From positions 66,679 to 130,678 of the IMG/VR virus record IMGVR_UViG_3300042305_002533: a DNA stretch of 64,000 bases, one strand, 5' to 3'. The notes under the pieces were generated by a model. That model did not search any database. It was not told the origin of the DNA and was given only the letters and a program-made list of their open reading frames with translations. A program made the translations under genes and the position numbers. Numbering within the stretch: position 1 is the first letter of the stretch; each line of letters opens with the position of its first letter. The DNA comes from a virus. Positions 1 through 64,000 of this stretch are shown here, piece after piece.

Positions 1-99
1 GAAGGAAGCGCAGGCCCTTCTACCACGTTCTCTTCAGAATTTGTAACGACGCCGAATTTCTGCATGTCGATGCTTTATCAGGCGCCGCTTTGAAGTCAA

Positions 100-579
100 T
101 CAAATTTCGTCCTTGAAGTCTTCGGGGTCTTTGCCGAACTCTTCGATCGACGGCGCCACTTGTACACGGGAAAAACGGTCGCGCGCCGGTTGATGCTGCA
201 CCCGCGCAGGATCTGGTATTTTGCGGATAAACTCTTGACTTTGCCCGATCATCGCCCGGATAGACTTTTCGTTTTGAAGCCGCTCGGGAAGAGTCTCTGC
301 GGCATCAAGGACGCGGTCGGGCTCATTGCGAGCCTCACGTGGAGGCGCCGGGGGCGGGTCAAAGCGCCCGGCGCCTCTTGGCGTTTCTTCTTGCCGGGCG
401 GGCAGCGAATTCACGGCGTGAACTCGGATCCCGTCAACCTCTACGCTGACAGCCCCAAGCTCCTGATCGTAAAAGAGCCCGAACATCTCAGTGTCGGCCT
501 CGGGCACGTGAAACCCCTGGCGCGTGAGATACTCGCGCACCGCAAGAAGCACGTCATCTTGCGTCAGTGTTATTTTCAT
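100..579 (-). CDS. hypothetical protein
   Basis: 159-aa ORF with GGAGGA RBS, overlapping the 3' end of the helicase gene on the same strand. Confidence 0.7.
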   Translation of the reverse strand: MKITLTQDDVLLAVREYLTRQGFHVPEADTEMFGLFYDQELGAVSVEVDGIRVHAVNSLPARQEETPRGAGRFDPPPAPPREARNEPDRVLDAAETLPERLQNEKSIRAMIGQSQEFIRKIPDPARVQHQPARDRFSRVQVAPSIEEFGKDPEDFKDEI

Positions 580-2527
580 GGTCCTCCTTCAGTACGTTGA
601 GATACGCGGTGTTTGCCACCGGCTTGGCTACTTCAGCACTGTACTTACAGCCTTTGCGGAAAGGCCGAATCTCGTCGCGGGCGCAGTCATTCATACGCTC
701 ACAAGACGCGCATGAAATCCGCTCCAGCATGGTGTACGCCACGTTATCCTTAAACGCGAGCGTTCTCGCCAAAAAGCCGTCCAGAGCCTGGGGGTGCGTG
801 GACAGCAAGCGGTAAACAACCATGTTGCGCGTCTGCCCTGGGCGGTTATTGCGCTCAAGCGACTGCTTGTAGTGCGTCAGGTTCCAGGTCAGCGCATAAT
901 AAATCATGTAATTTGCGGCCGTGAGCGTAACGCCAACGCCGGAGCTTACCTGTCCGATGTACACTCGGCAGATTGGGTCAGTTTGAAAGCGGCGGCTTAG
1001 CTCTTCAATCCGGCTGGTCGTTGATCCGTCTACGCGAACGTATTCATAACCTGCGTCTGAAACGGCCGTCTCGATGTCATTGAGCTCCTCAAGGTACGTC
1101 GCCCAGACGATGACCTTGTTCGCGTCGTCATCAGACAGCACATTGCCCAAGAGCTCTTTGAACGTCGCAAGCTTCGGGTTGGAAAGTCGTTTTATGGTCG
1201 TAGGAGGTTTTTCTTTGTAAATGTGACACCGCTCCGTGTACGGGCGCACCCCAGTTTTAACGCAGCCCTGCACGTGCTCGCAGCCGTCACAGACGAGCGG
1301 GTCGGCGCCCTCAATGACGAAGCCTGAAACTAACTGCAAGAGCTTATTGACAAGGGCACCGCCGTGCGGGGTAGAAACCCCGCGCCCGCGTAAAGCGTTG
1401 GACTCCGCGTACGCAGCAAAATCTTTGAGCCGCGCAATGCTGGCGTCATACTCCCGCGCTTGCGCCGAGGACAGGTCGAAGGGCACGTCAATGAACGTAA
1501 CGGGCGGGAGGTCAATACACTCCTTCTTTTTCATGCGCGTCGCGATGCCTTCGACGCGCGCGTTCAGTTCATCCAGGTCGCGGTAGCCGTAGACCTGATG
1601 CTTATTGAACTTGGAATACACAAAGTGCTTTTGTTGATACGCGTACCAGGGCATGGGCATAAGCGCCGGCGAAAGAAAGCGCATCTGTGCATAGAGCTTG
1701 CCCGGATGATCAGCCGCTGTTCCCGAGAGCAAGTAGCGGCGGCACGCCTTGGCTGATAGCGTCAGCGCCGCCTGCGTTTGGGAGCTCTCATAGTTCCCGA
1801 TGGAGTGAGACTCGTCAGAGACAATCACCTGGTAGTCCAGGTCTTTCAGGCGCTTGGGGTGTTTATTTTTTGGGTCGAACTCAAGCCGCGCGCGGGCGTA
1901 GGAGAGCACAACGACGTCGGCGGTCTGGGCCGCCTCGTAGCTTTTGTCCGTACCGTCCCAGATAACTGCGCGCAAAGCGCCCTGTGTGCAGCGGCGGACT
2001 TCGTTAACCCACGTAGGCAGCACTACCGGAGGCGCCATCACCAACATGCGCTTGAGCTCGGGATTTTCACGGCGTGAAAGCCGGAAGCCGTCGATCATCG
2101 TACGCGTTTTGCCGGTGCCCATCTCCCAGAGAAAGAACGAACGCCACCACGCGGCGATGCGGCGGATGCCCAGTCTCTGGTGACGGTAAGGCTCAAACCC
2201 CTTGGGGAATTCAAAATCTTCGGGTAACTCGACCTCTTCGTTCTGGGCGTACGCCGACTTGGCGGCCCCCCAGACGTTGTCGGTCGCGCGCAAGTCATTT
2301 ACGAAAGAAAGCGCAGAGGCCGTCCACTCGAGGTCAGGCGCTAAAACTTTCAGATCGTGCGCTACCGAAAGCCCGAAAGGATAGTATGCTGGAAAGAGCC
2401 AGTCGGCTCCTGACTGCACGGCGCCGGTTACACGCCGCCAGGGATCAGGAGACACGCTCGTCGGCGTGATGCGCCAAACGGGCGTAAGATTTAGATGAAG
2501 GCCACTAACTTTCACGCTGGGTGCCAT
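554..2527 (-). CDS. SNF2/SF2-family helicase-ATPase
   Basis: Motif I EMGTGKT, motif II DESH, LLSGT, RVDGST, GVGVTLTAA, QSLERNNRPGQ; start uncertain (ATG 2527 or GTG 2551). Confidence 0.9.
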   Translation of the reverse strand: MAPSVKVSGLHLNLTPVWRITPTSVSPDPWRRVTGAVQSGADWLFPAYYPFGLSVAHDLKVLAPDLEWTASALSFVNDLRATDNVWGAAKSAYAQNEEVELPEDFEFPKGFEPYRHQRLGIRRIAAWWRSFFLWEMGTGKTRTMIDGFRLSRRENPELKRMLVMAPPVVLPTWVNEVRRCTQGALRAVIWDGTDKSYEAAQTADVVVLSYARARLEFDPKNKHPKRLKDLDYQVIVSDESHSIGNYESSQTQAALTLSAKACRRYLLSGTAADHPGKLYAQMRFLSPALMPMPWYAYQQKHFVYSKFNKHQVYGYRDLDELNARVEGIATRMKKKECIDLPPVTFIDVPFDLSSAQAREYDASIARLKDFAAYAESNALRGRGVSTPHGGALVNKLLQLVSGFVIEGADPLVCDGCEHVQGCVKTGVRPYTERCHIYKEKPPTTIKRLSNPKLATFKELLGNVLSDDDANKVIVWATYLEELNDIETAVSDAGYEYVRVDGSTTSRIEELSRRFQTDPICRVYIGQVSSGVGVTLTAANYMIYYALTWNLTHYKQSLERNNRPGQTRNMVVYRLLSTHPQALDGFLARTLAFKDNVAYTMLERISCASCERMNDCARDEIRPFRKGCKYSAEVAKPVANTAYLNVLKEDHENNTDAR

Positions 2528-4241
2528 GAGTTCTTCTCCCTCCGTTGACACGTCAAACCTCGCCGATCCAGTCGCACTGAACGGCGCAAACCACCCGAAC
2601 CCGGCGTTTGATTACCTCACGGGGTTCGTACCAAGAAAGCTCAAGGACCTTTTCAAGTGGGCCGAATACCTCGCGTTCAACTCGGCGCACATCTACGGCG
2701 TCGTAAGAAAGTTCGGGGAGTACCCGATTACGTCGTTCGTCTATGACACGACGTCGCCGGACGAAAAGCAGCGGCATCAAGACCTGTTTGAAAAAAAGAC
2801 GCGGCTCAAGGGGTTTCTAACGCAGGTCTCGTTTGATAAGTGGATTTACGGCAACGCGTTCGTGAGCGTCTTTGAGCCTATCAAGCGCTGGCTCCGTTGC
2901 ACCAAGTGCCGCACAAAAGAAGACGTAAAAGTCGCGGATTACAAGTACGTCGACACTTCAACGGCGTTCAAACTGAAGTGCCGGAACTGCGGCTTTGAAG
3001 GCGTGGCCGAGGTCGAGGATGAGAAGCTGATCGACCCGTCGAAGATCAACCTGATCCGATGGGACCCGAAGCTCATCGACATTGACCACAACCCCGTAAC
3101 CGGACAGAGCGTCTACTACTACACGATTCCGCGAACGCTCGTGCAGCAGGTCAAAGAGGGCAATAAGCATCTGATCGGCACCATGCCGATGGAGATGCTC
3201 AAAGCCATGAAGGCCAAGAAGACCTTCAAATTTGCCGACGGTCAGATTTTTCACCTGAAAGTTCCAGGACCGGCGGGCGTGGAGTCGCAGTGGGGCTTCC
3301 CCCCGATCACCAGCGCCATCAAGCTCTTTTTGTTCGCCGCGATCCTTCGGCGCGCGAACGAGGCCATCGCGCTTGAGCACATCACGCCGTTTCGCGTAAT
3401 TCACCCGCAAACCGCGTCAGGCAACGGCGATCCGCTTCTACAGCTCAATCTCGAAGAGTGGCGGCGAGAGCTGGAGAAAAATTACAAGCAATTCCGCAAA
3501 GACCCTCTGCGTATGCAGTTTTCACCCGTGCCCATCGGCGTCCAAAACGTCGGCGGAGACGGCCGCGCAATGCTGACGCTCGGCGAGCTACAGGAAGCGG
3601 AGAAGAACATTGTCCTGTCCATGGGCGTGCCCATGGAGTTCCTGGCGGGCGGACTTGGGCAGATGCGCGGCGAGGTTACGCTGCGCATGTTGGAAAACCA
3701 GCTGCAAACGCACATCGAGGACCTGAACGGGCTGATCCAGTGGGTCGAAGGAAAGTGCGCACGCTTCTTGGGCTGGGCTTCAATCCCGATGCGCCTCGCG
3801 GAGTTCAAGCTGCTTGACGACGTTGAGAACAAGCAGATTTACTTCCAGCTCTGGCAGCAGGGTAAGATCAGCGATACAAAGATCGGTGAACTCTTCGGCA
3901 TCGACTGGGAGCACGAGCGCAAGCAGAAGATGGAAGATGTCTTGAGCGAAATGAAATCGCAGATGCAGCTTGAAGCTGCGCAGAAGAAGCTGCAGAACGC
4001 GCTCTCGCAACAGGCGGCAAACAAAGCACAGATGTCTCAAAACCCGGCGCAGTACGACCAGCAGGCAATTATCGCGCAGGCCGATCAGATCGCCCAAGAG
4101 TTCGCCCAAATGGACATCGGCACGCGCCGATCGCGCATGGACGCACTCAAGAACGAGGACCTCATCATGGCCTCGGTGGTGCGCGAGCGGCTTGAGCAGA
4201 TGCAGCAAGACCAGGCAGCAGCACAGCGGGCACAGGGATGA
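2526..4241 (+). CDS. phage portal protein with Zn-ribbon insertion
   Basis: 571 aa; YGNAFV, IFHLK..WGFPPI and MGVPMEFL resemble portal segments; CTKC..CRNC insert; coiled-coil C-terminus; context of head genes. Confidence 0.7.
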   Translation: MSSSPSVDTSNLADPVALNGANHPNPAFDYLTGFVPRKLKDLFKWAEYLAFNSAHIYGVVRKFGEYPITSFVYDTTSPDEKQRHQDLFEKKTRLKGFLTQVSFDKWIYGNAFVSVFEPIKRWLRCTKCRTKEDVKVADYKYVDTSTAFKLKCRNCGFEGVAEVEDEKLIDPSKINLIRWDPKLIDIDHNPVTGQSVYYYTIPRTLVQQVKEGNKHLIGTMPMEMLKAMKAKKTFKFADGQIFHLKVPGPAGVESQWGFPPITSAIKLFLFAAILRRANEAIALEHITPFRVIHPQTASGNGDPLLQLNLEEWRRELEKNYKQFRKDPLRMQFSPVPIGVQNVGGDGRAMLTLGELQEAEKNIVLSMGVPMEFLAGGLGQMRGEVTLRMLENQLQTHIEDLNGLIQWVEGKCARFLGWASIPMRLAEFKLLDDVENKQIYFQLWQQGKISDTKIGELFGIDWEHERKQKMEDVLSEMKSQMQLEAAQKKLQNALSQQAANKAQMSQNPAQYDQQAIIAQADQIAQEFAQMDIGTRRSRMDALKNEDLIMASVVRERLEQMQQDQAAAQRAQG

Positions 4242-4684
4242 GCGACGACTTCGGCAAATTTATCGATCAAGCGCAAACGGCAGACCGCGTCGAGAGCCGG
4301 TTTGCCGGGCTTGAATCTGAGCTAGAGGTTCACGCCGGGACCAAGAAGAAAGCCAAGTACACCTACGAGTGCCGGGTGTTCACGGTCTTTCGGCCTTGGC
4401 AGGAGTGTCATCGGTGCCAGAAAGCGTTTCGTCCAAAAAAGAACGCAGAAGGCCAGTGGGAAGACCCGGACCTGGAGATGCCGGAAGACGAAGACTACAT
4501 CTGCCCCCATAACGAGATGGCGGAGTACTCACAGCTCGTCAACAAGATTTCACGGGGTGAGGCGCGTCTGATTCGCCGCTCTTTGGAAACGCTGAAGACC
4601 GGCGTCGTGCAAGCGCTACTTGAATGGGGCGAGCCGAACTTCACGGACAAAAAAGAAGAGCCAGAGCCGTTTCCACGGCTCTGA
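4238..4684 (+). CDS. hypothetical protein
   Basis: 148 aa, ATGA overlap with portal stop, CHRC..CPH. Confidence 0.7.
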   Translation: MSDDFGKFIDQAQTADRVESRFAGLESELEVHAGTKKKAKYTYECRVFTVFRPWQECHRCQKAFRPKKNAEGQWEDPDLEMPEDEDYICPHNEMAEYSQLVNKISRGEARLIRRSLETLKTGVVQALLEWGEPNFTDKKEEPEPFPRL

Positions 4685-4988
4685 CTCTCCGGGCTCACTC
4701 GTTCGGGGTCACCCTACGAGCGAGCCGTCTCTGAATGGCGACGACACTCGCCTCCCAGGCGTTCTCCTGGGGGATGGCGTCGTCGGCGAAGAACTGAGAC
4801 CAGTTCTTTTCCCTTCTCTCCTTCCGCCATTCCTGGCGGTTGGCGTTCTTGTACGTGGCCGCCATCAGAGGATGACCACCAACCAGAGGACCGACGTAAT
4901 GCACATGAAAAACCTCGTTGTCCGTCACGGACACAATCGTCGCGTGACAATTTCTTTTACCAGCAACACCCACTAAAATTTCGAAGCC

Positions 4989-7900
4989 ATGACTCAGCTG
5001 ACGCCCGTACTCACCGACGCCGAAACGCTTCGCGGGAAGATTCACGAGAAGGTCACGGGCGCGCTTACCAACGTGTTCCCGATGGACCTCAAAGGGCGCA
5101 CGCTTGAGGTGAAGGACATCAAAGTCCATCACCGGGACTACTCGTCCGACGAGCAGAAGAAAGCCCTGCTGAGCGGCGACTCCCTGCAGACGCCGGTGAA
5201 GGGGACGTTGGTGCTCAAGGGCGCCGATGGGCGTGTGATCGACGAGGCGAAAAACTTTACCCTCGTCCACATCCCGTACATGACGCCACGGCACACCGTG
5301 ATCGCGGACGGCAACGAGTATCAGTTCGCAAATCAGATTCGCCGTAAGCCCGGCGTGTACACGCAGCGCGCCGAAAACGGAGAGCTCAAGACGATCTTCA
5401 ACACGGGTCGGGGCGATAACTTCAATCTCAGCTTCAACGAAGCCAAGGGCACGTTCTCGCTACAGTACGGAACGAGCAACATTCCGCTCTACGCAACCTT
5501 ACGGGGCTTGGGCGTAACGCACGACGAGATCTCCAAGCATCTCGGAGAAGGCGTCGCCAAGGCCAATCAAGTCGCGCACGAAAAGCACATTGATACGGCG
5601 ATCTCGAAGCTCTACCAGAAGCTCGAACACCCGGCCGTTTACGACCCGAAACTCCCGCACGTCGCCAAAGCCGAAGCGATCAAAAAGAAGTACAGCATCG
5701 CGTCGCTTGACCCGGACGTGACCGAGCACACGCTGGGGCAAGCGCACGACCGCGTAACCCCGACCGCGCTTCTTCACGCCGCGAAAAAGATGCTCGCCGT
5801 GCACAACGGCAAAATCCCGGTCGACGATACCGACTCGCTGACCTTCAAGACCTTCCACGCCGTCGATGACTTCCTGGCCGAGCGCATTCGTCTGACGGCG
5901 CGCACCTGGACGCCCAAAGCCAAGATGGCGTTCAGCGGCAAGAACAACATTCGTGAGGCGCTACGCCCCGCGCCCTTCTCGGATTCGATCCGCAAGTTCG
6001 TGACGACGTCGTCTTTGACGGCCGTGCCCAGCGGAATCAACCCGCTGGAGCTCATGGATCACGCCGTGAAAGTCACGTCGCTCGGAGAGGGCGGGATCAG
6101 CTCTGACCGTGCGATTCCTCTTGACGCCCGCATGACGCACGCGACGCACTTCGGGGCGCTTGATCCAATACGCACGCCTGAGTGTTTAACCGGCGACGCC
6201 GAAGTCTTTACCGCAACGGGCTGGAAGCGCGCTGACGCCCTTACAGAATCGGACGCCCTCGCTTGCCGGATCGACGGTCGCCTTGAGTTTCATAAACCCG
6301 AACGGCTGATTGCCGCGCACTATTCGGGCCCACTTCACGGCGTGAACACAGGGAAACTTGAGTACCTGGTCACTCCAAACCACCGCGTTTGGTGCGCTCC
6401 CGTAGACGCCGTGTACCCCCTTGATCAACCCCACGGAACTGGTTGGCGGTTTAGTCGCGCTGATGAAATTCACGCAAAACCTCGCGTATTTGATACTGGG
6501 CACGGCGCATTTATTGGAGCAGGGCCGGACACATTTCAACTGCCTGAAGTCGACGGCGCGCATAATGTGCGGAACGCCGGGCCTATCCCTATGCCGGATT
6601 GGGCAGCGTTCATGGGCTGGTACCTTTCCGAGGGCTCGATTGGTCGGCACGAAGGGCGCCTGACGCACGTCCTTATTTCCCAAGACCGCACGGCTAATCC
6701 CGACTGTTGTGATGCTATCGAAGCCCTACTTTCTAGGCTGCCGTTTGGCTGGAGGTATGACGCCGCTAGCCGGGCGTTCGCCATTAGCGGAAAACAGCTT
6801 GCGAGTTACTTAGAGCCTTTTGGTTTTTCCCAGGATAAGTACATTCCCGAGTCCTTCTTCAATACCTCTATTGAAGCCCGGGAAAATTTGCTTGAAGCCT
6901 TACTGTTGGGCGACGGGCGAATCAACAGCGTTCGGGCTACCGGCAAAAATTACAAACAGCAAGTGTTCTGCACTACGAGTGCCCGTCTTGCAGAAGGAGT
7001 TGAACGGTTAGCCATCTCTCTAGGAAAATCGCCTAGGACTCGTCGCTACTCAGATAAGCGAGAAGAGCGATATCTTGATACCTATGAAGTTCGCCTGCTC
7101 CGCGACCGGTATCGGCAAGCGGTTCCTAGAAAAGGCCACTACTACGTAAGGCTCCACGACGGGCTGGTGTATTGCGCCACCGTTCCGGGTGGGCTGATGT
7201 ACATCCGCTATGGCGCTGGGATTGGACACTGGTCCGGTAACTCAGGCCATGCCGGTGTAGACATCCGCGCAACCATCGCCGCGCACCGAGATGACCGGGG
7301 AAACTTCTACACGGCCATGAAGGACGTGAAGACCGGGAAACAGGTCTTCGTGCGAGCCGGCGACCTCGTCAAAAACGTCGTGGCGTTCCCCGGGCAAAAC
7401 CTCAAGGGGGGCGTCAAAGCGTTCGTCAACGGGAAGATTGAAGAAGTGCCGGGCTCACGGGTGACGCACGAGATGCTGCACCTGTCGCACCAGTACTCAC
7501 CGGCGACGAGCCTCATCCCGATGATTCACAACATCCAGGGCAACCGCGCGATCATGGGTTCCAAGATGGGAACTCAGGCGCTACCCCTGCTTGATCGGGA
7601 GACGCCCTACGTCCAGGTAAAGAGCCATCTGCCGGGCGAGGTGTCGTTTGAAAAGGTCTACGGGCATCTGACCGTGCCGACATCGCCGGTGCACGGGACG
7701 GTGGAGAAGATCCAGGACGGGTACATTTATATCCGGCCGCACGGGGAGAAGAAGGCCGAGGACCGCCCCGTCCTTGAGCAGCGGAAGCTCGGGCCGCACA
7801 CGTTCAACCTGGAGATGATGCGCCACCAGTTTGAAGACGCCCCTGGCAGGCTCACGACCCGGTCGGGCAACTGGGACTACGGACATCTCCCCGGCTACAC

Positions 7901-10900
7901 GGGGCCTGATGGCGACTCCCTCGACTTCTTCGTCGGCGACCACCCCGACGGGCACATCTTCTCGTTCGACAAGCAGCACAACGCCGACGGCAAGGGCTGG
8001 AAGACCACGGACACAAAGTTTGTGGTGGGCGTGACGCCCGAGCAGAAGGCGGAGTTCCGTCGCCGTCAGGCCGTGTACAACTCGGGGCCCGCACCCATGC
8101 GGCACGCGAACATCCGAGAGTTCAAGGACTGGAATCACCTTCAGCAGCACATCAACGAGCACTTCAAGAACGAGAAGGTCGCCGCTGCCAAGGACGACGG
8201 CCTCATCAAAGTCCCCTACGAAACGAACTTTCCGTTCCCCTCGAAGACCTACCTGCATCACGACATTCAGGTAAAGCCGGGACAGACGGTTCAGCAGGGG
8301 CAGCGCCTTGGCGACTCGAACTTCACGCGCAACGGCACGCTCGCGCTCGGGAAGAACCTGCTCGTCGGATACATGGCCTATCACGGCTTGAACTCCAACG
8401 ACGCCGTCGTCATCAGCGAAAGCTGCTCCAAAAAGCTCACCAGCGAGCACATGTACCGCGAGATCTACCCACTCTCGTCACAAATCGAGCTCTCGCGCGA
8501 CAAGCACAAATCCTATTACGGCACCAAGTTCACGCCGCAGCAGTACGCGAAGCTTGATGCTTCCGGCGTGATCAAGCCCGGTACGCGTGTTGACCCAAAA
8601 GACCCGCTCGTACTCGGGCTGACGCGCGCTCAGATTCAAGGGCAAGACCTTCTCCTTGGGCGCATCTCGAAGTCGCTGACCAAGCCCTACAAAGACGTCG
8701 TGCTTCAATGGGAGCACGGCACGCCCGGCGTGGTCGTTGAAGTCCTCCGAAGCTCGGGGCAGATCGCGATTCTGATCAAGACCCAGGAGCAGATGCAAGT
8801 CGGCGACAAGCTGGCCGGGCGTTACGGGAACAAGGGCGTCGTCGCGAAGATCGTCGCTGATCACGAAATGATTAAGGACGAGAAAGGCCGCCCGCTCGAT
8901 CTCATCCTGACGTCCGCTGGCGTCGTAAGCCGCATCAATCCCGCACAGGTCATCGAAACCGCCGTCGGCAAAGTCGTCGAGAAGACGGGCAAGCCCATTC
9001 TCTACGACAACCAGGAGCACAAGGACGCCGTTCAGTGGGCCAAGGGGCTTTTGAAAGAGCACGGCATCAAAGACAAAGAGCACGTCTTTGACCCTGTGAC
9101 CAAACGGACGATCGTCGGGCCTGACGGCAAGGGCGTACTCGTCGGGCGGCAGTTCATCTACAAGCTCTTCAAGAGTACGGACACAAACTTCTCAGGCCAC
9201 GGCGTCGGCCCGTACGACGTAAACGAACAGCCCCTGAAGACTGGCGGGGACGAGAGCGCCAAGGGCATCGGCAAGATGGAGTTCGACGCCATCGTGGCCC
9301 ACAACGCCCGTAACTTTCTGCAGGAGGCCGCGTCAATCAAAAGCCAGAAGAACGATGAGTTCTGGCGTGCGATCCAGCTCGGGATGCCGCTGCCGACCCC
9401 AAAGCCTTCGTTCGCCTTCAACAAGTTCACCGCCATGCTTGAAGGCGCGGGGATCAAAGTCGACAAGCGGGGGTCGAAGTTCAAGCTCTTGCCGCTGACC
9501 GACAAAGACATCACACAGCGCAGCAAAGGCGCGATCACCGAAAAGGAAACGCTGATCGCCAAGAACCTGAAGCCGATTAAGGACGGACTCTTTGACCCGC
9601 TGAAGACAGGCGGGCCTCAAGGCACGCTGTACTCTCACATCGACCTCCATGAGCCGATCCCGAACCCGGTATTCACCGAGCCGGTGCGGCGCCTTCTCGG
9701 GCTGTCCACAAAAGACTTCGAGCAGCGGCTACACGACCATGGCGGCGCGTGGTTTCACAAAGAGCTTCAAAAGATCGACGTTGACACGAAACTCAACGAG
9801 CTCACCAAGGCGATGAACAAAGCGGCGGGCCCTGAGCTCGACAACCTCGTCAAGCAGGTGAAGTACCTCCGCGCCCTGAAGAGCGAAAACCTGAAGCCCC
9901 ACGAAGCTTACATCCTGTCCAAGGTGCCGGTGATTCCGCCGGTCTTTCGCCCGGTGCTGCCCGAAATGCGCGACCCGTCCAAGCTGATGGTTGCGGACGC
10001 CAACAAGCTTTACGGGCACCTTCTCGACACGAACAATACGCTCAAGACCACTGCCCTTGAGAGCGATCGCGGCAAGCACCGCGCCCTTGTCTTTAAGTCT
10101 GTCGGGGCGGTCTTCGGCATGAATGACCCCGAGGACGAGAAGCTGCAGAAGCAGGAAGTGAAAGGCTTCCTACAGAATATTGCAGGCGTGGGCTCCCCGA
10201 AGGGCGGCTTCTTTCAGCGCAGGCTCATGCGCCGAACGCAAGACGTATCAGGACGTGGAACGGCCGTGCCGGACGGAAACCTCGGCATGGATGAAGTGGG
10301 CATTCCGGAGCAGATGCTCTGGCAGATGCTCGACAAACTCATCGTGGCGCGCCTGGTCCGGCAGGGATACTCAGCCCTGCAGGCGCGCGAACTTGTCGAC
10401 AAAAAAGCGCCCGTCGCCCGCGAAGCTATGCTGGCTGAAAGTCGTGAGCGTCCCGTACTGATCAACCGCGCGCCGACGCTTCACCGCTGGTCGGTTGTGG
10501 CCGCGTATCCAAAGCCGGTGCAGGGCAAGACGATCCGCGTCAACCCCTTCGTCGAGAAGGGCATGAACCTCGACTACGACGGCGACACCCTTCAGGTGCA
10601 CGCGCCCGTTCAACCGGGGGCCGTCGAAGACGCAAAGAAGATGACGCTCAGCCAGATGCTCCTGGCGGACCAACAGCGTAACAAGCTCATGGCCTTCCCA
10701 CAGCACGAGGCCATCATCGGCTTTACGCTGGCGTCAAAGGCCACACCTACGGGACCGGCGCACCGATTCAAGACGCGCGACGAAGCCATGGCCGCGTGGC
10801 GTTCCGGCAAACTCAAGCTCACGGATGGCGTCATCATCGAGCACGAAAAGAAAGCGGGAGCCGACGATTTTAGCGAGCCTTTAGACGGCACGCCGATGAC

Positions 10901-10967
10901 GTCTGACGACGCGCTATGCTATTACCCAGCGGAGAGTGTGACGGGCTATGAACCGCAAGCTAGCTGA
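4989..10967 (+). CDS. rpoBC: phage DNA-directed RNA polymerase, fused beta plus beta' N-terminal half, with intein and pyrophosphatase-like insertion
   Basis: Beta motifs NQIRRKPG, TPE, NRAIMGSKMGTQALPL, GDKLAGRYGNKGVV; beta' motifs PVIPPVFRP, NRAPTLH and catalytic NLDYDGD (NADFDGD equivalent). Confidence 0.93.
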   Translation: MTQLTPVLTDAETLRGKIHEKVTGALTNVFPMDLKGRTLEVKDIKVHHRDYSSDEQKKALLSGDSLQTPVKGTLVLKGADGRVIDEAKNFTLVHIPYMTPRHTVIADGNEYQFANQIRRKPGVYTQRAENGELKTIFNTGRGDNFNLSFNEAKGTFSLQYGTSNIPLYATLRGLGVTHDEISKHLGEGVAKANQVAHEKHIDTAISKLYQKLEHPAVYDPKLPHVAKAEAIKKKYSIASLDPDVTEHTLGQAHDRVTPTALLHAAKKMLAVHNGKIPVDDTDSLTFKTFHAVDDFLAERIRLTARTWTPKAKMAFSGKNNIREALRPAPFSDSIRKFVTTSSLTAVPSGINPLELMDHAVKVTSLGEGGISSDRAIPLDARMTHATHFGALDPIRTPECLTGDAEVFTATGWKRADALTESDALACRIDGRLEFHKPERLIAAHYSGPLHGVNTGKLEYLVTPNHRVWCAPVDAVYPLDQPHGTGWRFSRADEIHAKPRVFDTGHGAFIGAGPDTFQLPEVDGAHNVRNAGPIPMPDWAAFMGWYLSEGSIGRHEGRLTHVLISQDRTANPDCCDAIEALLSRLPFGWRYDAASRAFAISGKQLASYLEPFGFSQDKYIPESFFNTSIEARENLLEALLLGDGRINSVRATGKNYKQQVFCTTSARLAEGVERLAISLGKSPRTRRYSDKREERYLDTYEVRLLRDRYRQAVPRKGHYYVRLHDGLVYCATVPGGLMYIRYGAGIGHWSGNSGHAGVDIRATIAAHRDDRGNFYTAMKDVKTGKQVFVRAGDLVKNVVAFPGQNLKGGVKAFVNGKIEEVPGSRVTHEMLHLSHQYSPATSLIPMIHNIQGNRAIMGSKMGTQALPLLDRETPYVQVKSHLPGEVSFEKVYGHLTVPTSPVHGTVEKIQDGYIYIRPHGEKKAEDRPVLEQRKLGPHTFNLEMMRHQFEDAPGRLTTRSGNWDYGHLPGYTGPDGDSLDFFVGDHPDGHIFSFDKQHNADGKGWKTTDTKFVVGVTPEQKAEFRRRQAVYNSGPAPMRHANIREFKDWNHLQQHINEHFKNEKVAAAKDDGLIKVPYETNFPFPSKTYLHHDIQVKPGQTVQQGQRLGDSNFTRNGTLALGKNLLVGYMAYHGLNSNDAVVISESCSKKLTSEHMYREIYPLSSQIELSRDKHKSYYGTKFTPQQYAKLDASGVIKPGTRVDPKDPLVLGLTRAQIQGQDLLLGRISKSLTKPYKDVVLQWEHGTPGVVVEVLRSSGQIAILIKTQEQMQVGDKLAGRYGNKGVVAKIVADHEMIKDEKGRPLDLILTSAGVVSRINPAQVIETAVGKVVEKTGKPILYDNQEHKDAVQWAKGLLKEHGIKDKEHVFDPVTKRTIVGPDGKGVLVGRQFIYKLFKSTDTNFSGHGVGPYDVNEQPLKTGGDESAKGIGKMEFDAIVAHNARNFLQEAASIKSQKNDEFWRAIQLGMPLPTPKPSFAFNKFTAMLEGAGIKVDKRGSKFKLLPLTDKDITQRSKGAITEKETLIAKNLKPIKDGLFDPLKTGGPQGTLYSHIDLHEPIPNPVFTEPVRRLLGLSTKDFEQRLHDHGGAWFHKELQKIDVDTKLNELTKAMNKAAGPELDNLVKQVKYLRALKSENLKPHEAYILSKVPVIPPVFRPVLPEMRDPSKLMVADANKLYGHLLDTNNTLKTTALESDRGKHRALVFKSVGAVFGMNDPEDEKLQKQEVKGFLQNIAGVGSPKGGFFQRRLMRRTQDVSGRGTAVPDGNLGMDEVGIPEQMLWQMLDKLIVARLVRQGYSALQARELVDKKAPVAREAMLAESRERPVLINRAPTLHRWSVVAAYPKPVQGKTIRVNPFVEKGMNLDYDGDTLQVHAPVQPGAVEDAKKMTLSQMLLADQQRNKLMAFPQHEAIIGFTLASKATPTGPAHRFKTRDEAMAAWRSGKLKLTDGVIIEHEKKAGADDFSEPLDGTPMTSDDALCYYPAESVTGYEPQAS
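6183..7241 (+). mobile_element. intein with LAGLIDADG homing endonuclease in RNAP beta
   Basis: TPE|CLTGDAEV start, VTPNH block B, FMGWYLSEG and LLEALLLGDG helices, ends VYCATV..WSGN|S; 353 aa. Confidence 0.9.
7758..8183 (+). other. inorganic pyrophosphatase-like (InPase) domain inserted in RNAP beta
   Basis: DYGHLPGYTGPDGDSLDFFVG matches the family I PPase YG..DGDPLD motif; flanked by KKA and KVA; paralogue in 51271..52539. Confidence 0.75.
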
Positions 10968-11559
10968 CATGTTGAGCGGGGGCCTGACTTCGACGTCGAT
11001 CAAGCGCCCAGGCGAGCCAATGATTCACGCCGTGAAAACGGAAGGCCCGCTCGGTAACCTGTTGAAGTCGATGGTCCCCGGGCCCTCGATGCACGTGATG
11101 CTCCGCGACATGGTGCCGTCGGCGATGAGCGGCGATGATTGCGGCTGCGACAACGTAGAAATCTTGAAGAAGCTGTCGTCCAAGAAGTACCAGCTGATCC
11201 TCGCGTACATTCATTACGGAGATCAACTACGGGCGCTCTACCGGGACGGCATCTACGAGCACTTTCAGGAGCACCTGGAAGAGGAGCGCGCCCAGCTCTA
11301 TCAGATCAACAAGAAGGTCACCGCCCTGGGGCATGACGCACCTTGTTGTCCGGGCGAAGTGCCGCCGGTGCCGCTCAACGACGCCAAGGCGATTTTTCGT
11401 GTCGCCCTGAAGATCGAAGAAGAATCGGTGCAACTCTGGTCCGATCTTTTCCGTCAAACCGACGACGACGTCGCCCTCAACGGCATGGCCCAGACGTATG
11501 CCCAGGAGTGCCAGGGGCACGCAGACGATCTGAAGCGCTATCTGCGGAGCTGTGAATGA
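10948..11559 (+). CDS. ferritin-like (bacterioferritin/Dps superfamily) protein
   Basis: EHFQEHLEEE, ALKIEEE and QECQGHADDL helices of a ferritin four-helix bundle in the C-terminal ~140 aa. Confidence 0.7.
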   Translation: MNRKLADMLSGGLTSTSIKRPGEPMIHAVKTEGPLGNLLKSMVPGPSMHVMLRDMVPSAMSGDDCGCDNVEILKKLSSKKYQLILAYIHYGDQLRALYRDGIYEHFQEHLEEERAQLYQINKKVTALGHDAPCCPGEVPPVPLNDAKAIFRVALKIEEESVQLWSDLFRQTDDDVALNGMAQTYAQECQGHADDLKRYLRSCE

Positions 11560-11933
11560 GTCACGTTAGCGGCCACGAGACACCTCAAGTAAAACGAGAG
11601 CGCGGGTTCTACCGGGACCCCGATCCCCGTTTCAAAGACTTCAAGGGGAAGTTTGAGGACGCATCTCGGAGCAATGGCGAACGGCAGATCAAAGAGGCGG
11701 CGATTCGACACGTGCTTGCCAAGTTCGCGCTACTCGACGAGGCCGGGAACCCCATCGACGGCCTCACCGAAATTATCCGGGGCGACGACTTCGGCTATAC
11801 TAAGCGCCGCGCTGGACGGCCGGCCCGGATGAGTGATGAAAAACCTGTCTGGGGGCCGCCATCCGGACTCGGTGCAGGTTGGACGGCGGATCAACTAGGC
11901 TGGAACCAGGGCGTGTCGTACGGAGGTGTGTAA
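11556..11933 (+). CDS. putative virion internal protein
   Basis: ATGA overlap; carries KEAAIRHVLAKFAL tag-like motif. Confidence 0.6.
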   Translation: MSHVSGHETPQVKRERGFYRDPDPRFKDFKGKFEDASRSNGERQIKEAAIRHVLAKFALLDEAGNPIDGLTEIIRGDDFGYTKRRAGRPARMSDEKPVWGPPSGLGAGWTADQLGWNQGVSYGGV

Positions 11934-13213
11934 TGTCTGATGGGACTAACGTGGCTGACGCCGCGAAGAAGATCGACTTTAAGAAAATCTACGAAGGCGC
12001 AAAAGACCTCGGGCTCAAGGGCTACGAAGGCGCAAAAGACCTCGGGCTCAAGGGCTACGAAGGAGCGCGAAAATATCTCCTTGATCCTGCTTACGAGGGC
12101 GCAAAAGGCTTCGTTACAAGCCCGACGGCGGCTGTTAGCCAGCTGGGCACAGATCTATCAACCCTCGCCCCAACGGCCGCCCGTGCGCTGGGGACTGTCG
12201 CCGTACCGATTGCCGGTTACGAAGTTGGCAAACGTATCGTTGGTGGACGAAAGCACGATCACGACGACCATCACGGAATGGTCGTCATGGCTTCCGAAAA
12301 AGTAGCTGAAATTCAGCAGGCGGCACAGTACGCCGTGCTGGCGCATTACAAACTGGCTTTCAGCCCTATCCAGGCCGGCGGCCAGGCCTTGAAGACCTTC
12401 GGCGGCGCAGTTCGCCAAGGGTTTGGGGCGTTGCGCGGTGAAGGCGGGTCTCTGGCAAACGCCGGGAAAGCTTTCATGCAGGCGGGCGGCGGGAATGCCG
12501 CTGCAAATATTGGGGCGGGGAGCGCCGCAGCCCTAGGCACCACCTATCTTGCCGGCCGGGGGCTAGGGGCGGGCTTGCGTAGCGGGCAGCAAAAGAACGG
12601 GTTTGCAATCACCCCCTCGGGGCATGCGCTCGACGCCGCCCGAGCACGGAACGCCATGCAGAGCCGCCAAGAGATGCAAGACATCGACAAGGCGTACGCC
12701 GAAAAAAACCCGATCATTGGGGCTATATCTTACAACCCTATTTCGCGCGCGTATGATGCCGCACGCCTGCGGATGCTGCAGGACACGGCGGGTAAGCATG
12801 AACGCGGAGAAAACGCGTACAACCCGCTCGGGGGGCTGCTAACGCCCCTTGAAGCAACGCCAAAGACGGCGTTTGTGCTGCCCGCACTTGCCGCGCTTAA
12901 AGGGGCATACGTTGCTAAACATTTGGGCCCCACGATCACCGATGCGGGCCATGAGTATGAGTCTGCGCTGGCTCGTAAAAACATGCGAGATCTGGAGCGC
13001 GAGGAGGCGGCCTTGTCTGCCTATGACACCGCCAACCCAAAGGCGGGCCGCACTATACAAGAGCGCGAAGACGCAGGCCGCCTAATGGAACTGCGCGCCC
13101 GAGGTCTTTCGCACATAGCGAGGCAGCACGATCAGGGGCGGCTCGCCATAAATCCCTTCGGGGGACGTCTCACTCCGAGCGAACTAGCAGAAAAAGCTCT
13201 GCAACCACGCTAA
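11933..13213 (+). CDS. putative modular virion internal protein
   Basis: Start at ATG 11933 after GGAGG; AAQYAVLAHYKLA motif, Gly/Ala hydrophobic segments, duplicated C-terminal module. Confidence 0.7.
   Translation: MSDGTNVADAAKKIDFKKIYEGAKDLGLKGYEGAKDLGLKGYEGARKYLLDPAYEGAKGFVTSPTAAVSQLGTDLSTLAPTAARALGTVAVPIAGYEVGKRIVGGRKHDHDDHHGMVVMASEKVAEIQQAAQYAVLAHYKLAFSPIQAGGQALKTFGGAVRQGFGALRGEGGSLANAGKAFMQAGGGNAAANIGAGSAAALGTTYLAGRGLGAGLRSGQQKNGFAITPSGHALDAARARNAMQSRQEMQDIDKAYAEKNPIIGAISYNPISRAYDAARLRMLQDTAGKHERGENAYNPLGGLLTPLEATPKTAFVLPALAALKGAYVAKHLGPTITDAGHEYESALARKNMRDLEREEAALSAYDTANPKAGRTIQEREDAGRLMELRARGLSHIARQHDQGRLAINPFGGRLTPSELAEKALQPR
11989..12063 (+). repeat. 33-bp tandem repeat (YEGAKDLGLKG), about 2.3 copies
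   Basis: ctacgaaggcgcaaaagacctcgggctcaaggg repeated. Confidence 0.85.
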
Positions 13214-13222
13214 ACTAGGCGC

Positions 13223-15028
13223 ATGCCTACGCCCATCTCCGTTGGTCACTTCTTGATCAACGACGTCTTGCCCGAGACCCACAAAATCACCGGGCCGGTC
13301 ACGAACAAAAACGTGCACGATCACGTCGTCGGTCTGGCCAAAGCTAACCCCGCCGAGTACGTGAACGTCATCACGGCGCTTAAGCGGCGAGGCGACGAAA
13401 TTGCCACACTTGAAGGTGTGAGCGTCGGCCTTGACGACATCGCACCCGATTACAAAGCACGCGACGCGATCTTGAAACCCGCGATTGCGAAGATTGAAAA
13501 AGCCAAGACCGAGAGCGAGCGGGAAAAGCTCGTCATCGAGGCGCAGAACGCGCTACTGGAGTACACAAAAAAGCACCCCGGCTCGATGACGCATATGGCA
13601 CTTTCCGGAGCGCGCGGAAACCCCGCACAGCTCATGAAGATCGTCGCGACGCCGCTGGCGGCGGTGCACCCGAAGCACGGTATCGAGCGGATACCCATCA
13701 AGCGGAGCTACTCCGAAGGGTTGACCGCCGCCGAGTACTGGTCGACCGTGCCTGAGGTTCGCGCCAATAACGTCGCTACCGTGGTGTCGGTCTCCGAGCC
13801 CGGAGAAGTCGCCAAAGTCCTCGTCAACAACATGATCGGGACGACTGTCACGCGGCCGGATTGCGGAACAAAAAACGGCGTGCACATGCGCCTCGACGAC
13901 GGCCACATTCTGGACCGGTACGCACAAGCCAGTCACGGAGTAGCCCGCAACACCTTGATTACCCCCCGGCTCGTACAGGAGCTTAAAAGCAAAAACATCC
14001 AAGAGCTCCTCGTGCGCTCACCGATGACGTGCGCCGCTTCGCATGGCGTCTGCCAGCATTGCCAAGGGCACAGCGAAAAGGGGCAGCTTCACGGGATTGG
14101 CGCTCCGGTGGGCGTGCGTGCCGCACAGGCCCTGGCGGAGCCTTTGACACAGATGGCGCTCTCCTCGAAGCACGCCGTACTAACAATCAAAGAAAAAAAG
14201 TTGGAGCCTACGGGCCTCAAAGGTTTCCGCCAATACCTTGAAATTCCAAAAGCGTTCAAATACGAAGCGGTACTCGCCCCGCAAGCCGGGCTTGTAACAA
14301 AAATTGAGAAGGCGCCGCAAGGCGGGCACTATGTTGTCGTTGGTGCTGAAAAGCTTTACGTCCGCCCAGAACTCAGCGTTACCGCGCACGTCGGGATGCA
14401 CGTAGAGCACGGAGACGCTTTGACCAACGGTGTGCCTAATCCGCAAAAAATCGTCGCCGCAAAAGGCCTCGGGGCGGGCCGCGCATATTACGTCGGGGCC
14501 ATTCACCGGGTCTACCAAGGCGAAGGCATAAACTTGGATAGGCGTCACCTGGAGCTCTTGGCCAAGAGCGAGATGAACCACGTCCGCCTTCTAGACGCCG
14601 ACCCAGAACACCCCGAGTTTCTCAAAGGCGACGTCATTAACTACAACGCCTTCCGAGAAGCGTACTCCAAAGACGTCACACACATGCCGCTCTCCGAAGC
14701 TATAGGAAAGCGGCTGGGGCAAGAGATACTACACCACACGGTCGGAACCCCAATAACGCCGGCTCTTGTAAACGAGCTGAAAAGCAAAGGCGTTCGCGAG
14801 GTCCTTGTAAACAAGCGGCTCCCTCCGGTAGAATTTGTGATGAAACCATTCACCATGAACCCGCTACACGAAAGTGATTGGATGGCGCGGCTGGCGCACC
14901 GGTACCTCAAGGGGTCCATTCAGCAGGCGGCGCAATTTGGAGAAACGTCCGACATTCATGGCGCCCACCCAATTCCGGCTTACGCTTACGGAGCCGAACT
15001 TCGCCACGGCCCGTCGGGCGGATACTGA
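13223..15028 (+). CDS. rpoC: phage RNA polymerase beta' C-terminal half
   Basis: SGARG, SYSEGLTAAEYW, DCGT, VRSPMTC..GVCQHCQG Zn site, trigger helix GVRAAQALAEPLTQ, RRHLELL. Confidence 0.92.
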   Translation: MPTPISVGHFLINDVLPETHKITGPVTNKNVHDHVVGLAKANPAEYVNVITALKRRGDEIATLEGVSVGLDDIAPDYKARDAILKPAIAKIEKAKTESEREKLVIEAQNALLEYTKKHPGSMTHMALSGARGNPAQLMKIVATPLAAVHPKHGIERIPIKRSYSEGLTAAEYWSTVPEVRANNVATVVSVSEPGEVAKVLVNNMIGTTVTRPDCGTKNGVHMRLDDGHILDRYAQASHGVARNTLITPRLVQELKSKNIQELLVRSPMTCAASHGVCQHCQGHSEKGQLHGIGAPVGVRAAQALAEPLTQMALSSKHAVLTIKEKKLEPTGLKGFRQYLEIPKAFKYEAVLAPQAGLVTKIEKAPQGGHYVVVGAEKLYVRPELSVTAHVGMHVEHGDALTNGVPNPQKIVAAKGLGAGRAYYVGAIHRVYQGEGINLDRRHLELLAKSEMNHVRLLDADPEHPEFLKGDVINYNAFREAYSKDVTHMPLSEAIGKRLGQEILHHTVGTPITPALVNELKSKGVREVLVNKRLPPVEFVMKPFTMNPLHESDWMARLAHRYLKGSIQQAAQFGETSDIHGAHPIPAYAYGAELRHGPSGGY

Positions 15029-15933
15029 TGTACAACTTTCACGACGTGAAAATTGCAGCCGCTGAAGCGGCACTAAGCCGGTACGGGCTGGACAAGACAG
15101 CCACGATGGCTGACTTCCTCGCGGGGCTTAAACGCACCGGTCAAGGTGCGGGAGTCGGCGGAGCCGTTGGCGGAGTCCTGGGCGCGGCCAAGGGGTTATA
15201 TGAAGGCCCGGCGCGCGAAGACGGAGCCCCCGCAACCTTCTCCGAAAGATTGAGGGAGGCGGGGCGGCAGGGGCTTCGAACCGGCCTGCTGGGCGCGGCG
15301 GTAGGGGGCCTCCACGGCCTATCTAAAAAAGGTCCTGAGATGGGTCGTGGCGGAACCGGCGCCGAACCCAATCTCTTGCGGCGTTTGTTTACCGCAAAGA
15401 CCGGCCCGGGCGTGAGCCTCATTAAAGAGCTTCCCCGCGAGGTTGTTTTTGGAAGCCCCTTGACGCTCGCGCGCCAACACAACATTTTAACGAGGTATCT
15501 CGCGGGGCCCGGGGCGCCAATTACGGCCAAGCACCACCTTCAAGCCATCGGAAAAGGTTTCAAGAACTTTTACTGGAGCCCTAATATCGGCGCGAACACG
15601 CCTGGGGCGAAAGCGTGGCACTACTCCACCCAGGCGCTTAATTTAGGGCTAAGCGGTCTAGACCTGTACAACGCCGCCAAAACTGACGATCCAAATGTTC
15701 GTCGTGGTGACATCGCAAGCGCGGTTGCAGGCCTGGCCACTGCTCCGATTGCTAGCCGCCTTGGAATTCCGGGAGCTATTTTGAGTGACGCTATCCGAAC
15801 CGGGGCGCGAAAATTGGTTCAAAAAGACACTCCGCGATACACGCCAGAGTATGATCCTCAAGAACATCTTCTCTTGGCACTCAAAGGGCTGCGCGCTTAC
15901 GACGACGTAAACACGCTGCCGCCCTCGACCTAA
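15028..15933 (+). CDS. putative virion internal protein with glycine-zipper hairpin
   Basis: ATG overlaps the rpoC-like TGA; N-terminal AAEAALSRYGLDKTA, then GAGVGGAVGGVLG and GLLGAAVGG. Confidence 0.72.
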   Translation: MYNFHDVKIAAAEAALSRYGLDKTATMADFLAGLKRTGQGAGVGGAVGGVLGAAKGLYEGPAREDGAPATFSERLREAGRQGLRTGLLGAAVGGLHGLSKKGPEMGRGGTGAEPNLLRRLFTAKTGPGVSLIKELPREVVFGSPLTLARQHNILTRYLAGPGAPITAKHHLQAIGKGFKNFYWSPNIGANTPGAKAWHYSTQALNLGLSGLDLYNAAKTDDPNVRRGDIASAVAGLATAPIASRLGIPGAILSDAIRTGARKLVQKDTPRYTPEYDPQEHLLLALKGLRAYDDVNTLPPST

Positions 15934-15960
15934 CATGTCAGCGATAAGGAGCTTCGCAAA

Positions 15961-18123
15961 ATGAGTCTGCTAAAGCATGCAATGGTGGCCGGCATCAATG
16001 ACGCCCTCGTCGACAATGGTGTCGTGTCGTGGCCGAATGAGGCGGTCGGGTTCGAGGTGTGCTCGAAGATCGCGGCCGATCTAGACGGCCCCGACGTGCT
16101 GCCCGAGGGCGGCCTCTCGGGGGAGAGCGCGCTCCTCATCGGTAATCGGATCAAGGAGGCCTCGGAGCTTCTGATCGCCAATGGCTATGGCCAAGACCCG
16201 GAGTCGGCGCTGCGCACCAAGCAAGCAGCGGAGATGAACTTCGAGGACCGCGCTGCGATGGTAGCCGAGGCGTGTATGTCGAAGGCCGCCGCCGAGGCGT
16301 CGCTCACCGACGTTGGGCCGAATACCGCAGAGTCGGCGGCGCAGACCGATCAGCATGCGGCGCTTGATCTCAAGAACCGCGCCATGAACAAGTACCTCAC
16401 CGGCGTCGGCCGTACGATGTTCCCGAGCGGGGGCGTCATAGGCCAGCAGATGATGGCGCCCGAGCGCCAGTCGGGCCCTGCGATTTCTAACAGCCTGACG
16501 TCGTTGGATAAGCAGGCGAATGTATCGCGTCGAGAGATGGCGGAGTACCTGGCAGGTCTCGGCTTATCCCCCCAGCAAATTGCAGAGCAGCTGGGCCCGG
16601 AGCCGCGCATGGATAAGCTGCGGGAGGGCCTTGGCCGAGCGGGCGGGACTATCGCCGATTACCTCGGCCGCATCCCCACAAACCCCTTCGCGGGTGCGGG
16701 CGGGCAAGGCGTGCTCGGTGGGGCGAAGCACATCGGCGGAAACCTTCTACGGCACCCGGGCACCCATGCCGCCGCGCTCGCCACTGCTCTGTATGGTGGC
16801 AACAAGCTTATTAAAGGGCTAACTGCGGACAAGGCAGACGCTGACGCTTTTATGCAAGCCGCCGCCGACGGCGGCAATGCAGAGATGGCCGACTATTTGG
16901 CCAGTAAGCAGGCCAACGAAGACATGGCCGCTGCTGACCTCGCCGAGGCGTCGGACATGACTCCGGGGCCGACCCCGGGGGCCCTACAGCGCGCAATGAT
17001 GTTCCTTAGCGGGCTGAAGAACCGTATCCCGAGTTTCCGCCCGAGCCCGGAGGCTGTAGCGGCCGCCTCCGGCCTTGGGGAAGAGGGCGCTCCCGGGATG
17101 GAAGTCATGGCGCACCTCCTTGATGGCGTGAAGACCGCCGAGGATGCCGAAGCCGCGCTGCAGCACGTATTCGAGTTGCAAGTTGCGAACGAGAAGACCG
17201 CGTCGGTCCAGCTGTATGAGGCGGTGCAGGAGAAGGTTGCTGACGAGGCTGCGGCCGCTGCGCAAGGCGCCAAGGAAGCCCCCGGGGCGCTCCGCCAAGC
17301 CGGAGCCGCAATAATGCGCAACAAGCTTCGGACAGGCGCAGCGCTAGCAGGAACTGCCGCTGCCTTCTACGGCGGCAAGAAGTACCTCGACCACCGCAAG
17401 GCCAAGAGGGAAGAGGCGGCCAAGAAGGAAGAGGAGTCGAAGGCAGAAGAGAAGGCGGCGGCGCTTCTTGAGTACCTGAAGCAGGCTTCCGAGGGCGAGG
17501 CCGCTGCGAAAGCAGTTACGGACGCCGGCAAGGAAGCCCCCGGGGCGTTCCGCCGAGCCGGAGAAGCAGTAATGCGCAACAAGCTTCGGACAGGCGCAGC
17601 GCTAGCAGGAACTGCCGCTGCCTTCTACGGCGGCAAGAAGTACCTCGACCACCGCAAGGCCAAGAAGGAAGAGGCGGCGCGCCAGCAAGAAATGTCGCCC
17701 AAGGCGGCCTCTCTACTGGAGTACCTCAAGGCCGCTGCGGACGGTTCGCTTACGGACGTCGGGGAGAACACGCCCGAGTCGGCCGCGCTGACCGACTCCG
17801 TGGCTGAACTCGACATGCAGAACCGCTCGCCCAATGAGTACCTCATGGGCGTCGGCAAGACCCGCATGTCGAACAAGGGCCAGGTCTACGCCGTGGAGGA
17901 CGCGGGCCAGGACAATCCCGTGCAGACGCACAATCTGCCCACGGACGAGACCAAGAGCGCTGAGCTTGCGTACGTGAACAACTTCCGCAAGATCGCCGCC
18001 GATCTCGGGCCTTACCTTCCCGCGACCATGAGCCGCGACGAGAAGGTTGCGCACCTTCAGACCATGCTCGGCCTCCCGCCGTCCGAGCGCGTCCAGTACG
18101 TGCAGGCTCTTCGCGCCGGCTGA
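15961..18123 (+). CDS. putative head core/internal protein with many KxA motifs and internal duplications
   Basis: 720 aa, AAGGAG RBS, Ala-rich, about 15 K-x-A sites. Confidence 0.75.
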   Translation: MSLLKHAMVAGINDALVDNGVVSWPNEAVGFEVCSKIAADLDGPDVLPEGGLSGESALLIGNRIKEASELLIANGYGQDPESALRTKQAAEMNFEDRAAMVAEACMSKAAAEASLTDVGPNTAESAAQTDQHAALDLKNRAMNKYLTGVGRTMFPSGGVIGQQMMAPERQSGPAISNSLTSLDKQANVSRREMAEYLAGLGLSPQQIAEQLGPEPRMDKLREGLGRAGGTIADYLGRIPTNPFAGAGGQGVLGGAKHIGGNLLRHPGTHAAALATALYGGNKLIKGLTADKADADAFMQAAADGGNAEMADYLASKQANEDMAAADLAEASDMTPGPTPGALQRAMMFLSGLKNRIPSFRPSPEAVAAASGLGEEGAPGMEVMAHLLDGVKTAEDAEAALQHVFELQVANEKTASVQLYEAVQEKVADEAAAAAQGAKEAPGALRQAGAAIMRNKLRTGAALAGTAAAFYGGKKYLDHRKAKREEAAKKEEESKAEEKAAALLEYLKQASEGEAAAKAVTDAGKEAPGAFRRAGEAVMRNKLRTGAALAGTAAAFYGGKKYLDHRKAKKEEAARQQEMSPKAASLLEYLKAAADGSLTDVGENTPESAALTDSVAELDMQNRSPNEYLMGVGKTRMSNKGQVYAVEDAGQDNPVQTHNLPTDETKSAELAYVNNFRKIAADLGPYLPATMSRDEKVAHLQTMLGLPPSERVQYVQALRAG
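17312..17665 (+). repeat. 96-bp identical direct repeat (17312-17407 and 17570-17665)
   Basis: Encodes MRNKLRTGAALAGTAAAFYGGKKYLDHRKAK twice, offset 258 nt. Confidence 0.9.
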
Positions 18124-18145
18124 AATCGCTTACAGCTAGCGCCTC

Positions 18146-18188
18146 CCAAACGCCTGCGGCTATACTAGCCGCAGGCGTTTGGCTTTTT
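18146..18188 (+). terminator. intrinsic terminator, 17-bp perfect stem, TATACT at the apex
   Basis: ccaaacgcctgcggcta-tac-tagccgcaggcgtttgg followed by cttttt. Confidence 0.75.
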
Positions 18189-18201
18189 GAGGAGCAGCAC
18201 A

Positions 18202-20691
18202 ATGACGATGGAGTTCCCCCTTTCTCAGTCCCCGCGAACCCAAGGCTTCCAGATGCCCCAAGCGCCCGAGGACGAGAAAGACCTATTTACCCAGGGTTTC
18301 TCCGACCTGGCTTATCGCGCCTTCCAGAAGACGCAGCCGGAACTGGTCAGTAACGTCTTGACCTTTCGCGTGCTCGACGTTGATGCCGAGAGCGGTACGG
18401 GCATCGGCACGTTCATTCTGCAAAATGAGCAAGACATCGTCTTCGTGCCTTGTGTAGTGTCGGAAAACTCGGTCAAGCCGCTCGACCTGTTTTACTCAAG
18501 AAGCAACGACCGCTTCTACCCCTTTACAAGCGAGTGGCTCCGAGAATCGTCCAAAGACAACGTAAACCAGCTGGGCTCCGGAGTTCGCGCCCCGAAGAGC
18601 ATGCCCACAGACGTGGACATTCGTAACCTCGTCGTGCCCCCAACGACTGGGCGTTATAGCTACGCGTCGGACATGGAAGACGTCGCATGGCTTCCGTTCC
18701 TCGTAGCCGTTCGAAAAGAAAAGACGGCGGAGTTTGCCGGCGAACCTCGGTTTCTGGACCTGATCGGCGCGACCTCTAACGGGTTTAAGACCGCGTTCGC
18801 CAAAGTTCTCCACCGGCGCCCCAAAATCGCCAAGCTCTTTGCCGAATTTTACGGAGCGGAGAAGGTCGCCAACGCGATTTCGCGGCGTGAAAAAACGGCG
18901 CAGGAGCATCGGAAGGAAGTTCCGATGACAAAGAGCGTGGCGATCATGACCAACGCCACGCCCGTTGCGCAAATCAAGCGGGAGCTGAAGCCCGGAGAAG
19001 CGGCTCTGGCTTTTAAGCAGATCCGTCTCCACGGGTTTTATGTAAAAGACCCGCGCCCTGCGACCGACAGCATCTACTCGTTTGCCGAGTCAGACCTCTG
19101 CCTTCAACAGCCGACAGTTCCAGGAGTCTATAAGGTTTATTTGACGGCGGGCGGCGCCGAGCCCGCCATCATCATCCCCAAGCCGGTATCCGTGCATCGC
19201 CGACGAAGCGACGAAGCTCGCTTCCCGTATGGCTATTACCACGACGATCGCAACCGCGATTCGGGACTAAAACTTCGGCGCGGTTTCCTCGTGCTGTTTC
19301 AGGACGGGCGTTACGCGATCATGGACGACATGGTCGCCGAGCCCATCACGAACGTCGCACACAAGGAAGTGCAAGACTTCCTCGAAACGATGACTAAGCC
19401 CGCGCCGGCCAACGGGGAGTACGGCGTCCTTATTTCTGCCGACGACATGGACATCCGGGCGCTTGAGCCCATGGCGGCAGAGAACGTCGTAAGCACAAAA
19501 AACCGAACGACGTTCAATGGCGCGTACCATCACACGATCATCATGAACAAGAGCATGTCGGGTAACGGAATCGTTTACCCGCAGGACTCTGACACCCTGA
19601 TGGTGGCGGGAAGCTTTCGCTGGTTCAAGTGCGGAAAGCAGCTTGCCAACTCTGAAATTCTCGCTACGCCGGGTGCAGTCTTTCGGCTGGTTGAGTACGG
19701 GCTTCTGAAGCAGGGAGCTCAGAAAATTCTGGTAAAGAAGGCGGGCCTTAACTTCGTCGTCAACGCCGACGGCGCCGCGCTGCCTTCGCTCAAAGCCGTG
19801 GAGAAGGTCGCCAACGTTTACAACGTCAGCGTCAAAGAAGCCTCAGAGATTGTGACCCTGATCGGGGCGGGGCTTCCGATTTCAGCTTGGCGTGTAAAAA
19901 CGGCCCAGGGCGAATCACTAGATCCGAACGCACCGCCGGTTGACCCGAATGCGCAACAGGCCGCGCCACCTCCCCCACCGCCGCCCTCAGGCCTGGATCT
20001 CGCGACGCAAGAAAAGCTTCAGCAGATTCAATCTCAAATTGCTGCGCTGCAACAGATGCAGCAAATTTTGACGGAAGTTCAACAACGCGCGCAGATGATC
20101 GATCAGGGCGGCGGCGCCATGGCTGCTCCTGGCGCAGCGGCGGCCATGGCCGCAGGTCCGGGGATGATGGGCGGGCAGCCCGCCATGGCGCCTCCGGACA
20201 TGGGCGGGCAGATGCCACAAGGTCAACCGGGAATGGAGCAGGGGCAACCGGGAATGGAGCAGGGGCAACCGGGAATGGAGCAGGGGCAACCGGGAATGGA
20301 GCAGGGGCAACCCCCGCCTCCAGTCATGCCCGAGGGCCCGGTCTCCGAGCAGAACCTCGAACAACAAATGAATCCCAACTTCCTTCAAGACGCGGCATCG
20401 CTACAAGATGCTAGGATCTTCGACGCGGCCGCAATCGCCTCAATGGTCAAACAAAAAGGCATGCGGGACATCCTTCAGAACTACTTACCAAGCGTTGAAA
20501 AAGCCATGGATAACCTCGGGCGGATGCTTCTTCTTTTTTACATGAAAGAGGGAGAGATCAAGCAGCAAGTTGGCGCCGAGGTGTTTGAAGAGACCGAGAA
20601 CAAGATCCGGGACGTCTTCAGGGGCATGGGCGACGCGTTGCTCGCCCTCAAGCAGTACTCTGAGCCGCGCCTACCCGCAATGGCGCGATAA
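18202..20691 (+). CDS. large hypothetical virion-associated protein
   Basis: GAGGAG RBS before ATG 18202; KTA motifs; Pro/Gln/Met-rich C-terminal linker. Confidence 0.75.
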   Translation: MTMEFPLSQSPRTQGFQMPQAPEDEKDLFTQGFSDLAYRAFQKTQPELVSNVLTFRVLDVDAESGTGIGTFILQNEQDIVFVPCVVSENSVKPLDLFYSRSNDRFYPFTSEWLRESSKDNVNQLGSGVRAPKSMPTDVDIRNLVVPPTTGRYSYASDMEDVAWLPFLVAVRKEKTAEFAGEPRFLDLIGATSNGFKTAFAKVLHRRPKIAKLFAEFYGAEKVANAISRREKTAQEHRKEVPMTKSVAIMTNATPVAQIKRELKPGEAALAFKQIRLHGFYVKDPRPATDSIYSFAESDLCLQQPTVPGVYKVYLTAGGAEPAIIIPKPVSVHRRRSDEARFPYGYYHDDRNRDSGLKLRRGFLVLFQDGRYAIMDDMVAEPITNVAHKEVQDFLETMTKPAPANGEYGVLISADDMDIRALEPMAAENVVSTKNRTTFNGAYHHTIIMNKSMSGNGIVYPQDSDTLMVAGSFRWFKCGKQLANSEILATPGAVFRLVEYGLLKQGAQKILVKKAGLNFVVNADGAALPSLKAVEKVANVYNVSVKEASEIVTLIGAGLPISAWRVKTAQGESLDPNAPPVDPNAQQAAPPPPPPPSGLDLATQEKLQQIQSQIAALQQMQQILTEVQQRAQMIDQGGGAMAAPGAAAAMAAGPGMMGGQPAMAPPDMGGQMPQGQPGMEQGQPGMEQGQPGMEQGQPGMEQGQPPPPVMPEGPVSEQNLEQQMNPNFLQDAASLQDARIFDAAAIASMVKQKGMRDILQNYLPSVEKAMDNLGRMLLLFYMKEGEIKQQVGAEVFEETENKIRDVFRGMGDALLALKQYSEPRLPAMAR
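20224..20312 (+). repeat. 21-bp tandem repeat x4 (QPGMEQG)
   Basis: caaccgggaatggagcagggg repeated four times. Confidence 0.9.
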
Positions 20692-20702
20692 CGTGAACGT
20701 TT

Positions 20703-21413
20703 ATGCCCCCACTCCCGCCCGATCACCGTGCGCTCCGTATCATTGGCGAGGCGCGCCGGCAGGCTGAAACCCAGGCGCAAGACCCGCTAGAGCGAGAGCT
20801 TTTTCACTTCGTGAAAACCGGAGAGACCGCGTCGACGGAGCTCCGCGTTGCAGTAAATTTGTACGCCGACGCAGAGTTCCGACACATTCTTAACGCGTTG
20901 ATTTTAACCAACGCGAATGAGGAGCTAGTCACCGGTACCCTGGGCCTTCAACCGGCCAGCCTTGAGATCTACCGCCACTTTTTCTTTGACAGCACGGTAT
21001 TTGCCCACAATCTAGCTAAAACCCGCCACGTAAAGGAGTTAACCTGCTCCCCGGAGCTCAGGTATCTATACGAGCTTGCAATTGAGCGCGGCCCGATAGA
21101 ACTCCTGGACCGGTACCGAATCGGAACGCGCCCGCATATTGAGCCCGATGCGCTTATGAAAGACGCACTGGCCGACATGTGGGGCAAGTTCGTGACGCAC
21201 CGGGGGTATAGTGTCACCTCAGATACCGCAAAAGAAGCGTTGCGCTGGGGAGAAGCCGCGTTACGTACGGCCAAGGTGGTGCTTGAAACCGGTCGTGAAG
21301 AGCGCAAGGGCGCTAGCACGGTTGACGATTTGCGGATCGCCCTTGAAATCCGAAACCAAACCAAGAGCCTCGAAGACTTGGGCGTCACGGCTGACGACCT
21401 CGTCGTCGAGTAG
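20703..21413 (+). CDS. hypothetical protein
   Basis: 236-aa ORF in a contiguous + strand cluster. Confidence 0.72.
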   Translation: MPPLPPDHRALRIIGEARRQAETQAQDPLERELFHFVKTGETASTELRVAVNLYADAEFRHILNALILTNANEELVTGTLGLQPASLEIYRHFFFDSTVFAHNLAKTRHVKELTCSPELRYLYELAIERGPIELLDRYRIGTRPHIEPDALMKDALADMWGKFVTHRGYSVTSDTAKEALRWGEAALRTAKVVLETGREERKGASTVDDLRIALEIRNQTKSLEDLGVTADDLVVE

Positions 21414-21433
21414 CCTAGAATTGGATTAACGCC

Positions 21434-22252
21434 ATGCCGCAATGGGACAGCAAAAAGTTCGAAGATAAAGCCACGTCGATCGCCCGAGAATTTAACGGGG
21501 GGCGCAGCGACCTTCACGGTCTGACCGTTAAGGCGGCGCAGGCGGAAGGCCTGAATGAAGAGCAGATCCGGCGATTGGGCCGCGCCGTCAACGTGAAGGC
21601 GTTCGAGCAAAAGTTTGCGAGCCTGAAAGGCGCCAGTGATCGGATCGTTGATTTTGACCCCGTAGACTCTGAGAAAGTGATCGGAGACTTATTCGCGAAG
21701 TCGCCCGCGTCTGAGAAAAAGGCTGCTGCGGTTTATCCAGATCTGTCGGACGAACTTCGCCCCGAGCGGGGCTGGTCTCCGGAGTACGAAAAAACCGCTA
21801 GTGTGAATATTCTCAACGAAATGTACCAGGTTGTCCCTAAGGACCCGCCGCTCGAATCGCAGATCACGCACTGGCGAAAAGTGGCGGAGGAGCTACGCGT
21901 CAAGCGCGCAGGGGCTGAGATGCGTTGGGACGACGCCATGGAGGCGCTTTCCTCGCACTCAAAGCGGATCTATTGGGACCGCGACGAGTTTGAAAAAGAC
22001 GCCCTGGCGCTCCACGGGGGCGCGGTGCTTTTTGAACTCAACGCCCTTCGTAAGACGGCCAAGCTTGCGCCGCTTCCGGCCACATTTGAAGACGCAGAAA
22101 AATTGGCAGCACAGCTGTTCGGGCAAGAGAGCGAAGACACGCGCCTACTGAAGACTGCGCAGGAAGCGCGAGCGGCCTACATGAAAAGCGAAAAAGCTTT
22201 GAAAGTGGCTAGCGAAAAAGTAGCAGCCTTGACTGCCGAGCTCTTGAAATGA
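21434..22252 (+). CDS. putative head internal/scaffold-type protein (KxA-rich)
   Basis: Helical, with EKKAA, EKTAS, RKVAE, EKLAA, LKTAQ and EKVAA. Confidence 0.7.
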   Translation: MPQWDSKKFEDKATSIAREFNGGRSDLHGLTVKAAQAEGLNEEQIRRLGRAVNVKAFEQKFASLKGASDRIVDFDPVDSEKVIGDLFAKSPASEKKAAAVYPDLSDELRPERGWSPEYEKTASVNILNEMYQVVPKDPPLESQITHWRKVAEELRVKRAGAEMRWDDAMEALSSHSKRIYWDRDEFEKDALALHGGAVLFELNALRKTAKLAPLPATFEDAEKLAAQLFGQESEDTRLLKTAQEARAAYMKSEKALKVASEKVAALTAELLK

Positions 22253-23826
22253 AACCCGAGACAGAATTCCTTCTTCAGTACATGCAGAAAGACGCCGGTG
22301 TCGCTGCGCAAACCGCGCAGGGATTAAGCGGTGCTTTCCAGTCGGCAAGAAACATCTTACGCGGCCAAAAAAGCCTACGCGCAGAGCAAAAGGCAATACA
22401 AGACTATCAAAAACTTACCGGGGCGTTGCCCGAAGGCGTTAAGAACGTCGACCAAAGCACGCTAGGCCAGAGGCTACAGGGGCTTGCCGAGGCTGCGCGC
22501 GGCGGTTGGACTCAAGGGCGCGGCACGCAAATAAAGGCAGAGGCTGCAGCTGCGGAAGCCCGGCAGCTTGCTAAAGCCCAAAAGGCAGAAGCCGGACGTG
22601 CCGCCAAAATACAAAAAGCAGAGGCGCGGCTTCAAGAAGTAAGCCCACAGTACCAAAGAGTTAAACAAGAAAACCAAGAGATTGAAAATGCGCTTTCTGA
22701 GCTCAAGGCGCGACGCAATGTTCGGGCGGCTGCTGAGCCTGCAGCTCTGCCCCCACGTCTGCCAGCGCCCGCTTCTCAGTCTTCTGGGCCAGCAATAGGG
22801 CCGGCGCCTGCGCCTGCTACGCCTATTGCTGCGCAACGGCCAACGCAGGTAGTAGCAAGGCGCGAAGTCCCGCAAGCCATACAGCCTATTGCGGCTGCGC
22901 CTACTGCTACCCCTGTAACACCGGTAGCGCCGACGCCTGCTGCACCCGCGCCTACGCCTGCGCCTACGCCGACGCCTGCTGCACCCGCGCCTACGCCTGC
23001 GCCTACGCCGACGCCTGCTGCACCCGCGCCTGCGCCTGCGCCGACGCCTGCTGCACTCGCGCCTGCGCCTACGCCGACGCCTGCTGCACCCGCGCCTGCG
23101 CCTACGCCTACGCCGGGTGCGCCGCGCCGTGTACGTCGCCGTGAACGCCGCCCCCACGCTGCTGCACCTGCTGCACCTGCTGAGATCGCTGAGACCGCTG
23201 AGACCGCTGAGACCGCGGCGCAGCCCAACCCGCCTGGAGAAATAACGGCACGCGGACTAGTGGCGGGGTCGGCGCTTACAGGCCTCGGATACATGGGCGT
23301 TCGCGGGCTTCAAAATTCCGGCGAACAGAAGGCGCGAGGGCAAGACTACATGAGAAACATGCAACACAACATGATGGCCCCGATGCCCTCAATGACGGTT
23401 ACGGCGAGCTACGAAAAGTTCGCTAGCGAAAAGCTAGCGCTTGAGCCGCCGATCGTATACGGGACCAATGCCGCCGTCGCTAAATCACTAGCCGACGCGC
23501 TTGGTCGAAAGCTCATCGAAGCGCCTATCGACGCCCTTCACGAGTCCGTCAAGAAGCGGTATTACGACGAGCCGACGTGGCGAAAGAATTATAGCCAAGT
23601 CGTAAAAGAAGACCCGCTATTAAGTGAAACGCACAAGCAAAGCCCAGAGGTGCTTGCAAATGCGTTTGAAACAATCAAGCGTTTCAGCCCATCGTTGGCG
23701 AAAGACCGCCTTGCGACGCGAAGTCTTCTGCGCCACGTAACCATGACGGGCGGCGAAATGGATTTCGCCACCATGAAGATGTTGGCGGAAACTGAGAAAT
23801 TCCATCGCGAAAGCAAGGGGCGATAA
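22249..23826 (+). CDS. putative virion internal protein with Pro/Ala/Thr linker
   Basis: ATGA overlap; PAPTP repeats, hydrophobic segment, EKFAS/EKLAL then a globular C-terminus. Confidence 0.72.
   Translation: MKPETEFLLQYMQKDAGVAAQTAQGLSGAFQSARNILRGQKSLRAEQKAIQDYQKLTGALPEGVKNVDQSTLGQRLQGLAEAARGGWTQGRGTQIKAEAAAAEARQLAKAQKAEAGRAAKIQKAEARLQEVSPQYQRVKQENQEIENALSELKARRNVRAAAEPAALPPRLPAPASQSSGPAIGPAPAPATPIAAQRPTQVVARREVPQAIQPIAAAPTATPVTPVAPTPAAPAPTPAPTPTPAAPAPTPAPTPTPAAPAPAPAPTPAALAPAPTPTPAAPAPAPTPTPGAPRRVRRRERRPHAAAPAAPAEIAETAETAETAAQPNPPGEITARGLVAGSALTGLGYMGVRGLQNSGEQKARGQDYMRNMQHNMMAPMPSMTVTASYEKFASEKLALEPPIVYGTNAAVAKSLADALGRKLIEAPIDALHESVKKRYYDEPTWRKNYSQVVKEDPLLSETHKQSPEVLANAFETIKRFSPSLAKDRLATRSLLRHVTMTGGEMDFATMKMLAETEKFHRESKGR
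22925..23115 (+). repeat. degenerate tandem repeat encoding (PTPAAPA)n
   Basis: cgccgacgcctgctgcacccgcgcct-type units. Confidence 0.85.
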
Positions 23827-23827
23827 G

Positions 23828-24043
23828 ATGCTTGTTTCAAAAAACCTACGAGACACCCTTCGCTACGACGGCTACGCAAAGCTGGCTGCGCAGATCATGC
23901 GCGATCAGAACGAGTACGTTGGCGATATCACCGACTTAATGGGCGGAATCAAATCTGTGTCGGTGAAAATTGCGGTCAACCGTATGAACGAGCAAACTAT
24001 TTGGGACGGCCTTCACGCCTACCAACAGCTAAAGGGCGGTTGA
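23828..24043 (+). CDS. hypothetical protein
   Basis: 71 aa, tightly packed between neighbours. Confidence 0.6.
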   Translation: MLVSKNLRDTLRYDGYAKLAAQIMRDQNEYVGDITDLMGGIKSVSVKIAVNRMNEQTIWDGLHAYQQLKGG

Positions 24044-24044
24044 A

Positions 24045-25790
24045 ATGAAGCTGGCTGAGCTATTTCACGGCGTGAAGAACGGCGCAGTTAAAGAAAAAGT
24101 CGCGTTCTGGGGCCTGTGCAAACAAATCGCGGCGGGCCACCCGCGAGGTGTAAGCGTCGGGCTGTCCAAGATCGCCTACGAGATCTGGGCTGACGGTTAC
24201 GAACGCGGGTATAGCTCGACGCGCTCTCGTGAAGAGCGCGAAGCTTTCGCTGGCTCGTTCGGATCGGCCGTGGCCGTGGAGGGCGGCCTCGCCAAAATGG
24301 CGCAAGAGGGGCGAATTACTGACTACGACCAAATCAAAATGCTGGATTGGGTCGCCGAAAGTGCAGTAAACGACTTGGTTGAATTGACCAAGACCGCCGA
24401 CGCGATGGCGGTCTTACGCCGGCCAGAAGTGATTGGCGGCGTCCTCGGAACCGCGACGGGGGCTGGGCTTGGCGCCTGGTCGGACCCTGAAGATCGAGTT
24501 CGCGGCGCCATCGCAGGGGCCGTGCCTGGCGGCTTGGCCGGAACAGCCCTTGGGTACGGTTACCGTACGCACCAAGAAGCTTTAAAGGCGTTGGCGGACA
24601 TCGCCAAAGAAAAAGAAGTTCGCCTCGCGGAGCAAGCCGCTCAAAAAGCATTTCAAGAAAAGGAAAACTTGCTTCGCGCAGACAGGGTGGCCGACGCCTT
24701 CCATGAGGCCTTAGCGCGCGTAAAGGTAACAAACATCCCCCAACTTACGGGGTTGGCCCTCGCCGATCTGCAAGCGCACGCTGCGGCCGGACACTCAGGA
24801 CTTCCCGCCTCTGTCCGACAAGCAATGGTGGCAGCGACCCCCAAAGAGCGCCTGGCAATTGAAAAGGCGTACCACCAGCTTCTGCATACGGGCATAAAGA
24901 AAAAGGCCAGCCGCCAAAAGTTGGCCGACATTCTTCAAGGCCTCGACGAAGGCGGCCAGCCCCCGATGAACGCCGACGCCCCCATGGGCTCCGCAGAAGA
25001 GATCGGCGAAGCTCAAGGCTCCGACCCCGAGATGGAGGGGCTAAACAAAGCCAACAAGGTCGTGGACAACATGATCTTCCTGGCCAACCAGGTGAACTTG
25101 CCGCAACTGGCCCAGCAAATGGACCAGATGCGAGATCAGTTGGCTTCGCACTTCGCCGAAGGCCACGCTTATCTGCCTGCCGAGCTTCAACATCATTTTG
25201 CGCAGAGCGAGCACGCGGACGCCTTCATGAAGAAGTACAAGCAGCGTTTTGGCTCCCCCAACAGCGGTAGCAAAAAAGCTGCGAGCTTCATGGAACCCCT
25301 CTACCAGAAAGTAGACGAGCTTCGCGGGCGGGCTCCGGGCGGCATCGACATGGAAGAGGTGCGGAAACGCGTCCCCGACGCGCGGTACATTGGCCTCCAC
25401 GCCGACCCCGACGGGACGCGGCGTCCGGCGTTTGCGTCGACTTCACTAGGGCGCGTGCGCACGTGGGACCCCGCCAAAGCCCGGGCAATACGGAACGCCG
25501 ACCCAAAGGGTTTTTACTTAACCCTTGCCGGGGAAAACGTTATTAGCCCTTCTTTATTCTCACAAATATCGCCGGAGTCGAAGACTGCCGAGTACGATGA
25601 AGACGCCGGCGACTACCCGGAAATCCACCTTACCGCCGAACAGTTAGAAAACTTGACACCGGCGCACGCCCGGCATCTGCTGGGGTCTCCCATCAATTAC
25701 AGTCCTGAATCGTTTGAGCGGCTGCACGAACTTTCTCAAAAGACGTCGTCGGCTCAAGACGCCTGGCTTTCCTGGCGCACACACCGCTAA
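24045..25790 (+). CDS. modular putative virion internal protein with glycine zipper
   Basis: Modules separated by KTA, KKA and KLA; GGVLGTATGAGLG..GAIAGAVPGGLAG. Confidence 0.72.
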   Translation: MKLAELFHGVKNGAVKEKVAFWGLCKQIAAGHPRGVSVGLSKIAYEIWADGYERGYSSTRSREEREAFAGSFGSAVAVEGGLAKMAQEGRITDYDQIKMLDWVAESAVNDLVELTKTADAMAVLRRPEVIGGVLGTATGAGLGAWSDPEDRVRGAIAGAVPGGLAGTALGYGYRTHQEALKALADIAKEKEVRLAEQAAQKAFQEKENLLRADRVADAFHEALARVKVTNIPQLTGLALADLQAHAAAGHSGLPASVRQAMVAATPKERLAIEKAYHQLLHTGIKKKASRQKLADILQGLDEGGQPPMNADAPMGSAEEIGEAQGSDPEMEGLNKANKVVDNMIFLANQVNLPQLAQQMDQMRDQLASHFAEGHAYLPAELQHHFAQSEHADAFMKKYKQRFGSPNSGSKKAASFMEPLYQKVDELRGRAPGGIDMEEVRKRVPDARYIGLHADPDGTRRPAFASTSLGRVRTWDPAKARAIRNADPKGFYLTLAGENVISPSLFSQISPESKTAEYDEDAGDYPEIHLTAEQLENLTPAHARHLLGSPINYSPESFERLHELSQKTSSAQDAWLSWRTHR

Positions 25791-25802
25791 ACTAATCACA
25801 CC

Positions 25803-28800
25803 ATGCGCAAGATCTTTGAGCTCGAAGACCGGTTTGCGACAGGCGAGCCGACGATTCAACTCGTCATGTTGCCTGACGGGCGTGGAGGGCGCGTTTTTGA
25901 AAAACGGGCGTTCGACTCTGCGGCCAACTCTCCGGCCTACGAGTATCTGAAGACCGTCACACCAAAAGACGGGCACTCCATTGTTCTCGTGAACGCCCTT
26001 GGGGCCTACGAGGCGTACGACGACAATAGGAATGGCGACTCTTTTCCGGATCGCCCGATTAACATCGGCGCTCCCGTAAAGTGCGGGCACAAAAGCTGCC
26101 AGGCTGCGGCTTGGATTGCCGAAGACGAAGTGCTCTCCAAGCACTACAAGACCTTCGAGAAGTTTGGCGGAATCTACAAGCACCACGTCAACAAGGACCC
26201 GTCAAAATCCTTGGGCAAAGTGCTCAAAGCGGTCTGGAACCCCAAGATGCAGCGCGTTGAGCTGCTACTTGAAATCGTCAACGACCGCGACCAGGATTTG
26301 GCCAAAAAAATTGCCGACGGCGAATATCCCGCCGTATCGATGGGCTGCTTAAGCGCGGGCACGCCAATCACTATGGCTGACGGGCGGCGCGTCGCGGTCG
26401 AGAACATCGAAGTCGGACACCAGGTTCGGACGCACCTCGGAAATAATCACCGCGTATTCGAGCTGCACCGCCGAACGTATCAAGGCGTAATACACACCAT
26501 CAAGCCCGAAGCCGCCCCCGCCCTGGTGGTGACGCACGAGCACCCTTTTCACGTCGTGAAGAAAATAGACGTGAAAAAGCGCGACGCCAAGGGCGCCTGG
26601 GTGTGGAACCCCGAGGCGGCGCCGCAAGGCGTCTGGAAGCTCGCCGAAGAGCTCGATCCTGAAGAACACTACCTGCTTCAGCCCATCAATCGGGAAGTCA
26701 CGACCCCCTCGTATGTAACCTGGGCCTTTGCGCGGCTCCTCGGGTACTACTTGGCTGAAGGAAACGTACTGCACGATAAAAGCGAAAGGCTGTGCGGGGT
26801 AGAATTCACCTGCCACGAAAAAGATGAACTACTGCTCGAACTGCCCGACCTTTGTAAAGATCTGGGGCTCCCGGAGCCGTACATAACCCCCCGAAGCAAC
26901 AGCGCGGTGGCCAGAAGCGCGCGAGTGTTTGACGCCGGCCTCGCCGAGAAATTAGCCTTACTCGCAGGCTGCGGAGCCAAAGCCAAGAGCCTTGACGCGT
27001 CGGTCATGACCTGGGCGACGACGTATCAGCGTGCGCTATTCGGCGCGTACGCCAACGGCGACGGGTGCGGGAACAAAGACGGAAGCCTACAGGTGTCGAC
27101 GGCATCGGCCGATCTTGCAACACAGTGGCTCGACCTTTTGCCCCGTCTCGACGTCCTGGCGTCACACCAGGTCTTGAGCCACAAGCCGAACGCCCTGGTA
27201 AAAATCGCGACGACGGAACACGTCGTATTTATCGGCGCTCAGTGGGCGCAGGGGCTGCGCGATGTATGCGCGAAGGTAAAGCCCCATGAGCTAAAGGCCC
27301 GAAAAGAGGCGCGTAAGATCTTCGGAGACTACGTCGTAACGCCCATTCGCAGCGTAGAGCGCGCGGCGGGAATTATGCCGGTGTATAACTTTGAGGTCGA
27401 AGAAGATAACAGCTACGTCGCCGGGGGCGTCGCCGTTCACAACTGCCACGTCAAATGGGATGTTTGCTCCATCTGCGGCCATCGAGCTCCCACGCGGAAG
27501 GACTACTGCGAACACGCGCGAAACAAGATGCGGCAGGTTCTCTCCAACGGGGAGAAGGTCTGCGTTCACAACCCGTCGCCAAAGTTTTTCGACATCAGCT
27601 TCGTTTTCCGGCCCGCAGACCCCACGGGGTTCATGCTCAAAAAAGTCGCCTCTGCTTACGAGCTCTGGGCGGGGCCGAGCGCCAAATTGGGCGAGATCGC
27701 AGACGCGTACGAGCAAAAAATTGCCGACGCTCGAAAGCTGGGGGACATTCGAAAGCAGCTGTTAGGGCAAGTGGCCGCTGTTCGACAGAGTCCAACTATT
27801 CAGAAGTATCAGGCAACGGCAAAAGAGAACGCAAAAAATCGACAGAAGACGCCTGACAAGGACATAGCAAAGCTCTCGGCCTATCCTTTTTCAGTTGTAG
27901 CTTCAACGTTTGCGGCAAAGAACGCGGCCCTGTCTACCGGAGATGTAGCCCGCATATTTCTCAAGAAAGCGGGCGTCTCCTCCCCAGACTGGTTGATCGA
28001 CCGGATCGTGGCCGTCGAACCTGTACTAGAAAGCGTGCTAGCCCGCGCGCCGGGGCTATACGAAAAATTAGGGCACCTCGTAGAGCTCTCCGACCGCCAC
28101 ATTGAGCCAGGCCTCTACCCCATCGTTGACGCTTGGATTGAAAAGACAGCCGGGATGAGCGATTTCATTCGCGACAGCGTCCTCGGCCCTAGTGATAACG
28201 CTCTGCCAGTAGGCCCCGGCGCGCTTTATCGCGCCACCGCCCCAGCTGCCACGGACGTACTCACGATCACGGACCCCAGCACGGGGCACGTCTATCAAAC
28301 GACGCGCGGCGCTGCACAAAAGCAGCATAACGCGGACATGAAGCACAAACTTTTTGGCAGCCTAGCCTTAAGTGCGCTTTACGCTACGGCCTTGCACCAC
28401 GGGCTGAAGAAAAAGCTGCCACCTGTGCTTACAGTTCCGGCGGGGATATTTCTCGGCGTGAAAACTTACGGGCTTGGGAAAAACCTATTGAGCCCGCTGA
28501 GGAACCCGGAATACATTACCGACCAGGGAATTGCTGTGCCGGGAAACACTGAGTTCGTCAAAGCTTCGGCGTTGAGCGCCCCCGCGCTGCTCGACAAAAT
28601 TGCGTTCGATATCATTGAGCGCGTCGGAGACACCCCCGACCCAATCGCGGCCCTCCACGCAAAGATCGCGGCGCACGCTCCAAGGAGTGCGATCGCCGCA
28701 TTCTTAGGGCACCCGAGCGACGATCAGGAAAAGGCGGCGGCGTTGATTGAAGGTTTGGAAAAATTCAGCGACACTGTCTCTGAGCCCGAGCTAGACTTTC

Positions 28801-28841
28801 ACGCGTTTGGGACTCGCGTAGGGTCGCTACTGCTGTCTTGA
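25803..28841 (+). CDS. prohead (capsid maturation) protease with intein and C-terminal extension
   Basis: NRNGDSF, KHH, and VSMG (candidate catalytic Ser) followed after the intein by CHVKWDVCSICG..C; DISFV..PAD; upstream of capsid genes. Confidence 0.75.
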   Translation: MRKIFELEDRFATGEPTIQLVMLPDGRGGRVFEKRAFDSAANSPAYEYLKTVTPKDGHSIVLVNALGAYEAYDDNRNGDSFPDRPINIGAPVKCGHKSCQAAAWIAEDEVLSKHYKTFEKFGGIYKHHVNKDPSKSLGKVLKAVWNPKMQRVELLLEIVNDRDQDLAKKIADGEYPAVSMGCLSAGTPITMADGRRVAVENIEVGHQVRTHLGNNHRVFELHRRTYQGVIHTIKPEAAPALVVTHEHPFHVVKKIDVKKRDAKGAWVWNPEAAPQGVWKLAEELDPEEHYLLQPINREVTTPSYVTWAFARLLGYYLAEGNVLHDKSERLCGVEFTCHEKDELLLELPDLCKDLGLPEPYITPRSNSAVARSARVFDAGLAEKLALLAGCGAKAKSLDASVMTWATTYQRALFGAYANGDGCGNKDGSLQVSTASADLATQWLDLLPRLDVLASHQVLSHKPNALVKIATTEHVVFIGAQWAQGLRDVCAKVKPHELKARKEARKIFGDYVVTPIRSVERAAGIMPVYNFEVEEDNSYVAGGVAVHNCHVKWDVCSICGHRAPTRKDYCEHARNKMRQVLSNGEKVCVHNPSPKFFDISFVFRPADPTGFMLKKVASAYELWAGPSAKLGEIADAYEQKIADARKLGDIRKQLLGQVAAVRQSPTIQKYQATAKENAKNRQKTPDKDIAKLSAYPFSVVASTFAAKNAALSTGDVARIFLKKAGVSSPDWLIDRIVAVEPVLESVLARAPGLYEKLGHLVELSDRHIEPGLYPIVDAWIEKTAGMSDFIRDSVLGPSDNALPVGPGALYRATAPAATDVLTITDPSTGHVYQTTRGAAQKQHNADMKHKLFGSLALSALYATALHHGLKKKLPPVLTVPAGIFLGVKTYGLGKNLLSPLRNPEYITDQGIAVPGNTEFVKASALSAPALLDKIAFDIIERVGDTPDPIAALHAKIAAHAPRSAIAAFLGHPSDDQEKAAALIEGLEKFSDTVSEPELDFHAFGTRVGSLLLS
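26346..27443 (+). mobile_element. intein with LAGLIDADG homing endonuclease in prohead protease
   Basis: VSMG|CLSAGT start, VTHEHPF, LLGYYLAEG, GAYANGDG, ends VYNFEVEEDNSYVAGGVAVHN|C; 366 aa. Confidence 0.93.
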
Positions 28842-28872
28842 AACGTCCTACCCTGTAGATGAGGATCGGCAC

Positions 28873-29418
28873 ATGAAGCTCAAGAGCCTAATCGAGAATA
28901 TTGAACCGACGGGTCGCACCAAGACCGCTGCGGCTACGGGCGGCAATCCGTCAAACATCATGGCGGCGATCAACGAGACGCTCTCGCAGATCGAGAACAC
29001 CAAAACGGCGTCGGCGACGCCCACGGCGGATCTTGAGAAGATGGCTGCCGATGTCGCCGCCAGCCAGCGCGATGGCGAGGTCGGGCACGCTGAGAAGATC
29101 GGCGCAGCGATGGCCGACTCGTTCGTGCGGCAGATCGCTGCCTACGAGACGGCCTCTGAGAAAATCGCCATGGAGAAGGCGGCGGAGATGAACGTCACCG
29201 CCGATGAGCTCCAGCTTGTCCGTACCGCCCGCATGGACCCCCGGGGCTTCCTGGCGAAGGTGGCCGAAGAGGCTGACTACCAGGATTACCAGAACGAGAA
29301 GGTCGCGGCGGAGATCTGGGAGAACACCACCCAGGAGACCGTGCGGGCGATCCACAAGACCGCGATGGACCACTACGCGGTGGGCTACGCCACGATCATT
29401 GAGGCGCTTCAAGGCTGA
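28873..29418 (+). CDS. putative head scaffold/core protein (KxA-rich)
   Basis: GAGGA RBS, strong codon bias, about 8 KxA motifs in 181 aa. Confidence 0.7.
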   Translation: MKLKSLIENIEPTGRTKTAAATGGNPSNIMAAINETLSQIENTKTASATPTADLEKMAADVAASQRDGEVGHAEKIGAAMADSFVRQIAAYETASEKIAMEKAAEMNVTADELQLVRTARMDPRGFLAKVAEEADYQDYQNEKVAAEIWENTTQETVRAIHKTAMDHYAVGYATIIEALQG

Positions 29419-29420
29419 TC

Positions 29421-29609
29421 ATGGCGCACTCGGACGCCCAGCTTATGAGCGCGTTTCTTCAGCTGCGCAAAACGGCTTTCCAAAAGCTGGCTGCGCCGCT
29501 TAACGAGGCGGTTCTTCAGCCTTTCAATCAGGCTTCTCAGGGCGTCAAAACTGCGTCTGAAGTTGCGGCGATTGACAAGGCTCTTTTCCTTCACACGTCG
29601 GTGCCGTGA
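29421..29609 (+). CDS. hypothetical protein (KxA motifs)
   Basis: 62 aa with RKTA, QKLA and VKTA. Confidence 0.55.
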   Translation: MAHSDAQLMSAFLQLRKTAFQKLAAPLNEAVLQPFNQASQGVKTASEVAAIDKALFLHTSVP

Positions 29610-30016
29610 TGCCGCGTTTTGTACCCTCCGTCAACGAAACAGTTGATCGGGTTCTAAGCGAGGTGGGTGCCGAGCTGCAGGTAAAAACTGCAGCTCGGCG
29701 CGAGCCCGCCAAAACCGAAAGCTTGCCGCCACTTAAAAAAATCGCGCAAGCTCTTCGCGCTGACTCCGAACCGGCGCTAACTTATGACGTTCTTCACGTC
29801 GTGAAATTGGCCATGATGGAGGACGCGCTCGGCCCTTTGCCTCTTCCGGAATTATCTCCGGAAACTGGTGACTCTTACAGCCGGGGCCTTCGTAAAATTG
29901 CGAACGAGCTCAAGCTTGAAGACCACCGCGCGCACGAGGCACTGCTCGTAAAAGGCGCACATGCGCTCAAGGCGAGCCGAGGTCTTATGCTTCTACGCGA
30001 ACTGGTCAGGGAGTGA
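29606..30016 (+). CDS. hypothetical protein (KxA motifs)
   Basis: GTGA overlap; VKTA, KKIA, VKLA and RKIA. Confidence 0.65.
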   Translation: MMPRFVPSVNETVDRVLSEVGAELQVKTAARREPAKTESLPPLKKIAQALRADSEPALTYDVLHVVKLAMMEDALGPLPLPELSPETGDSYSRGLRKIANELKLEDHRAHEALLVKGAHALKASRGLMLLRELVRE

Positions 30017-30017
30017 C

Positions 30018-30383
30018 ATGAGCCTTAGAGAAAAAGTCGCCTCGCTTCTTGAAGCTCTGGCGGACCAACACGACGCAAATCCCTCCGGCCCCGTGATCGC
30101 GGAGCCCGAGGAAAACGCAGTCGAAAAATTTGCTGCGACTTACCGCAACATAACGGGTGAGGACTTGGCGCCTGAACTTCGTGACCGCCTCGAAGGCGAC
30201 GACGTTCTGCGTGAGGCGATCTCGAAAGTCGCGAATCAAAATTCTCGTCGTCCTACTCCTTTAGGTGAGGCCGCAGACTCGGACAGCTCCCGTGAGGAGT
30301 CGCGCGGTAAAACAAAAGAGGCCGCAGAGCGCGAGGCCTACGAGAAGTTTGCGCAGGGCATCCTCGCAATCGGTCAACGGTGA
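30018..30383 (+). CDS. putative scaffold protein
   Basis: GGAG RBS, acidic helical protein immediately upstream of decoration/capsid genes. Confidence 0.55.
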   Translation: MSLREKVASLLEALADQHDANPSGPVIAEPEENAVEKFAATYRNITGEDLAPELRDRLEGDDVLREAISKVANQNSRRPTPLGEAADSDSSREESRGKTKEAAEREAYEKFAQGILAIGQR

Positions 30384-30414
30384 TCCCTAGAATTACAGGC
30401 AGAGGTAGCAAGAC

Positions 30415-30954
30415 ATGAAGCTCTCGCAAAAGTTCAACCTGTCCGGTCGCGACCCGATCAACGGCGCGAAGGCCGGCATCTACGAGTCGTTCACACCCGT
30501 AGAGGTCCTCAACGCGTACGCAGCGGGCGTGGGTCCGGGCGTCCCCGACGACAACGGGACCCCGGTTCCGGGTACGATCGAGCCAGGCCACATCGTGGCA
30601 ATGGCGGCGACCGGCGCCATTCAGCTTGCGACCTCGCCGGTGCTCTCGGGCGGTGGCGCTGCGCTCCCGATCATGATGTTCGTAGTGTTCTCGGGCGACG
30701 ACGACTTCTCGGGCGCCGCCTCGGGCACGGTCAACGCCATTCACGGCGGCTGCCGCTTCGACACCGAGAAGTTCAACACGGCCGCGTCCTACACCCCGGG
30801 CGCCCCGCTGTTCGCCTCGAACGCCACCCCCGGCATCCTCACCCCGAAGACGCTCGGTGACAACCGCCAGATTGTTGGATTCGTCGGCCCCCGTGGCGTG
30901 CTGAACGGTGTCCTTGACGTGTTCATGCCGCAGACAACTGGCTCCGGCAACTGA
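30415..30954 (+). CDS. putative head decoration/cement protein
   Basis: 179 aa, beta/Gly-rich, directly upstream of the major capsid gene, highly biased codons. Confidence 0.6.
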   Translation: MKLSQKFNLSGRDPINGAKAGIYESFTPVEVLNAYAAGVGPGVPDDNGTPVPGTIEPGHIVAMAATGAIQLATSPVLSGGGAALPIMMFVVFSGDDDFSGAASGTVNAIHGGCRFDTEKFNTAASYTPGAPLFASNATPGILTPKTLGDNRQIVGFVGPRGVLNGVLDVFMPQTTGSGN

Positions 30955-30990
30955 TTAACCAAAAAAAGGGCACAGGAGTAGACATTAGTC

Positions 30991-31911
30991 ATGGGTGCAT
31001 ACGCTACAGAGACACCGCAGGTCAGCGCTCGCTTCCTCAACCAGTCGTTCCTAAACGCCATCGAGGGCGGTCGGACGAAGGAGGCCGCTGACGAGGGTAC
31101 CAACTTCATCCGCGAGATCGTACGTCAGGCGTCCGCCGTGCGTGAGATTCTCCCGCCCGTCGGCCTCCAGGACGACGAGATCGACCGCGACGAGCGGACG
31201 GATGAGCCCAAGAAGATCGTCGAGAAGGAGCCCCAGTCGGTGGCGACCTTCGTCGAGTTCCAGGGCACGCCGTCGGCGTACTGGTTCCGGGGTCCGCGCT
31301 ACGCGGTGTTCTTCGGCAAGATTCTCTCGCCGAAGGCCACGAAGTCGAAGTTCCAGCTCATGACCTACCAGAACGATATCCGCAAGATTCTTGCGGATAA
31401 CTTCGTGAAGGACATGGCGGACCAGGAGGACAAGTACTGGCGCCGTCAGTGCCTCGTTCTCGTGAACAAGAACCCGGGCGCGCAGCGCACCAACGCCCCG
31501 GCGTTCACCTCGGCCGCCTTCAAGCGGGCGTTCCAGTCGCTCCTCGACCGCCGTCGTCCCATCGGCAAGATGCTGATGACGAAGTCGCTGTACATGGAGG
31601 CGATCGACCTCCCGGCGACCACGGTCGGCAACGCGATTGCCGAGGCGCACTACCGCGAGGGTATTGAGAACGAGGAGAAGCTCTTCGGCGTGCCCGTGGT
31701 GACGACTGTCAAGTCGGACATCTACGACCCCCGTGAGGTGTGGGTGTTCTCGCCGCAGAACTTCCTCGGGAACTTCTTCCTCCTTCAGGACGCCACCCTG
31801 TTCATCAAGCAGGAGGCGGACATGATCGAGTTCTTCACGTACGAGGCGCCCGGCATCGGTATCGGCAACCGCCTGTCGATGCAGCACATCGTCTTCCCGT
31901 CGGCCACCTGA
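30991..31911 (+). CDS. major capsid protein (HK97-like fold, compact)
   Basis: Very strong codon bias; VREILPPV, DIRKIL..DMADQED, KLFGVPVV; followed by a terminator. Confidence 0.75.
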   Translation: MGAYATETPQVSARFLNQSFLNAIEGGRTKEAADEGTNFIREIVRQASAVREILPPVGLQDDEIDRDERTDEPKKIVEKEPQSVATFVEFQGTPSAYWFRGPRYAVFFGKILSPKATKSKFQLMTYQNDIRKILADNFVKDMADQEDKYWRRQCLVLVNKNPGAQRTNAPAFTSAAFKRAFQSLLDRRRPIGKMLMTKSLYMEAIDLPATTVGNAIAEAHYREGIENEEKLFGVPVVTTVKSDIYDPREVWVFSPQNFLGNFFLLQDATLFIKQEADMIEFFTYEAPGIGIGNRLSMQHIVFPSAT

Positions 31912-31930
31912 TCTAAGCTGGCGACATGAG

Positions 31931-31966
31931 AACCCTCGTGGGCTACAATTGCCCACGAGGGTTTTT
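31931..31966 (+). terminator. intrinsic terminator after the capsid gene, TACAAT in the loop
   Basis: aaccctcgtgggc-tacaatt-gcccacgagggtt followed by T run. Confidence 0.8.
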
Positions 31967-31968
31967 CA

Positions 31969-32361
31969 TTGCCGTACCAAAGCGCCGCTCAACGCCGATT
32001 CTTTCACTCTGAAGGCGCCCGAAAAGCCGGCATCACGCCGGCCATGGTCGAAGAGTGGGATCGTGAAACCAAGGGCAAGAAGCTCCCTGAGCGCGTTGAA
32101 AAAAGCGCTGAGCTTTTTTCAATTCTATTGAAGGCAGCGGCTGCGACAACGAGCGCGGTGCGCATGGGGTCTACGCCGGTCCCGAAGCCGTTCAAACCGA
32201 TGAAGCCCGGTGCGGCGCCTAAAGAGCAGGAAGAGGGGCCGACAGGATTCATGAACGGGCGCGGCTACCAGGACGCCTTCCGCGACAACGCCTCGACCAG
32301 CGCGGCAACCGGGGCGGACGCCAGGTTGCAACGCGGCGAGCAACTCACAATGCCCTCATGA
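31969..32361 (+). CDS. hypothetical phage protein (MPYQSAAQRRF-type N-terminal module)
   Basis: TTG start; N-terminal module ends at EKSA. Confidence 0.6.
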   Translation: MPYQSAAQRRFFHSEGARKAGITPAMVEEWDRETKGKKLPERVEKSAELFSILLKAAAATTSAVRMGSTPVPKPFKPMKPGAAPKEQEEGPTGFMNGRGYQDAFRDNASTSAATGADARLQRGEQLTMPS

Positions 32362-33077
32362 AGCCGGAAACAAACGACAGACTTACGCGGCTGATCGAAG
32401 GCGCGGGTCCGGCAAACCCGTTCCGCCGTGCGGTCACGCCCTCTCGTCCAGAAGAGAGCGAGCTGGCCGCGATGACGTCATTTCACGACATCGAAGCCCC
32501 TGCTGGAGGCCTTCCCGGTCCTATGATGGACGGCCCGCCGTACACAGTAAAAGACGGGGCGCTTCGATTATTTCACGCGGTGAAACAAGCCTTTCATGCT
32601 CACGACCGCATGGAAGAGCGTACGCCGTTTCACAAGTCGTACGTCAATCAGCTTCAATTGGCCGTAGACACGCTCAATCTCAAGGGCAACCAGTACCATC
32701 TTCCGCTTCGCGCCAAAGACGGCACCGTCGCGGGCTTCGCGCAGTTTAAGCGTGTACCCAACCGAAAGACGCCAGTACTAGCAACGGTCCTGGGGCCCCA
32801 GATGACGCCCGGCGGACAGAACATCGAGTCCATGATGAAGATGGGCTCAGCGCCAGAGACAAACACCACGCCTCGGGCGTCCGGCAAGTTCGACACCGAC
32901 CACATCGACCCCCGGCCGCCGGAGAGCACTTCTTGGAACCGCCGGCATCGGCACCTTTATGCTCCAGAGACGGGGCGGTACGCCATCGACAAAGCTTTTG
33001 ATGGCGTGCTTACAAACCCGCGTCACGAAGTGATTGAAAACGGGGCGCTACCTTCAGACGTCACGGACATGCGATGA
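32358..33077 (+). CDS. hypothetical protein
   Basis: 239 aa with ATGA overlaps at both ends. Confidence 0.65.
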   Translation: MKPETNDRLTRLIEGAGPANPFRRAVTPSRPEESELAAMTSFHDIEAPAGGLPGPMMDGPPYTVKDGALRLFHAVKQAFHAHDRMEERTPFHKSYVNQLQLAVDTLNLKGNQYHLPLRAKDGTVAGFAQFKRVPNRKTPVLATVLGPQMTPGGQNIESMMKMGSAPETNTTPRASGKFDTDHIDPRPPESTSWNRRHRHLYAPETGRYAIDKAFDGVLTNPRHEVIENGALPSDVTDMR

Positions 33078-33916
33078 GCTTGGAACTGACCGTAAACGGC
33101 GTAGCCCCGCTATTTCCCACCGGGTTCTTTGTCCAGTGGACCCTACGAGACGCTACGGAATCCGGCGTTTACAAATTTGACGTATATCGGGGCGGGTCTA
33201 CAGCCGGGCCGTGGGAGCCCGTAGCCCTGGGCCTTGAAAACCAGTACGCCACGATTGATCGGTTCAGCGCGCCCTTCCCCAGCACCAATGAAAACAGGCT
33301 GCGACCCAATCAGCTCAACCTCTACCGGCTATTTGTCTACCGCGTTGTCGTGACCTCCCCCAGCGGTAAAACTGCCGAAGGCCAGTTAGACAACGCCCCG
33401 CTCGACGAAGGCGCCCTCAACGACCGGCGAATGGTTCAATACGCCCGGAAGCTTATTCGGGATTTCCGTTTGAGTCTTAAATTCAACGGCACCCGGTGCG
33501 TCATTCTCAAGCGGCGGCACTGGGGTGTCCGGTGCGAGTGCGTGGACAAAAAAACAAAAGAGATTGTACGGGGCGCCTGCCGAAAGTGCTGGGGTACAGG
33601 AATCGTGGACGGCTATTGGACCCCGTTCGTGACGTACGCTCGGCGAGCGGCCGGCTCCAACGCGACGGCTGTTACCCCTGAAAACAAGAGCGATAGCTCT
33701 GACGCAAAACTGTGGCTACCGGATTACCCAGCCCTCGAAACCGACGACATCGTTGTGTTCATGAAAGAAAACACACGCTGGCGCGTCGACCAGAGCACGA
33801 GCACGCAAATACGCCTTCAGGACGTTCACCAAGTGGTATCGGCACAGGTCCTAGACCGGGGGCATATCCTTTACCGGTATCTGATGGACCCCCGTCAAAT
33901 CGAGCCCCTCTACTGA
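33074..33916 (+). CDS. putative neck/head-closure protein
   Basis: Fn3-like N-terminus, CEC..CRKCWGTG Zn motif, beta-barrel C-terminus; located between capsid and sheath genes. Confidence 0.55.
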   Translation: MSLELTVNGVAPLFPTGFFVQWTLRDATESGVYKFDVYRGGSTAGPWEPVALGLENQYATIDRFSAPFPSTNENRLRPNQLNLYRLFVYRVVVTSPSGKTAEGQLDNAPLDEGALNDRRMVQYARKLIRDFRLSLKFNGTRCVILKRRHWGVRCECVDKKTKEIVRGACRKCWGTGIVDGYWTPFVTYARRAAGSNATAVTPENKSDSSDAKLWLPDYPALETDDIVVFMKENTRWRVDQSTSTQIRLQDVHQVVSAQVLDRGHILYRYLMDPRQIEPLY

Positions 33917-33917
33917 A

Positions 33918-34634
33918 ATGGCAAAGCTCACCCCTTACTACGGAACGCCGCGCCTTGAAGGCCAGCACCCGGACGTTTTCCCCGGGTCTCCGCTAGCGCT
34001 GATCGCAATTTTCGTAGAGGTGATCCGCCTGCGCTTCAGTCAGGATAACGCCTACAAGCTGCCGTACTACTGGAGCCCCGACCCGTCGCCAGAGCCCGAC
34101 GAGGAGAACACCGACGACAGCCCTCGCAAGATTTTGATCGAAAGCCAATACCTGCAGCACCCGGACGCGCGGGACTACCGTCCTGCGATCTTTGTAGAGC
34201 GCGGAGATATGGCTTTCTCAAAAATTGTCGTGGGCAATCGCGGCGCGTACTCCGAAGCTCTGGACGCCAACGTTTATGTCATGCACGCGACAACCCCCAT
34301 CAGCGTGCTCTGCGTCACCAAAGATCGTGGCGAATCGATGTCCATCGCCGAGATGGTGACGTTCTACCTTGCCTCGCTTTTGCCTGAGCTTCGCGAGACG
34401 TTTGGGTTTCAAGACGCGTCCCTCCCGGTGTTGGCCGGAACGCAGGTGTACCGCCGAAGCTCGAACGACATCGAAGAGTGGGTGACGCCCGTCAACCTAC
34501 AAATAACGTGCAAGCACGTATGGCGCGAGGCGGTCATCGCTCCAAAACTACAAGAAATAAGGATGCAGCTAGGGCTGAACGCGCCGTCCGCGCCGCCTAC
34601 GCTTGCAGGCATCGTAATCCAAAGACCCCGATAG
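33918..34634 (+). CDS. putative tail terminator/completion protein
   Basis: 238 aa directly upstream of the sheath; RPAIFVERG pattern. Confidence 0.5.
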   Translation: MAKLTPYYGTPRLEGQHPDVFPGSPLALIAIFVEVIRLRFSQDNAYKLPYYWSPDPSPEPDEENTDDSPRKILIESQYLQHPDARDYRPAIFVERGDMAFSKIVVGNRGAYSEALDANVYVMHATTPISVLCVTKDRGESMSIAEMVTFYLASLLPELRETFGFQDASLPVLAGTQVYRRSSNDIEEWVTPVNLQITCKHVWREAVIAPKLQEIRMQLGLNAPSAPPTLAGIVIQRPR

Positions 34635-34691
34635 GGCTTCACGCCGTGAAACGGCGCCTATCCTTGACGACGAACCTTCGGAGAACAGCAC

Positions 34692-37616
34692 ATGGCAAGG
34701 CCGCTCGTACTCGTATTTCAGGAGCTCGCTGCCCCCACAGCGACCCCGACCATTCCGGACCTCAACACAGTCATCGTCGGGCCTGCTTACGAACTGCTTG
34801 ATTACCCCGATGACGCGGCCTCGATTCTTCTGACGAACACCTACGGGCAAGCCGATCAACCGGCGAGCACGTATGTGCCCCCGGCAGTTGGGGCCGATGC
34901 CGTCACAGTCGTCGGAGGTGGTTATCCGGCGCAGTCGGCAGGGTCTGTCGTTGATCACGACTCGGTAACTTTCATTCTTCGCTTCCCACGCGTAGTCCTG
35001 GCGTCCACCGTAGCGGCGGTCACGCCGTATATCGGCACGCACGTAACGACGAGCGTGAGCGACCAGACGCTCATCACACTCGCCGGCGCGATCGGCGGTC
35101 AGAACTTCTCTACCGCCGGTATTCGAGCGGGTGACCGGGTCATCCTGACGTCGGCCTCAAACCAGACAGTCACGCGTGTTGTCGCGTCCGTCGGCGAGCC
35201 GAACTCGGACGGCCTTGCCACCAACACGGCCGTTTTCCGCATAACACAGAACCTACCGCCCACAGGCACGGGCGTCGGGCAATGGAACTACGGCGGTAAC
35301 AGCGAGCTGCGCATCGAGCGCGAGCTTCAGATTCAAGAGCTCGACGCCCCGGGATTCGTGGTGTTCCCTGACCCCGGAAGCGACACCGTCGTAATCCGTG
35401 GTGGTGTAACCCTTTCCATCTCCCTGACGGCGTATCCGACCATCGCGGCGCCAAACCCCGTCGCCGCGACAGTCAGTCGGACCCTGTCCTACTCGCAGCT
35501 CTACCTCGCGTACCGCGCGCTACGGCAGGATCTTCAAGGCGTTGAGGTGTACGACTCCGCCAGCCTTCAGACGGTCAACAACATCCCGACCGTTGTTGGG
35601 CTGGGGAAGATCGATGCGCGGAACCCCCTCGCGGTGGGCGTGAGCGTCGCGCTCGCCAACTCCGGAACCGCCCCCATCTACGCCTACGGCGTATCGAGCA
35701 ACGACAGCGTAGGGCACGCGAACGCCCGAGATTCGATGTCGATGCGCAGTGACCTCTACGCCTTCGTGCCCCTCACGCAAGACATCAACATTCACGCGAG
35801 CTACAAGACCGAGTTCGACGATCTCGCGGACCCCACCACGGCGCTGGAAAACGGCGTGCCGCAGAAGTTCCGCGTCGTGATCGGATCGGTTCCGCTCCCC
35901 ACGACAACGACCATCTATGACGGGGCCATCACCGGTGTCGCCCAGCAAAGCGGTGCGGCCAGCGGGCTGTACCGGACAGTAGACATCGACTCGGCGTCTA
36001 CAGGCCTGGACCTCGCCGTCAACTTCGTCCTACCCGGAGACACGGTCACCATCGGGCTCGTAGACCCGGCTGACGCCTCTTGGCAGAGCCGACGCGGCGT
36101 ACACACGGTTGGACACGTCAATGCGTCGTTCGACGCGGGTGTCACCAACTCCACGTTCGAGATTATCCCCGGCAGCAGCCGTTGGGATAGCACCGGCGCG
36201 CCGGCCGGAAGCTCTGACATTGAGATCGTAATCAAAGGCCCTGACGGCAGCGTCAAGATGTCGAACCTGGCCCAGGCGACAATTTCGACGGGCGCAGGCC
36301 CGACTTTGTCGACGATCCAGTACGACATGAAAAACCCGACGGTTGTCGGCGGGCCCTACGAGATCGAATATGTCGCCGTCGGCGCCGCGCCGTCTGTAAG
36401 CATCGCGGTGGTCGGATTTGCAATCACCGTGACAGTCAACGGCACGTCGCACACGGCCGACAATGTCGCGGCCGCCATTAACAGCAACAGCATCACAAGT
36501 GCGCTGATGACGGCTGTCGTAACGGCTGGAAATTTGAACGTTGTTCTCGCCGCCGCGCCCACCCCCATTGAGCCGGTTGTTGGGTCGTGTGACACTACGA
36601 TCACAGTCAACGACAACCTCTTCAATCGGCTAGAGGACAGCGCTGCGCTGTTCCTGACGGCAGGTGTTCGGACAGGCGACACCATCGAGATGCCGCTAGA
36701 CCCCAACAACTACGGGCCCGACGCATACAACACGCGCTTCCTGTCCTACACGGTGGCTGCGGTTCTCAACGAGAATCGAATCCTGATTCAGTGCCCCACC
36801 GATGACACGGGCTCTGTGGCAAACGAATTGCCGCACTACTACCTGCGCGACGTTGCAAACCGTGAGCTCGACAACACGCTACCGAACGCGATCAACTACC
36901 GGATTCGTCGGCAGCTGACGAAAGACGAGCAGATTCTGAACCTAGTCACGATCGCCCAGAGCGTGCGCTCGAAGCGCTGCACGCTCACCTGGCCGGACGT
37001 CGTACAGGTTGCAGACCTTCGAAACGGAGCGCTGCCCCGTTCGACGGCAAGCATTCGCCCGCTCGCGGGTGACGTGCCGGGGTACTACGTCGGGTGCCAA
37101 GTCGGCGGCGCCTGCGCAGGCCTACCGGCGCAGCACGGCCTCACAAACCTCGGGCTCTCTGGCGTGAGCAGCCTGCGGCACTCTCAGGGGTACTTCACGG
37201 AGCGCCAGCTAAGCCGCCTCTCTGACGGCGGGTTCTTCGTGATGGTGCAGAACGTCCCTGGCGCCCTGCCGATCTGCATCCACCAGCTGACGACCGACCC
37301 CACGACACTGGAGACGGGCGAGCTTTCGGTTGTACGGAACGTCGACTTTATCTCGAAGTTCTTCCTTGACCTGCTGGCCCCTTTCATCGGCGTCTACAAC
37401 GTCACGCAAGCCACACAGAACGCGATCTTCCGCGCCGTCAACGATGGGGCGCAGAATTTGATTGGGCGATCGCTGGACCGTATTGGCCCGCCGCTTATCA
37501 GCGGCACCGTGACCAGCATCAAAGTCTCAGACTACGATGCCTCCCGCATTGAGCTGTACTTCCGGGGTGTAATCCCGCGCCCCCTCAACACGATCGCCTT
37601 CCACCTCGTGGTGTGA
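34692..37616 (+). CDS. tail sheath protein
   Basis: 974 aa; MARPLVLVFQE..VIVGPAY N-terminus, C-terminal ELSVVRNVDF..PRPLNTI. Confidence 0.85.
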   Translation: MARPLVLVFQELAAPTATPTIPDLNTVIVGPAYELLDYPDDAASILLTNTYGQADQPASTYVPPAVGADAVTVVGGGYPAQSAGSVVDHDSVTFILRFPRVVLASTVAAVTPYIGTHVTTSVSDQTLITLAGAIGGQNFSTAGIRAGDRVILTSASNQTVTRVVASVGEPNSDGLATNTAVFRITQNLPPTGTGVGQWNYGGNSELRIERELQIQELDAPGFVVFPDPGSDTVVIRGGVTLSISLTAYPTIAAPNPVAATVSRTLSYSQLYLAYRALRQDLQGVEVYDSASLQTVNNIPTVVGLGKIDARNPLAVGVSVALANSGTAPIYAYGVSSNDSVGHANARDSMSMRSDLYAFVPLTQDINIHASYKTEFDDLADPTTALENGVPQKFRVVIGSVPLPTTTTIYDGAITGVAQQSGAASGLYRTVDIDSASTGLDLAVNFVLPGDTVTIGLVDPADASWQSRRGVHTVGHVNASFDAGVTNSTFEIIPGSSRWDSTGAPAGSSDIEIVIKGPDGSVKMSNLAQATISTGAGPTLSTIQYDMKNPTVVGGPYEIEYVAVGAAPSVSIAVVGFAITVTVNGTSHTADNVAAAINSNSITSALMTAVVTAGNLNVVLAAAPTPIEPVVGSCDTTITVNDNLFNRLEDSAALFLTAGVRTGDTIEMPLDPNNYGPDAYNTRFLSYTVAAVLNENRILIQCPTDDTGSVANELPHYYLRDVANRELDNTLPNAINYRIRRQLTKDEQILNLVTIAQSVRSKRCTLTWPDVVQVADLRNGALPRSTASIRPLAGDVPGYYVGCQVGGACAGLPAQHGLTNLGLSGVSSLRHSQGYFTERQLSRLSDGGFFVMVQNVPGALPICIHQLTTDPTTLETGELSVVRNVDFISKFFLDLLAPFIGVYNVTQATQNAIFRAVNDGAQNLIGRSLDRIGPPLISGTVTSIKVSDYDASRIELYFRGVIPRPLNTIAFHLVV

Positions 37617-37620
37617 CCGA

Positions 37621-38340
37621 ATGAGCGACTACCGGTATGACTACCTATTGGAGAGCCACTTCAAAAAAGAGGCGCTCCTAGGGGCTGCAATGAATGCCGG
37701 CCGGGCAGCAATGGCTGCTGCCCCGGGAGCGCTCACGGCAGTCAAAAACGTCGGCAGCGCCGTCGGTAATGCAGCGGGGAGCGTAGGCCGAGGCATAAAG
37801 AGCGTCGGTAGCGTAGGCGGAAACTTTTTGTCAGGCGCCTTTTTTGGAGGGCCCACCGCTAAAGCCACTACAACTGGGCGGTTGGCAAATTACGCCGGAA
37901 AAGCTACAGCCCTGGCGCCAATCGCTTCAACGGCGCTCCCCAGCGTTCATGCCGGGGGCGCCGGTGGCCCCAGCGCAAACTTACCATTTGCGCAGTTGGG
38001 CGGAAAAACTGCTGCGGCTTCACTCCGTGAAATGGCCTACGTGCACAACATGCAAAAGCATGCTGAGCACGGGGCGCTGGATAAAGCGTTGCATATCGCG
38101 CCGTACGCCGCATGGGCTATTGGCGCGGGGCTTGAAGACACGAGCATCGCCAAAAACTACCCAGTGCTCCCCAAACTCTTTAGTGGCGGGGCTTACGCCG
38201 GATACGCGCTGAACTCAATACGTAACGCGTACACAGACCCCAAAGAGCGCATCACCGGAGCCATAGACGCCTTCTCACTTATGGCAATGCTCGGCGCAGA
38301 CGTTGCGCGGTGGCGCCGCCCAGAACCTGTAAGCCACTAA
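37621..38340 (+). CDS. putative virion internal protein (KxA modules, hydrophobic)
   Basis: KEA, KTA and KHA motifs; Gly/Ala-rich; lies between sheath and tube genes. Confidence 0.6.
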   Translation: MSDYRYDYLLESHFKKEALLGAAMNAGRAAMAAAPGALTAVKNVGSAVGNAAGSVGRGIKSVGSVGGNFLSGAFFGGPTAKATTTGRLANYAGKATALAPIASTALPSVHAGGAGGPSANLPFAQLGGKTAAASLREMAYVHNMQKHAEHGALDKALHIAPYAAWAIGAGLEDTSIAKNYPVLPKLFSGGAYAGYALNSIRNAYTDPKERITGAIDAFSLMAMLGADVARWRRPEPVSH

Positions 38341-38355
38341 CATTAGGAAAAAGCA

Positions 38356-39138
38356 ATGACAACCTATCCCATCGGTGTCACAAAAAGCCTCGGCACGTGG
38401 AACTTTCAGAAGCACCACGTCGAGCGCATGCTCGATAACGCGACCTACGACGCGGTCCATCCGGATGACACCCTCATCCTGGCTGGGCCGGCCCGGCGTG
38501 GCGTGGCGTTTCCTTCGACGCCGCGCACCCTCATGGCGCTGGGAATGTTTCAATCCTTCGGGATGCAAACTCAGGCGCCCGTCGCACCCGTCATGGGCAT
38601 CGGCTCTGGCCGTAGCTTCTTTCTTCGCGGAAAGTCGCAGTCAAGCTGGAACCTTCAGCGCGTGATGATCAACGGCCGTAACCTCCTTCGGGCGCTGTAC
38701 CACAACGCGACCGAAGTAGCCGGCCTGAGCCCCGACTTGTTTGATGACCCTGCGTCGCTCGCGCGTAACTCGCAGTTCTTCATCAACCTGGATTCGGAGC
38801 TCTACTACATCCCCTTCGGCCTAGCGGTGATCATGCGCACCAAGAGCCGCACGCTTGTCGCGGGCTGCTACCTTGAGCTCTGCATGATCAACAGCTACGG
38901 CTCGCAGATCCAGGCGGGCCAGAGCATGGTCGCTGAGATGGTGTCGGGCATGTGCGACCGCATCCTGCCGTTCCAGGCGAGCGACAGCATCTCGGGGATT
39001 GAAGGTAACGGCCGCGCCGCGATGGACGCGGTTCTTGGCCTCGCCGGAAATACCTTCCCAGAAGCCAACGTCCGAGAGATCCAGACCTTTGCTGACGATG
39101 CGCTCAGCAACGGAGATGTCAACATGGTCTCCGGCTGA
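38356..39138 (+). CDS. tail tube protein (putative)
   Basis: 260 aa beta-rich protein after the sheath; MGIGSGRSFF, CYLELCMINSY. Confidence 0.65.
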   Translation: MTTYPIGVTKSLGTWNFQKHHVERMLDNATYDAVHPDDTLILAGPARRGVAFPSTPRTLMALGMFQSFGMQTQAPVAPVMGIGSGRSFFLRGKSQSSWNLQRVMINGRNLLRALYHNATEVAGLSPDLFDDPASLARNSQFFINLDSELYYIPFGLAVIMRTKSRTLVAGCYLELCMINSYGSQIQAGQSMVAEMVSGMCDRILPFQASDSISGIEGNGRAAMDAVLGLAGNTFPEANVREIQTFADDALSNGDVNMVSG

Positions 39139-39149
39139 TACTATGGGGC

Positions 39150-40688
39150 ATGGCCCCTCCTCGCCGACAGCGCCCTTCCGAACAGCTCCCCACCCGCCAA
39201 GACCCGCTGATTCCGAACCCCCAGAGCTTTGCTATGGGGGGTGCGGCCACGGCTGGCCCCGCGAACATCATCGAGCGGGGCGTGATCATGGCGGTAGACG
39301 CCCAACGCCAGATATACCGTGTTCGCCTCAACAGCGGGCGCACGCTGATGATGGCGCGAATCCGAAACCATCTTGGCGACGTAAATGTTCTCCCCGTGGG
39401 GGCCTTCGTCGCTGTTACCTTCGGGCTGGGGCTCCCATACATCATGGGGGTGCTGCCACCAGAATCGTCAAACACCCAAGAAGAAAACCCCATCACCGTG
39501 ACGGACACGGAAGGCTATGGGGGAAACGACCCGCTTTTAGCAAGAAACATGGGCGCTAGCTCCCGTGGGCGAGATGAGCCCCGAGACATGGTCCCGGGGG
39601 ACTTTGTAGGGCTCAGCCCCGACGGCGCCTCCGTCGCGGCGCTTCACGGAAAAGTCGCACAGATCCGGGGCTCGGCACTCGCCAAGGTTCAGGCTTTTGG
39701 CGACCGCGATCTCGTACAGATCGTGGCCGGTACGATACGGACGCTGTCGTGGATGGGCGAGTCCCGGATTGAAAATAACGACGGAAAGACTTCGTTCATT
39801 TGGCGCGGCGGCTGCGACCAGCTCTCCCAGACCGGCCCGGACGAAGAGCGATACACCATCAAGCTCGACGTCGGCGACACCGGAAACATGATCAAGCTCG
39901 AAGTCTGCAATCGCGAAAATCAAGCAGTCTTCAGGTTTCACGTCGACCCTCAAGGGCAGTGTGAGCTTTTTGCGGCTGGCGGCTTTAACCAGCACTCAGG
40001 GGCGGACGCCAATCAAACGCACCCGATCCGATACAACGGCACGACACAGACCGAAGTTACGGGAGGCGCTACGCGGACGGTGCAAGGGCCGGTGCAGGAA
40101 ACTCATCAAGCCAGTCGCACCGAAGAAGTCACCGAGAACTACAACCTGACCGTCGGCCAGGACTTCGTAGTTCAAGCCGGTCGGGACCTACGGCTGACCG
40201 CCAGCGGTAACGGTTACGAATTCATTACCGGCGACAAAACCTCAACGAGTAGCGGAGACTACAAGATGGAGGTTGTAACGCCGGGTAAGGTTCACGCCGT
40301 GAAAACAACGGCTGGCGAGGCGTCCGTCGAAACCGCCACCGGCAATTTCCGCGTGACGACACAGGGCGGACAAGTACTATTGGATGCCGGATTAGGCCTT
40401 GCCCGAGTGGAAGCCACTCAGATTGTTTTAGCCGCAGGGTCCGGCAGCATTGGGCTAAGCGCGCCCGCCGGCAGCATCACCATCGGTGACAACGCAAGTT
40501 CCGGCGCTACCAAGTGGGAGGAGCTGAACACGGCGATCCAGGCCATGGCGCAACAGATTTCTTCACTAAACGCTCTGGTCGCATCGCACGTTCATGGGGC
40601 TACCTCGACATCGGCGACGTTGGCCCCTCTCGCATCCCCTGTGAGCGTCAATCTCCAATCCGCGCGCAGTGGCGTCCGCCTAGGTTGA
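39150..40688 (+). CDS. baseplate central spike (gp5/GpV-like)
   Basis: N-terminal OB-like segment, 8-residue beta-helix repeats, C-terminal HVHG metal-binding tip. Confidence 0.7.
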   Translation: MAPPRRQRPSEQLPTRQDPLIPNPQSFAMGGAATAGPANIIERGVIMAVDAQRQIYRVRLNSGRTLMMARIRNHLGDVNVLPVGAFVAVTFGLGLPYIMGVLPPESSNTQEENPITVTDTEGYGGNDPLLARNMGASSRGRDEPRDMVPGDFVGLSPDGASVAALHGKVAQIRGSALAKVQAFGDRDLVQIVAGTIRTLSWMGESRIENNDGKTSFIWRGGCDQLSQTGPDEERYTIKLDVGDTGNMIKLEVCNRENQAVFRFHVDPQGQCELFAAGGFNQHSGADANQTHPIRYNGTTQTEVTGGATRTVQGPVQETHQASRTEEVTENYNLTVGQDFVVQAGRDLRLTASGNGYEFITGDKTSTSSGDYKMEVVTPGKVHAVKTTAGEASVETATGNFRVTTQGGQVLLDAGLGLARVEATQIVLAAGSGSIGLSAPAGSITIGDNASSGATKWEELNTAIQAMAQQISSLNALVASHVHGATSTSATLAPLASPVSVNLQSARSGVRLG

Positions 40689-40740
40689 CTTATACTTTCC
40701 GGCAGCGAGTCACCGCATGACGCGGGGCCGCTGGAGAGCT

Positions 40741-42432
40741 ATGAGCAACGCAATCATTACAGTCACGGCGTATGGCAACTCTGCGATGTCCGACCTTCTC
40801 GGCATCGAGGCCTACGCCAAGCCGGGCACCTGGGTAAGCCAGAACTTCAGCTTCGGCGTCACCGTTTCCTTCCAGGTCACGGGCGGCGTCTGGTCGCGTC
40901 TGCGCCCACAGCTCAACGCCATGGCCAACCGCCGCATCCCGGCGATGGACAGCAACGGCGTTCTGTTGGGCACGGGCAAGACGCAGCCGGCCCTTTCCTA
41001 CTCGATGGAGTGGGTCCCCGGCGATCGCCCGCGCGTGCACCGTGCACTGATCGGCGTAGCCGGCGGCACGGCGGCGGTTGCGGCGACTGGCCGGATTGAA
41101 ACCGTTGAAGGCGCCGCGATCAGCGACGGCGAGACATTCATTCTCAACGACGGCGTGAACCTGGCAACGACCTTCGAGTACGACAGCGGGGGCGGCGTCA
41201 CTCCGGGCAACATAGCGATTGCGTTTACCGCACTTGAGTCTGCGGCTACCGTGGCGACAAACACGGCCAACGCCATCAACGGCGTGGTCGCGGGCCTAGC
41301 TATCACGGCCGCCGCGTCGGGCACGGTCGTCAACCTGACCAACGACGCCACGGGCCTCGCGGGTAACGTCAACATCATCAACAACACCGTCATGGACGTA
41401 GCGGGCATGTCGGGCGGGGCTTCGGCCGCGACGGCGACAAACCTCTCGATCGCCGCCCCAGGCGACATCACGCTGGCCGGCACCAACCTCCTCGCCGGAA
41501 CACGCGCTGCGTCGGTACTTCAGACCTGGAGTGCGGCCTACAGCTACGGCAACCCGGGAACGCGGACGTTCACGCCGGCTGTCGACGCCCTTCGGCTAGA
41601 GGCGGTTCTAACGGGGCCGTTCGGTAACAAGGTCTGCTACACCATCGAAGCTGCGTCGGGCGCTGGCAGCGTAACGACGCGCCTCATCGAAAACGACGAC
41701 GCCCACATCACTGTCGTCCCTGCGGCCGGCGCGTCGAACTCCACGGCCATCGCTGCACAGATTGCGGCAGACCCCCTCGCAGGAAACTTCATCTCGGCCA
41801 CAGCCCTTGTGCCGAACTCGGCCATCAGCCCGACCAGCACCCGCCAGCTCCCGGGCGTAAGCCCCGGCGGCATTACGCCGTCGAGCGCGGGACAGGTCAA
41901 CCGGGTTTACCTTGAGGGTGGCGACGGCGGCGGGCTCGCCATGCTCATGGTTCCCGTCGTGGCGGGCGACCCCACGAACATGCTCCTCCTGGTGAGCACG
42001 CGGGCGGGCAACGATCGGAACCTGATCACCCTCACCATCACGATCAACTCGGGCGTACCGATCGCGACGACGGTGAGCGGCAACAACATCACCGTAGCGC
42101 TTCAAGGCGCTACCGCCACGCTGGCGGCTATCGCAGGCAGCATCAACGGGACGGCAGCTGCTCGGGCGCTCGTTGAGGCCCAGGACCAAGGCGTCGGCAG
42201 CCTCGGCGCGCTTGCGAAGTCGTGGCTCTACGGCGGTGGCGGTGAGCCGGCGGTTGCAACCGTCGCTGGCGCTGCGGCAACCATTCGCTCGCAAAGCGAC
42301 GGCCAGATGGTGCTCCGTACCACCAACCCGGCGCTCGTGGCTGCCGGCGCAGTAGTAGGCGAGCTCGCGGCCGTACAGGTTCAGATGAACTACGGCCTGG
42401 TCGCGGCCGACATCGGCGCGCTCGTCGCCTGA
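40741..42432 (+). CDS. virion structural protein with sheath-insertion-like beta domains
   Basis: GGAGAG RBS; Ala/Thr/Gly-rich; repeated ITV..A..IN segments. Confidence 0.65.
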   Translation: MSNAIITVTAYGNSAMSDLLGIEAYAKPGTWVSQNFSFGVTVSFQVTGGVWSRLRPQLNAMANRRIPAMDSNGVLLGTGKTQPALSYSMEWVPGDRPRVHRALIGVAGGTAAVAATGRIETVEGAAISDGETFILNDGVNLATTFEYDSGGGVTPGNIAIAFTALESAATVATNTANAINGVVAGLAITAAASGTVVNLTNDATGLAGNVNIINNTVMDVAGMSGGASAATATNLSIAAPGDITLAGTNLLAGTRAASVLQTWSAAYSYGNPGTRTFTPAVDALRLEAVLTGPFGNKVCYTIEAASGAGSVTTRLIENDDAHITVVPAAGASNSTAIAAQIAADPLAGNFISATALVPNSAISPTSTRQLPGVSPGGITPSSAGQVNRVYLEGGDGGGLAMLMVPVVAGDPTNMLLLVSTRAGNDRNLITLTITINSGVPIATTVSGNNITVALQGATATLAAIAGSINGTAAARALVEAQDQGVGSLGALAKSWLYGGGGEPAVATVAGAAATIRSQSDGQMVLRTTNPALVAAGAVVGELAAVQVQMNYGLVAADIGALVA

Positions 42433-43011
42433 TCAGCGCTTCCGCTTCGCGGGCTTGCGATCTGATCCGACACCCGGCAGCACAGGAACCTGCGTTGCCG
42501 GGTGCTCCGTCGGATCTTCCGACGACCCGACTAGCTCTTCCCCTCCAAAAAGCTCTTCCTTGTCCCCGGTTGCCATCTGAATGGCGAGTTCGGTCGGCGT
42601 GATCGGCGTCGTCGCCTTCTCGGCCTCTGTCTGCACGTGATCGTGCTTTTCGACCGGCGGGGCTTCAGCAATGACAACTTCATCTATCGCTGTGGGCGCC
42701 TCCATGGCGGCGCCATCAACGTCAATCTTCCCGCCGGGACCGGGCGGGGCGACGCGCGGAGCGTAATCGAGAGACGCCATGGTGGCCACGTCCGGCGCTC
42801 GGAGCGTCAACTCAAGGTCAAGATCGTCCCCGTGATCGGTATCGACCTTGGTCACCCGAAGGAACACTTCCAGGCGCTTGTCGCCAAGGAACACTTCAAG
42901 CGGAAGCTCGGTGAGCCTACGCGGAAACTGAAAGTGCAGGACCTCACCGGTCTGGATGCTGCGGATGTGGCCCGAGAGGCCGCCTGTCTCATGTTGAACC
43001 GAAAGCTTCAT
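42433..43011 (-). CDS. hypothetical protein
   Basis: 192 aa, converges exactly on the upstream gene stop. Confidence 0.6.
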   Translation of the reverse strand: MKLSVQHETGGLSGHIRSIQTGEVLHFQFPRRLTELPLEVFLGDKRLEVFLRVTKVDTDHGDDLDLELTLRAPDVATMASLDYAPRVAPPGPGGKIDVDGAAMEAPTAIDEVVIAEAPPVEKHDHVQTEAEKATTPITPTELAIQMATGDKEELFGGEELVGSSEDPTEHPATQVPVLPGVGSDRKPAKRKR

Positions 43012-43025
43012 GTATACTGTCCTCT

Positions 43026-43211
43026 ATGAGTGACCCGGACACGCCTCACGGCGTGAAAATTCTCGCGGCTGCGGGCGAGATGATTTTGAGAGTACACCGG
43101 CTAGAGTTATTGTCCAAACTCGCTCGCGCCAAAGCCCAAATGGACGCCATGGCAAAAGCTACAAAGGAGACCCCTCGTGACGTGGACATCGGAAACCCCG
43201 AGCGCTCCTGA
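43026..43211 (+). CDS. small hypothetical protein
   Basis: TATACT 7 nt upstream of ATG; 61 aa. Confidence 0.45.
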   Translation: MSDPDTPHGVKILAAAGEMILRVHRLELLSKLARAKAQMDAMAKATKETPRDVDIGNPERS

Positions 43212-45018
43212 GTCCCTGACGACGATCGGCAATCAGATCGCCACCCAGTTAAACGTCGCCGCAACCACCTTGCAAACTGCAAGCGCTGCGGCGCGAGCAG
43301 CGTCGCTCTTTGCCTTGCAGCAAGAAGAGGCCACGGCAACCCTCGCCAACATTGCAATTCAAACAGCAATCAATACCGTCAACGGGCTTCTCGACACGTT
43401 ACTTGACGCCACAGGCGTTTACGTCCTGCCAATCCCGCTCCCGAAGATAGGCCTCGCCAAATACCTCCCGGTAGACACTCCGCCTCAATACAGTCAGGCG
43501 TTATTGGCCCGCCCCAGCGAAGAAGGTCAGCGCCTCATCACGGCGCCAACCAACACCGTGGCCGAACAACTACCGGGAACGGCCCGCGAGGACTTAGAGC
43601 AAAACCCTATCTGGCAGCAGTTCGTCAACCCCGCATCGGTGATGTTGGGCGGCAACCCGTACATTCTTAAAACAATATCAGAAGCCCTTTACGACCGCCG
43701 TGATGTCAACCGCCCTCGGCTCAATCAGACGGCATACTGGGGCTACATGCTCAGCATCGCCGGGGCGAGCGATGTTACGTCCATCATGAACACGGCGATA
43801 TATTTTTCGCGCCTCATCCGATCACTAGGGAACGCCAATACGGTTAGCCCCGACGGCGGATTGGCGGACATTATCCCAGAAAATGTAACAGCTACGCTGT
43901 CGGGGCGTGGCGGGTTCGCTGTAATCCAATGGGATCCGATCGCCGTAAGCCGGACGCTACGCAGCTACGATGGCTCAACGGTCACAATTACAAAGTACGC
44001 AGTAATCCGCGCCAAAGGCCTGCAAGCCCGTACCGCACGCGGAACTGAAGAGCTCTTTACGGGTAACGCTAAAGAGCTGACTGAAGAGCAACGCGGGCTC
44101 TTTGACGCCGTCGTCCTCAAAGTCGCTGACTACGACGGCGTTACGACTCGCTACGTCGACGAGAGTGCGCTTGAGGAGAACACCGCGTACTACTACTTCG
44201 TAGCTTTTGCCACAAAAATTGTTCCGGCGATTTCTCCGGTTTTGGACGTCAACAATGAGCCTCTACCGGACCAGGCGATTACTCAGGCCCTCGGGTTCAA
44301 TCGATTGTCGAGTGCGGCGGAGTTCCGAAAGCCTTCACCGCGTGAAAATCCTCAGCTCTTGAACGTGAACCGCCTCGGCACGGCCCCCGATTGGATGAAG
44401 TGTGCAGGGGCAATCGGTATGGTCCCACCGCTCAATCGGTTCGTTGGCCAGCTGCAAGAGTTTCTCAACGGTCTTGCGGCAAGGGCGACCAACCTGTCTT
44501 CCGTCAACAGCCAATACATTGCGTTCTTGAATCGACAAGTTTCGCTTTATGAAAGTAAAGCCAACGAGATCTCACAAAAGATTCAAAACCTAACGCGCTA
44601 TTTCGACCCCGGGCAGTTACAAGCGGGGCTTCACACAACGTTTCGAACGGGAAACGGGGCGGTACCGTCACTCGTAGCGGATGTCGCCATCGCCCTGGGC
44701 GAAAGCAACGACCCCAACTGGCCGCCATTTACTCAGGGCGACGAGTTCGTTGCGGGCTTCATGGCGCTGGCCGTCGCCCCCAACGCAGCGGCGATAGATC
44801 CCGTAATCGAACTTCTGAAGCTTCTCTTCGCGCCAACAGCGGGGGCTGACCCGGTGCTTCAGGGGATCGAGTCGGTCAATACTCAGTTGGCCACTGCCGA
44901 GGCCAACCTCATCGCCCAGATTACGGGCGGTAGCGGGCTGCCGGCGGTGCCGGCAAACACGTTCAATCAGGATTTGACGGCGCGTGCCCCGGGGCAAGGA
45001 GACTCAACGTGCGATTGA
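43177..45018 (+). CDS. putative baseplate/virion structural protein
   Basis: AAGGAG RBS before GTG; 613 aa; Fn3-like central YVDE..YYYFV. Confidence 0.65.
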   Translation: MTWTSETPSAPESLTTIGNQIATQLNVAATTLQTASAAARAASLFALQQEEATATLANIAIQTAINTVNGLLDTLLDATGVYVLPIPLPKIGLAKYLPVDTPPQYSQALLARPSEEGQRLITAPTNTVAEQLPGTAREDLEQNPIWQQFVNPASVMLGGNPYILKTISEALYDRRDVNRPRLNQTAYWGYMLSIAGASDVTSIMNTAIYFSRLIRSLGNANTVSPDGGLADIIPENVTATLSGRGGFAVIQWDPIAVSRTLRSYDGSTVTITKYAVIRAKGLQARTARGTEELFTGNAKELTEEQRGLFDAVVLKVADYDGVTTRYVDESALEENTAYYYFVAFATKIVPAISPVLDVNNEPLPDQAITQALGFNRLSSAAEFRKPSPRENPQLLNVNRLGTAPDWMKCAGAIGMVPPLNRFVGQLQEFLNGLAARATNLSSVNSQYIAFLNRQVSLYESKANEISQKIQNLTRYFDPGQLQAGLHTTFRTGNGAVPSLVADVAIALGESNDPNWPPFTQGDEFVAGFMALAVAPNAAAIDPVIELLKLLFAPTAGADPVLQGIESVNTQLATAEANLIAQITGGSGLPAVPANTFNQDLTARAPGQGDSTCD

Positions 45019-45130
45019 GGTTGACTACACCCGTAGGCTTTTACGAAGCCAACACCCTCACCGGTTTGATCTGGGAAGTAATCCGCCATAGGTTCGAGCA
45101 CCTTTTGGCCGGAGATGGATGGGTAGACTG

Positions 45131-45439
45131 ATGCCGACGTATGACTACGCCTGCGAAAGCGGGCACCGACACGAACACTTTTGCAAGATTGCCGACCGCC
45201 CCACGCACCGCGAATGCCCTGAGTGCGGCGCTGAGGCGAAGTTTATCCTGTGCGCCCCCGCGATCGTGACCAATATCGTGGTCGACTACCCCGGCTCAAA
45301 GAAGTTCAAAGCGGGGTACATCCACTCGCACGGGGATCGTAAGGGAACAAAGATCCAGGTCGGCGCAGGCGGCAAGATCACGCCGTCGGACGAAGCGCCC
45401 TCGACAGACGGCGCGATCTGGAAGAACCCCCTAGGCTGA
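45131..45439 (+). CDS. FmdB-family zinc ribbon protein
   Basis: MPTYDYAC..GH...CPECG signature. Confidence 0.75.
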   Translation: MPTYDYACESGHRHEHFCKIADRPTHRECPECGAEAKFILCAPAIVTNIVVDYPGSKKFKAGYIHSHGDRKGTKIQVGAGGKITPSDEAPSTDGAIWKNPLG

Positions 45440-45799
45440 CGGCATATCGCCGGGCAGGCGCGAGAGCTCGACGCTCATACGCATCAGGTTCAGCACCCGC
45501 TCCAGAAACTTCCGCAGATGCTCCTGCCCCTCCTCCGTAGTCTCTCGCCGGGCGAGATGACTGGTCAGTCCCAGCCAAAAGTTGAAAAGCGGCTCAAAGG
45601 ACAGCTCGTTTCCCGTCGAGCCCTCGATGGCCGAAAAGGACATCGAGACCTGATCGGAATCGAGCAGAAGGCGCATGAGCACAAGGGCGTCGGCGGATAC
45701 ACCGTTACTAGCGGCCGCGTCTTCTTCTGAGACCCCGCCCTCTTCACGGCGATCGATGACGCGGATCTCTATCGGGCGGCGCTTCGTCATATCAAACAT
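45431..45799 (-). CDS. hypothetical protein
   Basis: Only the 3' 122 codons of the listed ORF; TATGGT 6 nt upstream of ATG 45799. Confidence 0.55.
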   Translation of the reverse strand: MFDMTKRRPIEIRVIDRREEGGVSEEDAAASNGVSADALVLMRLLLDSDQVSMSFSAIEGSTGNELSFEPLFNFWLGLTSHLARRETTEEGQEHLRKFLERVLNLMRMSVELSRLPGDMPSA

Positions 45800-45891
45800 G
45801 GCGGGACCATAACATGGGACGTGTTTGAGCCAAAAGAAAACCGCCCCTTGAGAGGTGCGCCGGACGGCGCGGGGCGGCAACCCGGGACGGG

Positions 45892-46845
45892 TCAGAGGAG
45901 AGCGAGCTGCGCGAGGCGCAGCGCGGACGCCTTGGACTTGGCGCCGCAGATGAAGCGGCCGGGGTGGCAGAAGGCGCCGTCCGGGAGATCGACGGCGGCC
46001 GAGAAGGCTTCGTCCCGCAGCCCGGCCCAGGCCTCGGGGAGGAGGCGTCGGCTCTCGAAGGTGCCAGGCTTGGCGTTGATGGCCTGGACCATCCACGTGC
46101 CGGTCTCGCTCGGGAAGACGCAGAACAAGGCCGCAGGGGCCTCGTCGCGAACCTGGTCCCCCCAGGGGACGAACCGATCGAGGACCACGACCGGCCCGTT
46201 GTCCGAGGCGTCGATGGCCTTGGCCACGACGGCCTTGGCGAGGGCGTCGCCGAGTGCCGAGGCGACCGCGTTGCGCAGGATGGCCTGCGCGAAGTGGACG
46301 GCCTGCAGGAAGCAGGCCTCGAAATCCTTCTCGGCCATGTGCCAAGACGGGTTGAACCCGCTCAGCACGCTGGAGATCGAGACGGTCGAGACGCCCTCGA
46401 ACGAGGGCCGCCCGCCCTCGTAGAGGTTCTGCCCGTTGTCGACCGCGTCGACGGGCTGGACGAGCTCCGTGTCGACCTGCAGGCCGACCGACGAGAAGTG
46501 CCCCTCGGGCACTCCGAGAGCGGTCATGACCCGGGAGGCGTAGTGCCTCCAGACGAGTCCGAAGCTAGAGAACAGGACACCGTTTTCACGGCTCCCCGCC
46601 CTCCCCTTCTGGTGGTGGTCGAAACGCCCCCGGTCGGGGTCGTACTCGCCGCCAACGTCGACCACGACGTTGGCGGCGGCCAGCTTCACCGGGTCGCGGG
46701 TGCGGACGACCGCGGCATCGGGGTATAGAACCCGCAGCGCCGCGACGGCCAGGACATCATCGGCGTGGAACACGCCGTCGTGCGTCGCGATGACGCACGA
46801 GTTGAGGGTGGAAACGATGGGCCCAGAAACAGACTGGAGAGTCAT
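45892..46845 (-). CDS. MYG1: MYG1-family exonuclease (DHH-like metal-dependent hydrolase)
   Basis: THDGVFHADD, DVGGEYDP, FDHHQ, SSFGLVW, DAVDNG, FCHPGRFI. Confidence 0.92.
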   Translation of the reverse strand: MTLQSVSGPIVSTLNSCVIATHDGVFHADDVLAVAALRVLYPDAAVVRTRDPVKLAAANVVVDVGGEYDPDRGRFDHHQKGRAGSRENGVLFSSFGLVWRHYASRVMTALGVPEGHFSSVGLQVDTELVQPVDAVDNGQNLYEGGRPSFEGVSTVSISSVLSGFNPSWHMAEKDFEACFLQAVHFAQAILRNAVASALGDALAKAVVAKAIDASDNGPVVVLDRFVPWGDQVRDEAPAALFCVFPSETGTWMVQAINAKPGTFESRRLLPEAWAGLRDEAFSAAVDLPDGAFCHPGRFICGAKSKASALRLAQLALL

Positions 46846-46895
46846 ATGAACTTATACCCGCGTGCCCCCCCCCATTTTTTTACTACACTTCCCTC

Positions 46896-47696
46896 ATGTC
46901 GATCGTCATCAACGGCAAGAAGATCGAGACCCCCGGGCTGCAAACCATCTCGTGGCTCGACGATCCAAAGGTCCCGCAAGCCACGGATTTCAATCCACGC
47001 GCGATGTGGATTCGCGCCATCGTTCTTCACACGGTCCACGGAAAATCTGGCCGGCTTCTTCCGGGGCTCTCCAAGCCCTCGTCCCGCGCTAAGAGCTACG
47101 CGCGATACCAGGCCAACACAGCGCGCAAGGTTTCGTGGGACTACACCGTCGGCACCGATGGGACGATCATCGCATCCAACGACCCCGTCAAAACGTACAC
47201 CTGGCACGCGGGGGACGTGAACCCCTACACCGTTGGTATCGAGTTCGTCCAAGAAGACAACGGCGATCTCTACGAAGGCCAGATGGACGTCGTGGTTCGT
47301 TTTCTCGACGTCCTCACGCGAGAGCTAGCTGACGCCGGACACCCCATCCAGCGGCAAGTGCCCATGACCTCCAACGGCGAGCCGGTCAAAGGTGTCATCG
47401 CTCGCATCGAAAATAACGACAGCGCCAAGCAGGTTGTCGGCATCTACGGCCACCGCAACCAGACGGGGCAAAAACCTGTCGGCGACCCCGGAGACGCCAT
47501 CTTTCACGCGCTCCTTCGCGCGGGCTACAAAGGCTTCAACCTCGACGCCAAAGACGACATCACTTTCTGGAAAGACGTGCAGGCCCGTCTTGGCCTATCC
47601 CCCGCCGACGGCATCCCTGGCCGAGCGACGCAGCAAGCGCTCCTCAATGCCGGGAACCCCCACGGGCTTTGGGTTGAGCGCCCGGGCGACCGCTGA
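46896..47696 (+). CDS. endolysin, N-acetylmuramoyl-L-alanine amidase (Amidase_2) with peptidoglycan-binding domain
   Basis: IVLHT, WHAG, N..VGIE, GHR; C-terminal VQARLG..DGIPGRATQ. Confidence 0.85.
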   Translation: MSIVINGKKIETPGLQTISWLDDPKVPQATDFNPRAMWIRAIVLHTVHGKSGRLLPGLSKPSSRAKSYARYQANTARKVSWDYTVGTDGTIIASNDPVKTYTWHAGDVNPYTVGIEFVQEDNGDLYEGQMDVVVRFLDVLTRELADAGHPIQRQVPMTSNGEPVKGVIARIENNDSAKQVVGIYGHRNQTGQKPVGDPGDAIFHALLRAGYKGFNLDAKDDITFWKDVQARLGLSPADGIPGRATQQALLNAGNPHGLWVERPGDR

Positions 47697-47729
47697 TTTC
47701 ACCCCGTGAAAGACTACACTTAAATCACC

Positions 47730-48113
47730 ATGGCCAAGATCACGCTGACCGGAAACCTCTTCATTCAGCTCGCGGGCGAGTCCAAGCCGGCGCCGCTGCC
47801 CTTGAACCTTGAGCTTGACTACACCGAGAAGTCGGTCGTCGATTACGTCTGGCCCTCGAACCAGACAAACCTCGCGCTAAGCCAGGGCACCGTCACCGCG
47901 CCGCGCTTTATCGTAGTGGAGGTCACCGAAGGCAACCTCCTGCTATCCACGAGCGCGGCGGGCACGGGCGCCATGCAGTTCAATGCGAACCCCACGCCCC
48001 AGGCTGGCGACTCTCCGGCACGCGGCATCATGTTCACGTACAACGCGAGCGCCGCGCAATACTACGCAACCACGTCGGGCCCGACGCGGGCAAAGATCTG
48101 GTTCTTTGAGTGA
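47730..48113 (+). CDS. putative small virion structural protein
   Basis: 127 aa beta-rich; TACACT upstream. Confidence 0.6.
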   Translation: MAKITLTGNLFIQLAGESKPAPLPLNLELDYTEKSVVDYVWPSNQTNLALSQGTVTAPRFIVVEVTEGNLLLSTSAAGTGAMQFNANPTPQAGDSPARGIMFTYNASAAQYYATTSGPTRAKIWFFE

Positions 48114-48671
48114 TCAGGTCGCCGCGTTGTAGCAGACGCGGCACATCGGCGCGTACATCTCCGCAGCCCCCAGAACCACCTGTTCCGTTTGCGGCGTACG
48201 TCGATGCGTCATGGTGGCGGTGTCGCTGCAGCAACCTGCGCAAACAGCCGTCAGCTTGATCACCGAATCGGCAATCGCCAAAAGCTGCGGCATCGGGCCA
48301 AAGGGCTGACCTCGGTAGTCCCGGTCAAGCCCGGACACGTAAATTTGCCGATTCTGCCGCAGAAGCGCCTGCACGTGGCCAACAACCTGCACGTCGAAGA
48401 ACTGCGCTTCGTCTATGGCCACCACACGTGTCGCGGCTCGAACACGGTCCAAAAGGCTGACCGGATCGCTGGAATCCACAGCCCAAGCCCCAATGCCCAA
48501 CGACTCAAGGTCCAGGCCTCCGTGAGAACGCACCACGCCGATGCCATTGCGAGTGTCAGATGCTGGCACAAAGACTTGAGTAGGTAGGGCGGCATAGTGG
48601 GCTCGTTTGACCGCACGGATGAGGGACTCGGTTTTGCCCGAAAACATCGGGCCGGTGAAGACAGTGAGCAT
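48114..48671 (-). CDS. tdk: thymidine kinase
   Basis: GPMFSGKT, IDEAQF, GLDRDYRGQPF, LTAVC, YAPMCRVC. Confidence 0.96.
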   Translation of the reverse strand: MLTVFTGPMFSGKTESLIRAVKRAHYAALPTQVFVPASDTRNGIGVVRSHGGLDLESLGIGAWAVDSSDPVSLLDRVRAATRVVAIDEAQFFDVQVVGHVQALLRQNRQIYVSGLDRDYRGQPFGPMPQLLAIADSVIKLTAVCAGCCSDTATMTHRRTPQTEQVVLGAAEMYAPMCRVCYNAAT

Positions 48672-48680
48672 CGCGCAATT

Positions 48681-49442
48681 CTATCGGACTTTAGCCAACT
48701 GGGCTTTCAAGTACGCGCGAATTTGCTCTACGCCTTCCGGGTCGTGGAAAGTGCCTTCACGCCATTGATCCGGAATGACTGTTTTTTCGGAGAGCCCCTT
48801 CAAGATGTGTTTGCCCTGATTGGTGAGCAAATCTATCTGCTCGTCTACCCAGGCATCTGTGGCACCTCGGGGGGCATTCAACAGCTGATGCGGGCCCGTG
48901 TAACGCCCAGCCTCATCGCGGATGTCTCCATACGAGCTAACTCTGAACGCCCGGGGCCCCACTTGCTCTACCTTGTCGGGAAAGGGTTTGTTTTTGACAA
49001 ATTTTGACGTAAACGTAGGTGCTTCGTTCAAAAAAGGTTTGTCAAAATTTTCGTATCGAGGTGTTCCCCAATTTTCGGCTGTAGCGGGTCTATCCCCGGT
49101 GCGGTCTGCTACCCAGTCTTTTCCCGTATTGTCTAACGCTTGGTGGTAAACTACAGAAAAATCTGGAACATTTTTATCCAACTTCCTTTGCGTTTTTGAG
49201 AACTGATACGCGCGGCGTCCGCCGTACAAAGTTCCGAGCCCCGCGCCGATGGCAGCTCCGGCACCAACACGCTTAGCCGTTTGCCCCCAATCGTGAGCGT
49301 CAGCGTCATGTTGCTTGTAGACATCGTACAGCCCGCCGGCCACAGCCCCAGGAATTGCGCCTCGAAGCAGCGGCGTTGTGACAAGTTCCGGCCTTGAGCG
49401 AAGCGCTTCGTAGAAATATTTGAAGGCCTCAGGGGTCGGCAC
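48681..49442 (-). CDS. hypothetical protein with glycine-zipper hairpin
   Basis: GAIPGAVAGG..GAGAAIGAGLG. Confidence 0.65.
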   Translation of the reverse strand: MPTPEAFKYFYEALRSRPELVTTPLLRGAIPGAVAGGLYDVYKQHDADAHDWGQTAKRVGAGAAIGAGLGTLYGGRRAYQFSKTQRKLDKNVPDFSVVYHQALDNTGKDWVADRTGDRPATAENWGTPRYENFDKPFLNEAPTFTSKFVKNKPFPDKVEQVGPRAFRVSSYGDIRDEAGRYTGPHQLLNAPRGATDAWVDEQIDLLTNQGKHILKGLSEKTVIPDQWREGTFHDPEGVEQIRAYLKAQLAKVR

Positions 49443-49659
49443 GGTGGATTACTCCAGGCTCCGGATTCGGATTCGTCGGGTCGATCTGCGCATTGTCCTC
49501 AAACGCCATGTTGACGCCCTGTGCGTCCCGTAGGCGCTGCATGGCGGGGTCAAGCGGCTTGAAGGGCGTACGGCCTCGGGCAACGATTCCCAGGTCCTCT
49601 CCGCTTAGTTTAAATAAACCGTAGGCGTCGAGAACGGCCCGAATGGCGTCAGGGTTCAT
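49429..49659 (-). CDS. small putative virion internal protein
   Basis: Starts with DAIRAVLDAYGLFKLS tag-like motif; AAGGA RBS. Confidence 0.6.
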   Translation of the reverse strand: MNPDAIRAVLDAYGLFKLSGEDLGIVARGRTPFKPLDPAMQRLRDAQGVNMAFEDNAQIDPTNPNPEPGVIHRADP

Positions 49660-50044
49660 CGCTCAGTTCCTTCCGGTCTACGGAAAGATAACGGATCAGC
49701 GCGGCAACCCGAACAAGGAACGCCCGGGCCGCTGTGTAGTCCTTGTTCAGAAGCGCGGCCTGCGCATTTCCGACATCAGCAGACAGCCCCAGCATCAAGT
49801 CGTTGAGCGGCGCCCGTTCCTCCTCGACCATGAAAAGGAGGTGGAGCGCGTGCATCGTGTGGTCAAACTCACGCCCGCGATCAACCGCCCGCGTAACATC
49901 CATCTCGTCGAGATCTCGCGTGCACTCACACTCCGGCATGGGCTCCCCGGTGGCATAACGCGGGTATTCAAGCGGGCTTCCACAACGCTCACACGTTCCA
50001 AAAACAATCGTACTCACTGTTTCACCGGGTGAAAAATCACGCAT
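49649..50044 (-). CDS. hypothetical protein (CxxC..CxC)
   Basis: 131 aa in an overlapping minus-strand cluster. Confidence 0.6.
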   Translation of the reverse strand: MRDFSPGETVSTIVFGTCERCGSPLEYPRYATGEPMPECECTRDLDEMDVTRAVDRGREFDHTMHALHLLFMVEEERAPLNDLMLGLSADVGNAQAALLNKDYTAARAFLVRVAALIRYLSVDRKELSDEP

Positions 50045-50522
50045 GGTGCCGGCGGTGCCGGCGATGGTGATGCGTCGGGGTAGTCGTCATAGGCATGCCT
50101 CCGCCCATCATGGCCTGCTGCGCCATGTACATGGACGGCTGCGTAGCGGTCAGGGCAGGAAACATGTCGGCGCGCCGTGCGGCATCCATTGCGGCTTGTT
50201 GCGCCCGTGACGCGTCGTACGCATCGACCGCCGCCGACAAGCTGGGAAACGCCGACGCAAAAAACTCTGAAGCCTTTTTCGTCTGTAGCACCTGAGCTGC
50301 GGCTTTGGCGATTTCAGGAAGCGCTAATCTTTGGCGGACCTCTGCGTCCAACCACGGTCGCTTCCGGCTATGTGGGTATACCGTTGAAATAACATCAACG
50401 GCAAGCGCTGGATCTACATCGTAAAGCCGACGAAGAACGGCAACCCGCTCCTCAATCCGGCTGCGGGGTTGCAGCTTGTCCAAGTACTTGAACTCGCCAG
50501 GATCAAACGAAAACAAACTCAT
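50037..50522 (-). CDS. hypothetical protein (KxA motifs, His-rich end)
   Basis: ATGA overlap; AKAA and KKAS. Confidence 0.6.
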   Translation of the reverse strand: MSLFSFDPGEFKYLDKLQPRSRIEERVAVLRRLYDVDPALAVDVISTVYPHSRKRPWLDAEVRQRLALPEIAKAAAQVLQTKKASEFFASAFPSLSAAVDAYDASRAQQAAMDAARRADMFPALTATQPSMYMAQQAMMGGGMPMTTTPTHHHRRHRRHHA

Positions 50523-50761
50523 CCCGCAACTCCCTCGTCGTAAAACGTGCCGTGCGAAGACTCCTGCCCTGTGTGGGGGGGCTTCCGGTCGACACGCTTA
50601 AATACCTGCTGCTTATCGTACTCGATCTCGTTCTCGTTTGCGGCGTGATTGAATCGGTACGTGCCGACGTCTTTGTGAACGTTGGTTTGGGGTTCAGCCG
50701 ATTTGAAAAAATAGAAGACGGCCGACGCAGTTTTCAAACGGTAACGGGCCCCTTCACGCAC
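50519..50761 (-). CDS. small hypothetical protein
   Basis: 3' part of the listed ORF; GTG start inferred; LKTA and FKSA motifs. Confidence 0.4.
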   Translation of the reverse strand: MREGARYRLKTASAVFYFFKSAEPQTNVHKDVGTYRFNHAANENEIEYDKQQVFKRVDRKPPHTGQESSHGTFYDEGVAG

Positions 50762-51248
50762 TGTGATTCCTCGCCGTATTTGCGTACCCCGACGCAAGCC
50801 CGCCAAATGCCGCACGCATATTGAGCTGCACTTTAATCCTTTGCGCCAGCTCTTGAAAGCGCTGGCGGTGCCACTCGGACGCCGCTTGATAGAGCTGGTA
50901 CTTGTCGTCGATACCGATGGGCTGAACGTCACCATCCTGCACCGTGGCCTGGTTTCGCAGCTGGCGAATGGCCTCAGAGTTCAGAAGGTGCGCCGTGACG
51001 CCATAGAGCAAGACCACAGGCGGGATCATCGACTCGGTGAAGACGCCGATGATGGGCGGGAGCGCCGTGTAAAAGTTCACGGTGAACTCGATAGCATCCT
51101 GAACGTCTGCGTCCGAGAACTCGACGTTGTCGAGCAGGATGTTGATAACGCCTGTGTCTTTTACCTGACCGGCGTAATCACGCATGAACCGGCGAATCTT
51201 ATCGCGGCTCAGGATCTGTGTAGTGGTGGGGGTTCCGACGACAGGCAT
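50754..51248 (-). CDS. putative head-tail adaptor/neck protein
   Basis: IRRFMRD..EFSDADV..LLYG helical pattern typical of adaptor proteins. Confidence 0.5.
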   Translation of the reverse strand: MPVVGTPTTTQILSRDKIRRFMRDYAGQVKDTGVINILLDNVEFSDADVQDAIEFTVNFYTALPPIIGVFTESMIPPVVLLYGVTAHLLNSEAIRQLRNQATVQDGDVQPIGIDDKYQLYQAASEWHRQRFQELAQRIKVQLNMRAAFGGLASGYANTARNHSA

Positions 51249-51270
51249 ACCCTGAAGGGTAGCCTAAAAA

Positions 51271-52539
51271 TCAGGCGGGCGAGATTGTCGATGCCGGCTC
51301 TGCTAGGTCTTTTTGTTTCTGCGTGGGGTTGAGCACTTCCTGCCCCGCCTGACCCGCCCGGTCGTAAAGATACTTCCCCGCGCGATACGCCCCGTAGGCG
51401 TAAGGCGTGTAGCCGATGGCTCGACCAAGGTGAGATGAAATTGGCTCCTTACTGAGGCCGGCTTGAAAGGCGGCTATGGGGTGCATGGCGGTGAGTGTTG
51501 CCATGTTTACGGCATCGGCCAGCGGCATGCTTATGTTTTCTAATCTAGACGCATGAAGCCGATCCCACAGCTGCCGTAACCGCCCGGGGCCTTCAGCTGA
51601 TTTCTGGAAGCTGTAGTTAGCGACCTTCATCGGCGCTCGATGCGCCGCTATGCTCTCCTGCAGCCGCGTAATAAACCCTGTTCGCGGTTGCTGCGCCAGA
51701 TAGCCCTCAAGCTCGTTCCAGTCCTTGAAATCTTTTCGATCTACCAGCGCCGCTCCCGGAGAGTGCGTATACTCCGGGAACCGCTTCTGGTAATCGTCCA
51801 TCTGCTCGGGCGTCAGGCCGACGAAATACTTGTAGTCGGCCAACCCCTTCTGTCCTGGCAACGTCTTGGTGAACCGCGAAATACCCCCCTTGAGGTCATC
51901 GCCGACGTAGAAGTCTGCCGAATCGCCATCGGGGCTCTTCACCCCAGGGAGATAACCGTAGTCGTATTTCGACTCAACACCGCCAACATTGAACCCCTTG
52001 GGGTACTCAATGTGGAACTCTTTGGGCCCAAACTGGCGGCGATATATCGTAGAGCGGTTCAGCGCCTGCTTCTCCTGGCCGTCCGGAGATTTCACGCCGT
52101 GAACCATTTTACCGAAACGGTCTTTGAGGTAGGGATAACTCGCCACGAGCGCAGCGGTAAGCGCCGCCCGGCCGAGCCCCTTCTTCAAAGGATCCCCAAG
52201 CTCGGACCTCAGAATCCCCATATCCAGACTGGGTTCGGCCGAGAGTACCTTTGCCGCCCTGGCGAGGTCTGGCAGGGCCGTCGAAAATCCGGCAGTGCCC
52301 GCAAGGGCTACGTGCAGCGGGTTGATCGAGGGCGGCTCCTCGGGCACCTCATCGGCCGCAATTTTGAATCGATAGCCGCTCATCTTCGGCATCGGCGGAC
52401 GCATCGAAGTCGCCGCTGACGACGGGGTGGGTACAGGCGGCATCGGCGGAGGCACGTTAGCCCCCGGAGAAGGCCCACCCATCGTCGGCATTCCCATGGG
52501 CTGCGGCATCGAGCCGCCGTTGGTCGCGTGTTTTCTCAT
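51271..52539 (-). CDS. modular KxA-delimited protein containing an InPase-like domain
   Basis: IEYPKG..YDYGYLPGVKSPDGDSADFYVG between EKQA and MKVA (about 51622-52062). Confidence 0.75.
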   Translation of the reverse strand: MRKHATNGGSMPQPMGMPTMGGPSPGANVPPPMPPVPTPSSAATSMRPPMPKMSGYRFKIAADEVPEEPPSINPLHVALAGTAGFSTALPDLARAAKVLSAEPSLDMGILRSELGDPLKKGLGRAALTAALVASYPYLKDRFGKMVHGVKSPDGQEKQALNRSTIYRRQFGPKEFHIEYPKGFNVGGVESKYDYGYLPGVKSPDGDSADFYVGDDLKGGISRFTKTLPGQKGLADYKYFVGLTPEQMDDYQKRFPEYTHSPGAALVDRKDFKDWNELEGYLAQQPRTGFITRLQESIAAHRAPMKVANYSFQKSAEGPGRLRQLWDRLHASRLENISMPLADAVNMATLTAMHPIAAFQAGLSKEPISSHLGRAIGYTPYAYGAYRAGKYLYDRAGQAGQEVLNPTQKQKDLAEPASTISPA

Positions 52540-52542
52540 GGC

Positions 52543-53352
52543 TCAGGGGTACGGGTAGCCCGCCGTCTTGCGAAGATCAAATCGGGCGACGCCTGTGAGG
52601 TTACTGGTGACAGAGACGAGCAGCGCCTGCTGGGGCTGAAGAATGATACCGACATCTGAAAACGAAATGTCAGGCCGTGAGGCCGTGAGGTTATTCCAGA
52701 CGAACACCGGTATTGTTTCGCCGGCGATAACCTCGAGATTTGGATTCAGGTTCGCGCGACTCACGGTCACGGTCTCGGGCCCAACGCCGACACTGTTGAA
52801 AAGGCTCTCGAACTGGAACACCATGATGGGCTCCTGGTTCTCGAAGTAAAAGAACCCGCCGGGCGTCGTAGCCGGAAGCGACCAAATAAACTGATTGGCG
52901 TTTGGGCCACGAAGCGACGCGTTAAATCCCTGGGCGAGGTTGCCAATGGAAAGCGCGCTCTGCGCTGCGACAACCCCGTTGCCGTTACCCTCGTACCAAG
53001 CTGCGATCGGGAGGTTGGCGGAATTAATGGCCGTCGCAACCTCCGCTGCTGTCGCCTGAATTCCCCCGCCAGACGTTCGTCGGAGCGTGACGCGAACCTC
53101 GTTTCCAAGGAGTTGCACCGTCGTCGCCAACACGTTCGTGCCGGCGCCGTTGTCGAACATCGACAGCGTGTAGACGTTGCTGGCGACCCCGTAAAGCTTC
53201 GCGGAAACGCGGACGACGGTGTTTGCCCCCGGCGCGGCTCCAAATGGAAAACGCCCCTTGGCGCGGCCGTACTCAGCCCCAGAAAAAGTCCCTCCGACGC
53301 CAGAGACGGACTGCTGGACCATGAACGACTGACCGGATTGGATCGGGTACAT
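52543..53352 (-). CDS. virion structural protein
   Basis: Beta-rich; VRVTL..ATAAEVATAIN segment shared in style with the sheath insertion. Confidence 0.6.
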   Translation of the reverse strand: MYPIQSGQSFMVQQSVSGVGGTFSGAEYGRAKGRFPFGAAPGANTVVRVSAKLYGVASNVYTLSMFDNGAGTNVLATTVQLLGNEVRVTLRRTSGGGIQATAAEVATAINSANLPIAAWYEGNGNGVVAAQSALSIGNLAQGFNASLRGPNANQFIWSLPATTPGGFFYFENQEPIMVFQFESLFNSVGVGPETVTVSRANLNPNLEVIAGETIPVFVWNNLTASRPDISFSDVGIILQPQQALLVSVTSNLTGVARFDLRKTAGYPYP

Positions 53353-53364
53353 CTCAACCCAATA

Positions 53365-53943
53365 CTAGCGTGGTTTAATACGCTCCGTCGTCGGCCGGAT
53401 CGATTCCGGCGACGTGCTCATTACCGCCGTCATCATCCCCTTGAGCTTGCCCATCTCCTGAAGTAGCTGCTGCTTGAGCAAGTTGTCGTCGCGCATCACT
53501 TGCTCCATTTGATCAAGCTTGGAGAGCAGCTTTGACTCCATGTCCGTCACCTGAGTTTTGATCTCGCGGTGGATGAGGCCGTCGGAGCGCTGAATCTCAT
53601 TGTCAATGATGAGTTTTATACGCTTGGCCTCTTCCTCTACAACAGTCGGCATTCGAAGAAAGTGCTGAAGCACTTTCTCGCGCTCTTCAACGTGTTCACG
53701 ACGATCGTGCCAGTCTCGAATCGAGGCCTGACGTTCTTTCGACCGGGCGTCGACCTGTGAAGGGTCCGAGTACCAGCGCGTGATCTGATCGCGGACCAGG
53801 GGCGCGATGTTTTTCTCCCAATAGCCGCGTGCGATGAGCCCCACCACCACAATCGCTACGCCCGACCCGCTCAGTGCCGCGATGACAAGCCCGCCAACCC
53901 CAGACGAGGGCGCAGCGTCTGCCAAAAGGAGTATAGGATTCAT
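53365..53943 (-). CDS. membrane-anchored coiled-coil protein (possible lysis function)
   Basis: N-terminal hydrophobic helix GGLVIAALSGSGVAIVVVGLIA followed by coiled coil. Confidence 0.6.
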   Translation of the reverse strand: MNPILLLADAAPSSGVGGLVIAALSGSGVAIVVVGLIARGYWEKNIAPLVRDQITRWYSDPSQVDARSKERQASIRDWHDRREHVEEREKVLQHFLRMPTVVEEEAKRIKLIIDNEIQRSDGLIHREIKTQVTDMESKLLSKLDQMEQVMRDDNLLKQQLLQEMGKLKGMMTAVMSTSPESIRPTTERIKPR

Positions 53944-53963
53944 ATCAGTGATATATTAGGCCT

Positions 53964-54350
53964 ATGACGCGCGACGAACTCATCACCCAGCTCGAAAGCT
54001 ACGAAGACGAAATAACCCTGGCCGACGGCTTCGAAGCTGCGTTCATAGGTATCGGCGAACGTTGTGCGTCTGTGCCCGTAGCCATCTACGACTACCAAAA
54101 AGCGGTAGAGATCCTTTGCGTCCGTGACGGCATGGGCGAGGAAGAAGCCGACGAATTTATGCAGTTCAACGTGCTGGGCGCCTACGTAGGCGAAGCCACG
54201 CCGTGGTTTATCACGTGGAAAATTTCACGGCGCGAAACCGCTGAACCGAGAGACCTCGGGGGCGACGTCTCGGACACACCGCTCCAGGTCCTCGGCACGC
54301 CCAGTCCGACGAGCGGCGTCCCAGGAGGCGAGCCCCCGGGAGTGCCGTGA
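53964..54350 (+). CDS. conserved phage hypothetical protein
   Basis: ADGFEAAFIG..YD..DGM..EEADEF..FNVLGAYVGEATP pattern recognised from phage small proteins. Confidence 0.65.
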   Translation: MTRDELITQLESYEDEITLADGFEAAFIGIGERCASVPVAIYDYQKAVEILCVRDGMGEEEADEFMQFNVLGAYVGEATPWFITWKISRRETAEPRDLGGDVSDTPLQVLGTPSPTSGVPGGEPPGVP

Positions 54351-54680
54351 GAGCAGATCGGCAGGATCGGCAACCAGCCGAAGGATCAACTCGCTCAAAA
54401 GCCCAAGAATCGCGCCCGACGCCGCCAAAGGCAGCGCCGAGTTTGGTGCGACGTCTTGAAACGCGAGCCCAGTACCCGTCAATATCGCGCCCGATCCCAA
54501 AAGAACCGGGCGGGCGACGCCGGAGACTTCAGCAGCGCGCACGTGGCGGTTGAGCCGCGCCGCACAACGAAAAGCGGGCTCGTGCAACGGCTGCTGAAAC
54601 GTCGCGCGAATCTGCCCGTCGGTGATGAGCTCAGGGAGCGGAGCGCAGCCGAGGAAGAGAAGGAGGGGGAAAGCTCTCAT
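54225..54680 (-). CDS. putative lipoprotein with two hydrophobic segments
   Basis: MRAFPLLLFLG|C lipobox; ATGA overlap with the peptidase stop. Confidence 0.6.
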   Translation of the reverse strand: MRAFPLLLFLGCAPLPELITDGQIRATFQQPLHEPAFRCAARLNRHVRAAEVSGVARPVLLGSGAILTGTGLAFQDVAPNSALPLAASGAILGLLSELILRLVADPADLLSRHSRGLASWDAARRTGRAEDLERCVRDVAPEVSRFSGFAP

Positions 54681-55420
54681 GCCCGACGAACAACCCTCAA
54701 CGCATGAAGCTCGCCGCACCGCTCGATGCCAAGCCACGCGGAGTCGATCCACACTTCCCCGCCGTTGCCCCACGCCGGCCCCCAGGAGTTGCGCACGCGG
54801 AACTGCAATCCGTTGTCGTCGCGTTGGTAGCCGACGAGGCACACGGCGTGGCCGCCGCGCACATCGCCTTCTGGCGCCGGGATAACCTCCTCGGGGCGGT
54901 TCCACTGATCGGTAATCCGAAGGCCAACCACTACAGGATGCCCACAGAGAATCTCCCAGACCACGGTTGTCAGGTCGTGCGCCACGGGCTCCGCGTTGAT
55001 GAGGCGCGGAGCAGTTTCGCTCAAAGGTAGCGGCGGCATCGTGTACGTCGCGTCAAAGACGTCCGACGGCTCTCGGGTTTCGGTCTCCCAGCCTTTGCGC
55101 AGCGCCTCGATGCCGTCCGCGATAATGCCGCCAGAGTCTTCGCCGACCGTTCCAATCGCTTGACGCACACGGCGATAGAGCGCCGTGCGATCAGGGCGAT
55201 CCTGAGGAAGACTCTGCCGCTCCGAAAGGATTTCGATGGCGAAAGCGAGCGACTGGGCGACGCAGCTTCCGACCGCGCCCTGGTCATACACGGTCTGCGG
55301 AATGTGCAGGCGGACGTGCTTGGCAAAGCCATCAAGCTGCCGGCCCGAGCGCATGGTGTAGCCCTTGTGCGGGGCGCGGCCATAACGCTCCGGAGGGGAC
55401 CAACCAAGCGGGCGGTTCAT
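54677..55420 (-). CDS. papain-like cysteine peptidase (C1)
   Basis: DQGAVGSC, GGHAV, RNSWG. Confidence 0.92.
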   Translation of the reverse strand: MNRPLGWSPPERYGRAPHKGYTMRSGRQLDGFAKHVRLHIPQTVYDQGAVGSCVAQSLAFAIEILSERQSLPQDRPDRTALYRRVRQAIGTVGEDSGGIIADGIEALRKGWETETREPSDVFDATYTMPPLPLSETAPRLINAEPVAHDLTTVVWEILCGHPVVVGLRITDQWNRPEEVIPAPEGDVRGGHAVCLVGYQRDDNGLQFRVRNSWGPAWGNGGEVWIDSAWLGIERCGELHALRVVRRA

Positions 55421-55989
55421 TGAACGCCACCGTCAGCGGGGTGGAGGTCGTTGAGAACCGGGGAAAGCGGGCGCCGCTCACCGAGCGTGCGAAGTTCGTC
55501 GTTGGCGTGCTGCCCGGCGCTTGACCAGCCGGCGTCCGACGGACAAGCAGGGACCAGAAGGTCGATCACGCTCCCGAGCGAGTCCACGACGCCGCCGAGC
55601 GTGTTGCCAATGGCGATGCCGTTGTCCGCGAGCACGCGCGCGAGCCCAAGAAGCGTGCGCTGCACACCCCCAGCAGCCGCATTGGCGAGACACTGCTCAC
55701 CGCCACGCTGCTCGTAGACGTCGATGGCGGACTGAAGCTCTCGGGCCGCGTCCGTTACGGCGTTAAGGGCGCGAGCGACCTGCGTCTTGGCCGGATCCGA
55801 AAGAAGGCTATTGGTAATGAGCTTCGCCGCCGGCACCGCCCAACGGATCGTCTGAAGCGCTTGCCGCGCCGTGAAGGTCCAGCCTGAAGGCGTTACCGCC
55901 GGGCCGCCGTCAACGGGCGGGTGGGGACCCGGGCAACCAACGAAAAGGGCGCCGCCAAGGGCGAGCGCGAGAAGGCTTTTACGCAGCAT
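55417..55989 (-). CDS. putative lipoprotein
   Basis: AGGAG RBS; MLRKSLLALALGGALFVG|C lipobox. Confidence 0.72.
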   Translation of the reverse strand: MLRKSLLALALGGALFVGCPGPHPPVDGGPAVTPSGWTFTARQALQTIRWAVPAAKLITNSLLSDPAKTQVARALNAVTDAARELQSAIDVYEQRGGEQCLANAAAGGVQRTLLGLARVLADNGIAIGNTLGGVVDSLGSVIDLLVPACPSDAGWSSAGQHANDELRTLGERRPLSPVLNDLHPADGGVQ

Positions 55990-56214
55990 AGGGCTCCTAG
56001 TTGGCGAGACGCACGCGCGTCTCCGGTTCGAGCAAAGATCCTGTCGCCTCCAGAGGCTCGTCGGCTTCCCGGATCTGCCCGAGGTCGCGCGCGACGATGG
56101 CAACGGAGACGGCGCAGGCTGCCGCAAGTTCGTCGACTCGACAACCCTTGGGGCTGGATTCGAGAATTCGCAGAAGCTTGACGACACGCGCGCCTGGGCG
56201 CGGAGAGGCAGATT

Positions 56215-56397
56215 TCACGCCGTGACAATCCTTTCTACCACCGCACCAGCCGGAATGCTTCCGATGCTCGTCGCGCTTCCGCGTGTGCCGTCTGTACGAC
56301 GGAAGTAGTAGGTGGTGATGGCGCCGAGCGGAACGCTCACGGAAGAAACGATGGGGTACGAAAACTGAGGGATGATCGCTGAGGGAAAGACAGCCAT
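56215..56397 (-). CDS. small hypothetical protein
   Basis: Same GAGGTAGATCATGGC leader as the upstream gene; 60 aa. Confidence 0.55.
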   Translation of the reverse strand: MAVFPSAIIPQFSYPIVSSVSVPLGAITTYYFRRTDGTRGSATSIGSIPAGAVVERIVTA

Positions 56398-56405
56398 GAT
56401 CTACC

Positions 56406-57374
56406 TCACGCGGTGAGCGGAGAGCCGTCATTGAGCACAGCCACGGTCCAGAACGCGGCGTGCGATAGCGCCGACCCCACGGTGAGGCCGACGATGGGCG
56501 TGCGCCCGGGCTGAATCAGCGAGAAGAGGGTCGAAGTTCCTATGAGCCCCGGGGCCCCGCTTTGATAGGCCCACCGAGGCGTGATAATCACGTCTTGGCC
56601 GCTCTGATCTACAGTTGTTGACCCTGCCAGCCCCCCGGGATTCTCTAGCAACGCCGCCGTCCAAACGGCAGACGGAGTTCCTAAGCCCCTCCATGCGTTT
56701 GAGTACGAGCTTCCCACCATATTGGCGTCCGATGAGTTACTCCCCGATCCGACAATTCCCAGCGCGATGGGGTCTGGGTTGGCGGGCCAGATTGGCGACG
56801 TGAGTTGATCAGAGAATATCGCGCAGTAAAACCCGAAGTTCCCTGATGGGAGCGGCGTCCTTCGCGTAATCAACGCAAACGACGCGGTGGCGTCGTCCAC
56901 GAGAATGTGGCACTTCATCGCGTCGGGTACGAAGGTCGCCCCGGTGCCAGATCCCGGAGCGACTTGGCGCGGAAAGGCTACGGAGTTCCCAACGGACTGA
57001 GACCCGCTCGTCGAGGTAGTCGTCACTCGGTCTGGTGTGGTGCCGTCCCCCGTGGTCACGGACCCCGCTGCGGCGTACTCAAAACGCCAGCTAGAAAGGT
57101 CGGGGTTGGCGAAGGCTCCGCTTCTCCGAAGGCTCCAGACGCGCGTGCCGCGTCGCCACGCAACCCACGAGTCGGGAGCGTCGTCGAGCGCCTCCGCGAG
57201 CGCCGTTGCTGAAGCAGGAGTCCCCGGAAACGTTGTAGCTCGCGCTCCTCCCGTTCCGGTGCCGTAGGCGAGGAACGTGAAACCGTTAGAGAGTTGCGTC
57301 AGTCGAAAGACCAGTTGAGCAACGGCTTGCGCCCCGTTTGCCGCCGCTATATCTCGATAGACTTGAATTGCCAT
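56406..57374 (-). CDS. virion structural protein, paralogue B
   Basis: Colinear with 57385..58317 (MAIQVYRD, MKCHIL, SFALITRRTP, HAAFWTVAVLNDGSPLT). Confidence 0.75.
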   Translation of the reverse strand: MAIQVYRDIAAANGAQAVAQLVFRLTQLSNGFTFLAYGTGTGGARATTFPGTPASATALAEALDDAPDSWVAWRRGTRVWSLRRSGAFANPDLSSWRFEYAAAGSVTTGDGTTPDRVTTTSTSGSQSVGNSVAFPRQVAPGSGTGATFVPDAMKCHILVDDATASFALITRRTPLPSGNFGFYCAIFSDQLTSPIWPANPDPIALGIVGSGSNSSDANMVGSSYSNAWRGLGTPSAVWTAALLENPGGLAGSTTVDQSGQDVIITPRWAYQSGAPGLIGTSTLFSLIQPGRTPIVGLTVGSALSHAAFWTVAVLNDGSPLTA

Positions 57375-57384
57375 GATCTACCTC

Positions 57385-58317
57385 TCACGTCGTCAGGGGG
57401 GAGCCGTCGTTGAGCACAGCCACGGTCCAGAAAGCCGCGTGCGACCATGTGGCCCCCGCGTCAATTCCGCCGATGGGCGTGCGCCCGGGCTGAAGAAGAA
57501 AGAACAGAGACGAGACACCGCTAATCCCAGACGTGCCCGTATAGACCCACCTTGCGCTAAGCACCACGTCTTGTCCCCCGGGGTCGGCAGCAGTAGCCCC
57601 GCTAATAGCCCCCGGGTTTTCTAGAAGTGCTCCGGTCCAGCTCGCGTTTGATGTGCCGAGAAACCGCCATGTCGACATGTACCCGGAACTCCCCATCTGC
57701 GTATCTGATGTGTCCCCGCCCGCCCCTACAAAGGCCATCACGACCGGGTCAGGGTTCCCCGCCCACGAAGACGAAGTGACCTGATCGCAAATCACCGCTG
57801 CATAAAAGCCGTTATTCCCCGCTGGGAATGGGGTCCTGCGTGTGATCAGCGCAAACGACACGGACGAAGCCGAGTTCTCGATCAAGATGTGGCATTTCAT
57901 CGCGCTCGACACTGCCGGGGCCAGCGGGCGCTGGGAATTGCTCACGACCTGATAGATTGTGCTGGTGGCCGTGGTGGAGGTCACCCGGTCGGGAACCGTT
58001 GCCGTTCCCACGGCGGGCGTGCCCGACGCGGAGTACTCAAACACCCACGTGCCATAGTCCGTTCCGCCGTTGAAGCGGCGGAGGCTCCATGTCCGCCCGT
58101 TCTTCTGCCACGCGACCCAGGAGTTCTGAGCGAGCTTGAGTTGCGTGGCGAGTAGCGCCGCAGACCCGGGGTAGCCCGCCGTGCGCGCTCCTCCTGTTCC
58201 GGTGCCGTAGGCGAGGAACGTGAAGCCGTTAGAGAGTTGCGTCAGGCGATGAACGAGCTCGGCCACGGCTTCCGCGCCGTCTGCCGCTGCCACGTCTCGA
58301 TAGACTTGAACCGCCAT
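57385..58317 (-). CDS. virion structural protein, paralogue A
   Basis: Tandem paralogue of 56406..57374. Confidence 0.75.
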   Translation of the reverse strand: MAVQVYRDVAAADGAEAVAELVHRLTQLSNGFTFLAYGTGTGGARTAGYPGSAALLATQLKLAQNSWVAWQKNGRTWSLRRFNGGTDYGTWVFEYSASGTPAVGTATVPDRVTSTTATSTIYQVVSNSQRPLAPAVSSAMKCHILIENSASSVSFALITRRTPFPAGNNGFYAAVICDQVTSSSWAGNPDPVVMAFVGAGGDTSDTQMGSSGYMSTWRFLGTSNASWTGALLENPGAISGATAADPGGQDVVLSARWVYTGTSGISGVSSLFFLLQPGRTPIGGIDAGATWSHAAFWTVAVLNDGSPLTT

Positions 58318-58321
58318 CGCA

Positions 58322-59554
58322 TCAACTCCACGTCACTCGAAGATTTACGCCGTAGACGAGGGCGTAATCCGCTACCGCCCCGCCTGATTTCTTGAGACGA
58401 AGTTCAAACACTTTTGCGGCCGCCGGCGCGGCTACGGGTTCAGTGTCAAACGTTGCCGTTGTTGTCGTGAATGTCGCCGTTGCCGCATTTGCCGCATCCG
58501 TAACGTTATACAACGTTATCGTACCGGTGACACCTGCAACAACTTGTCCGATGAACTCCAGCGAGAGCACCGTCGACTTGCCCGTGATTGCATAGCTGCT
58601 GGGGTCGAAATAAATCCCGCCAAGAACAACGTCGACTGTCGAGGTCGTGCTCGCAGCTGGCGCACAAACAGGCAACAGGACACTGTTGACGCACGCGGCG
58701 TTACCCAGACCAAGATTCGTACGCGCCGTCGCAACGTCAGCCGACGCGAGAAAGGTCGAAACGTCAGCGGAGGTCGTCATGATGGCGGCAGCGCCGTCTG
58801 AAATGATGGCGGTGCCGAGCACCTGGGCGCCGAGATTCGCGTCCAAGACGTCAGTGACGAGATCCGACGCCAACTTGGTCGTATACGACGTTCCAGCCCC
58901 TGTGCTGATCAGCACTTCGTCGGCGGCGCCGGCCGAAGGAAAAGCCGCTCCGGCGATGGCCCAAACAGACGTGGGGTCCTCGTATTCTCCATTGACGAGA
59001 ACAAGCCCCTGTCCAGCCTGTAGCGGGGTTACCGCTTCGCCGAGAAAGGTCAGAGCTCCCCGATTGAAATTGGCCGAGCTGTTAGCGTCTGTTGCCCGTA
59101 CTAAACCCCACGTGACGCTGTCGTAGGTCTGTAGTACGTAAATGCCCGTGGCTTCGTCCGCTGCCGGCGGGCCCGCCGCAATCGACGTCGAAACGACCAT
59201 CACCGCCACTCGGTTCGTGAGCGCAAGGGGCACGCCACAGTTTTGTGGGCCCGCCACGGTCAAGTCGTATGAGGCGTTAACAACCTCAAGTACGTGTGGC
59301 GTGTTACCGTAGTCCCAGCCTACGCCCTTGTCGGCGGCAAGGAGCCTGATGACAGTTCGTACGCTCTCATGAAAGTCGTAGCCGCCCGCTGCCGCCGTGA
59401 TCTGCGTAGACAGCGACGTGCCGTTGAAGAACGTACCGGCAGGTAGATCAATCGCGGCATCGAGTTTGTCGCCGGTGATCAGCCCGCTGTTGAGCTGCGC
59501 GGGGTCATCGATAAGGCCGTCAGCGTCGGTTTTGAAAATGAAGCTCTTCGCCAT
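58322..59554 (-). CDS. fibre-like virion protein
   Basis: DFHESVR..GIYV..LVRATDA and ARTNLGL segments typical of phage fibres. Confidence 0.65.
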   Translation of the reverse strand: MAKSFIFKTDADGLIDDPAQLNSGLITGDKLDAAIDLPAGTFFNGTSLSTQITAAAGGYDFHESVRTVIRLLAADKGVGWDYGNTPHVLEVVNASYDLTVAGPQNCGVPLALTNRVAVMVVSTSIAAGPPAADEATGIYVLQTYDSVTWGLVRATDANSSANFNRGALTFLGEAVTPLQAGQGLVLVNGEYEDPTSVWAIAGAAFPSAGAADEVLISTGAGTSYTTKLASDLVTDVLDANLGAQVLGTAIISDGAAAIMTTSADVSTFLASADVATARTNLGLGNAACVNSVLLPVCAPAASTTSTVDVVLGGIYFDPSSYAITGKSTVLSLEFIGQVVAGVTGTITLYNVTDAANAATATFTTTTATFDTEPVAAPAAAKVFELRLKKSGGAVADYALVYGVNLRVTWS

Positions 59555-59555
59555 C

Positions 59556-60053
59556 TCAGCCCTCCTTGATCGACGCGGCGTAATTCACCGACGTACCAAC
59601 AAGCAGCGGGACATCAATGACCAGATCGCTGCCCGAGCTTGCGTAAGTGAGCCCGGTCACGGCGTCATAGATGCCCCCGCCGCCGCTCGTCGAAACGACC
59701 AGATCGATCTCCGTGGGCGTCGCGCTAATCGTCGCGCGCAAGTAAACCGATTCCTCCGCTGCAGGGCTCGTCTCCTGAAGCGCCAAGTTGATCTCTACAA
59801 CCCGATAGCCCGTGAATCCGGACATCAGGTTGGGCAAGGTCAGCTGAATGGCCCCCGTGGCGTTGAGAGTGCCCGAGGTACGAATCGGCAACCCTGAGGG
59901 TGTGCCCCAGACGGGCGCTGGCCCACCGTTTGAAACAATCGCCTGACCTGCGACGCCGATTGGCAGCGGTACCCAATCTGCACCGTCAAAATAAACCAGG
60001 TCCCCGGCGGCTTGGCCGGGGATGGCAAAGACAATGGTGCGGCTGATCAGCAT
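59556..60053 (-). CDS. fibre-associated virion protein
   Basis: AGDLVYFDG..W..LPIG..GQAIVSNG fibre repeat. Confidence 0.6.
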   Translation of the reverse strand: MLISRTIVFAIPGQAAGDLVYFDGADWVPLPIGVAGQAIVSNGGPAPVWGTPSGLPIRTSGTLNATGAIQLTLPNLMSGFTGYRVVEINLALQETSPAAEESVYLRATISATPTEIDLVVSTSGGGGIYDAVTGLTYASSGSDLVIDVPLLVGTSVNYAASIKEG

Positions 60054-60086
60054 GCAGGAAGGATAAGATTCACGGCGTGAAAAGGC

Positions 60087-61691
60087 TCAGAGAAGGCCGA
60101 AGTGCGCCAGCGTGGCATCGATCGCGGCGTCTTCAATCGACGCTTCTTTTTTGTTCTCGTAGCGCTTGAGCAGCGCTTGCCCTTTTGCATAAAGCCGGGC
60201 GCGGCCGGCGTCGTCCTGGGGAACTGGCTCGCCCCACGCTTTGGCGCTGAGCGCGCGGCGTGACGGCTCGCCGTTGTCCTTCTTCATGGATCCCGGAGCT
60301 CCGGGGCCGAACATCCGCGAGAGGAAGCTGCCCTTGCGCTTCATCTTCTCGGGGGTATTGGCCGGGCCTTTTACGCCGGGCTTGATGTCATGGCCCTGAG
60401 CGCGAAGCGAGGCGCGGCCCTTGGCGTTAAGCCCGCCTTCGGGGTTCTTACCTTCGGAGCGTTGCCACGCGCCGCCTTCGGAGCCAACCTTCGGCTGTGA
60501 AAATTCACGAAGCGCGTCGGCGACGCTCAGGTTGCCTTGATTGAGCTGATTTCTGGCAGAGTACGCGCGTAGCCCGGGGTTATTTCTATGAAGGTTCAGC
60601 AGCTCCATGGCCGCGTTTGGATCGCCAAAACCGAAGTTGGCTCTTCCAATGAGGTCAGCTTTCTGTTTCAAGACCTCCCCCGCCCGCTGATACGCGCCCC
60701 TACCGCCAATGACCCCGCCGCCGACCGCACCAACAGTGCCGCCAATCAGGGCCCCCTTTCCAGCGCCTCGCGCAGCTGCTCCAAAACGGCTTTCTTCTGG
60801 CTTGGCGGTAGCGGCGCCACGAATTCCCCCAATAACCGCGCCACCTACGGACCCCGCCACTCCGCCCGTACGGGCGCCTTGGAGGGCCCCTAGCGCCGTG
60901 CTACCGCGCTGATAAAAGTCGTGGATATGTTTTCCAGCCAGGTACTTGGCAGTAAGCCCAGGAGCCGCGTTTGAGACTTTTGTGAATTGGTACTGCGCCC
61001 CCGTCTTCAGATACTGACTGAGCCCAGAGGTGTATGGGTTCGCCATCGCTTTTCGGGCAGTGTACATGTTGATGTCCCCGCCGTGCTGCTGCATCAACAT
61101 ATGGGCAAATGCGTCCCGCTCAGACGGAGACGCCGTGGCCATGAATTTTTTGATCTTGGGGTCCTGCGTTACCAGCTTCTGCATTCGCGGGTCCTGCAGC
61201 ATCACGTCCCCGAGCCCCGCCGCTCCGCGTTGGCTCGCCCGGGGCAGCTTCATCCCGGACATAAACGCCTCAGGCACGGCGGGCATCTCTAGCGCCCCAC
61301 GCCCCCGGCCCACTGGCTGCGCTATCGCCGCCTGATGTTGTTTGAGCGCGCTTTCTCCGAAAGTCGGAGTGTGCGCGGCTACCTCTGCCGCAGACATCGG
61401 GGTAAATATCTGAGACGTACCTCCGGGCGTAGGCTGCAGATGCGGAACCGGCAGGGTTTTGGTCAATTCTGCCGGATATTGTGCCGTAGGCGGAATTTGC
61501 GCCGGAGGGTGCAAGGGCTGTGTGGGCAGCCGCGCGGGGAAAGCCGCACGCATCTCTTGGGTCAGAGCGGGTTGTCGGGCCCTCGCCACGAGACCAGAAA
61601 TGGCTTGTCGCGCCTTTTGGAAAGGCTGGGAGAACGAGAAGGCGTCTTTTTCAAAGGCCGGCGTAAAAGCAATCGTCCGGTAGGGGCGCAT
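60087..61691 (-). CDS. modular putative internal protein (glycine zipper plus DUF6321-like module)
   Basis: Start ATG 61691 after TATACT; AWQRSEGKNPEGGLNAKGRA module; C-terminal AAIDATLAHFGLL. Confidence 0.72.
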   Translation of the reverse strand: MRPYRTIAFTPAFEKDAFSFSQPFQKARQAISGLVARARQPALTQEMRAAFPARLPTQPLHPPAQIPPTAQYPAELTKTLPVPHLQPTPGGTSQIFTPMSAAEVAAHTPTFGESALKQHQAAIAQPVGRGRGALEMPAVPEAFMSGMKLPRASQRGAAGLGDVMLQDPRMQKLVTQDPKIKKFMATASPSERDAFAHMLMQQHGGDINMYTARKAMANPYTSGLSQYLKTGAQYQFTKVSNAAPGLTAKYLAGKHIHDFYQRGSTALGALQGARTGGVAGSVGGAVIGGIRGAATAKPEESRFGAAARGAGKGALIGGTVGAVGGGVIGGRGAYQRAGEVLKQKADLIGRANFGFGDPNAAMELLNLHRNNPGLRAYSARNQLNQGNLSVADALREFSQPKVGSEGGAWQRSEGKNPEGGLNAKGRASLRAQGHDIKPGVKGPANTPEKMKRKGSFLSRMFGPGAPGSMKKDNGEPSRRALSAKAWGEPVPQDDAGRARLYAKGQALLKRYENKKEASIEDAAIDATLAHFGLL

Positions 61692-61730
61692 GGCTACAGT
61701 ATAATAGCGCGACTTCACTCCGTGAAAGAG

Positions 61731-62087
61731 CTAGAGGACGCGTCCGCTACCAGGAGCGGTTCGTGCCATGACATCGCTGAAATGACTCGCCGCATTACGA
61801 AAGGTATTGCCTGCCGCAAGAGCTTTACTGCCCTCATGGGCAAAGCCTGCCGCCCCGCCTAGGGCCCCGCCTAGTGCCGCCCCCTGAAGGCCGCCCTTCA
61901 GGGCCCCACGAAAGCCTTGCCCTTCGGGGGCGTTTCGGGCGCCGCGTATTGCCCCGATCGCTCCCCCGACAGCGCCCCCAAGCAGCCCGCCCTTACCAAC
62001 AGAGCCCCAGAGCGCGGCGGCCTTAGCGAGGCCGTAATGGCTCAAGACGGCTTCTCGCGCCATTGCTTCAATCTCGTCATGCGTCAT
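61731..62087 (-). CDS. small putative internal protein (tag plus glycine zipper)
   Basis: AREAVLSHYGLAKAA then GGLLGGAVGG..GAALGGALGG. Confidence 0.7.
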   Translation of the reverse strand: MTHDEIEAMAREAVLSHYGLAKAAALWGSVGKGGLLGGAVGGAIGAIRGARNAPEGQGFRGALKGGLQGAALGGALGGAAGFAHEGSKALAAGNTFRNAASHFSDVMARTAPGSGRVL

Positions 62088-62104
62088 GTGCTTAGCATAT
62101 ACTA

Positions 62105-62782
62105 ATGCGCATGCGCGCCATTTACCGATTCAAATCCGCCGCTCTGGATCCGAAACTTCTCGAAGGCGTAGGCGGCAAACTCGAAGCAGATCCTTTCACG
62201 GTCAGCTTCAAGACCCCCGCTGGGCACACCATCACGACGCCGTATAGCGATGACGTCGTGGCCTACCAGCAGAAGCGGCTGGGAAGCCCCGAGGCGTATT
62301 ACAACGCCTTGAGCGAAACGTTCCACCGGAGCGGCATGGAAGAAGACGCGGCCGTCGAACGGAGGCGGGACGACGCGGTCAGTGCAACACGCGCCGCGCG
62401 AGCTCTAGGGGGCGCCGTCGTTGGCGGGACATTGGGCCGCCTCGCTGGGGGCTTCGCAAAGAACCCGGGACTTGGAAAACTCGTAGGGACTGCGCTCGGC
62501 ACGGCCGGCGGCGCCACGGTCGGAGGGCTTTTACCCGTAACACGGCAAACCGGGGTGGAGTCGAGGTACCGGCCGGAAATCTCCGAGCTCTACCAGGAGC
62601 CGGAATCCGTCAAAGAGATGCGGGCAATTCGAGGCGAGATCGAGGCCCTGAGCAGCGAGATAGCCGACGACCGATACTTGCGGCGCCTAGATGCCTTGCG
62701 CCCGCATGGCGGCTACTACGATCCGTACGATCCGTACGATCCGTACGGCAGGTACCCCCCGTACGGGCGTTACCGGTACTGA
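62105..62782 (+). CDS. hypothetical protein with glycine zipper and YDP repeats
   Basis: FKSA near the N-terminus; ALGGAVVGGTLG..GTALGTAGG; (YDP)3. Confidence 0.65.
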   Translation: MRMRAIYRFKSAALDPKLLEGVGGKLEADPFTVSFKTPAGHTITTPYSDDVVAYQQKRLGSPEAYYNALSETFHRSGMEEDAAVERRRDDAVSATRAARALGGAVVGGTLGRLAGGFAKNPGLGKLVGTALGTAGGATVGGLLPVTRQTGVESRYRPEISELYQEPESVKEMRAIRGEIEALSSEIADDRYLRRLDALRPHGGYYDPYDPYDPYGRYPPYGRYRY

Positions 62783-62785
62783 GGG

Positions 62786-64000
62786 TTATCGGAAGAGGGT
62801 GGCGTCTTGTGCGGCGCGCCTTAGAAACTCCGTGCGAACTTCCGCAGGGGTACGGCCAGAGCTGACCATATTGAACATCGCATTTCGTACGTCCTTTGGC
62901 GCAAATCTACCGCCTGCCGCACCAAGAGCGCCTCCCGCGACAGTGCCAACAACGCCGCCTTTCAGGCCGCCTACCAAACCGCCCTTCAAGCGATTCGCAA
63001 AGCCGTCCTCGGCGTTGTAGGCGCCACGAACAGCCCCAATCACGCCTCCGAGCGTACTGCCGGTTGCGGCGCCAAAAGCTGAGCCCAGTCCAGTAGTAAG
63101 ATGATTAAACGTTTGCGTGGGGTCTTTTCCCGCAAGATACTTAAAAGTTTGCGGCGAAAAGGCCGCCGACTTCTCAAGCCCGTACGCCCTCAAAACGGCC
63201 AGTTGCGCTGCTTCTTTTACGTACTCCATCGCTTCCTTCCTCGCCTCGGCCGCCGCTTCCGTGTTCGCGACAAACTGCCGGCCCTCGCGACTACCCTCGC
63301 GCTTCTTGGCGTTGGTCGCCGCTCTTTCACCGGGTGAAAGTTTCTTCCAGGAGTCCTTGGGGAGGTACCGGGTTGTACCGCCCGGACGCTCGGCGGGCTT
63401 GCCGTCCGACGTGGTCCACTCCTGCTTGGTCCACTTCGAGAGCGACTTCTGGGCCTCGGACTTACCGCCCTTGTAGCCTCCGCCACGCTCTTTGTACTTC
63501 TGCGCGACGAGCTGCGCCTTGCGGGCAGACCACTGCCCGGGCTTTCCGCCATCGGACCCCGACATCACCTGCGACTTGATACGCTCGCGGAGGCCGGGTT
63601 TGGTGTAGTTGCCGGAAGACGATTCGTCGGCGGCGGTTTTCGACAAGAGATGATCTACTATCCGTGTGCCGAGAGCGTCGCCCTCAAATTCAACGCGCGC
63701 CTCTCGTAGCTGTGCCGGCGAAAGCCCCTGCAAATTGGACAAATAATTTTGGGCGTTTTTGTAGTCGCGAGTAGTTTTACCCTGGATTATTCCCGCCCGA
63801 TCTAAGTCTTGCATCCCAGCTTGCAAGTTCGACGCAACGCCCCCGCTCGGATATTCGCGATTCAAAAACTCGTTGTAATCTTTGACAGCGGGCTGCGCGG
63901 CGGTCTGAGGGGCGGGCGCAGCGGTCTGAGGGGCGGGCGCAGCGGTCTGAGGGGCGGGCGCAGCGGTCTGAGGGGCGGGCGCAGCGGTCTGAGGGGCGGG
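62786..64000 (-). CDS. modular putative internal protein (DUF5872-like module, tag, glycine zipper); 5' end outside the window
   Basis: Frame stays open from 63865 to the window edge; NYTKPGLRERIK..GGKPGQWSARKAQ module; AQLAVLRAYGLEKSA. Confidence 0.72.
   Translation of the reverse strand, partial: PAPQTAAPAPQTAAPAPQTAAPAPQTAAPAPQTAAQPAVKDYNEFLNREYPSGGVASNLQAGMQDLDRAGIIQGKTTRDYKNAQNYLSNLQGLSPAQLREARVEFEGDALGTRIVDHLLSKTAADESSSGNYTKPGLRERIKSQVMSGSDGGKPGQWSARKAQLVAQKYKERGGGYKGGKSEAQKSLSKWTKQEWTTSDGKPAERPGGTTRYLPKDSWKKLSPGERAATNAKKREGSREGRQFVANTEAAAEARKEAMEYVKEAAQLAVLRAYGLEKSAAFSPQTFKYLAGKDPTQTFNHLTTGLGSAFGAATGSTLGGVIGAVRGAYNAEDGFANRLKGGLVGGLKGGVVGTVAGGALGAAGGRFAPKDVRNAMFNMVSSGRTPAEVRTEFLRRAAQDATLFR
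63900..64000 (-). repeat. 21-bp tandem repeat (APAPQTA), at least 4.8 copies
   Basis: gcggtctgaggggcgggcgca repeated to the window edge. Confidence 0.9.

Follow-up and report, generated by a model that had tools for sequence, protein, structure and literature searches.

The DNA under study belongs to a large, uncultured phage from lake water, represented by a contig of 130,678 bp (~130.7 kb, G000) with an estimated completeness of 76%, i.e. 24% of the genome are estimated to be missing. A gene model made for this contig comprises 131 genes (94% coding). Within the window, the whole stretch of 64,000 nt that was analysed (contig positions 66,679 to 130,678), a first-pass annotation had listed 20 perfect copies of the palindrome TTCAC-N3-GTGAA and eight copies with one mismatch, and every one of them was found where it had been placed (Table 1). 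The motif is as rare by chance as had been claimed: 100 dinucleotide-preserving shuffles of the window gave a mean of 0.05 and a maximum of one perfect copy, and 1.47 matches at ≤1 mismatch versus 28 observed. The whole contig holds 39 perfect copies, so that the motif is genome-wide, and a back-to-front control pattern was absent from the same 130,678 bp. The longer palindrome TTCACG-N-CGTGAA accounts for 23 of the 39 copies, and the best register of the motif is the 6-1-6 palindrome TTCACG-S-CGTGAA. Judged from half-site counts, the site is about 200-fold over-represented in G000; the spacer is free to vary, and the sites are not followed by a U-tract. A binding site of a dimer had been proposed, and the two-fold symmetry fits this proposal, as does the lack of orientation bias of the central base, with coding-strand counts of G 10, C 12, T 5 and A 2 in G000 and of G 36 and C 35 in G001.

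Table 1. Palindromic sites in the window (window positions) and the ParB-family gene (contig positions).
Feature	Position	Setting or reading	Counterpart in relatives
ParB-family gene	contig 65214-66272, minus strand	352 aa	
Perfect site TTCACGGCGTGAA	410..422	within minus-strand gene, V-H-A-V-N	
Perfect site	2066..2078	within helicase gene (554-2527, minus strand)	orthologous place kept in G005
One-mismatch site TTCACGGGGTGAG	4549..4561		
One-mismatch site TTCACGCCGCGAA	5773..5785		
One-mismatch site ATCACGCCGTGAA	6058..6070		
Perfect site	6334..6346	within fused RNA polymerase beta/beta'-N gene, L-H-G-V-N	matching G002 codons CTG TAC GGC GTA CGT (L-Y-G-V-R)
Perfect site	11024..11036	ferritin-like gene	orthologous site in G005
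Perfect site	15038..15050	16 nt inside gene start	orthologous site in G005
One-mismatch site TTCGCGGCGTGAA	18879..18891	within 5.8-kb gap between perfect copies	
Perfect site	20803..20815	F-H-F-V-K	G002 TAC GCC GTA site, one codon off the aligned codon
Perfect site	24064..24076	25 nt inside gene start	
Perfect site	26548..26560	F-H-V-V-K	same codons in G001 are TAC GCC GTA
One-mismatch site TTCTCGGCGTGAA	28450..28462		
Perfect site	29793..29805		orthologous site in G005
Perfect site	32572..32584		orthologous site in G005
Perfect site	34638..34650	57-bp gap, same-strand genes on either side	orthologous site in G005
Perfect site	38019..38031	S-L-R-E	
Perfect site	40291..40303	V-H-A-V-K	
One-mismatch site CTCACGGCGTGAA	43045..43057		
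Perfect site	44334..44346	P-S-P-R-E	G002 GTA CGT CGT AC site, one codon off the aligned codon
Perfect site	47698..47710	short gap 3' of amidase gene	
Perfect site	50021..50033	minus-strand genes on both sides	
Perfect site	52091..52103	within minus-strand gene	
One-mismatch site	54224..54236	within 8-kb gap between perfect copies	
One-mismatch site	56214..56226	within 8-kb gap between perfect copies	
Perfect site	60069..60081	minus-strand genes on both sides	
Perfect site	61714..61726	minus-strand genes on both sides	
Perfect site	63326..63338	within minus-strand gene, S-P-G-E	

Most perfect copies are intragenic (29 of 39 in the contig, 15 of 20 in the window) and occur at all relative positions within genes; 10 and 5, respectively, lie outside genes. 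The peptides quoted for them earlier (IHAVK, FHDVK, FHGVK, SRRE, SPRE, SLRE and SPGE) were all found among the window copies, which read as x-H-x-V-K/N in 11 cases and as S-x-x-E in four, the third frame being one that would hold TGA. When synonymous codons were shuffled within genes (n=300), a mean of 11.1 copies was obtained including the 10 intergenic ones kept in place, so that only about one intragenic copy was left compared with 29 observed. Hence the constraint acts at the level of DNA and not of protein, as the first-pass annotation had held. Its description of the spacing was likewise borne out. Gaps between perfect copies have a mean of 3311 bp in the window (CV 0.47, P=0.0003 against uniform placement) and of 3341 bp in the contig (CV 0.54, P=0.00005), which is more even than random, and the contig's 14 one-mismatch copies do fill the larger gaps, with a mean distance to the nearest perfect copy of 1956 bp versus 1078 bp for random positions (P=0.0002). 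Perfect and one-mismatch copies taken together show a mean gap of 2442 bp, a CV of 0.43 and a largest gap of 4690 bp.

All nine long contigs with the ParB gene (G000-G008) contain an enriched palindrome with an ACG-S-CGT core. With expected numbers derived from half-site counts, 39 palindromes were observed versus 0.17 expected in G000, 18 versus 0.09 in G005, 101 versus 2.9 in G001, 90 versus 3.0 in G002, 49 versus 1.2 in G004, 15 versus 1.3 in G003, 24 versus 3.4 in G006, 31 versus 2.3 in G007 and 44 versus 1.0 in G008. Spacing is even in G000, G005, G001, G002 and G004 (CV 0.26-0.54, P<1e-4 in each) and near random in G003 (CV 0.61, P=0.045), where 90 kb contain just 15 full sites. In the nearest cultured relatives, Salmonella phage Arash and Vibrio phage D69, whose genomes are complete, there is no HTH_ParB match, no palindrome above 6 copies and no lattice. 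Sparse sites in ParB-bearing DNA were seen at two loci, one with 2 sites in 10.8 kb (L061) and one with none in 12.5 kb (L108). The division of the ParB sequences into four subgroups parallels that of the sites into the subtypes TTCACG, TTTACG, CGTACG and (CG|AA)TACG, a match that is also expected from shared ancestry alone; the site of G003 has the form TTTACG-S-CGTAAA.

At codons that carry the site in G000, distant relatives have TACG-S-CGTA instead. Among the G000 sites that could be mapped via orthologous proteins, a TACG-N-CGTA centre is no more than 3 bp away for 4 of 11 in G002 (P=4e-8) and for 2 of 12 in G001 (P=1e-3), the converted places having CAC (His) in G000 and TAC (Tyr) in the relatives. 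In the intermediate contigs L009 and L010, C-type, T-type and hybrid sites stand side by side. Comparison with G005, at 64-77% nucleotide identity in the alignments used, placed 8 of 11 aligned G005 sites at the exact orthologous place in G000 (P=6e-11). In these eight all ten arm bases are kept and the spacer differs in five, a pattern of conserved arms that, judged from the alignments, indicates purifying selection.

The gene of a ParB-like protein, a kind of protein that the first-pass annotation had suggested to search for, lies ~400 bp upstream of the window. Pfam analysis led to an HTH_ParB domain at residues 141-242 (E 1.6e-14, 54.3 bits; cut-off 22.6), a ParB_N match of 24.4 bits in hmmscan, below the cut-off of 26.3, and of 26.9 bits in a six-frame search, and a weak hmmscan match to the KorB family. 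In phmmer against the PDB, Spo0J (1vz0, 5.7e-13), Caulobacter ParB and Noc matched across residues 63-244, the HTH region aligning with the DNA-binding domains of Spo0J and ParB. Foldseek with an AF2 model (mean pLDDT 71) gave ParB, Noc and KorB structures (7bnr, 9e-11; KorB 8qa9_B, TM 0.75), CTP-bound ParB structures among them. The boxes GRQRVRA at 97 (GxxRxxA) and ENIKR at 134 (ENxxR) are conserved in 9 and 11 of 11 orthologues, respectively. In all 11, the Glu of the canonical GERR box, which is needed for CTP hydrolysis in ParBs, is replaced by Arg, and the clamp cycle may therefore differ from that of known ParBs. The C-terminal part gave no Pfam match. Two copies of residues 286-352 were predicted to form a homodimer (0.61 versus 0.00 for the best control; at least 57% of contacts agreeing between runs, partner pLDDT at least 64), and the score mark applied is attained by 20 of 30 proteins with a solved same-chain pair, compared with 1 of 23 whose solved form is a single chain. 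As C-terminal ParB dimers have been solved for other family members, this pass may reflect likeness to them. No ParA gene was detected as an AAA_31 match in G000, G001, G002, G003 or G005 (two of these genomes being complete), and none of the 11 orthologues contains the ParA-binding motif [LFI]G[KR]G[LFI] in the definition of PMC12704722; a ParABS partition system was thus discarded.

From these data, the palindromes are probably the cognate sites predicted for the orphan ParB-family protein of the phage, at which its clamp would be loaded, the link between the two being correlative. A dimer would recognise TTCACG-S-CGTGAA via its ParB-type helix-turn-helix domains, and would then, by analogy to ParB, Noc and KorB, close as a nucleotide-dependent clamp and slide off the site. 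With a site every ~2.5-3 kb, kept even within genes, the clamp could reach the entire phage chromosome. Our first guess is that such coverage marks or organises the phage DNA; long-range transcriptional control or shielding would be alternatives.

The known roles of ParB-family clamps are the segregation of chromosomes and plasmids, nucleoid occlusion and the silencing of plasmid genes. Silencing by KorB at OB sites of the IncP plasmid RK2 likewise involves a ParB-family protein and a 13-bp 6-1-6 palindrome with central G/C, copies of which are dispersed over the replicon, some distant from promoters, in both cases. The OB core TTTAGCGGCTAAA, contained in the oligonucleotide GGGATATTTTAGCGGCTAAAAGGA in the methods of PMC11790492, has the layout of the phage 6-1-6 site, and the G003 form can be set beside it. 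KorB is a CTP-dependent sliding clamp, which the modelled phage protein appears to resemble. We nevertheless consider it unlikely that the phage sites are mainly long-range operators of this kind, from which clamps slide to promoters and time or silence transcription, as described for KorB on RK2 in PMC11790492 and PMC13768133. A partly regulatory role is compatible with the enrichment of sites outside genes, which amounts to 4.3-fold over chance in G000 (P=8e-5) and ranges from 2.4- to 11-fold among G005, G001 and G002, and the ParB-family gene adjoins a gene for a sigma-70-region-2 protein. However, the intragenic position of most sites speaks against operators as their main role, and a clamp-locking partner like KorA or TrbA was not found in Pfam scans, which covered 50 of the 131 genes. 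The earlier claim that the copies are not classical operators agrees with the finding that, of 53 perfect and near copies, a single near-copy overlaps a promoter-like motif, on its upstream A-tract at contig 54794, and that the nearest perfect site is at least 802 bp from each of the seven GGTATAAG promoter-like motifs. Further differences are that RK2 is a plasmid and the present replicon a large phage of lytic type, that no ParA/IncC-type match was found in the five genomes searched, and that the GERR Glu is replaced. RK2 has ~12 OB sites, which suffice for it, compared with 39-101 sites at an even 1.7-3.3 kb in the phages, so that the even lattice exceeds the apparent regulatory need.

Another dimeric DNA-binding protein of phage or host, for example a host chromosomal ParB that is titrated or borrowed, is a rather improbable reader of the palindromes. 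Few families were found in the genes scanned, leaving most phage proteins without family assignment, so that other DNA-binding proteins are possible, and another reader could sit in the missing part of the genome. The TTTCAC/GTGAAA arms of the G000 sites equal parS half-sites, which would favour a host ParB. So would the binding of Pseudomonas ParB to many motifs related to parS, as reported in PMC5961200. Yet the TACG-type arms of the relatives are not parS-like although all of these carry the phage ParB gene, relatives without ParB have no lattice, a canonical 16-bp parS is absent from the window even at 3 mismatches, and the in-place conversion of sites suggests that the reader was inherited along with the phage. 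It is very unlikely that a helicase-nuclease reads the motif as a Chi-like signal, or that the motif is subject to site-specific modification, nicking or restriction-like cutting. The module of the ParB gene does include genes for a PD-(D/E)XK nuclease, for helicases and for a family A DNA polymerase, and a protective Chi-like signal would also suit even spacing, but the Chi and nick sites known to us are asymmetric. Phage ParB-like proteins can activate DNA-modifying dioxygenases; those described in PMC13229309 lack a DNA-binding domain, unlike the phage protein with its HTH_ParB. Six-frame searches of G000, G001, G002, G003 and G005 gave no match to C5 (PF00145) or N6/N4 (PF01555) methylases or to Tet/JBP thymine dioxygenases (PF12851). 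A ParB-activated thymine dioxygenase system was discarded on these two grounds, and a restriction-modification target for want of a methyltransferase match and because the site is over-represented rather than avoided. An RNA or single-stranded-DNA hairpin for processing, termination or priming is hardly conceivable. TTCAC-N3-GTGAA can fold, in either strand, into a stem of 5 bp with a loop of 3 nt, but the TACG-S-CGTA of the relatives (4-bp stem, 1-nt loop) cannot fold, the spacer is variable, a downstream U-tract is missing and the sites are unbiased between coding orientations.

The proposed loading of the phage's own ParB-type clamp also has parallels beyond KorB. Noc of Bacillus is likewise an orphan ParB paralogue without ParA function, with palindromes (NBS) scattered chromosome-wide, and it was matched by the phage protein in both phmmer and Foldseek; NBS density is ~1 per 60 kb compared with 1 per 2-3 kb here. 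Chromosomal ParB-parS provides the best sequence matches (Spo0J and ParB) and has half-sites equal to the arms of G000, but parS half-sites abut whereas those of the phage are 3 bp apart, and the phage sites are not clustered near an origin. According to PMC4351075, non-temperate Cluster O mycobacteriophages such as Corndog carry >30 genome-wide copies of a 17-bp dyad, TGTTCGG-N3-CCGAACA, many of them intragenic and not promoter-linked, for which a dimeric binder was predicted; they also encode a ParB-like domain protein, which that paper does not link to the repeats. They belong to an unrelated phage lineage, and their repeats have a 7-3-7 layout. Cluster A stoperators (PMC4351075) are likewise dozens of short protein-binding sites across a phage genome; being asymmetric and transcription-oriented, they differ from the palindromic, unbiased phage sites, which were not assigned to this type.

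A joint reading, in which a ParB without the hydrolysis Glu forms a whole-genome coat and sites and reader co-evolved via a promiscuous intermediate, is possible but doubtful. A clade of virulent, RNA-polymerase-carrying phages would have repurposed a chromosome-segregation clamp which, loaded every 2-3 kb, would mark, gather or shield the entire DNA of the phage, and no other DNA, in the course of infection. Dozens of sites would have been rewritten in place, with His/Tyr exchanges imposed on essential proteins, RNA polymerase among them. Our literature search found no description of such a lattice for lytic phages. If true, the tiling of a whole lytic-phage genome with ParB-type sites would put the ParB clamp to a new use, and would provide a protein-based discrimination of self from host DNA or, alternatively, a way of organising a replication and packaging factory without a shell. 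The clade, comprising pure C-type, pure T-type, mixed and hybrid lineages, offers a natural series for the joint specificity change of a DNA-binding protein and its ~40-100 sites, and the Cluster O repeats, which PMC4351075 left unexplained in 2015, may have the same explanation.

All 20 perfect copies of TTCAC-N3-GTGAA that the first-pass annotation had claimed for the window were present, each with exactly the start assigned to it, and its eight one-mismatch copies were likewise all located. In 100 dinucleotide-preserving shuffles of the window, perfect sites occurred with a mean of 0.05 and a maximum of 1, and matches with up to one mismatch amounted to 28 in the window compared to 1.47 in the shuffles. 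The whole IMG/VR virus contig of 130,678 bp (G000; 59.7% G+C, estimated completeness 76%), in which the window spans bases 66679-130678, contained 39 perfect copies, and a back-to-front control pattern gave 0 copies in it. The site pattern is real and highly non-random. The extended 6-1-6 form TTCACG-N-CGTGAA was found in 23 of the 39 copies and a central G or C in 31, with no bias of the central base relative to the coding strand. According to a simple gene model built for this analysis (131 genes, 94% of the contig covered), 29 of the 39 perfect copies are intragenic and 10 lie outside genes, a 4.3-fold enrichment over the 6% non-coding fraction (P=8e-5). In-gene copies are read in the two frames without TGA, and in the window they encode x-H-x-V-K/N (n=11) or S-x-x-E (n=4), including every peptide cited in the first-pass annotation. 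Shuffling of synonymous codons within genes (300 replicates) left a mean of 11.1 copies; as 10 of these are the untouched intergenic ones, chance would leave about 1 copy inside genes, compared to 29 observed, which upholds the earlier claim that the constraint acts on the DNA.

The spacing, previously described as regular, was indeed more even than random placement. Gaps between perfect copies of G000 averaged 3341 bp (CV 0.54; P=0.00005 against uniform random placement), and for the window alone a CV of 0.47 was obtained (P=0.0003). Fourteen one-mismatch copies in G000 favour the large gaps between perfect copies, as had been proposed: the closest perfect copy lies 1956 bp away on average, compared to 1078 bp when positions are chosen at random (P=0.0002). 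Perfect and near copies together led to a mean gap of 2442 bp, a CV of 0.43 and a largest gap of 4690 bp. The mismatches of the 14 near copies affected the outermost base (n=5) or the A of TTCAC (n=9) and no other place.

A Pfam scan of 50 and a PHROGs scan of 10 of the 131 called genes yielded few family assignments (see table), and further DNA-binding proteins may be encoded. The 1992-aa RNA polymerase ORF matched phage beta families in two separate parts, and a weak thymidylate-synthase-family match was detected at its residues 375-468. The closest cultured phages by tblastn were Salmonella phage Arash (34.8% identity) and the Vibrio phages D69, D181 and D148, and megablast with 10 kb of the window revealed no near-identical DNA among GenBank phages. 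Arash has been described as an orphan myovirus of 180.8 kb whose particles contain RNA polymerase subunits, a sigma factor and helicases (PMC10585845). Matching DNA came from lake-water metagenome contigs of many studies. One lake-water run contained a diverged strain with 336 differences over window 24001-44000 and several replaced segments, for example window 37641-38017; none of the 40 differences listed from these 336 fell inside a site, a number too small to count as evidence.

Features of the contig and of the window within it (coordinates in the frame indicated)
Feature	Frame	Position	Strand	Basis
ParB-family protein, 352 aa	contig G000	65214-66272	-	ParB_N six-frame search
Helicase	window	554-2527	-	family match
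RNA polymerase beta family, 1992 aa	window	4989-10967	+	family matches
Ferritin-like domain protein, directly 3' of RNA polymerase gene	window	10948-11556	+	Pfam, E 3e-11
Amidase_2, likely lysin	window	46896-47693	+	Pfam
Thymidine kinase	window	48117-48671	-	Pfam
RuvC-like resolvase	contig G000	46880-47464	-	Pfam
Family A DNA polymerase	contig G000	55393-58758	-	Pfam
PD-(D/E)XK nuclease	contig G000	62274-63113	-	Pfam
Promoter-like motif (A-tract, 14-15 nt, GGTATAAG)	contig G000	4212, 17976, 53347, 53781, 54349, 54794, 113530 (= window 46852)	-	

A search for ParB-like, HTH or RHH proteins had been suggested, and a six-frame ParB_N search of G000 returned one such ORF, about 400 bp before the window; the same search found ORFs in the related contigs G005, G003 and, weakly, G002, and BLASTP identified orthologues in G001 to G005. 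The 352-aa protein has an HTH_ParB match at residues 141-242 (E 1.6e-14), a ParB_N match at residues 63-137 of 24.4 bits, below the cut-off of 26.3, and a weak match to KorB. Over both domains it resembles Spo0J (1vz0, 5.7e-13), the ParB proteins of Caulobacter and Myxococcus, and Noc, and its AF2 model (pLDDT 71) matched ParB, Noc and KorB structures. For the tail, residues 286-352, self-pairing was predicted with a score of 0.61 against 0.00 for the best control. Of proteins solved as pairs of one chain, 20 of 30 reached the mark applied, compared to 1 of 23 among those solved as single chains. At least 57% of contacts agreed between runs, and the pLDDT was at least 64. As solved structures of ParB C-terminal dimers exist, this predicted pairing may reflect likeness to them. 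GxxRxxA is kept in 9 of 11 orthologues and ENxxR in all 11, and the Glu position of GERR, a residue required for CTP hydrolysis, is occupied by Arg in all 11, so that hydrolysis would be expected to be slow or absent. By the definition of PMC12704722, a ParA-binding motif was found in 0 of 11 orthologues, and no ParA-type AAA_31 gene was detected in G000, G001, G002, G003 or G005. Neighbours of the ParB gene encode a sigma-70-region-2 protein, a PD-(D/E)XK nuclease, a family A DNA polymerase and the helicase. The cognate site of the 352-aa protein is predicted to be the duplex TTCACGGCGTGAA.

Among 11 related loci in IMG/VR, the closest long relative (G005, 51.7 kb, 78% identity in the polymerase) contained 18 copies of TTCAC-N3-GTGAA with a gap CV of 0.26, and more distant relatives had 0 or 1 copies. 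TACG-N-CGTA was counted 101 times in G001 (172.9 kb, complete), 90 times in G002 (186.8 kb, complete), 49 times in G004 and 15 times in G003, compared to a half-site expectation of 1.2-3.0 each, and was evenly spaced in G001, G002 and G004 (CV 0.45-0.54, P<1e-4) and weakly so in G003 (CV 0.61, P=0.045). The proper register in all six contigs is a 13-bp 6-1-6 palindrome around ACG-S-CGT, namely TTCACG-S-CGTGAA in G000 and G005, TTTACG-S-CGTAAA in G003, with one arm often degenerate, and (CG/AA)TACG-S-CGTA(CG/TT) in G001, G002 and G004. Three further contigs found via the ParB alignment (G006, G007 and G008) all had an HTH_ParB match and carried 24, 31 and 44 copies of TACG-N-CGTA against 3.4, 2.3 and 1.0 expected; with these, nine of nine long ParB-bearing contigs have a lattice, that of G003 being the weakest. 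Shorter loci contributed 13 (L059) and 15 copies (L064), and L101, L102 and L103 had 5, 2 and 1 perfect copies, respectively, with variants alongside in each. Counts were low despite a ParB gene in L061, with 2 copies over 10.8 kb, and in L108, with 0 over 12.5 kb. A metagenome scan for further pairs of ParB gene and sites yielded 8 loci, 3 of them useful and all of the TTCAC type. The complete genomes of Arash and D69 gave no HTH_ParB match; neither tblastn nor HMM search found a ParB-like gene in Arash, and tblastn with the ParB protein returned no Arash-like phage. The most repeated palindromes of Arash and D69 occur 6 and 3 times, respectively, and form no lattice. Arash was therefore rejected as a model phage, its use being confined to that of a negative control.

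The division of the ParB sequences into four subgroups matches that of the sites into subtypes, which is consistent with a matched reader and site but no independent proof, since shared ancestry predicts the same pattern. At the position that corresponds to the His of the 'GHAR' helix in ParB, the TTCACG group has K, most of the others have V, A or H, and L061 has T; with four groups, a single specificity residue at this position is a lead and no test. The densest lattice was seen in L011, with 15 TTCAC-N3-GTGAA in 26 kb of a 43.8-kb contig, where most spacers depart from G-S-C (GCA/TGC is common) and only the outer arms are kept. One hybrid site, TGTACGCCGTGAA, is shared by the related metagenome contigs L101 (11537), L102 (2007) and L103 (2162), where it lies similarly far downstream of the ParB gene. 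Close pairs of TACG-N-CGTA, 21-52 bp apart, were found in G001 at 49889/49941, 139590/139614, 154418/154439 and 158670/158698. The first lies about 400 bp upstream of the ParB gene of G001 (48324-49508, minus strand) and may therefore be autoregulatory or a strong loading site.

G005 and G000 are collinear, with 64-77% of nucleotides identical, and 11 of the 18 G005 sites fall inside an alignment. Eight of these have an exact orthologous site in G000, with the ten arm bases kept in all eight and a different spacer in five; chance retention at 70% identity would be 0.028 per site (P=6e-11). The other three have no partner in G000. When G000 sites were mapped via orthologous proteins, a TACG-N-CGTA centre was located within 3 bp of 4 of 11 mappable sites in G002 (P=4e-8) and of 2 of 12 in G001 (P=1e-3), the remaining mapped sites being partner-free within 150 bp. 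In four genes, the RNA polymerase (window 6334), those at window 26548 and window 20803, and a RuvC-like gene upstream of the window, xTT CAC GNC GTG AAx (His-x-Val) of G000 is replaced by TAC GNC GTA (Tyr-x-Val) in the relatives, and a fifth rewritten case (window 44334) uses a different frame. Both types also occur together: the 22.8-kb contig L009 has four sites with TTCAC arms, four of the TACG type and two hybrids (TTCAC...GTAAA), evenly spaced, and L010 has seven, one and one, respectively. Judged from these sites, both lineages resemble an intermediate of relaxed specificity that stands between the two motif types, and the protein of the L009 lineage would be expected to accept C as well as T at position +/-4. 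A drifting specificity of the reader with the sites following explains the mixed and rewritten sites.

A role as classical operators, which the first-pass annotation had already disfavoured, is unlikely for the palindromes. A one-mismatch copy at contig position 54819 overlaps the A-tract of the promoter-like motif at 54794, and the nearest perfect palindrome is at least 802 bp away from each of the seven such motifs. If the palindromes were a target of DNA modification, a modifying enzyme might be expected, but genes for C5 methylases, N6/N4 methylases and Tet/JBP were not found in six-frame searches of five related records, and the ParB proteins that activate thymine dioxygenases are without a DNA-binding domain (PMC13229309). 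Sites read by a host ParB would be parS-like, which the TACG arms are not, and no canonical parS was found within 3 mismatches in the window. The rewriting of sites in place and the mixed contigs are not explained by a host signal or by chance. Hairpins are contradicted by the TACG form, which is unable to fold.

Loading sites of a phage-encoded ParB-family protein have their closest mechanistic counterpart in KorB and its OB sites on RK2 (PMC11790492, PMC13768133). KorB, a CTP clamp of the ParB family, slides after loading at a palindrome of 13 bp whose central base is G/C (PMC11790492). Orphan ParBs are many in phages according to a ParB-fold survey, in which 'palindrom' and 'dispersed' have 0 occurrences (PMC12704722). 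A search of the literature, supplementary site lists aside, did not bring up any lytic phage described as having ParB-type sites in an evenly spaced lattice. Among orphan ParBs whose sites are spread over a chromosome, the closest case is Noc, which reads the NBS sites. A palindrome of Cluster O mycobacteriophages has outer TGTT...AACA bases in common with parS. This unexplained 17-bp element, TGTTCGG-N3-CCGAACA, was reported for phages including Corndog that also encode a ParB-like domain protein, gp90, and that report draws no connection between the two (PMC4351075). Such a link in Cluster O seems worth testing, and for the phage described here we consider it rather probable that the lattice consists of loading sites for its own orphan ParB/KorB-like protein, providing coverage of the whole genome.

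What the first reader, a model, noticed from the sequence alone, without database searches (positions are those of the whole stretch)
4989..15028. Bacterial-like phage RNA polymerase with unusual architecture: beta fused to beta'-N, beta'-C separate
Seen: one 1992-aa ORF runs from beta motifs through beta' NLDYDGD, so both double-psi barrels are in one chain. The bridge helix and trigger loop are in a separate gene 2.3 kb downstream. The beta' N-terminal Zn finger is absent (KDGLFDPLKTGGPQGTLYSHIDL has no Cys). No alpha, omega or sigma gene is recognisable in the window. Known: phiKZ/AR9 enzymes split beta and beta' into four chains, and Helicobacter/Wolbachia fuse full beta-beta'. Inference: a compact two-chain enzyme, probably virion-packaged given its position among head genes and its KxA sites.
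Basis: partly seen in the sequence, partly recalled or inferred. Interest (0 to 1): 0.72.

Follow-up and report, generated by a model that had tools for sequence, protein, structure and literature searches.

The report
Fused-and-split phage RNA polymerase with intein
An uncultured lake-water phage makes its own bacterial-type RNA polymerase from two unusual chains (all of beta joined to the front half of beta-prime, the back half separate), interrupted by a self-splicing intein, a layout shared by a large phage group but hardly described in print.

Summary
ORF 4989-10967 (1992 aa) runs from beta motifs through the beta' NLDYDGD barrel. ORF 13223-15028 (601 aa) carries the bridge helix and trigger loop. 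The beta' N-terminal zinc ribbon is missing.

A pyrophosphatase-like module (about 7758-8183) also sits in a beta loop.

The layout is the rule in a lineage related to Salmonella phage Arash:
- The beta/beta' junction lies in one ORF in 79 of 79 assessable loci.
- 50 loci have the window's layout, 7 fuse everything into one chain of 2034-2405 aa, and 15 carry an extra split.

No alpha or omega gene was found. A sigma70-like gene lies about 1.5 kb upstream of the window. Five of five near-complete relatives have one polymerase set plus sigma.

Virion packaging rests on published Arash proteomics, not on K-x-A sites. K-x-A is not enriched in either chain, although it flanks the inserted module.

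This scan has found the same layout before on at least six other genomes. None of my searches found a paper that describes the fusion.

Verdict: real, and a new variant of a known kind.

The parts
4989..10967 (+). Gene for the beta-beta'N fusion precursor (1992 aa; about 1639 aa after intein removal)
   Evidence: ORF list; translation; Pfam Rpb2_2/3/6 plus Rpb1_1/2; alignment to Salmonella beta and beta'; homologous to Arash gp206 and D69.
6183..7241 (+). Intein with a LAGLIDADG homing-endonuclease core (residues 399-751: Cys first, Asn last, Ser at +1). It is inserted after the RTPE of the beta fork motif, equivalent to Salmonella beta E565.
   Evidence: Clean 353-aa insertion relative to Arash and D69. 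Six homologous inserts at this site keep C1, TPNH, two LAGLIDADG-like motifs and the final Asn. The model's best PDB matches are the TliVMA intein (7qss, E 1.3e-7), PI-TkoII and PI-SceI. An independent contig spans it without gaps.
7758..8183 (+). Inserted InPase-like (family I pyrophosphatase-like) module in a beta surface loop, flanked by K-x-A (KKA at residues 921-923, KVA at 1063-1065)
   Evidence: Absent from Arash and D69. Pfam PF18823 scores 29.4 bits (cut-off 26.8) on the excised stretch. The DYG...P...G.D...LD..VG columns are invariant in 6 of 6 sequences. Foldseek gives no hit at E<=0.001, but every row listed is a family I pyrophosphatase, E 0.02-0.18.
8802..8837 (+). Beta active-site motif GDKLAGRYGNKG (second barrel, two lysines)
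   Evidence: Aligned to Salmonella GDKMAGRHGNKG; invariant in A1.
9465..9578 (+). Covalent beta-to-beta' junction. Beta homology ends at residue 1492 (Salmonella beta 1338 of 1342), and beta' N-terminal homology follows within about 40 residues.
   Evidence: The junction lies in one ORF in 79 of 79 assessable loci. Contig X4 record 20 spans 9170-9898 with 0 gaps.
9579..9647 (+). Beta' N-terminal segment where the zinc ribbon is replaced by a short Cys-free loop
   Evidence: Sequence; no Cys in any of the three aligned phage proteins.
10566..10586 (+). Beta' catalytic loop NLDYDGD
   Evidence: Aligned to Salmonella NADFDGD 458-464; Pfam Rpb1_2.
13223..15028 (+). Gene for beta'C (601 aa): bridge helix (about 13727-13837), trigger loop without an SI3-type insert (about 14126-14257), four Cys of the second zinc site (C214, C270, C277, C280)
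   Evidence: Pfam Rpb1_4 and Rpb1_5. BLASTP to Salmonella beta' 721-936 and 1201-1283. NCBIfam rpoC positions 551-1069 of 1147; residues 45-52 align to positions 34-35 of the cyanobacterial rpoC2 models.
2526..4241 (+). Portal protein gene, conserved upstream neighbour of the polymerase gene
   Evidence: 32% identity, E 5e-103 to Arash gp204 portal; same order in Arash, D69 and D181.
10948..13213 (+). Variable spacer between the two polymerase genes: ferritin-like ORF 10948-11559, ORF 11556-11933, ORF 11879-13213
   Evidence: Pfam Ferritin 43.8 bits; no family for the other two ORFs. Contigs of runs X4 and X6 join 11923 to 13222 with 27 other letters, so they lack the 444-aa ORF. Spacer length in class A relatives is 633-5728 nt.

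Best explanation
The two genes encode the catalytic core of a phage-borne, bacterial-type multisubunit RNA polymerase. The phage belongs to the lineage that includes Salmonella phage Arash, probably the 'mReC' phages of Weinheimer and Aylward (2020).

Chain 1 is all of beta joined, with almost no linker, to the N-terminal half of beta' (clamp and catalytic barrel). Chain 2 is the C-terminal half of beta' (bridge helix, trigger loop, second zinc site). The beta' break falls just after the catalytic barrel, near the place where cyanobacterial beta' is split.

Before chain 1 can fold into an active enzyme, a 353-aa intein must splice out of the beta fork motif next to the active site. A pyrophosphatase-like module sits in a beta surface loop.

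The enzyme has no alpha or omega of its own. I infer that the covalent beta-beta' link takes over part of alpha's assembly role. A sigma70-like factor encoded 6.4 kb upstream of the gene probably gives promoter specificity.

By homology with Arash, the enzyme is probably packed into the head and injected to start early transcription. It is the only polymerase set in related complete genomes, so it probably transcribes later genes too.

Shown: the architecture, the intein anatomy, the lineage-wide conservation, and the absence of detectable alpha and omega. Inferred: splicing, sigma use, packaging in this phage, and independence from the host polymerase.
For: - Domain order and motif alignments.
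- The intein is a clean insertion with conserved splicing residues. Its fold matches solved inteins.
- The fused junction is present in 79 of 79 assessable loci. 50 loci have the window's layout, and 43 of these have a separate beta'C 633-5728 nt downstream.
- All 120 listed of 654 database relatives carry both PF00562 and PF00623.
- There is one PF00562 hit in each of 5 of 5 near-complete relatives. Sigma70_r2 is found in 5 of 5 at E<=0.01, and over the cut-off in 4 of 5. Alpha is found in 0 of 5.
- On the window's own contig: sigma 37.8 bits, no alpha, no omega.
- Arash virion proteomics: Gp206 3516 spectra, Gp216 1210, and a protein annotated as sigma (Gp10) 467 (PMC10585845, passages).
- The portal neighbour is conserved.
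- The phage clade is separate from 3 bacterial outgroups with 100% SH-aLRT.
Against: - Packaging is shown only for Arash, which is 35% identical. Its authors themselves note that abundant enzymes may contaminate virion preparations.
- No splicing, activity or sigma-binding data exist for any member.
- The window's contig is only 76% complete by CheckV, so a second polymerase set or an alpha-like gene could lie in the missing part. The absence of alpha and omega rests on Pfam models that might miss divergent forms.
- The sigma ORF shows regions 2-3 only; PF04545 (region 4) was not found.
- The Hint part of the intein model has low confidence (pLDDT under 50 for residues 39-113 and 308-338). The intein has Gly, not His, before its last Asn. 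Pfam and NCBIfam hits on it are below their cut-offs. phmmer against PDB found nothing relevant.
Confidence: 0.75

Rival explanations
1. The fused chain does not stay whole. The head maturation protease cuts at the K-x-A motifs that flank the inserted module. The packaged enzyme would then have a nicked beta (three or more chains), and a free pyrophosphatase-like domain would be released as head cargo. This reading is compatible with most of the best explanation.
For: - K-x-A is present at 12 of 12 InPase-module boundaries in the 6 sequences printed.
- Tandem modules in L005 and L039 (a P-loop module plus InPase) are each separated by the motif.
- A paralogous InPase module (35% identity, E 1e-21) begins with EKQA in another gene of this window, 51271-52539 (-).
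- K-x-A is enriched in several neighbouring head-block ORFs: z 4.4, 6.5 and 4.7.
Against: - No protease specificity is known for this lineage.
- K-x-A is not enriched over the whole chain (z -0.1).
- The modules are homologous, so the shared flanks may be inherited linker sequence rather than cleavage sites.
- Arash has no insert at this position, so its proteomics cannot speak to this.
Confidence: 0.25
2. The enzyme is made only after infection and is not packaged. Early transcription uses the host polymerase, perhaps redirected by the phage sigma.
For: - The Arash authors raise contamination by abundant proteins as an alternative.
- A phage sigma could in principle serve the host core.
- No RNA holder was available to time expression (reported only as tried).
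Against: - Gp206 is the protein most detected in Arash virions, above the major capsid protein (3516 against 1333 spectra).
- The gene sits directly after the portal gene in the window, Arash, D69 and D181.
Confidence: 0.15
3. The long ORF is an artefact: a mis-assembly, a missed stop or frameshift between beta and beta', or a decaying pseudogene.
For: None was found. The only indels listed lie in the beta'C gene: a +1 at 13953 and a -1 at 13958, in one contig of depth 2.6.
Against: - The fused ORF is intact in 79 of 79 assessable loci from many samples, and in cultured phages Arash and D69.
- Independent contigs cover the junction and the intein without gaps.
- Catalytic motifs are intact.
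Confidence: 0.02
4. It is a cellular rpoB-rpoC region on a bacterial contig, or a recent capture from the host.
For: None beyond the homology itself.
Against: - Identity to Salmonella beta and beta' is 26-29% in local alignments.
- The phage clade is separated from 3 bacteria by a long, fully supported branch.
- The contig carries portal and head genes.
- Only 1 relative was found in 185,579 species genomes, on a 4.9-kb contig of a metagenome bin.
Confidence: 0.01

Closest known systems
RNA polymerase genes of Salmonella phage Arash (gp206, 1525 aa; gp216, 606 aa; OQ632216; PMC10585845) and of Vibrio phages D69, D148 and D181
   Same: - Same beta-beta'N fusion plus separate beta'C.
- Same portal gene just upstream.
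- No beta' zinc ribbon.
- 35-37% identity over the exteins.
- Arash has sigma genes and a single polymerase set.
   Different: - Arash and D69 have no intein and no InPase-like insert.
- D181 carries a group I intron with a homing endonuclease in the gene instead.
- The Arash paper labels gp206 simply as 'subunit beta'. In the passages I read it does not mention the fusion.
mReC: multisubunit-RNAP-encoding Caudovirales (Weinheimer and Aylward 2020, PMC7481178)
   Same: - Metagenomic tailed phages, partly from IMG/VR, whose beta and beta' form a deep clade apart from cells.
- The polymerase genes are surrounded by phage hallmark genes (passages).
- My tree reproduces a separate phage clade.
   Different: - The main text has no occurrence of 'split' or 'intein', and uses 'fused' only for crAssphage.
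- Virion packaging and sigma are not discussed: 'virion' and 'sigma' each occur 0 times.
- Identity of their contigs with this lineage could not be checked, because supplements are closed.
phiKZ/AR9-type jumbo-phage RNA polymerases (reviewed in PMC7598289 and PMC7824862)
   Same: - Phage-encoded beta/beta' homologues without alpha or omega.
- A virion-packaged form exists.
- Beta' is split just after the catalytic barrel, at the cyanobacterial position (passages; for the window).
   Different: - Those enzymes split beta into 2-3 chains and never join beta to beta'.
- They come as two sets (virion and non-virion) and have no sigma.
- Here beta is whole and fused, there is one set, and sigma is present.
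Cellular rpoBC fusions (the NCBIfam beta/beta' equivalogs PRK09603 and PRK14844; the Helicobacter/Wolbachia attribution is recalled)
   Same: The C-terminus of beta is joined directly to the N-terminus of beta'.
   Different: - Cellular fusions keep full-length beta' in the same chain of about 2840-2890 residues (model lengths), and work with alpha and omega.
- The window's chain stops after the barrel.
- Only the 7 'class B' relatives are complete single chains, and they are much smaller: 2034-2405 aa as stop-to-stop frames, five of them 2034-2045 aa.
Inteins in the second-largest RNA polymerase subunit of eukaryotes and giant viruses (Goodwin et al. 2006, PMC1635734)
   Same: LAGLIDADG inteins inserted at the most conserved sites of the fork and hybrid-binding domains near the active site (passages). 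The window's intein sits in the fork motif.
   Different: - Those are in RPA2, RPB2, RPC2 and NCLDV genes.
- My searches found no report of inteins in a phage beta/beta' gene.
- Whether any site is allelic was not tested.

Membership tests
Bacterial-type multisubunit RNAP catalytic core (beta/beta' homologues) | Beta barrel with the GDK...GNKG lysine motif | tested here: met
   GDKLAGRYGNKG aligned to Salmonella GDKMAGRHGNKG; Pfam Rpb2_6, 143 bits.
Bacterial-type multisubunit RNAP catalytic core (beta/beta' homologues) | Beta' barrel with the three-Asp metal loop | tested here: met
   NLDYDGD on NADFDGD; Pfam Rpb1_2, 67.6 bits.
Bacterial-type multisubunit RNAP catalytic core (beta/beta' homologues) | Bridge helix and trigger loop | tested here: met
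   P0002 121-317 aligns to beta' 721-936; Rpb1_5; rpoC model positions 551-1069. The second trigger-loop arm was identified by eye only.
Bacterial-type multisubunit RNAP catalytic core (beta/beta' homologues) | Beta' N-terminal zinc ribbon (four Cys) | tested here: not met
   No Cys between the GLFD and SHIDL motifs in the window, Arash or D69.
Bacterial-type multisubunit RNAP catalytic core (beta/beta' homologues) | Alpha dimer and omega subunits | tested here: not met
   PF01000 and PF01192 were not found on the contig. PF01000 was found in 0 of 5 near-complete relatives. Divergent forms could be missed, and use of host subunits cannot be tested here.
Bacterial-type multisubunit RNAP catalytic core (beta/beta' homologues) | Sigma70-family initiation factor | tested here: inconclusive
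   A 273-aa ORF upstream of the window has Sigma70_r2 at 37.8 bits. Its RpoS/RpoD-like regions 2-3 score 72.6 bits, below the equivalog cut-off. No region 4 was found. Binding to this core was not tested.
Arash-like / mReC phage RNAP lineage | Clade separate from cellular beta and beta' | tested here: met
   58-row tree, phage clade at 100% SH-aLRT against only 3 bacterial outgroups, quick LG+G4 search.
Arash-like / mReC phage RNAP lineage | Covalent beta-to-beta' junction | tested here: met
   One ORF across the junction in 79 of 79 assessable loci, the window's relatives included.
Arash-like / mReC phage RNAP lineage | Polymerase gene next to the portal gene in the head block | tested here: met
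Arash-like / mReC phage RNAP lineage | Identity with the contigs named mReC in the 2020 paper | not testable with these tools
phiKZ/AR9-type split phage RNAPs | Beta split into two or three polypeptides | tested here: not met
   Beta is one piece, apart from the intein.
phiKZ/AR9-type split phage RNAPs | Two paralogous sets (virion and non-virion) and no sigma | tested here: not met
   One PF00562 hit in 5 of 5 near-complete relatives; sigma present.
LAGLIDADG intein | In-frame insert at a conserved host site, absent from homologues | tested here: met
   353 aa between RTPE and S, absent in Arash and D69.
LAGLIDADG intein | Splicing residues: Cys1, block B TxxH, terminal Asn, and Ser/Thr/Cys at +1 | tested here: met
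   C1, TPNH, N353 and +1 Ser are invariant in 6 of 6 sequences. The penultimate residue is Gly instead of the usual His (the usual residue is recalled).
LAGLIDADG intein | Hint fold plus endonuclease fold | tested here: inconclusive
   The endonuclease core is modelled at pLDDT 80-93, the Hint part below 50. Foldseek aligns the full length to the TliVMA intein 7qss at E 1.3e-7, TM 0.44. Pfam LAGLIDADG_3 scores 16.6 bits, below its 22.5 cut-off.
LAGLIDADG intein | Protein splicing demonstrated | not testable with these tools
   Needs expression or proteomics.
InPase / family I inorganic pyrophosphatase | Profile match above the curated cut-off | tested here: met
   PF18823 scores 29.4 bits against a 26.8 cut-off on the excised stretch. 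It scores 25.3 bits, below the cut-off, on the whole protein. Only profile positions 46-134 of 135 are matched.
InPase / family I inorganic pyrophosphatase | Pyrophosphatase fold and complete catalytic site | tested here: inconclusive
   Model pLDDT 66. No Foldseek hit at E<=0.001. All rows listed are family I pyrophosphatases, but with E 0.02-0.18 and TM 0.3-0.4. The N-terminal third of the profile is unmatched, so activity is open.

The most novel reading that the evidence does not exclude
The beta loop of this polymerase serves as a docking site for exchangeable 'cargo cassettes': pyrophosphatase-like and P-loop modules, each bounded by K-x-A. The head maturation protease cuts at these flanks. 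The virion would then hold a nicked, three-piece polymerase core plus free small enzymes, all injected with the DNA. The same cassette also rides in another head-block gene of this phage.
Probability: 0.2. Interest if true: 0.8.

Novelty: new variant of a known kind. Interest (0 to 1): 0.6.

Why it matters
This lineage offers the smallest natural bacterial-type polymerase cores known to me. Without intein and insert, the window's core is about 2100 residues in two chains. Some relatives have 2034-2045 residues in one chain. None has a detectable alpha or omega, yet all have a sigma-like factor.

That makes several old questions testable:
- How the two large subunits assemble without the alpha platform.
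- What the minimal sigma-dependent enzyme looks like.
- How fusions and splits of beta and beta' arise.

A cultured member, Arash on Salmonella, already exists for experiments.

The gene is also a hot spot for selfish elements. Across relatives it carries intein-sized in-frame inserts at three catalytic motifs (inteins confirmed at each site in at least one relative), a group I intron, and inserted modules. This is useful for studying intein homing in phages.

Annotation pipelines call the fusion 'beta subunit', so counts of phage beta' genes are distorted.

Tried and rejected
- Megablast of 4989-15028 against 50,697 phage records: no match.
- phmmer of the intein against PDB sequences: only chance-level rows, E >= 0.11.
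- Pfam and NCBIfam on the excised intein: only sub-threshold hits, namely LAGLIDADG_3 at 16.6 bits, intein parts of DnaB, GyrA and Tes models, and intein_Cterm at 11.4 bits.
- Foldseek of the InPase-like model: nothing at E<=0.001.
- Pfam on the L031 stretch 4091-5719, which should hold an insert at the second site: only Rpb2_6 and weak lipoyl-like hits, no intein family. That insert is therefore unconfirmed.
No signal, dropped.
- Rfam over the whole window: no family.
- Sigma ORF against the part of Arash gp196 that I held: E 0.005 over 43 residues, too weak to call orthology.
- No RNA holder was listed for the stretch, so expression could not be examined. All laid runs were contigs, so depth and ends say nothing.
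- I did not run complex prediction. The halves of a split gene would pass by likeness to solved structures.
- I did not run the search of protein representatives or the protein-atlas search. Family breadth was already clear.
- The rooting of the tree (class B first) rests on 3 distant bacteria and a quick LG+G4 search, and the tool warns that long branches meet. I treat the 'single chain first' scenario as a hypothesis only.
- Rows left out of the tree: 25 loci with under 90% of the query-anchored columns filled, and 3 duplicate rows.
None returned a paper that describes a beta-beta'N fusion in phages. Subscription papers and supplements were not visible.

Full report
**What is there.** The window is bases 66679-130678 of a 130,678-bp linear IMG/VR virus record, 76% complete by CheckV. 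ORF 4989-10967 (+) is a 1992-aa open frame, and ORF 13223-15028 (+) encodes 601 aa.

In the first ORF, Pfam finds the beta domains Rpb2_2, Rpb2_3 and Rpb2_6, followed by the beta' domains Rpb1_1 and Rpb1_2. In the second it finds Rpb1_4 and Rpb1_5.

Local alignments to Salmonella beta and beta' fix the map:
- P0001 261-398 aligns to beta 425-565.
- P0001 1095-1252 aligns to beta 771-931.
- P0001 1254-1492 aligns to beta 1047-1338, four residues from beta's end.
- P0001 1585-1954 aligns to beta' 181-557, with NLDYDGD on NADFDGD.
- P0002 121-317 aligns to beta' 721-936, which covers the bridge helix and the first trigger-loop arm. Cys214, 270, 277 and 280 fall on the second zinc site.
- P0002 391-475 aligns to beta' 1201-1283.

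The stretch that should hold the beta' N-terminal zinc ribbon has no Cys.

An alignment with the homologues of Salmonella phage Arash and Vibrio phage D69 shows two clean insertions.

The first insertion is residues 399-751 (window 6183-7241).
- It lies between RTPE and S of the beta fork motif. It starts with Cys, ends with Asn, and is followed by Ser.
- Five IMG/VR loci carry a full-length homologue at the same site. Cys1, TPNH, two LAGLIDADG-like motifs and the last Asn are invariant in 6 of 6 sequences.
- An AlphaFold model built from that shallow alignment is confident only in the endonuclease core: mean pLDDT 60, core 80-93.
- Its best PDB matches are nevertheless inteins: TliVMA 7qss at E 1.3e-7, PI-TkoII and PI-SceI.
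- Sequence-only searches are weak. Pfam LAGLIDADG_3 is below its cut-off, phmmer against PDB found nothing, and NCBIfam gave sub-threshold hits to the intein parts of intein-bearing models.

I conclude that it is a divergent LAGLIDADG intein. Splicing itself is inferred.

The second insertion is about residues 924-1065.
- It matches Pfam InPase above its cut-off when excised: 29.4 against 26.8 bits.
- It keeps a DYG...DGD.LD-type signature in 6 of 6 relatives.
- Its model finds only family I pyrophosphatases among the listed Foldseek rows, but none better than E 0.02.

Whether it is active remains open.

**How general the layout is.** tblastn against 50,697 phage records gives Arash, D69, D181 and D148 as the only close relatives (E about 1e-155). 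In these phages the same fused gene sits directly after the portal gene, and a separate beta'C gene lies downstream. The window's upstream ORF is 32% identical to the Arash portal, E 5e-103.

A scan of IMG/VR matched 307 stretches. Of these, 115 encode relatives, and 80 were kept. I classified those 80 plus Arash and D69 by tblastn with segments of the window's proteins and by stop-to-stop frames:
- The beta/beta' junction lies in one ORF in 79 of 79 assessable loci. Three loci end too early to tell.
- 50 loci have the window's layout, with a stop after beta'N. In 43 of these a separate beta'C lies on the contig, 633-5728 nt downstream.
- 10 loci run off the contig.
- 7 loci fuse everything in one frame of 2034-2405 aa (five of them 2034-2045 aa). 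Pfam confirms this for L038 and L045, which carry Rpb2_6, Rpb1_2 and Rpb1_5 in one ORF.
- 15 loci have an extra break about 85 residues into beta', so even their 'beta' ORF keeps the junction. This held in 13 of 13 tested.

The big protein database holds 654 relatives at E<=1e-10 among 8000 scored candidates. All 120 listed carry both PF00562 and PF00623. Only 1 relative turned up in 185,579 cellular species genomes, on a 4.9-kb contig of a metagenome bin.

Contigs of four lake-water runs cover the region. One spans the junction (9170-9898) and one spans the whole intein (4962-7755), both without gaps. No indel is listed inside the fused gene.

This scan has met the same layout on at least six other genomes, and the follow-up verdicts agree with mine.

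**Selfish elements.** Relatives carry in-frame inserts at two further sites:
- Inside the GDK.AGR.GNKG motif: 151-364 aa in 8 loci. One of these (L035) is placed about 50 residues further on by the script.
- Just after the NLDYDGD loop: 490-542 aa in 7 loci.

Pfam confirms LAGLIDADG_3 above its cut-off in 3 of 4 inserts tested, and Intein_splicing in 1. The L031 stretch gave no intein family.

In D181 the gene is interrupted by a full-length group I intron (RF00028, 100.7 bits) followed by a homing endonuclease gene. Inteins at fork and hybrid-binding sites of the second-largest subunit are known from eukaryotes and giant viruses (PMC1635734, passages).

**Partners.** Neither alpha (PF01000) nor omega (PF01192) is found on the contig. 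Alpha is also absent from 5 of 5 near-complete relatives.

A 273-aa ORF ending about 1.5 kb before the window has Sigma70_r2 at 37.8 bits and RpoS/RpoD-like regions 2-3. No region 4 was detected.

Each of the 5 near-complete relatives has exactly one Rpb2_6 hit. Each also has a sigma70_r2 hit, over the cut-off in 4 of the 5. This differs from phiKZ-type phages, which have two polymerase sets and no sigma (passages of PMC7598289 and PMC7824862).

P0002 residues 45-52 align to positions 34-35 of the cyanobacterial rpoC2 models. The beta' break is therefore close to the cyanobacterial one. The review reports the same position for phiKZ-type enzymes.

**Packaging and K-x-A.** In the Arash paper, Gp206 is the protein most detected in virions (3516 spectra), Gp216 has 1210, and a protein annotated as sigma (Gp10) has 467. 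The authors also mention carry-over of abundant proteins as an alternative (PMC10585845, passages). This is indirect but real support for packaging.

K-x-A occurs 12 times in the fused chain against 12.2 expected (z -0.1), and twice in beta'C against 4.2 expected (z -1.2). Several neighbouring head-block ORFs are enriched, with z up to 6.5; 19 ORFs were tested. The K-x-A at the beta/beta' junction is kept in 0 of 79 relatives.

One pattern does stand out. K-x-A sits at 12 of 12 boundaries of the InPase-like module in six sequences, and also between tandem modules in L005 and L039. A paralogous module (35% identity, E 1e-21) starts with EKQA in gene 51271-52539 (-) of this window. This keeps alive the idea that the module is a protease-released cassette. 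I rate that idea at about 0.2-0.25.

**Evolution.** I built a tree of 58 rows over 1958 query-anchored columns (quick LG+G4) with three bacterial outgroups:
- The phage clade has 100% support.
- The 7 single-chain forms are sister to all others (96 and 99%).
- The extra-split forms nest beside the Arash/D69 subclade (100%).
- The window's nearest relative is L007, at 78% identity.

The fewest-steps reading is fusion first, then a beta' split, then a further split. However, the root rests on long branches, and the tool itself warns about this.

**Literature.** The mReC paper describes a deep phage clade of beta and beta' genes but, in its main text, not the fusion, split, intein, sigma or packaging. 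The Arash paper calls gp206 'beta'. Eight searches found no description of the fusion. Supplements and subscription journals were not visible.

**Verdict.** The feature is real. It is a member of a known phage polymerase lineage, and the lineage's re-partitioned architecture appears undescribed. The window adds an intein and an inserted module.

Noticed in passing
window 11879-13213 (joint 11923 to 13222): The 444-aa ORF between the two polymerase genes is missing from contigs of two other lake-metagenome runs (X4, X6). Those contigs join 11923 to 13222 with 27 other letters, so the ORF is a strain-variable accessory gene with no family hit.
   Followed up: partly
window 25803-28841 (+): A 1012-aa ORF in the head block has weak Hint and LAGLIDADG hits at residues 182-355 (Hom_end_hint 22.5, Hint_2 21.9 and LAGLIDADG_3 21.3 bits, all below their cut-offs). 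It may be a second intein-bearing gene in the window.
   Followed up: no
window 51271-52539 (-): This gene contains a paralogue of the InPase-like module of the polymerase (35% identity over 139 aa, E 1e-21), with the same EK.A start. Pfam found nothing in the ORF at E<=0.001.
   Followed up: partly
window 15961-18123, 21434-22252, 28873-29418 (+): K-x-A is strongly over-represented in these head-block ORFs against shuffles: 19 against 8.1, 15 against 3.7, and 8 against 2.1. It is not over-represented in the polymerase, portal or tail-side ORFs tested.
   Followed up: partly
window 554-2551 (-): A SNF2-family helicase (SNF2-rel_dom 65.2 bits, Helicase_C) lies just upstream of the portal and polymerase block, as helicase genes do in Arash and D69. 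The jumbo-phage review links Swi2/Snf2 helicases with phage polymerase genes.
   Followed up: no
window 10948-11559 (+): A ferritin-like ORF (Pfam Ferritin 43.8 bits) overlaps the end of the fused polymerase gene by 20 nt.
   Followed up: no
L002 10518-11429 (Vibrio phage D181): The polymerase gene of D181 is annotated as two separate hypothetical proteins. It is in fact interrupted by a full-length group I intron (RF00028, 100.7 bits) that carries a homing endonuclease gene.
   Followed up: yes
L005 5637-7277 and L039 12146-13105: In some relatives the same beta loop holds two or three tandem modules (an unknown domain of about 190 aa, InPase-like, and a P-loop GHSG.GKST module), each separated by K-x-A. 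PF13238 is precomputed in 3 of the 120 listed relatives, by my count by eye.
   Followed up: partly
L087 11998-15381 (Rhizobium phage RHph_Y65): Kleczkowskaviridae phages carry a separate 1127-aa beta'-like gene next to DNA polymerase genes. It is 24% identical to the window's beta'N part, starting exactly at the junction. Where their beta is encoded was not looked up.
   Followed up: no

Follow-up and report, generated by a model that had tools for sequence, protein, structure and literature searches.

The beta subunit of a multisubunit RNA polymerase (RNAP) encoded by this phage carries a cassette in the hybrid-motif hairpin directly before its catalytic barrel, and the content of this cassette is assigned to the InPase-type family-I pyrophosphatases (PPases) by Pfam, profile comparison and predicted fold. 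We lean slightly towards the reading in which the hairpin is a cargo slot of a virion RNAP, and a cut made in the capsid splits beta and frees a 142-aa PPase. A more general form of this idea, in which the RNAP is a polyprotein with a modular cargo slot in beta, a previously undescribed Lys-x-Ala head protease frees swappable helpers and the unpackaged pool keeps them tethered, has in our judgement an even chance of being right. The features discussed are listed in Table 1 by their positions in the window, meaning the whole stretch of 64,000 nucleotides that was analysed (IMG/VR record IMGVR_UViG_3300042305_002533, positions 66,679 to 130,678).

Table 1. Positions of the RNAP gene, its cassette and related features in the window
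Feature	Position	Strand	Basis or remark
Portal gene, upstream of the RNAP ORF	2526..4241	+	Arash gp204, 32% identity, E 1e-94
RNAP beta + beta'-N fusion, 1992 aa	4989..10967	+	Pfam; homology to Arash gp206
Intein, aa 399-751, inserted after RTPE	6183..7241	+	First residue Cys, last Asn, then Ser; splicing predicted
First strand region of the hybrid-motif (SBHM-like) hairpin, SPVHGTVEKI..YIRPHG, aa 899-919	7683..7745	+	
Inserted cassette with InPase-type domain, aa 920-1069	7746..8195	+	Alignment, Pfam PF18823, AF2, fold matches
N-side K-K-A, aa 921-923, candidate protease site	7749..7757	+	
PPase signature DYGHLPGYTGPDGDSLDFFVG, aa 963-983, with the D-x-D-x-x-D triad (insert D55, D57, D60)	7875..7937	+	
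C-side K-V-A, aa 1063-1065, candidate protease site	8175..8183	+	
Returning strand of the hairpin and remaining hybrid motif, DGLIKVPY..VKPGQTV, aa 1070-1101	8196..8291	+	Runs into the beta catalytic barrel
K-K-A (aa 1954-1956), then 36-aa acidic C-terminal tail	10848..10964	+	Tail missing from Arash-like proteins
beta' C-terminal part, separate gene	13223..15028	+	Pfam Rpb1_5 2.9e-15; Arash gp216, 30% identical
Candidate prohead protease, with its own intein (nt 26346-27443)	25803..28841	+	T4 gp21-like fold
Invariant K-V-A after the protease domain	27642-27650	+	Comparison with intein-free homologues
Major capsid protein	30991..31911	+	Arash gp226, 38% identity, E 7e-60
Paralogous carrier, 422 aa, InPase module aa 156-284 (nt 51688-52074)	51271..52539	-	BLASTP

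The RNAP gene and its relatives

The 1992-aa ORF unites beta and the N-terminal part of beta' in Pfam searches (Rpb2_6 1.8e-41 and Rpb1_2 2e-18; also Rpb2_2, Rpb2_3 and Rpb1_1), and its beta'-N portion reaches the NLDYDGD metal motif at aa 1860-1866. It is about 35% identical to gp206 of Salmonella phage Arash over 72% of its length. The RNAP of this closest cultured relative (gp206/gp216, ~35% identity) shares the beta + beta'-N fusion, the separate beta'-C gene and the adjacency of portal and RNAP genes, which was seen in both genomes, whereas it has a tight hairpin and lacks the insert, the C-terminal tail and the intein. Within the K-x-A clade itself no cultured phage turned up. By analogy, from the homology with Arash and the synteny of the portal gene, the RNAP of our phage is probably packaged in the virion. 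In the Arash study (PMC10585845), gp206 is the most-detected protein in virion mass spectrometry (3516 spectra); the authors assign 116 proteins to the virion and themselves mention carry-over of abundant enzymes. Each genome has one multisubunit RNAP, so cleaved and uncleaved forms may both exist. The intein of the RNAP gene is missing from Arash, from D69 and from a 91%-identical fragment (P0001), in which the reading frame crosses the site without interruption; tblastn found related inteins in other loci.

Identity of the inserted domain

Alignment with Arash gp206 and Vibrio phage D69 0261, both with a short hairpin, shows the cassette as 150 additional residues, and a weak Peptidase_M23-like match (hybrid motif) follows at aa 1087-1117. 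The original prediction had described nt 7746..8190 as a pyrophosphatase-like segment of about 142 aa that interrupts beta between two named flanks. This stretch corresponds to aa 920-1067 of the ORF; both flanks and the signature are found as described, the bounding EKKA and EKVA lie at aa 920-923 and 1062-1065, and cuts after the Ala of KKA and KVA would free aa 924-1065, which are exactly 142 aa.

The 148-aa segment alone matches Pfam InPase (PF18823) with 29.7 bits (E 6.5e-7), a score above the gathering score of 26.8 that excludes a chance match, while the same domain scored within the whole ORF obtains 25.3 bits and falls below it. Among protein representatives, 101 relatives were found at E<=1e-3, and the profile built from the alignment of its family matches mycobacterial PPases at 9e-6 to 1e-4, with the D-x-D-x-x-D motifs of both aligned and with a 12-residue gap where the cellular PPases have the beta-hairpin of strands 1-2. 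The AF2 model of the insert is confident (pLDDT 89.8, pTM 0.84). Foldseek with this model gave PPases throughout among the matches listed (best E 3.8e-3, probability 1.00), none of its matches reaching E<=0.001. By VIA, all of the 50 entries listed are inorganic pyrophosphatases (Z 7.1-8.1, 114-133 residues aligned; best Z 8.1 with 125 residues), and since the tool calls a Z of about 8 common, the fold scores are middling by themselves. A PPase fold is thus recovered by profile and by predicted structure, and the content of the slot is an InPase domain, not an ordinary repeat-module insertion of beta; neither of the two results that the original prediction had named as refuting it was obtained.

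Across 46 sequences, Y45, G46, D55, D60, G64 and K91 of the insert never vary, and positions 57 and 89 hold an acidic residue throughout; we take the acidic residues to correspond to D65, D67, D70 and D102 of the E. coli PPase. The acidic triad and a [DE]-x-K motif are kept in 17/17 RNAP-embedded copies. Non-consensus residues of the insert (PKG to MRH, K30 to E and YP to GN) align to the substrate-binding region of cellular PPases, and because they fall at these positions, PPi may not be the substrate.

A paralogous module is found in a second carrier, as the original prediction had proposed. It is 35% identical to the insert over 139 aa (BLASTP E 4e-22), the alignment starts exactly at EKKA/EKQA, and the bounding motifs EKQA and MKVA occupy aa 156-159 and 304-307 of this protein. 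Its Pfam PF18823 score is 14.8 bits, below the gathering score of 26.8. The K-x-A ahead of the module is kept in the homologues of the carrier (P0008-P0012).

Slot content among related phages

Among 79 related phage loci, 78 could be classified: 31 have no insert and form a tight hairpin, 31 have a short loop of 7-32 aa, and 16 have large inserts of 134-551 aa, each with an InPase and some with a P-loop kinase-like domain in addition (InPase was recovered in 10/10 of the large inserts tested by Pfam). In relatives the slot is empty or holds a short acidic peptide, an InPase of another lineage, or an InPase together with a P-loop kinase-like domain. The original prediction had called for a comparison of RNAP homologues with and without the insert, with a single K-x-A expected at the empty site, and the outcome agreed with it. 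Besides the 31 of 78 loci that are loop-free, 18 of 78 have a loop of only 7-11 aa, and K-x-[A/G/S] is present in 18/18 of these (two copies in L028). The InPase state requires at least four changes on the RNAP tree, and the RNAP-embedded InPases occupy at least three places on the domain tree; they derive from at least three domain lineages.

The K-x-A motif and a candidate prohead protease

K-x-[A/S/G] bounds all loops and cassettes, with a copy on either side of the longer loops and of the inserts that contain domains. K-x-[ASG] occurs in 24/24 N-side and 24/24 C-side boundary windows against about 10 in shuffles, and 0 of 2000 shuffles reached the observed count, although these windows come from distinct inserts (n=24 per side) of related sequences and the test hence overstates independence. 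K-x-A also marks the boundary between successive domains in multi-domain inserts, and it opens the C-terminal tail of RNAP homologues in 10/10 rows having a tail. Ala, Glu and Lys are frequent residues in linkers. Within the 1992-aa ORF as a whole, K-x-A was counted 12 times against 12.2 expected; taken within this ORF alone, the two motifs of the cassette may be due to chance, and their weight comes only from the relatives.

The motif is enriched in an order-specific manner, and only in the head-gene block. In the 12 ORFs of this block K.A was observed 98 times against 41.8 expected (2.3-fold), in contrast to 167 times, with 165.0 expected, in the remaining 115 ORFs, and six control patterns gave ratios of 0.72 to 1.25. 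The same head module holds the gene with a T4 gp21-like protease fold. Intein-free homologues of this protease match T4 gp21 (5jbl) with Z 11.4 (rmsd 3.1, 147/164 residues; next best 5.4), and the top 3 Foldseek matches of a homologue model are all 5jbl chains. His-His, Ser and the trailing K-V-A are invariant among the homologues. Taken together, the sequences suggest that K-x-A resembles the cut sites of the head-maturation protease of this phage.

Proposed processing and alternative explanations

According to the reading that we favour slightly, the RNAP would be packaged in the capsid and delivered along with the DNA, and the gp21-like prohead protease would cut after the Ala of K-x-A inside the prohead. 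The predicted products are beta-N (aa 1-923 minus the intein), free InPase (aa 924-1065), beta-C + beta'-N (aa 1066-1956) and a discarded 36-aa tail. Newly made polymerase that is not packaged would keep its PPase tethered, so that PPase and polymerase would stand at about 1:1 in cut and uncut forms alike. Its most likely substrate is the PPi that transcription sets free, and by hydrolysing it the PPase may drive early RNA synthesis forward. If this is true, cutting in the capsid both splits beta within the hybrid-motif hairpin and liberates an enzyme, and helper enzymes (a pyrophosphatase, and in relatives also a kinase-like domain) are co-injected in fixed proportion to the polymerase.

The PPase might instead be permanently tethered and never excised, with K-x-A as a conserved flexible linker of a lineage-specific surface loop. 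This we hold to be unlikely. In its favour, K-x-A is not enriched across the RNAP ORF, many linkers are rich in K, A and E, one RNAP per genome implies a cytoplasmic pool that stays uncleaved in any case, and, according to section 8 of Iyer et al. 2017 (PMC5512222), the N4 virion RNAP is packaged unprocessed. A linker is hard to reconcile with the persistence of the motif in all of the 7-11-aa loops, where no domain requires one, with its place between successive domains and at the start of every C-terminal tail, or with an order-specific enrichment confined to the head-gene block, which also encodes a gp21-like protease with K-V-A at its own end. A somewhat lower probability is given to the domain being a delivered counter-defence enzyme whose target is a nucleotide-like molecule (an alarmone or defence signal) instead of PPi, with the polymerase as a mere vehicle. 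Counter-defence is the first alternative offered by Iyer et al. 2017 (PMC5512222), from links with NUDIX, GNAT and TmrB, and it would fit the absence of consensus residues at several positions close to the substrate site, the unrelated cargo that the slot also holds (e.g. P-loop kinase-like domains) and the paralogous module in a carrier that is not a polymerase. All metal-binding residues characteristic of PPi hydrolysis are nevertheless retained, and the polymerase loop acquired its InPases from no fewer than three domain lineages, which indicates a specific tie to the polymerase.

That the insert has lost catalysis and persists as a structural remnant which helps the polymerase to fold, assemble or be packaged seems improbable: the low whole-protein Pfam score and the departure of its N-terminal motifs from the family consensus would be expected of such a remnant, whereas the acidic triad and [DE]-x-K are conserved in all embedded copies from divergent lineages, and the fold is predicted in full and with high confidence. 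We give almost no credence to a selfish, intein-like element or an assembly artefact. A real intein is present elsewhere in the same ORF, but the insert has neither a Hint match in Pfam nor splicing motifs, it starts with Glu and not with a nucleophile, and the same architecture recurs in many independent contigs and proteins. The lack of a Hint match and the recurrence of the architecture already contradict this reading.

Comparison with known systems

Jumbo phages of the phiKZ/SPN3US type (PMC10052503, PMC7824862) likewise carry a multisubunit RNAP in the head, have beta in separate pieces, and use a dedicated head protease that processes numerous head proteins at a motif of three residues. 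They differ in that each beta piece has a gene of its own and the protease motif reads A-X-E, whereas here a single chain has a candidate internal K-x-A split that would free an enzyme domain. Apart from self-cleavage of the protease, the identified SPN3US prohead-protease cuts remove N-terminal propeptides and do not split chains internally (PMC10052503, PMC7824862). According to section 3.4.3 of Iyer et al. 2021 (PMC7824862), a phosphohydrolase domain is also attached to a multisubunit RNAP beta homologue of AR9-like Bacillus phages, but it has an HD fold and is fused at the C-terminal region, with no bounding motif described. The virion RNAP of coliphage N4 (PMC5512222) resembles ours as a virion-delivered polymerase joined to other domains in one chain, and differs in being a single-subunit T7-like enzyme fused to a metallopeptidase and packaged without processing.

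Insertions in bacterial RNAPs (E. coli SI1, SI2 and SI3) are similar in being lineage-variable additions to surface loops of a large subunit. They consist of repeated beta-beta' or hybrid-motif modules and are not known to have enzyme activity or to be excised. The content here, in contrast, is an enzyme-type domain that varies among close relatives.

Membership of the RNAP among the phage polyvalent proteins was considered and rejected, as Pfam detects no domains in the ORF beyond those of RNAP and InPase, with no metallopeptidase domain and hence no MPTase-type processing peptidase, although the ORF works like such a protein nonetheless. Arash gp23, annotated as 'pyrophosphatase', is not detectably an InPase.

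InPase (PF18823) was described in phage polyvalent proteins and portal fusions by Iyer et al. 2017 (PMC5512222), whose section 23 proposes that InPase carried in the virion may remove PPi and so assist early transcription; compared with that paper, the background given in the original prediction (occurrence in polyvalent proteins of phages and conjugative elements) agrees except for one detail. Our insert shares with those InPases the domain family, the missing hairpin of cellular PPases and a place in proteins that are presumably packaged and then injected, while they are strung end to end and ours is nested in a multisubunit RNAP beta loop and bounded by K-x-A. The Pa193 paper reporting 9B41 does not use the word pyrophosphatase; by profile, this portal in the PDB has a C-terminal domain of the InPase family (9b41 chain L, E 9e-23).

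A pyrophosphatase-type domain inside the beta subunit of a phage RNA polymerase

The source record comprises 130,678 bases (76% complete according to CheckV), of which the window is the final 64 kb. The Pfam domains of its RNAP large-subunit ORF follow the order Rpb2 2, 3 and 6 and then Rpb1 1 and 2 as far as the NLDYDGD metal motif, indicating a fusion of beta with N-terminal beta'; a gene of its own encodes the remaining, C-terminal part of beta'. The nearest cultured relatives, gp206 of Salmonella phage Arash and proteins of the Vibrio phages D69, D181 and D148, share approximately 35% identity over 64-74% of the query, and the portal gene directly precedes the RNAP gene both in Arash and in the window. 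According to the Arash study, gp206 is the most detected protein of purified virions (3516 spectra) and the beta' protein gp216 accounts for 1210 spectra, with the authors' caution that carry-over of abundant enzymes is possible (PMC10585845). One beta and one beta' homologue are found in the record, and each of three relatives rated 100% complete also has a single beta homologue; hence this lone polymerase probably serves the entire infection cycle.

The original prediction placed a pyrophosphatase-like cassette at 7746..8190, and this was borne out: the interval corresponds to aa 920-1067 of the ORF, with EKKA at aa 920-923, EKVA at aa 1062-1065, a PPase-like signature at aa 963-983 and the described beta flanks at aa 899-919 and aa 1070-1101. 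In the alignment, Arash and D69 have only a short beta-hairpin here, between ..IYIRPHG and DGLIKVPY.., as part of the hybrid motif situated directly ahead of the beta catalytic barrel. About 60 residues occupy the insertion place in cellular beta and 216 in the RNAP ORF (66 without the insert); Rpb2_6 starts at aa 1105, and a weak M23-like Pfam match covers aa 1087-1117. An 'N-terminal SBHM' of phage and bacterial beta, a further SBHM ahead of the barrel, has been described (Iyer et al. 2021, PMC7824862), but on the distance between hairpin and NTP/PPi channel the literature yielded only flap SBHM descriptions, this paper just saying that the further motif precedes the barrel.

Features of the window discussed in the text
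Feature	Position	Strand	Length or extent
RNAP large-subunit ORF	4989..10967	+	1992 aa
Intein in RNAP	6183-7241	+	353 aa
InPase-type insert	7746-8195	+	aa 920-1069 of RNAP
Acidic tail of RNAP	10857-10964	+	
Ferritin-like protein	10948-11559	+	
Remaining beta' (C-terminal part)	13223..15028		
Block enriched in K.A	15961 to 30383	+	12 ORFs
Candidate protease ORF	25803..28841	+	
Intein in protease ORF	26346-27443	+	
Capsid protein	30991-31911	+	
Paralogue with InPase module	51271..52539	-	

The pyrophosphatase-like nature of the insert is supported by Pfam, profile and predicted-fold matches. Scored alone, it reaches 29.7 bits with Pfam InPase (gathering score 26.8), and 101 proteins match it at E<=1e-3 (HMMER, 1.84 billion representatives). 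Across an alignment of 46 sequences, Y45, G46, D55, D60, G64 and K91 are invariant (numbering E920 as 1), while positions 57 and 89 are acidic throughout. The AF2 model of the insert is confident (pLDDT 89.8, pTM 0.84), and VIA aligned 114-133 of its residues at Z 7.1-8.1, with PPases in 50 of the 50 entries shown. All Foldseek rows shown are likewise inorganic pyrophosphatases, the best being 1qez_A (E 3.8e-3); as neither this model nor that of the candidate protease has a Foldseek hit at E<=0.001, both fold calls rest on ranking and VIA. A phmmer search of PDB sequences with the insert gave no matches at E<=10, and the PDB matches come from the profile search only. The insert alignment profile matches mycobacterial PPases at 9e-6 to 1e-4, with a 12-residue gap that coincides with the hairpin of cellular PPases said by Iyer et al. 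(2017, PMC5512222) to be missing from InPase. At PKG, K30 and YP the insert deviates from the consensus of its family; it is plausibly active as a catalyst, with an uncertain substrate. PHROGs gave a weak 'virion structural protein' match to the insert (E 0.0014) and nothing else.

The Arash gp23 protein, annotated 'pyrophosphatase', was considered as a counterpart and rejected because it has no Pfam match at E<=0.01 and Arash is unmatched by tblastn with the insert. In another phage, the profile finds InPase (E 9e-23) in the C-terminal residues 630-763 of the Pa193 portal gp19 (PDB 9b41, chain L); a pyrophosphatase goes unmentioned in the paper on the 9B41 structure.

Repeated capture of InPase and a second carrier

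Viral contigs yielded 115 relatives, of which the best 80 were analysed. Conserved sequences flanking the hairpin served as anchors and allowed 78 loci to be classified; L049, which lacks the upstream anchor, and L075, which lacks the downstream one, were left out. Extra residues are absent from 31 of these 78 loci, number 7-32 in another 31 and 134-551 in the remaining 16. The 31 loci without an insert form one clade with Arash (99% SH-aLRT) in a quick RNAP tree, for which SH-aLRT is the only support measure. Pfam InPase was detected in all 10 distinct large inserts tested (seven exceed the gathering score, with values of up to 115 bits). The remaining six large inserts differ little or not at all from tested ones, and the local HMM matches four of these six. 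Two loops (L008:5607-7259 and L042:12134-13087) contain a P-loop AAA_18/AAA_33 kinase-like domain beside InPase, and the former includes an extra domain of ~200 aa without a Pfam match. Even close relatives differ, as the insert of L008 (81% identical) has three parts and 551 aa whereas L010 (78% identical) has 12 residues.

The InPase state changes at least four times on the RNAP tree. When 117 InPase domains are placed on a tree, the RNAP-embedded copies fall at no fewer than three places split by starred branches; this lower bound is used because P0026 and P0078 are labelled 'other' though RNAP-embedded, which inflates the count of seven changes. One of these places also contains the paralogue family, and another pairs L009 with P0026, itself an RNAP. 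Taken together, these sequence comparisons indicate that the hairpin loop has captured InPase repeatedly.

The suggested paralogue on the opposite strand, a non-polymerase protein, proved real: it shares 35% identity with the insert over 139 aa (E 4e-22), and the match begins exactly at EKKA/EKQA. Its homologues P0008-P0012 keep K-x-A directly ahead of the InPase module. Behind the module, K-V-A or K-Y-A occurs in P0008, P0009 and P0011 as in the window paralogue, while P0010 ends with K-V-K and P0012 with K-F-T-P. As K-x-A-bounded InPase is found both in this family and in RNAP, the same bounded module rides in two carriers in this phage.

The K-x-A motif and a candidate prohead protease

Distinct inserts of more than 20 aa number 24, and K-x-[A/S/G] is present in 24/24 of their N-side and 24/24 of their C-side boundary windows, against approximately 10 expected from composition-preserving shuffles, none of 2000 reaching the observed count, although the test overstates independence because the rows are related. 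Multi-domain inserts also have the motif between their domains. Loops of 7-11 aa hold at least one copy in 18/18 cases, typically as E-K-T-[G/A/S]-A-A-G (two copies in L028); those of 12-15 aa mostly have two adjacent copies, and those of 23-32 aa two or more around an acidic peptide. In the clade without inserts, 7/31 windows contain the motif. Where a tail extends beyond the common C-terminal end, it starts with K-x-A (10/10 tailed rows, the RNAP of the window among them). The acidic tail of this RNAP follows K-K-A and has a D-[DE]-A-L-x-[YF]-[YFC]-P-x-E-like stretch common to tails of related loci; it may serve as a signal for capsid targeting or as a propeptide signal.

Beyond the polymerase, K.A occurs 98 times in 12 consecutive head-module ORFs versus 41.8 expected (reached in 0/2000 shuffles), a 2.3-fold over-representation seen nowhere else in the record: the other 115 ORFs have 167 versus 165.0 expected, and six control patterns give observed/expected ratios of 0.72 to 1.25. 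Within the RNAP ORF alone, the K-x-A count is not enriched. The capsid proteins of the window, L096-L100 and Arash have K-[ELQ]-A in a conserved stretch at about residue 30 from the N-terminus (7/7 sequences), which is not diagnostic. The head-module enrichment makes K-x-A a candidate code for a maturation protease whose specificity has no described counterpart among proteases of the T4 or phiKZ type.

The candidate protease ORF lies inside the enriched block and has intein-free homologues in 5/5 related records. For a model of these homologues (pLDDT 80.5), the best match is the T4 gp21 capsid protease (Z 11.4, 147/164 residues aligned), followed by a next best Z of 5.4 and then by herpesvirus proteases. 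Among 29 sequences, the His-His pair, the Ser of AVSMG and the K-V-A right behind the domain show complete or almost complete conservation. The family includes 1917 homologues at E<=1e-3, and none of 120 among the matches listed has a functional name; Pfam found nothing in the N-terminal piece of the window's protease domain or in the five intein-free homologues. The intein of this gene sits directly behind AVSMG, whose Ser is invariant, and is missing from the five related records.

A proposed cargo slot in the polymerase

The best reading of these data takes the hairpin for a cargo slot of a polymerase carried in the virion. Most likely, a polymerase precursor would be packaged, and the gp21-like protease would cut behind the Ala of K-x-A, a position suggested by analogy with the A-X-E motif of the SPN3US head protease. 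The T4 protease motif L/I-x-E and herpesvirus assemblin, which cuts A|S, are further analogues. Cutting would leave beta as two associated pieces, free the 142-aa InPase and remove the tail, while unpackaged polymerase would retain the InPase tethered.

The freed or tethered InPase would most likely remove the PPi made in transcription, as Iyer et al. (2017, PMC5512222) propose for packaged InPase. The main functional rival is a counter-defence role in which the InPase is directed at nucleotides. That a single loop has taken up InPases of different lineages more than once argues for PPi removal, or a hydrolysis related to it, as a limiting step in the first minutes of infection. With the cargo-slot reading, the published suggestion that packaged InPase drives early transcription by clearing PPi takes the form of a physical 1:1 link that can be tested.

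InPase in packaged phage proteins, virion multisubunit RNAPs and head-protease maturation are already known, as is the fusion of an HD hydrolase to beta in AR9-like phages. The insertion of InPase into a loop of beta, its recurrent capture and exchange and the logic of a K-x-A-bounded cassette are new, and no description of InPase inside a multisubunit RNAP turned up in the literature searched. If true, the cargo-slot reading would be the first case of a cellular-type RNAP subunit carrying enzyme cargo that is loaded and released by capsid maturation. K-x-A and its protease together make up a candidate for a new code of maturation among a large group of phages of ~170-200 kb that are uncultured.

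Other features of the polymerase locus

PHROGs gave no useful names for 16/20 neighbouring ORFs. The intein of the RNAP, with a homing-endonuclease-like middle, interrupts the protein after RTPE and is absent from P0001 (a 91%-identical relative), Arash and D69. In the distant relative L039 (match 8878-13203 and onward), the ORF runs past its usual end into a complete beta', placing beta and the whole of beta' in one ORF. The start of the gene for the ferritin-like protein (Pfam Ferritin, 3e-11) overlaps the end of the RNAP gene in the window.
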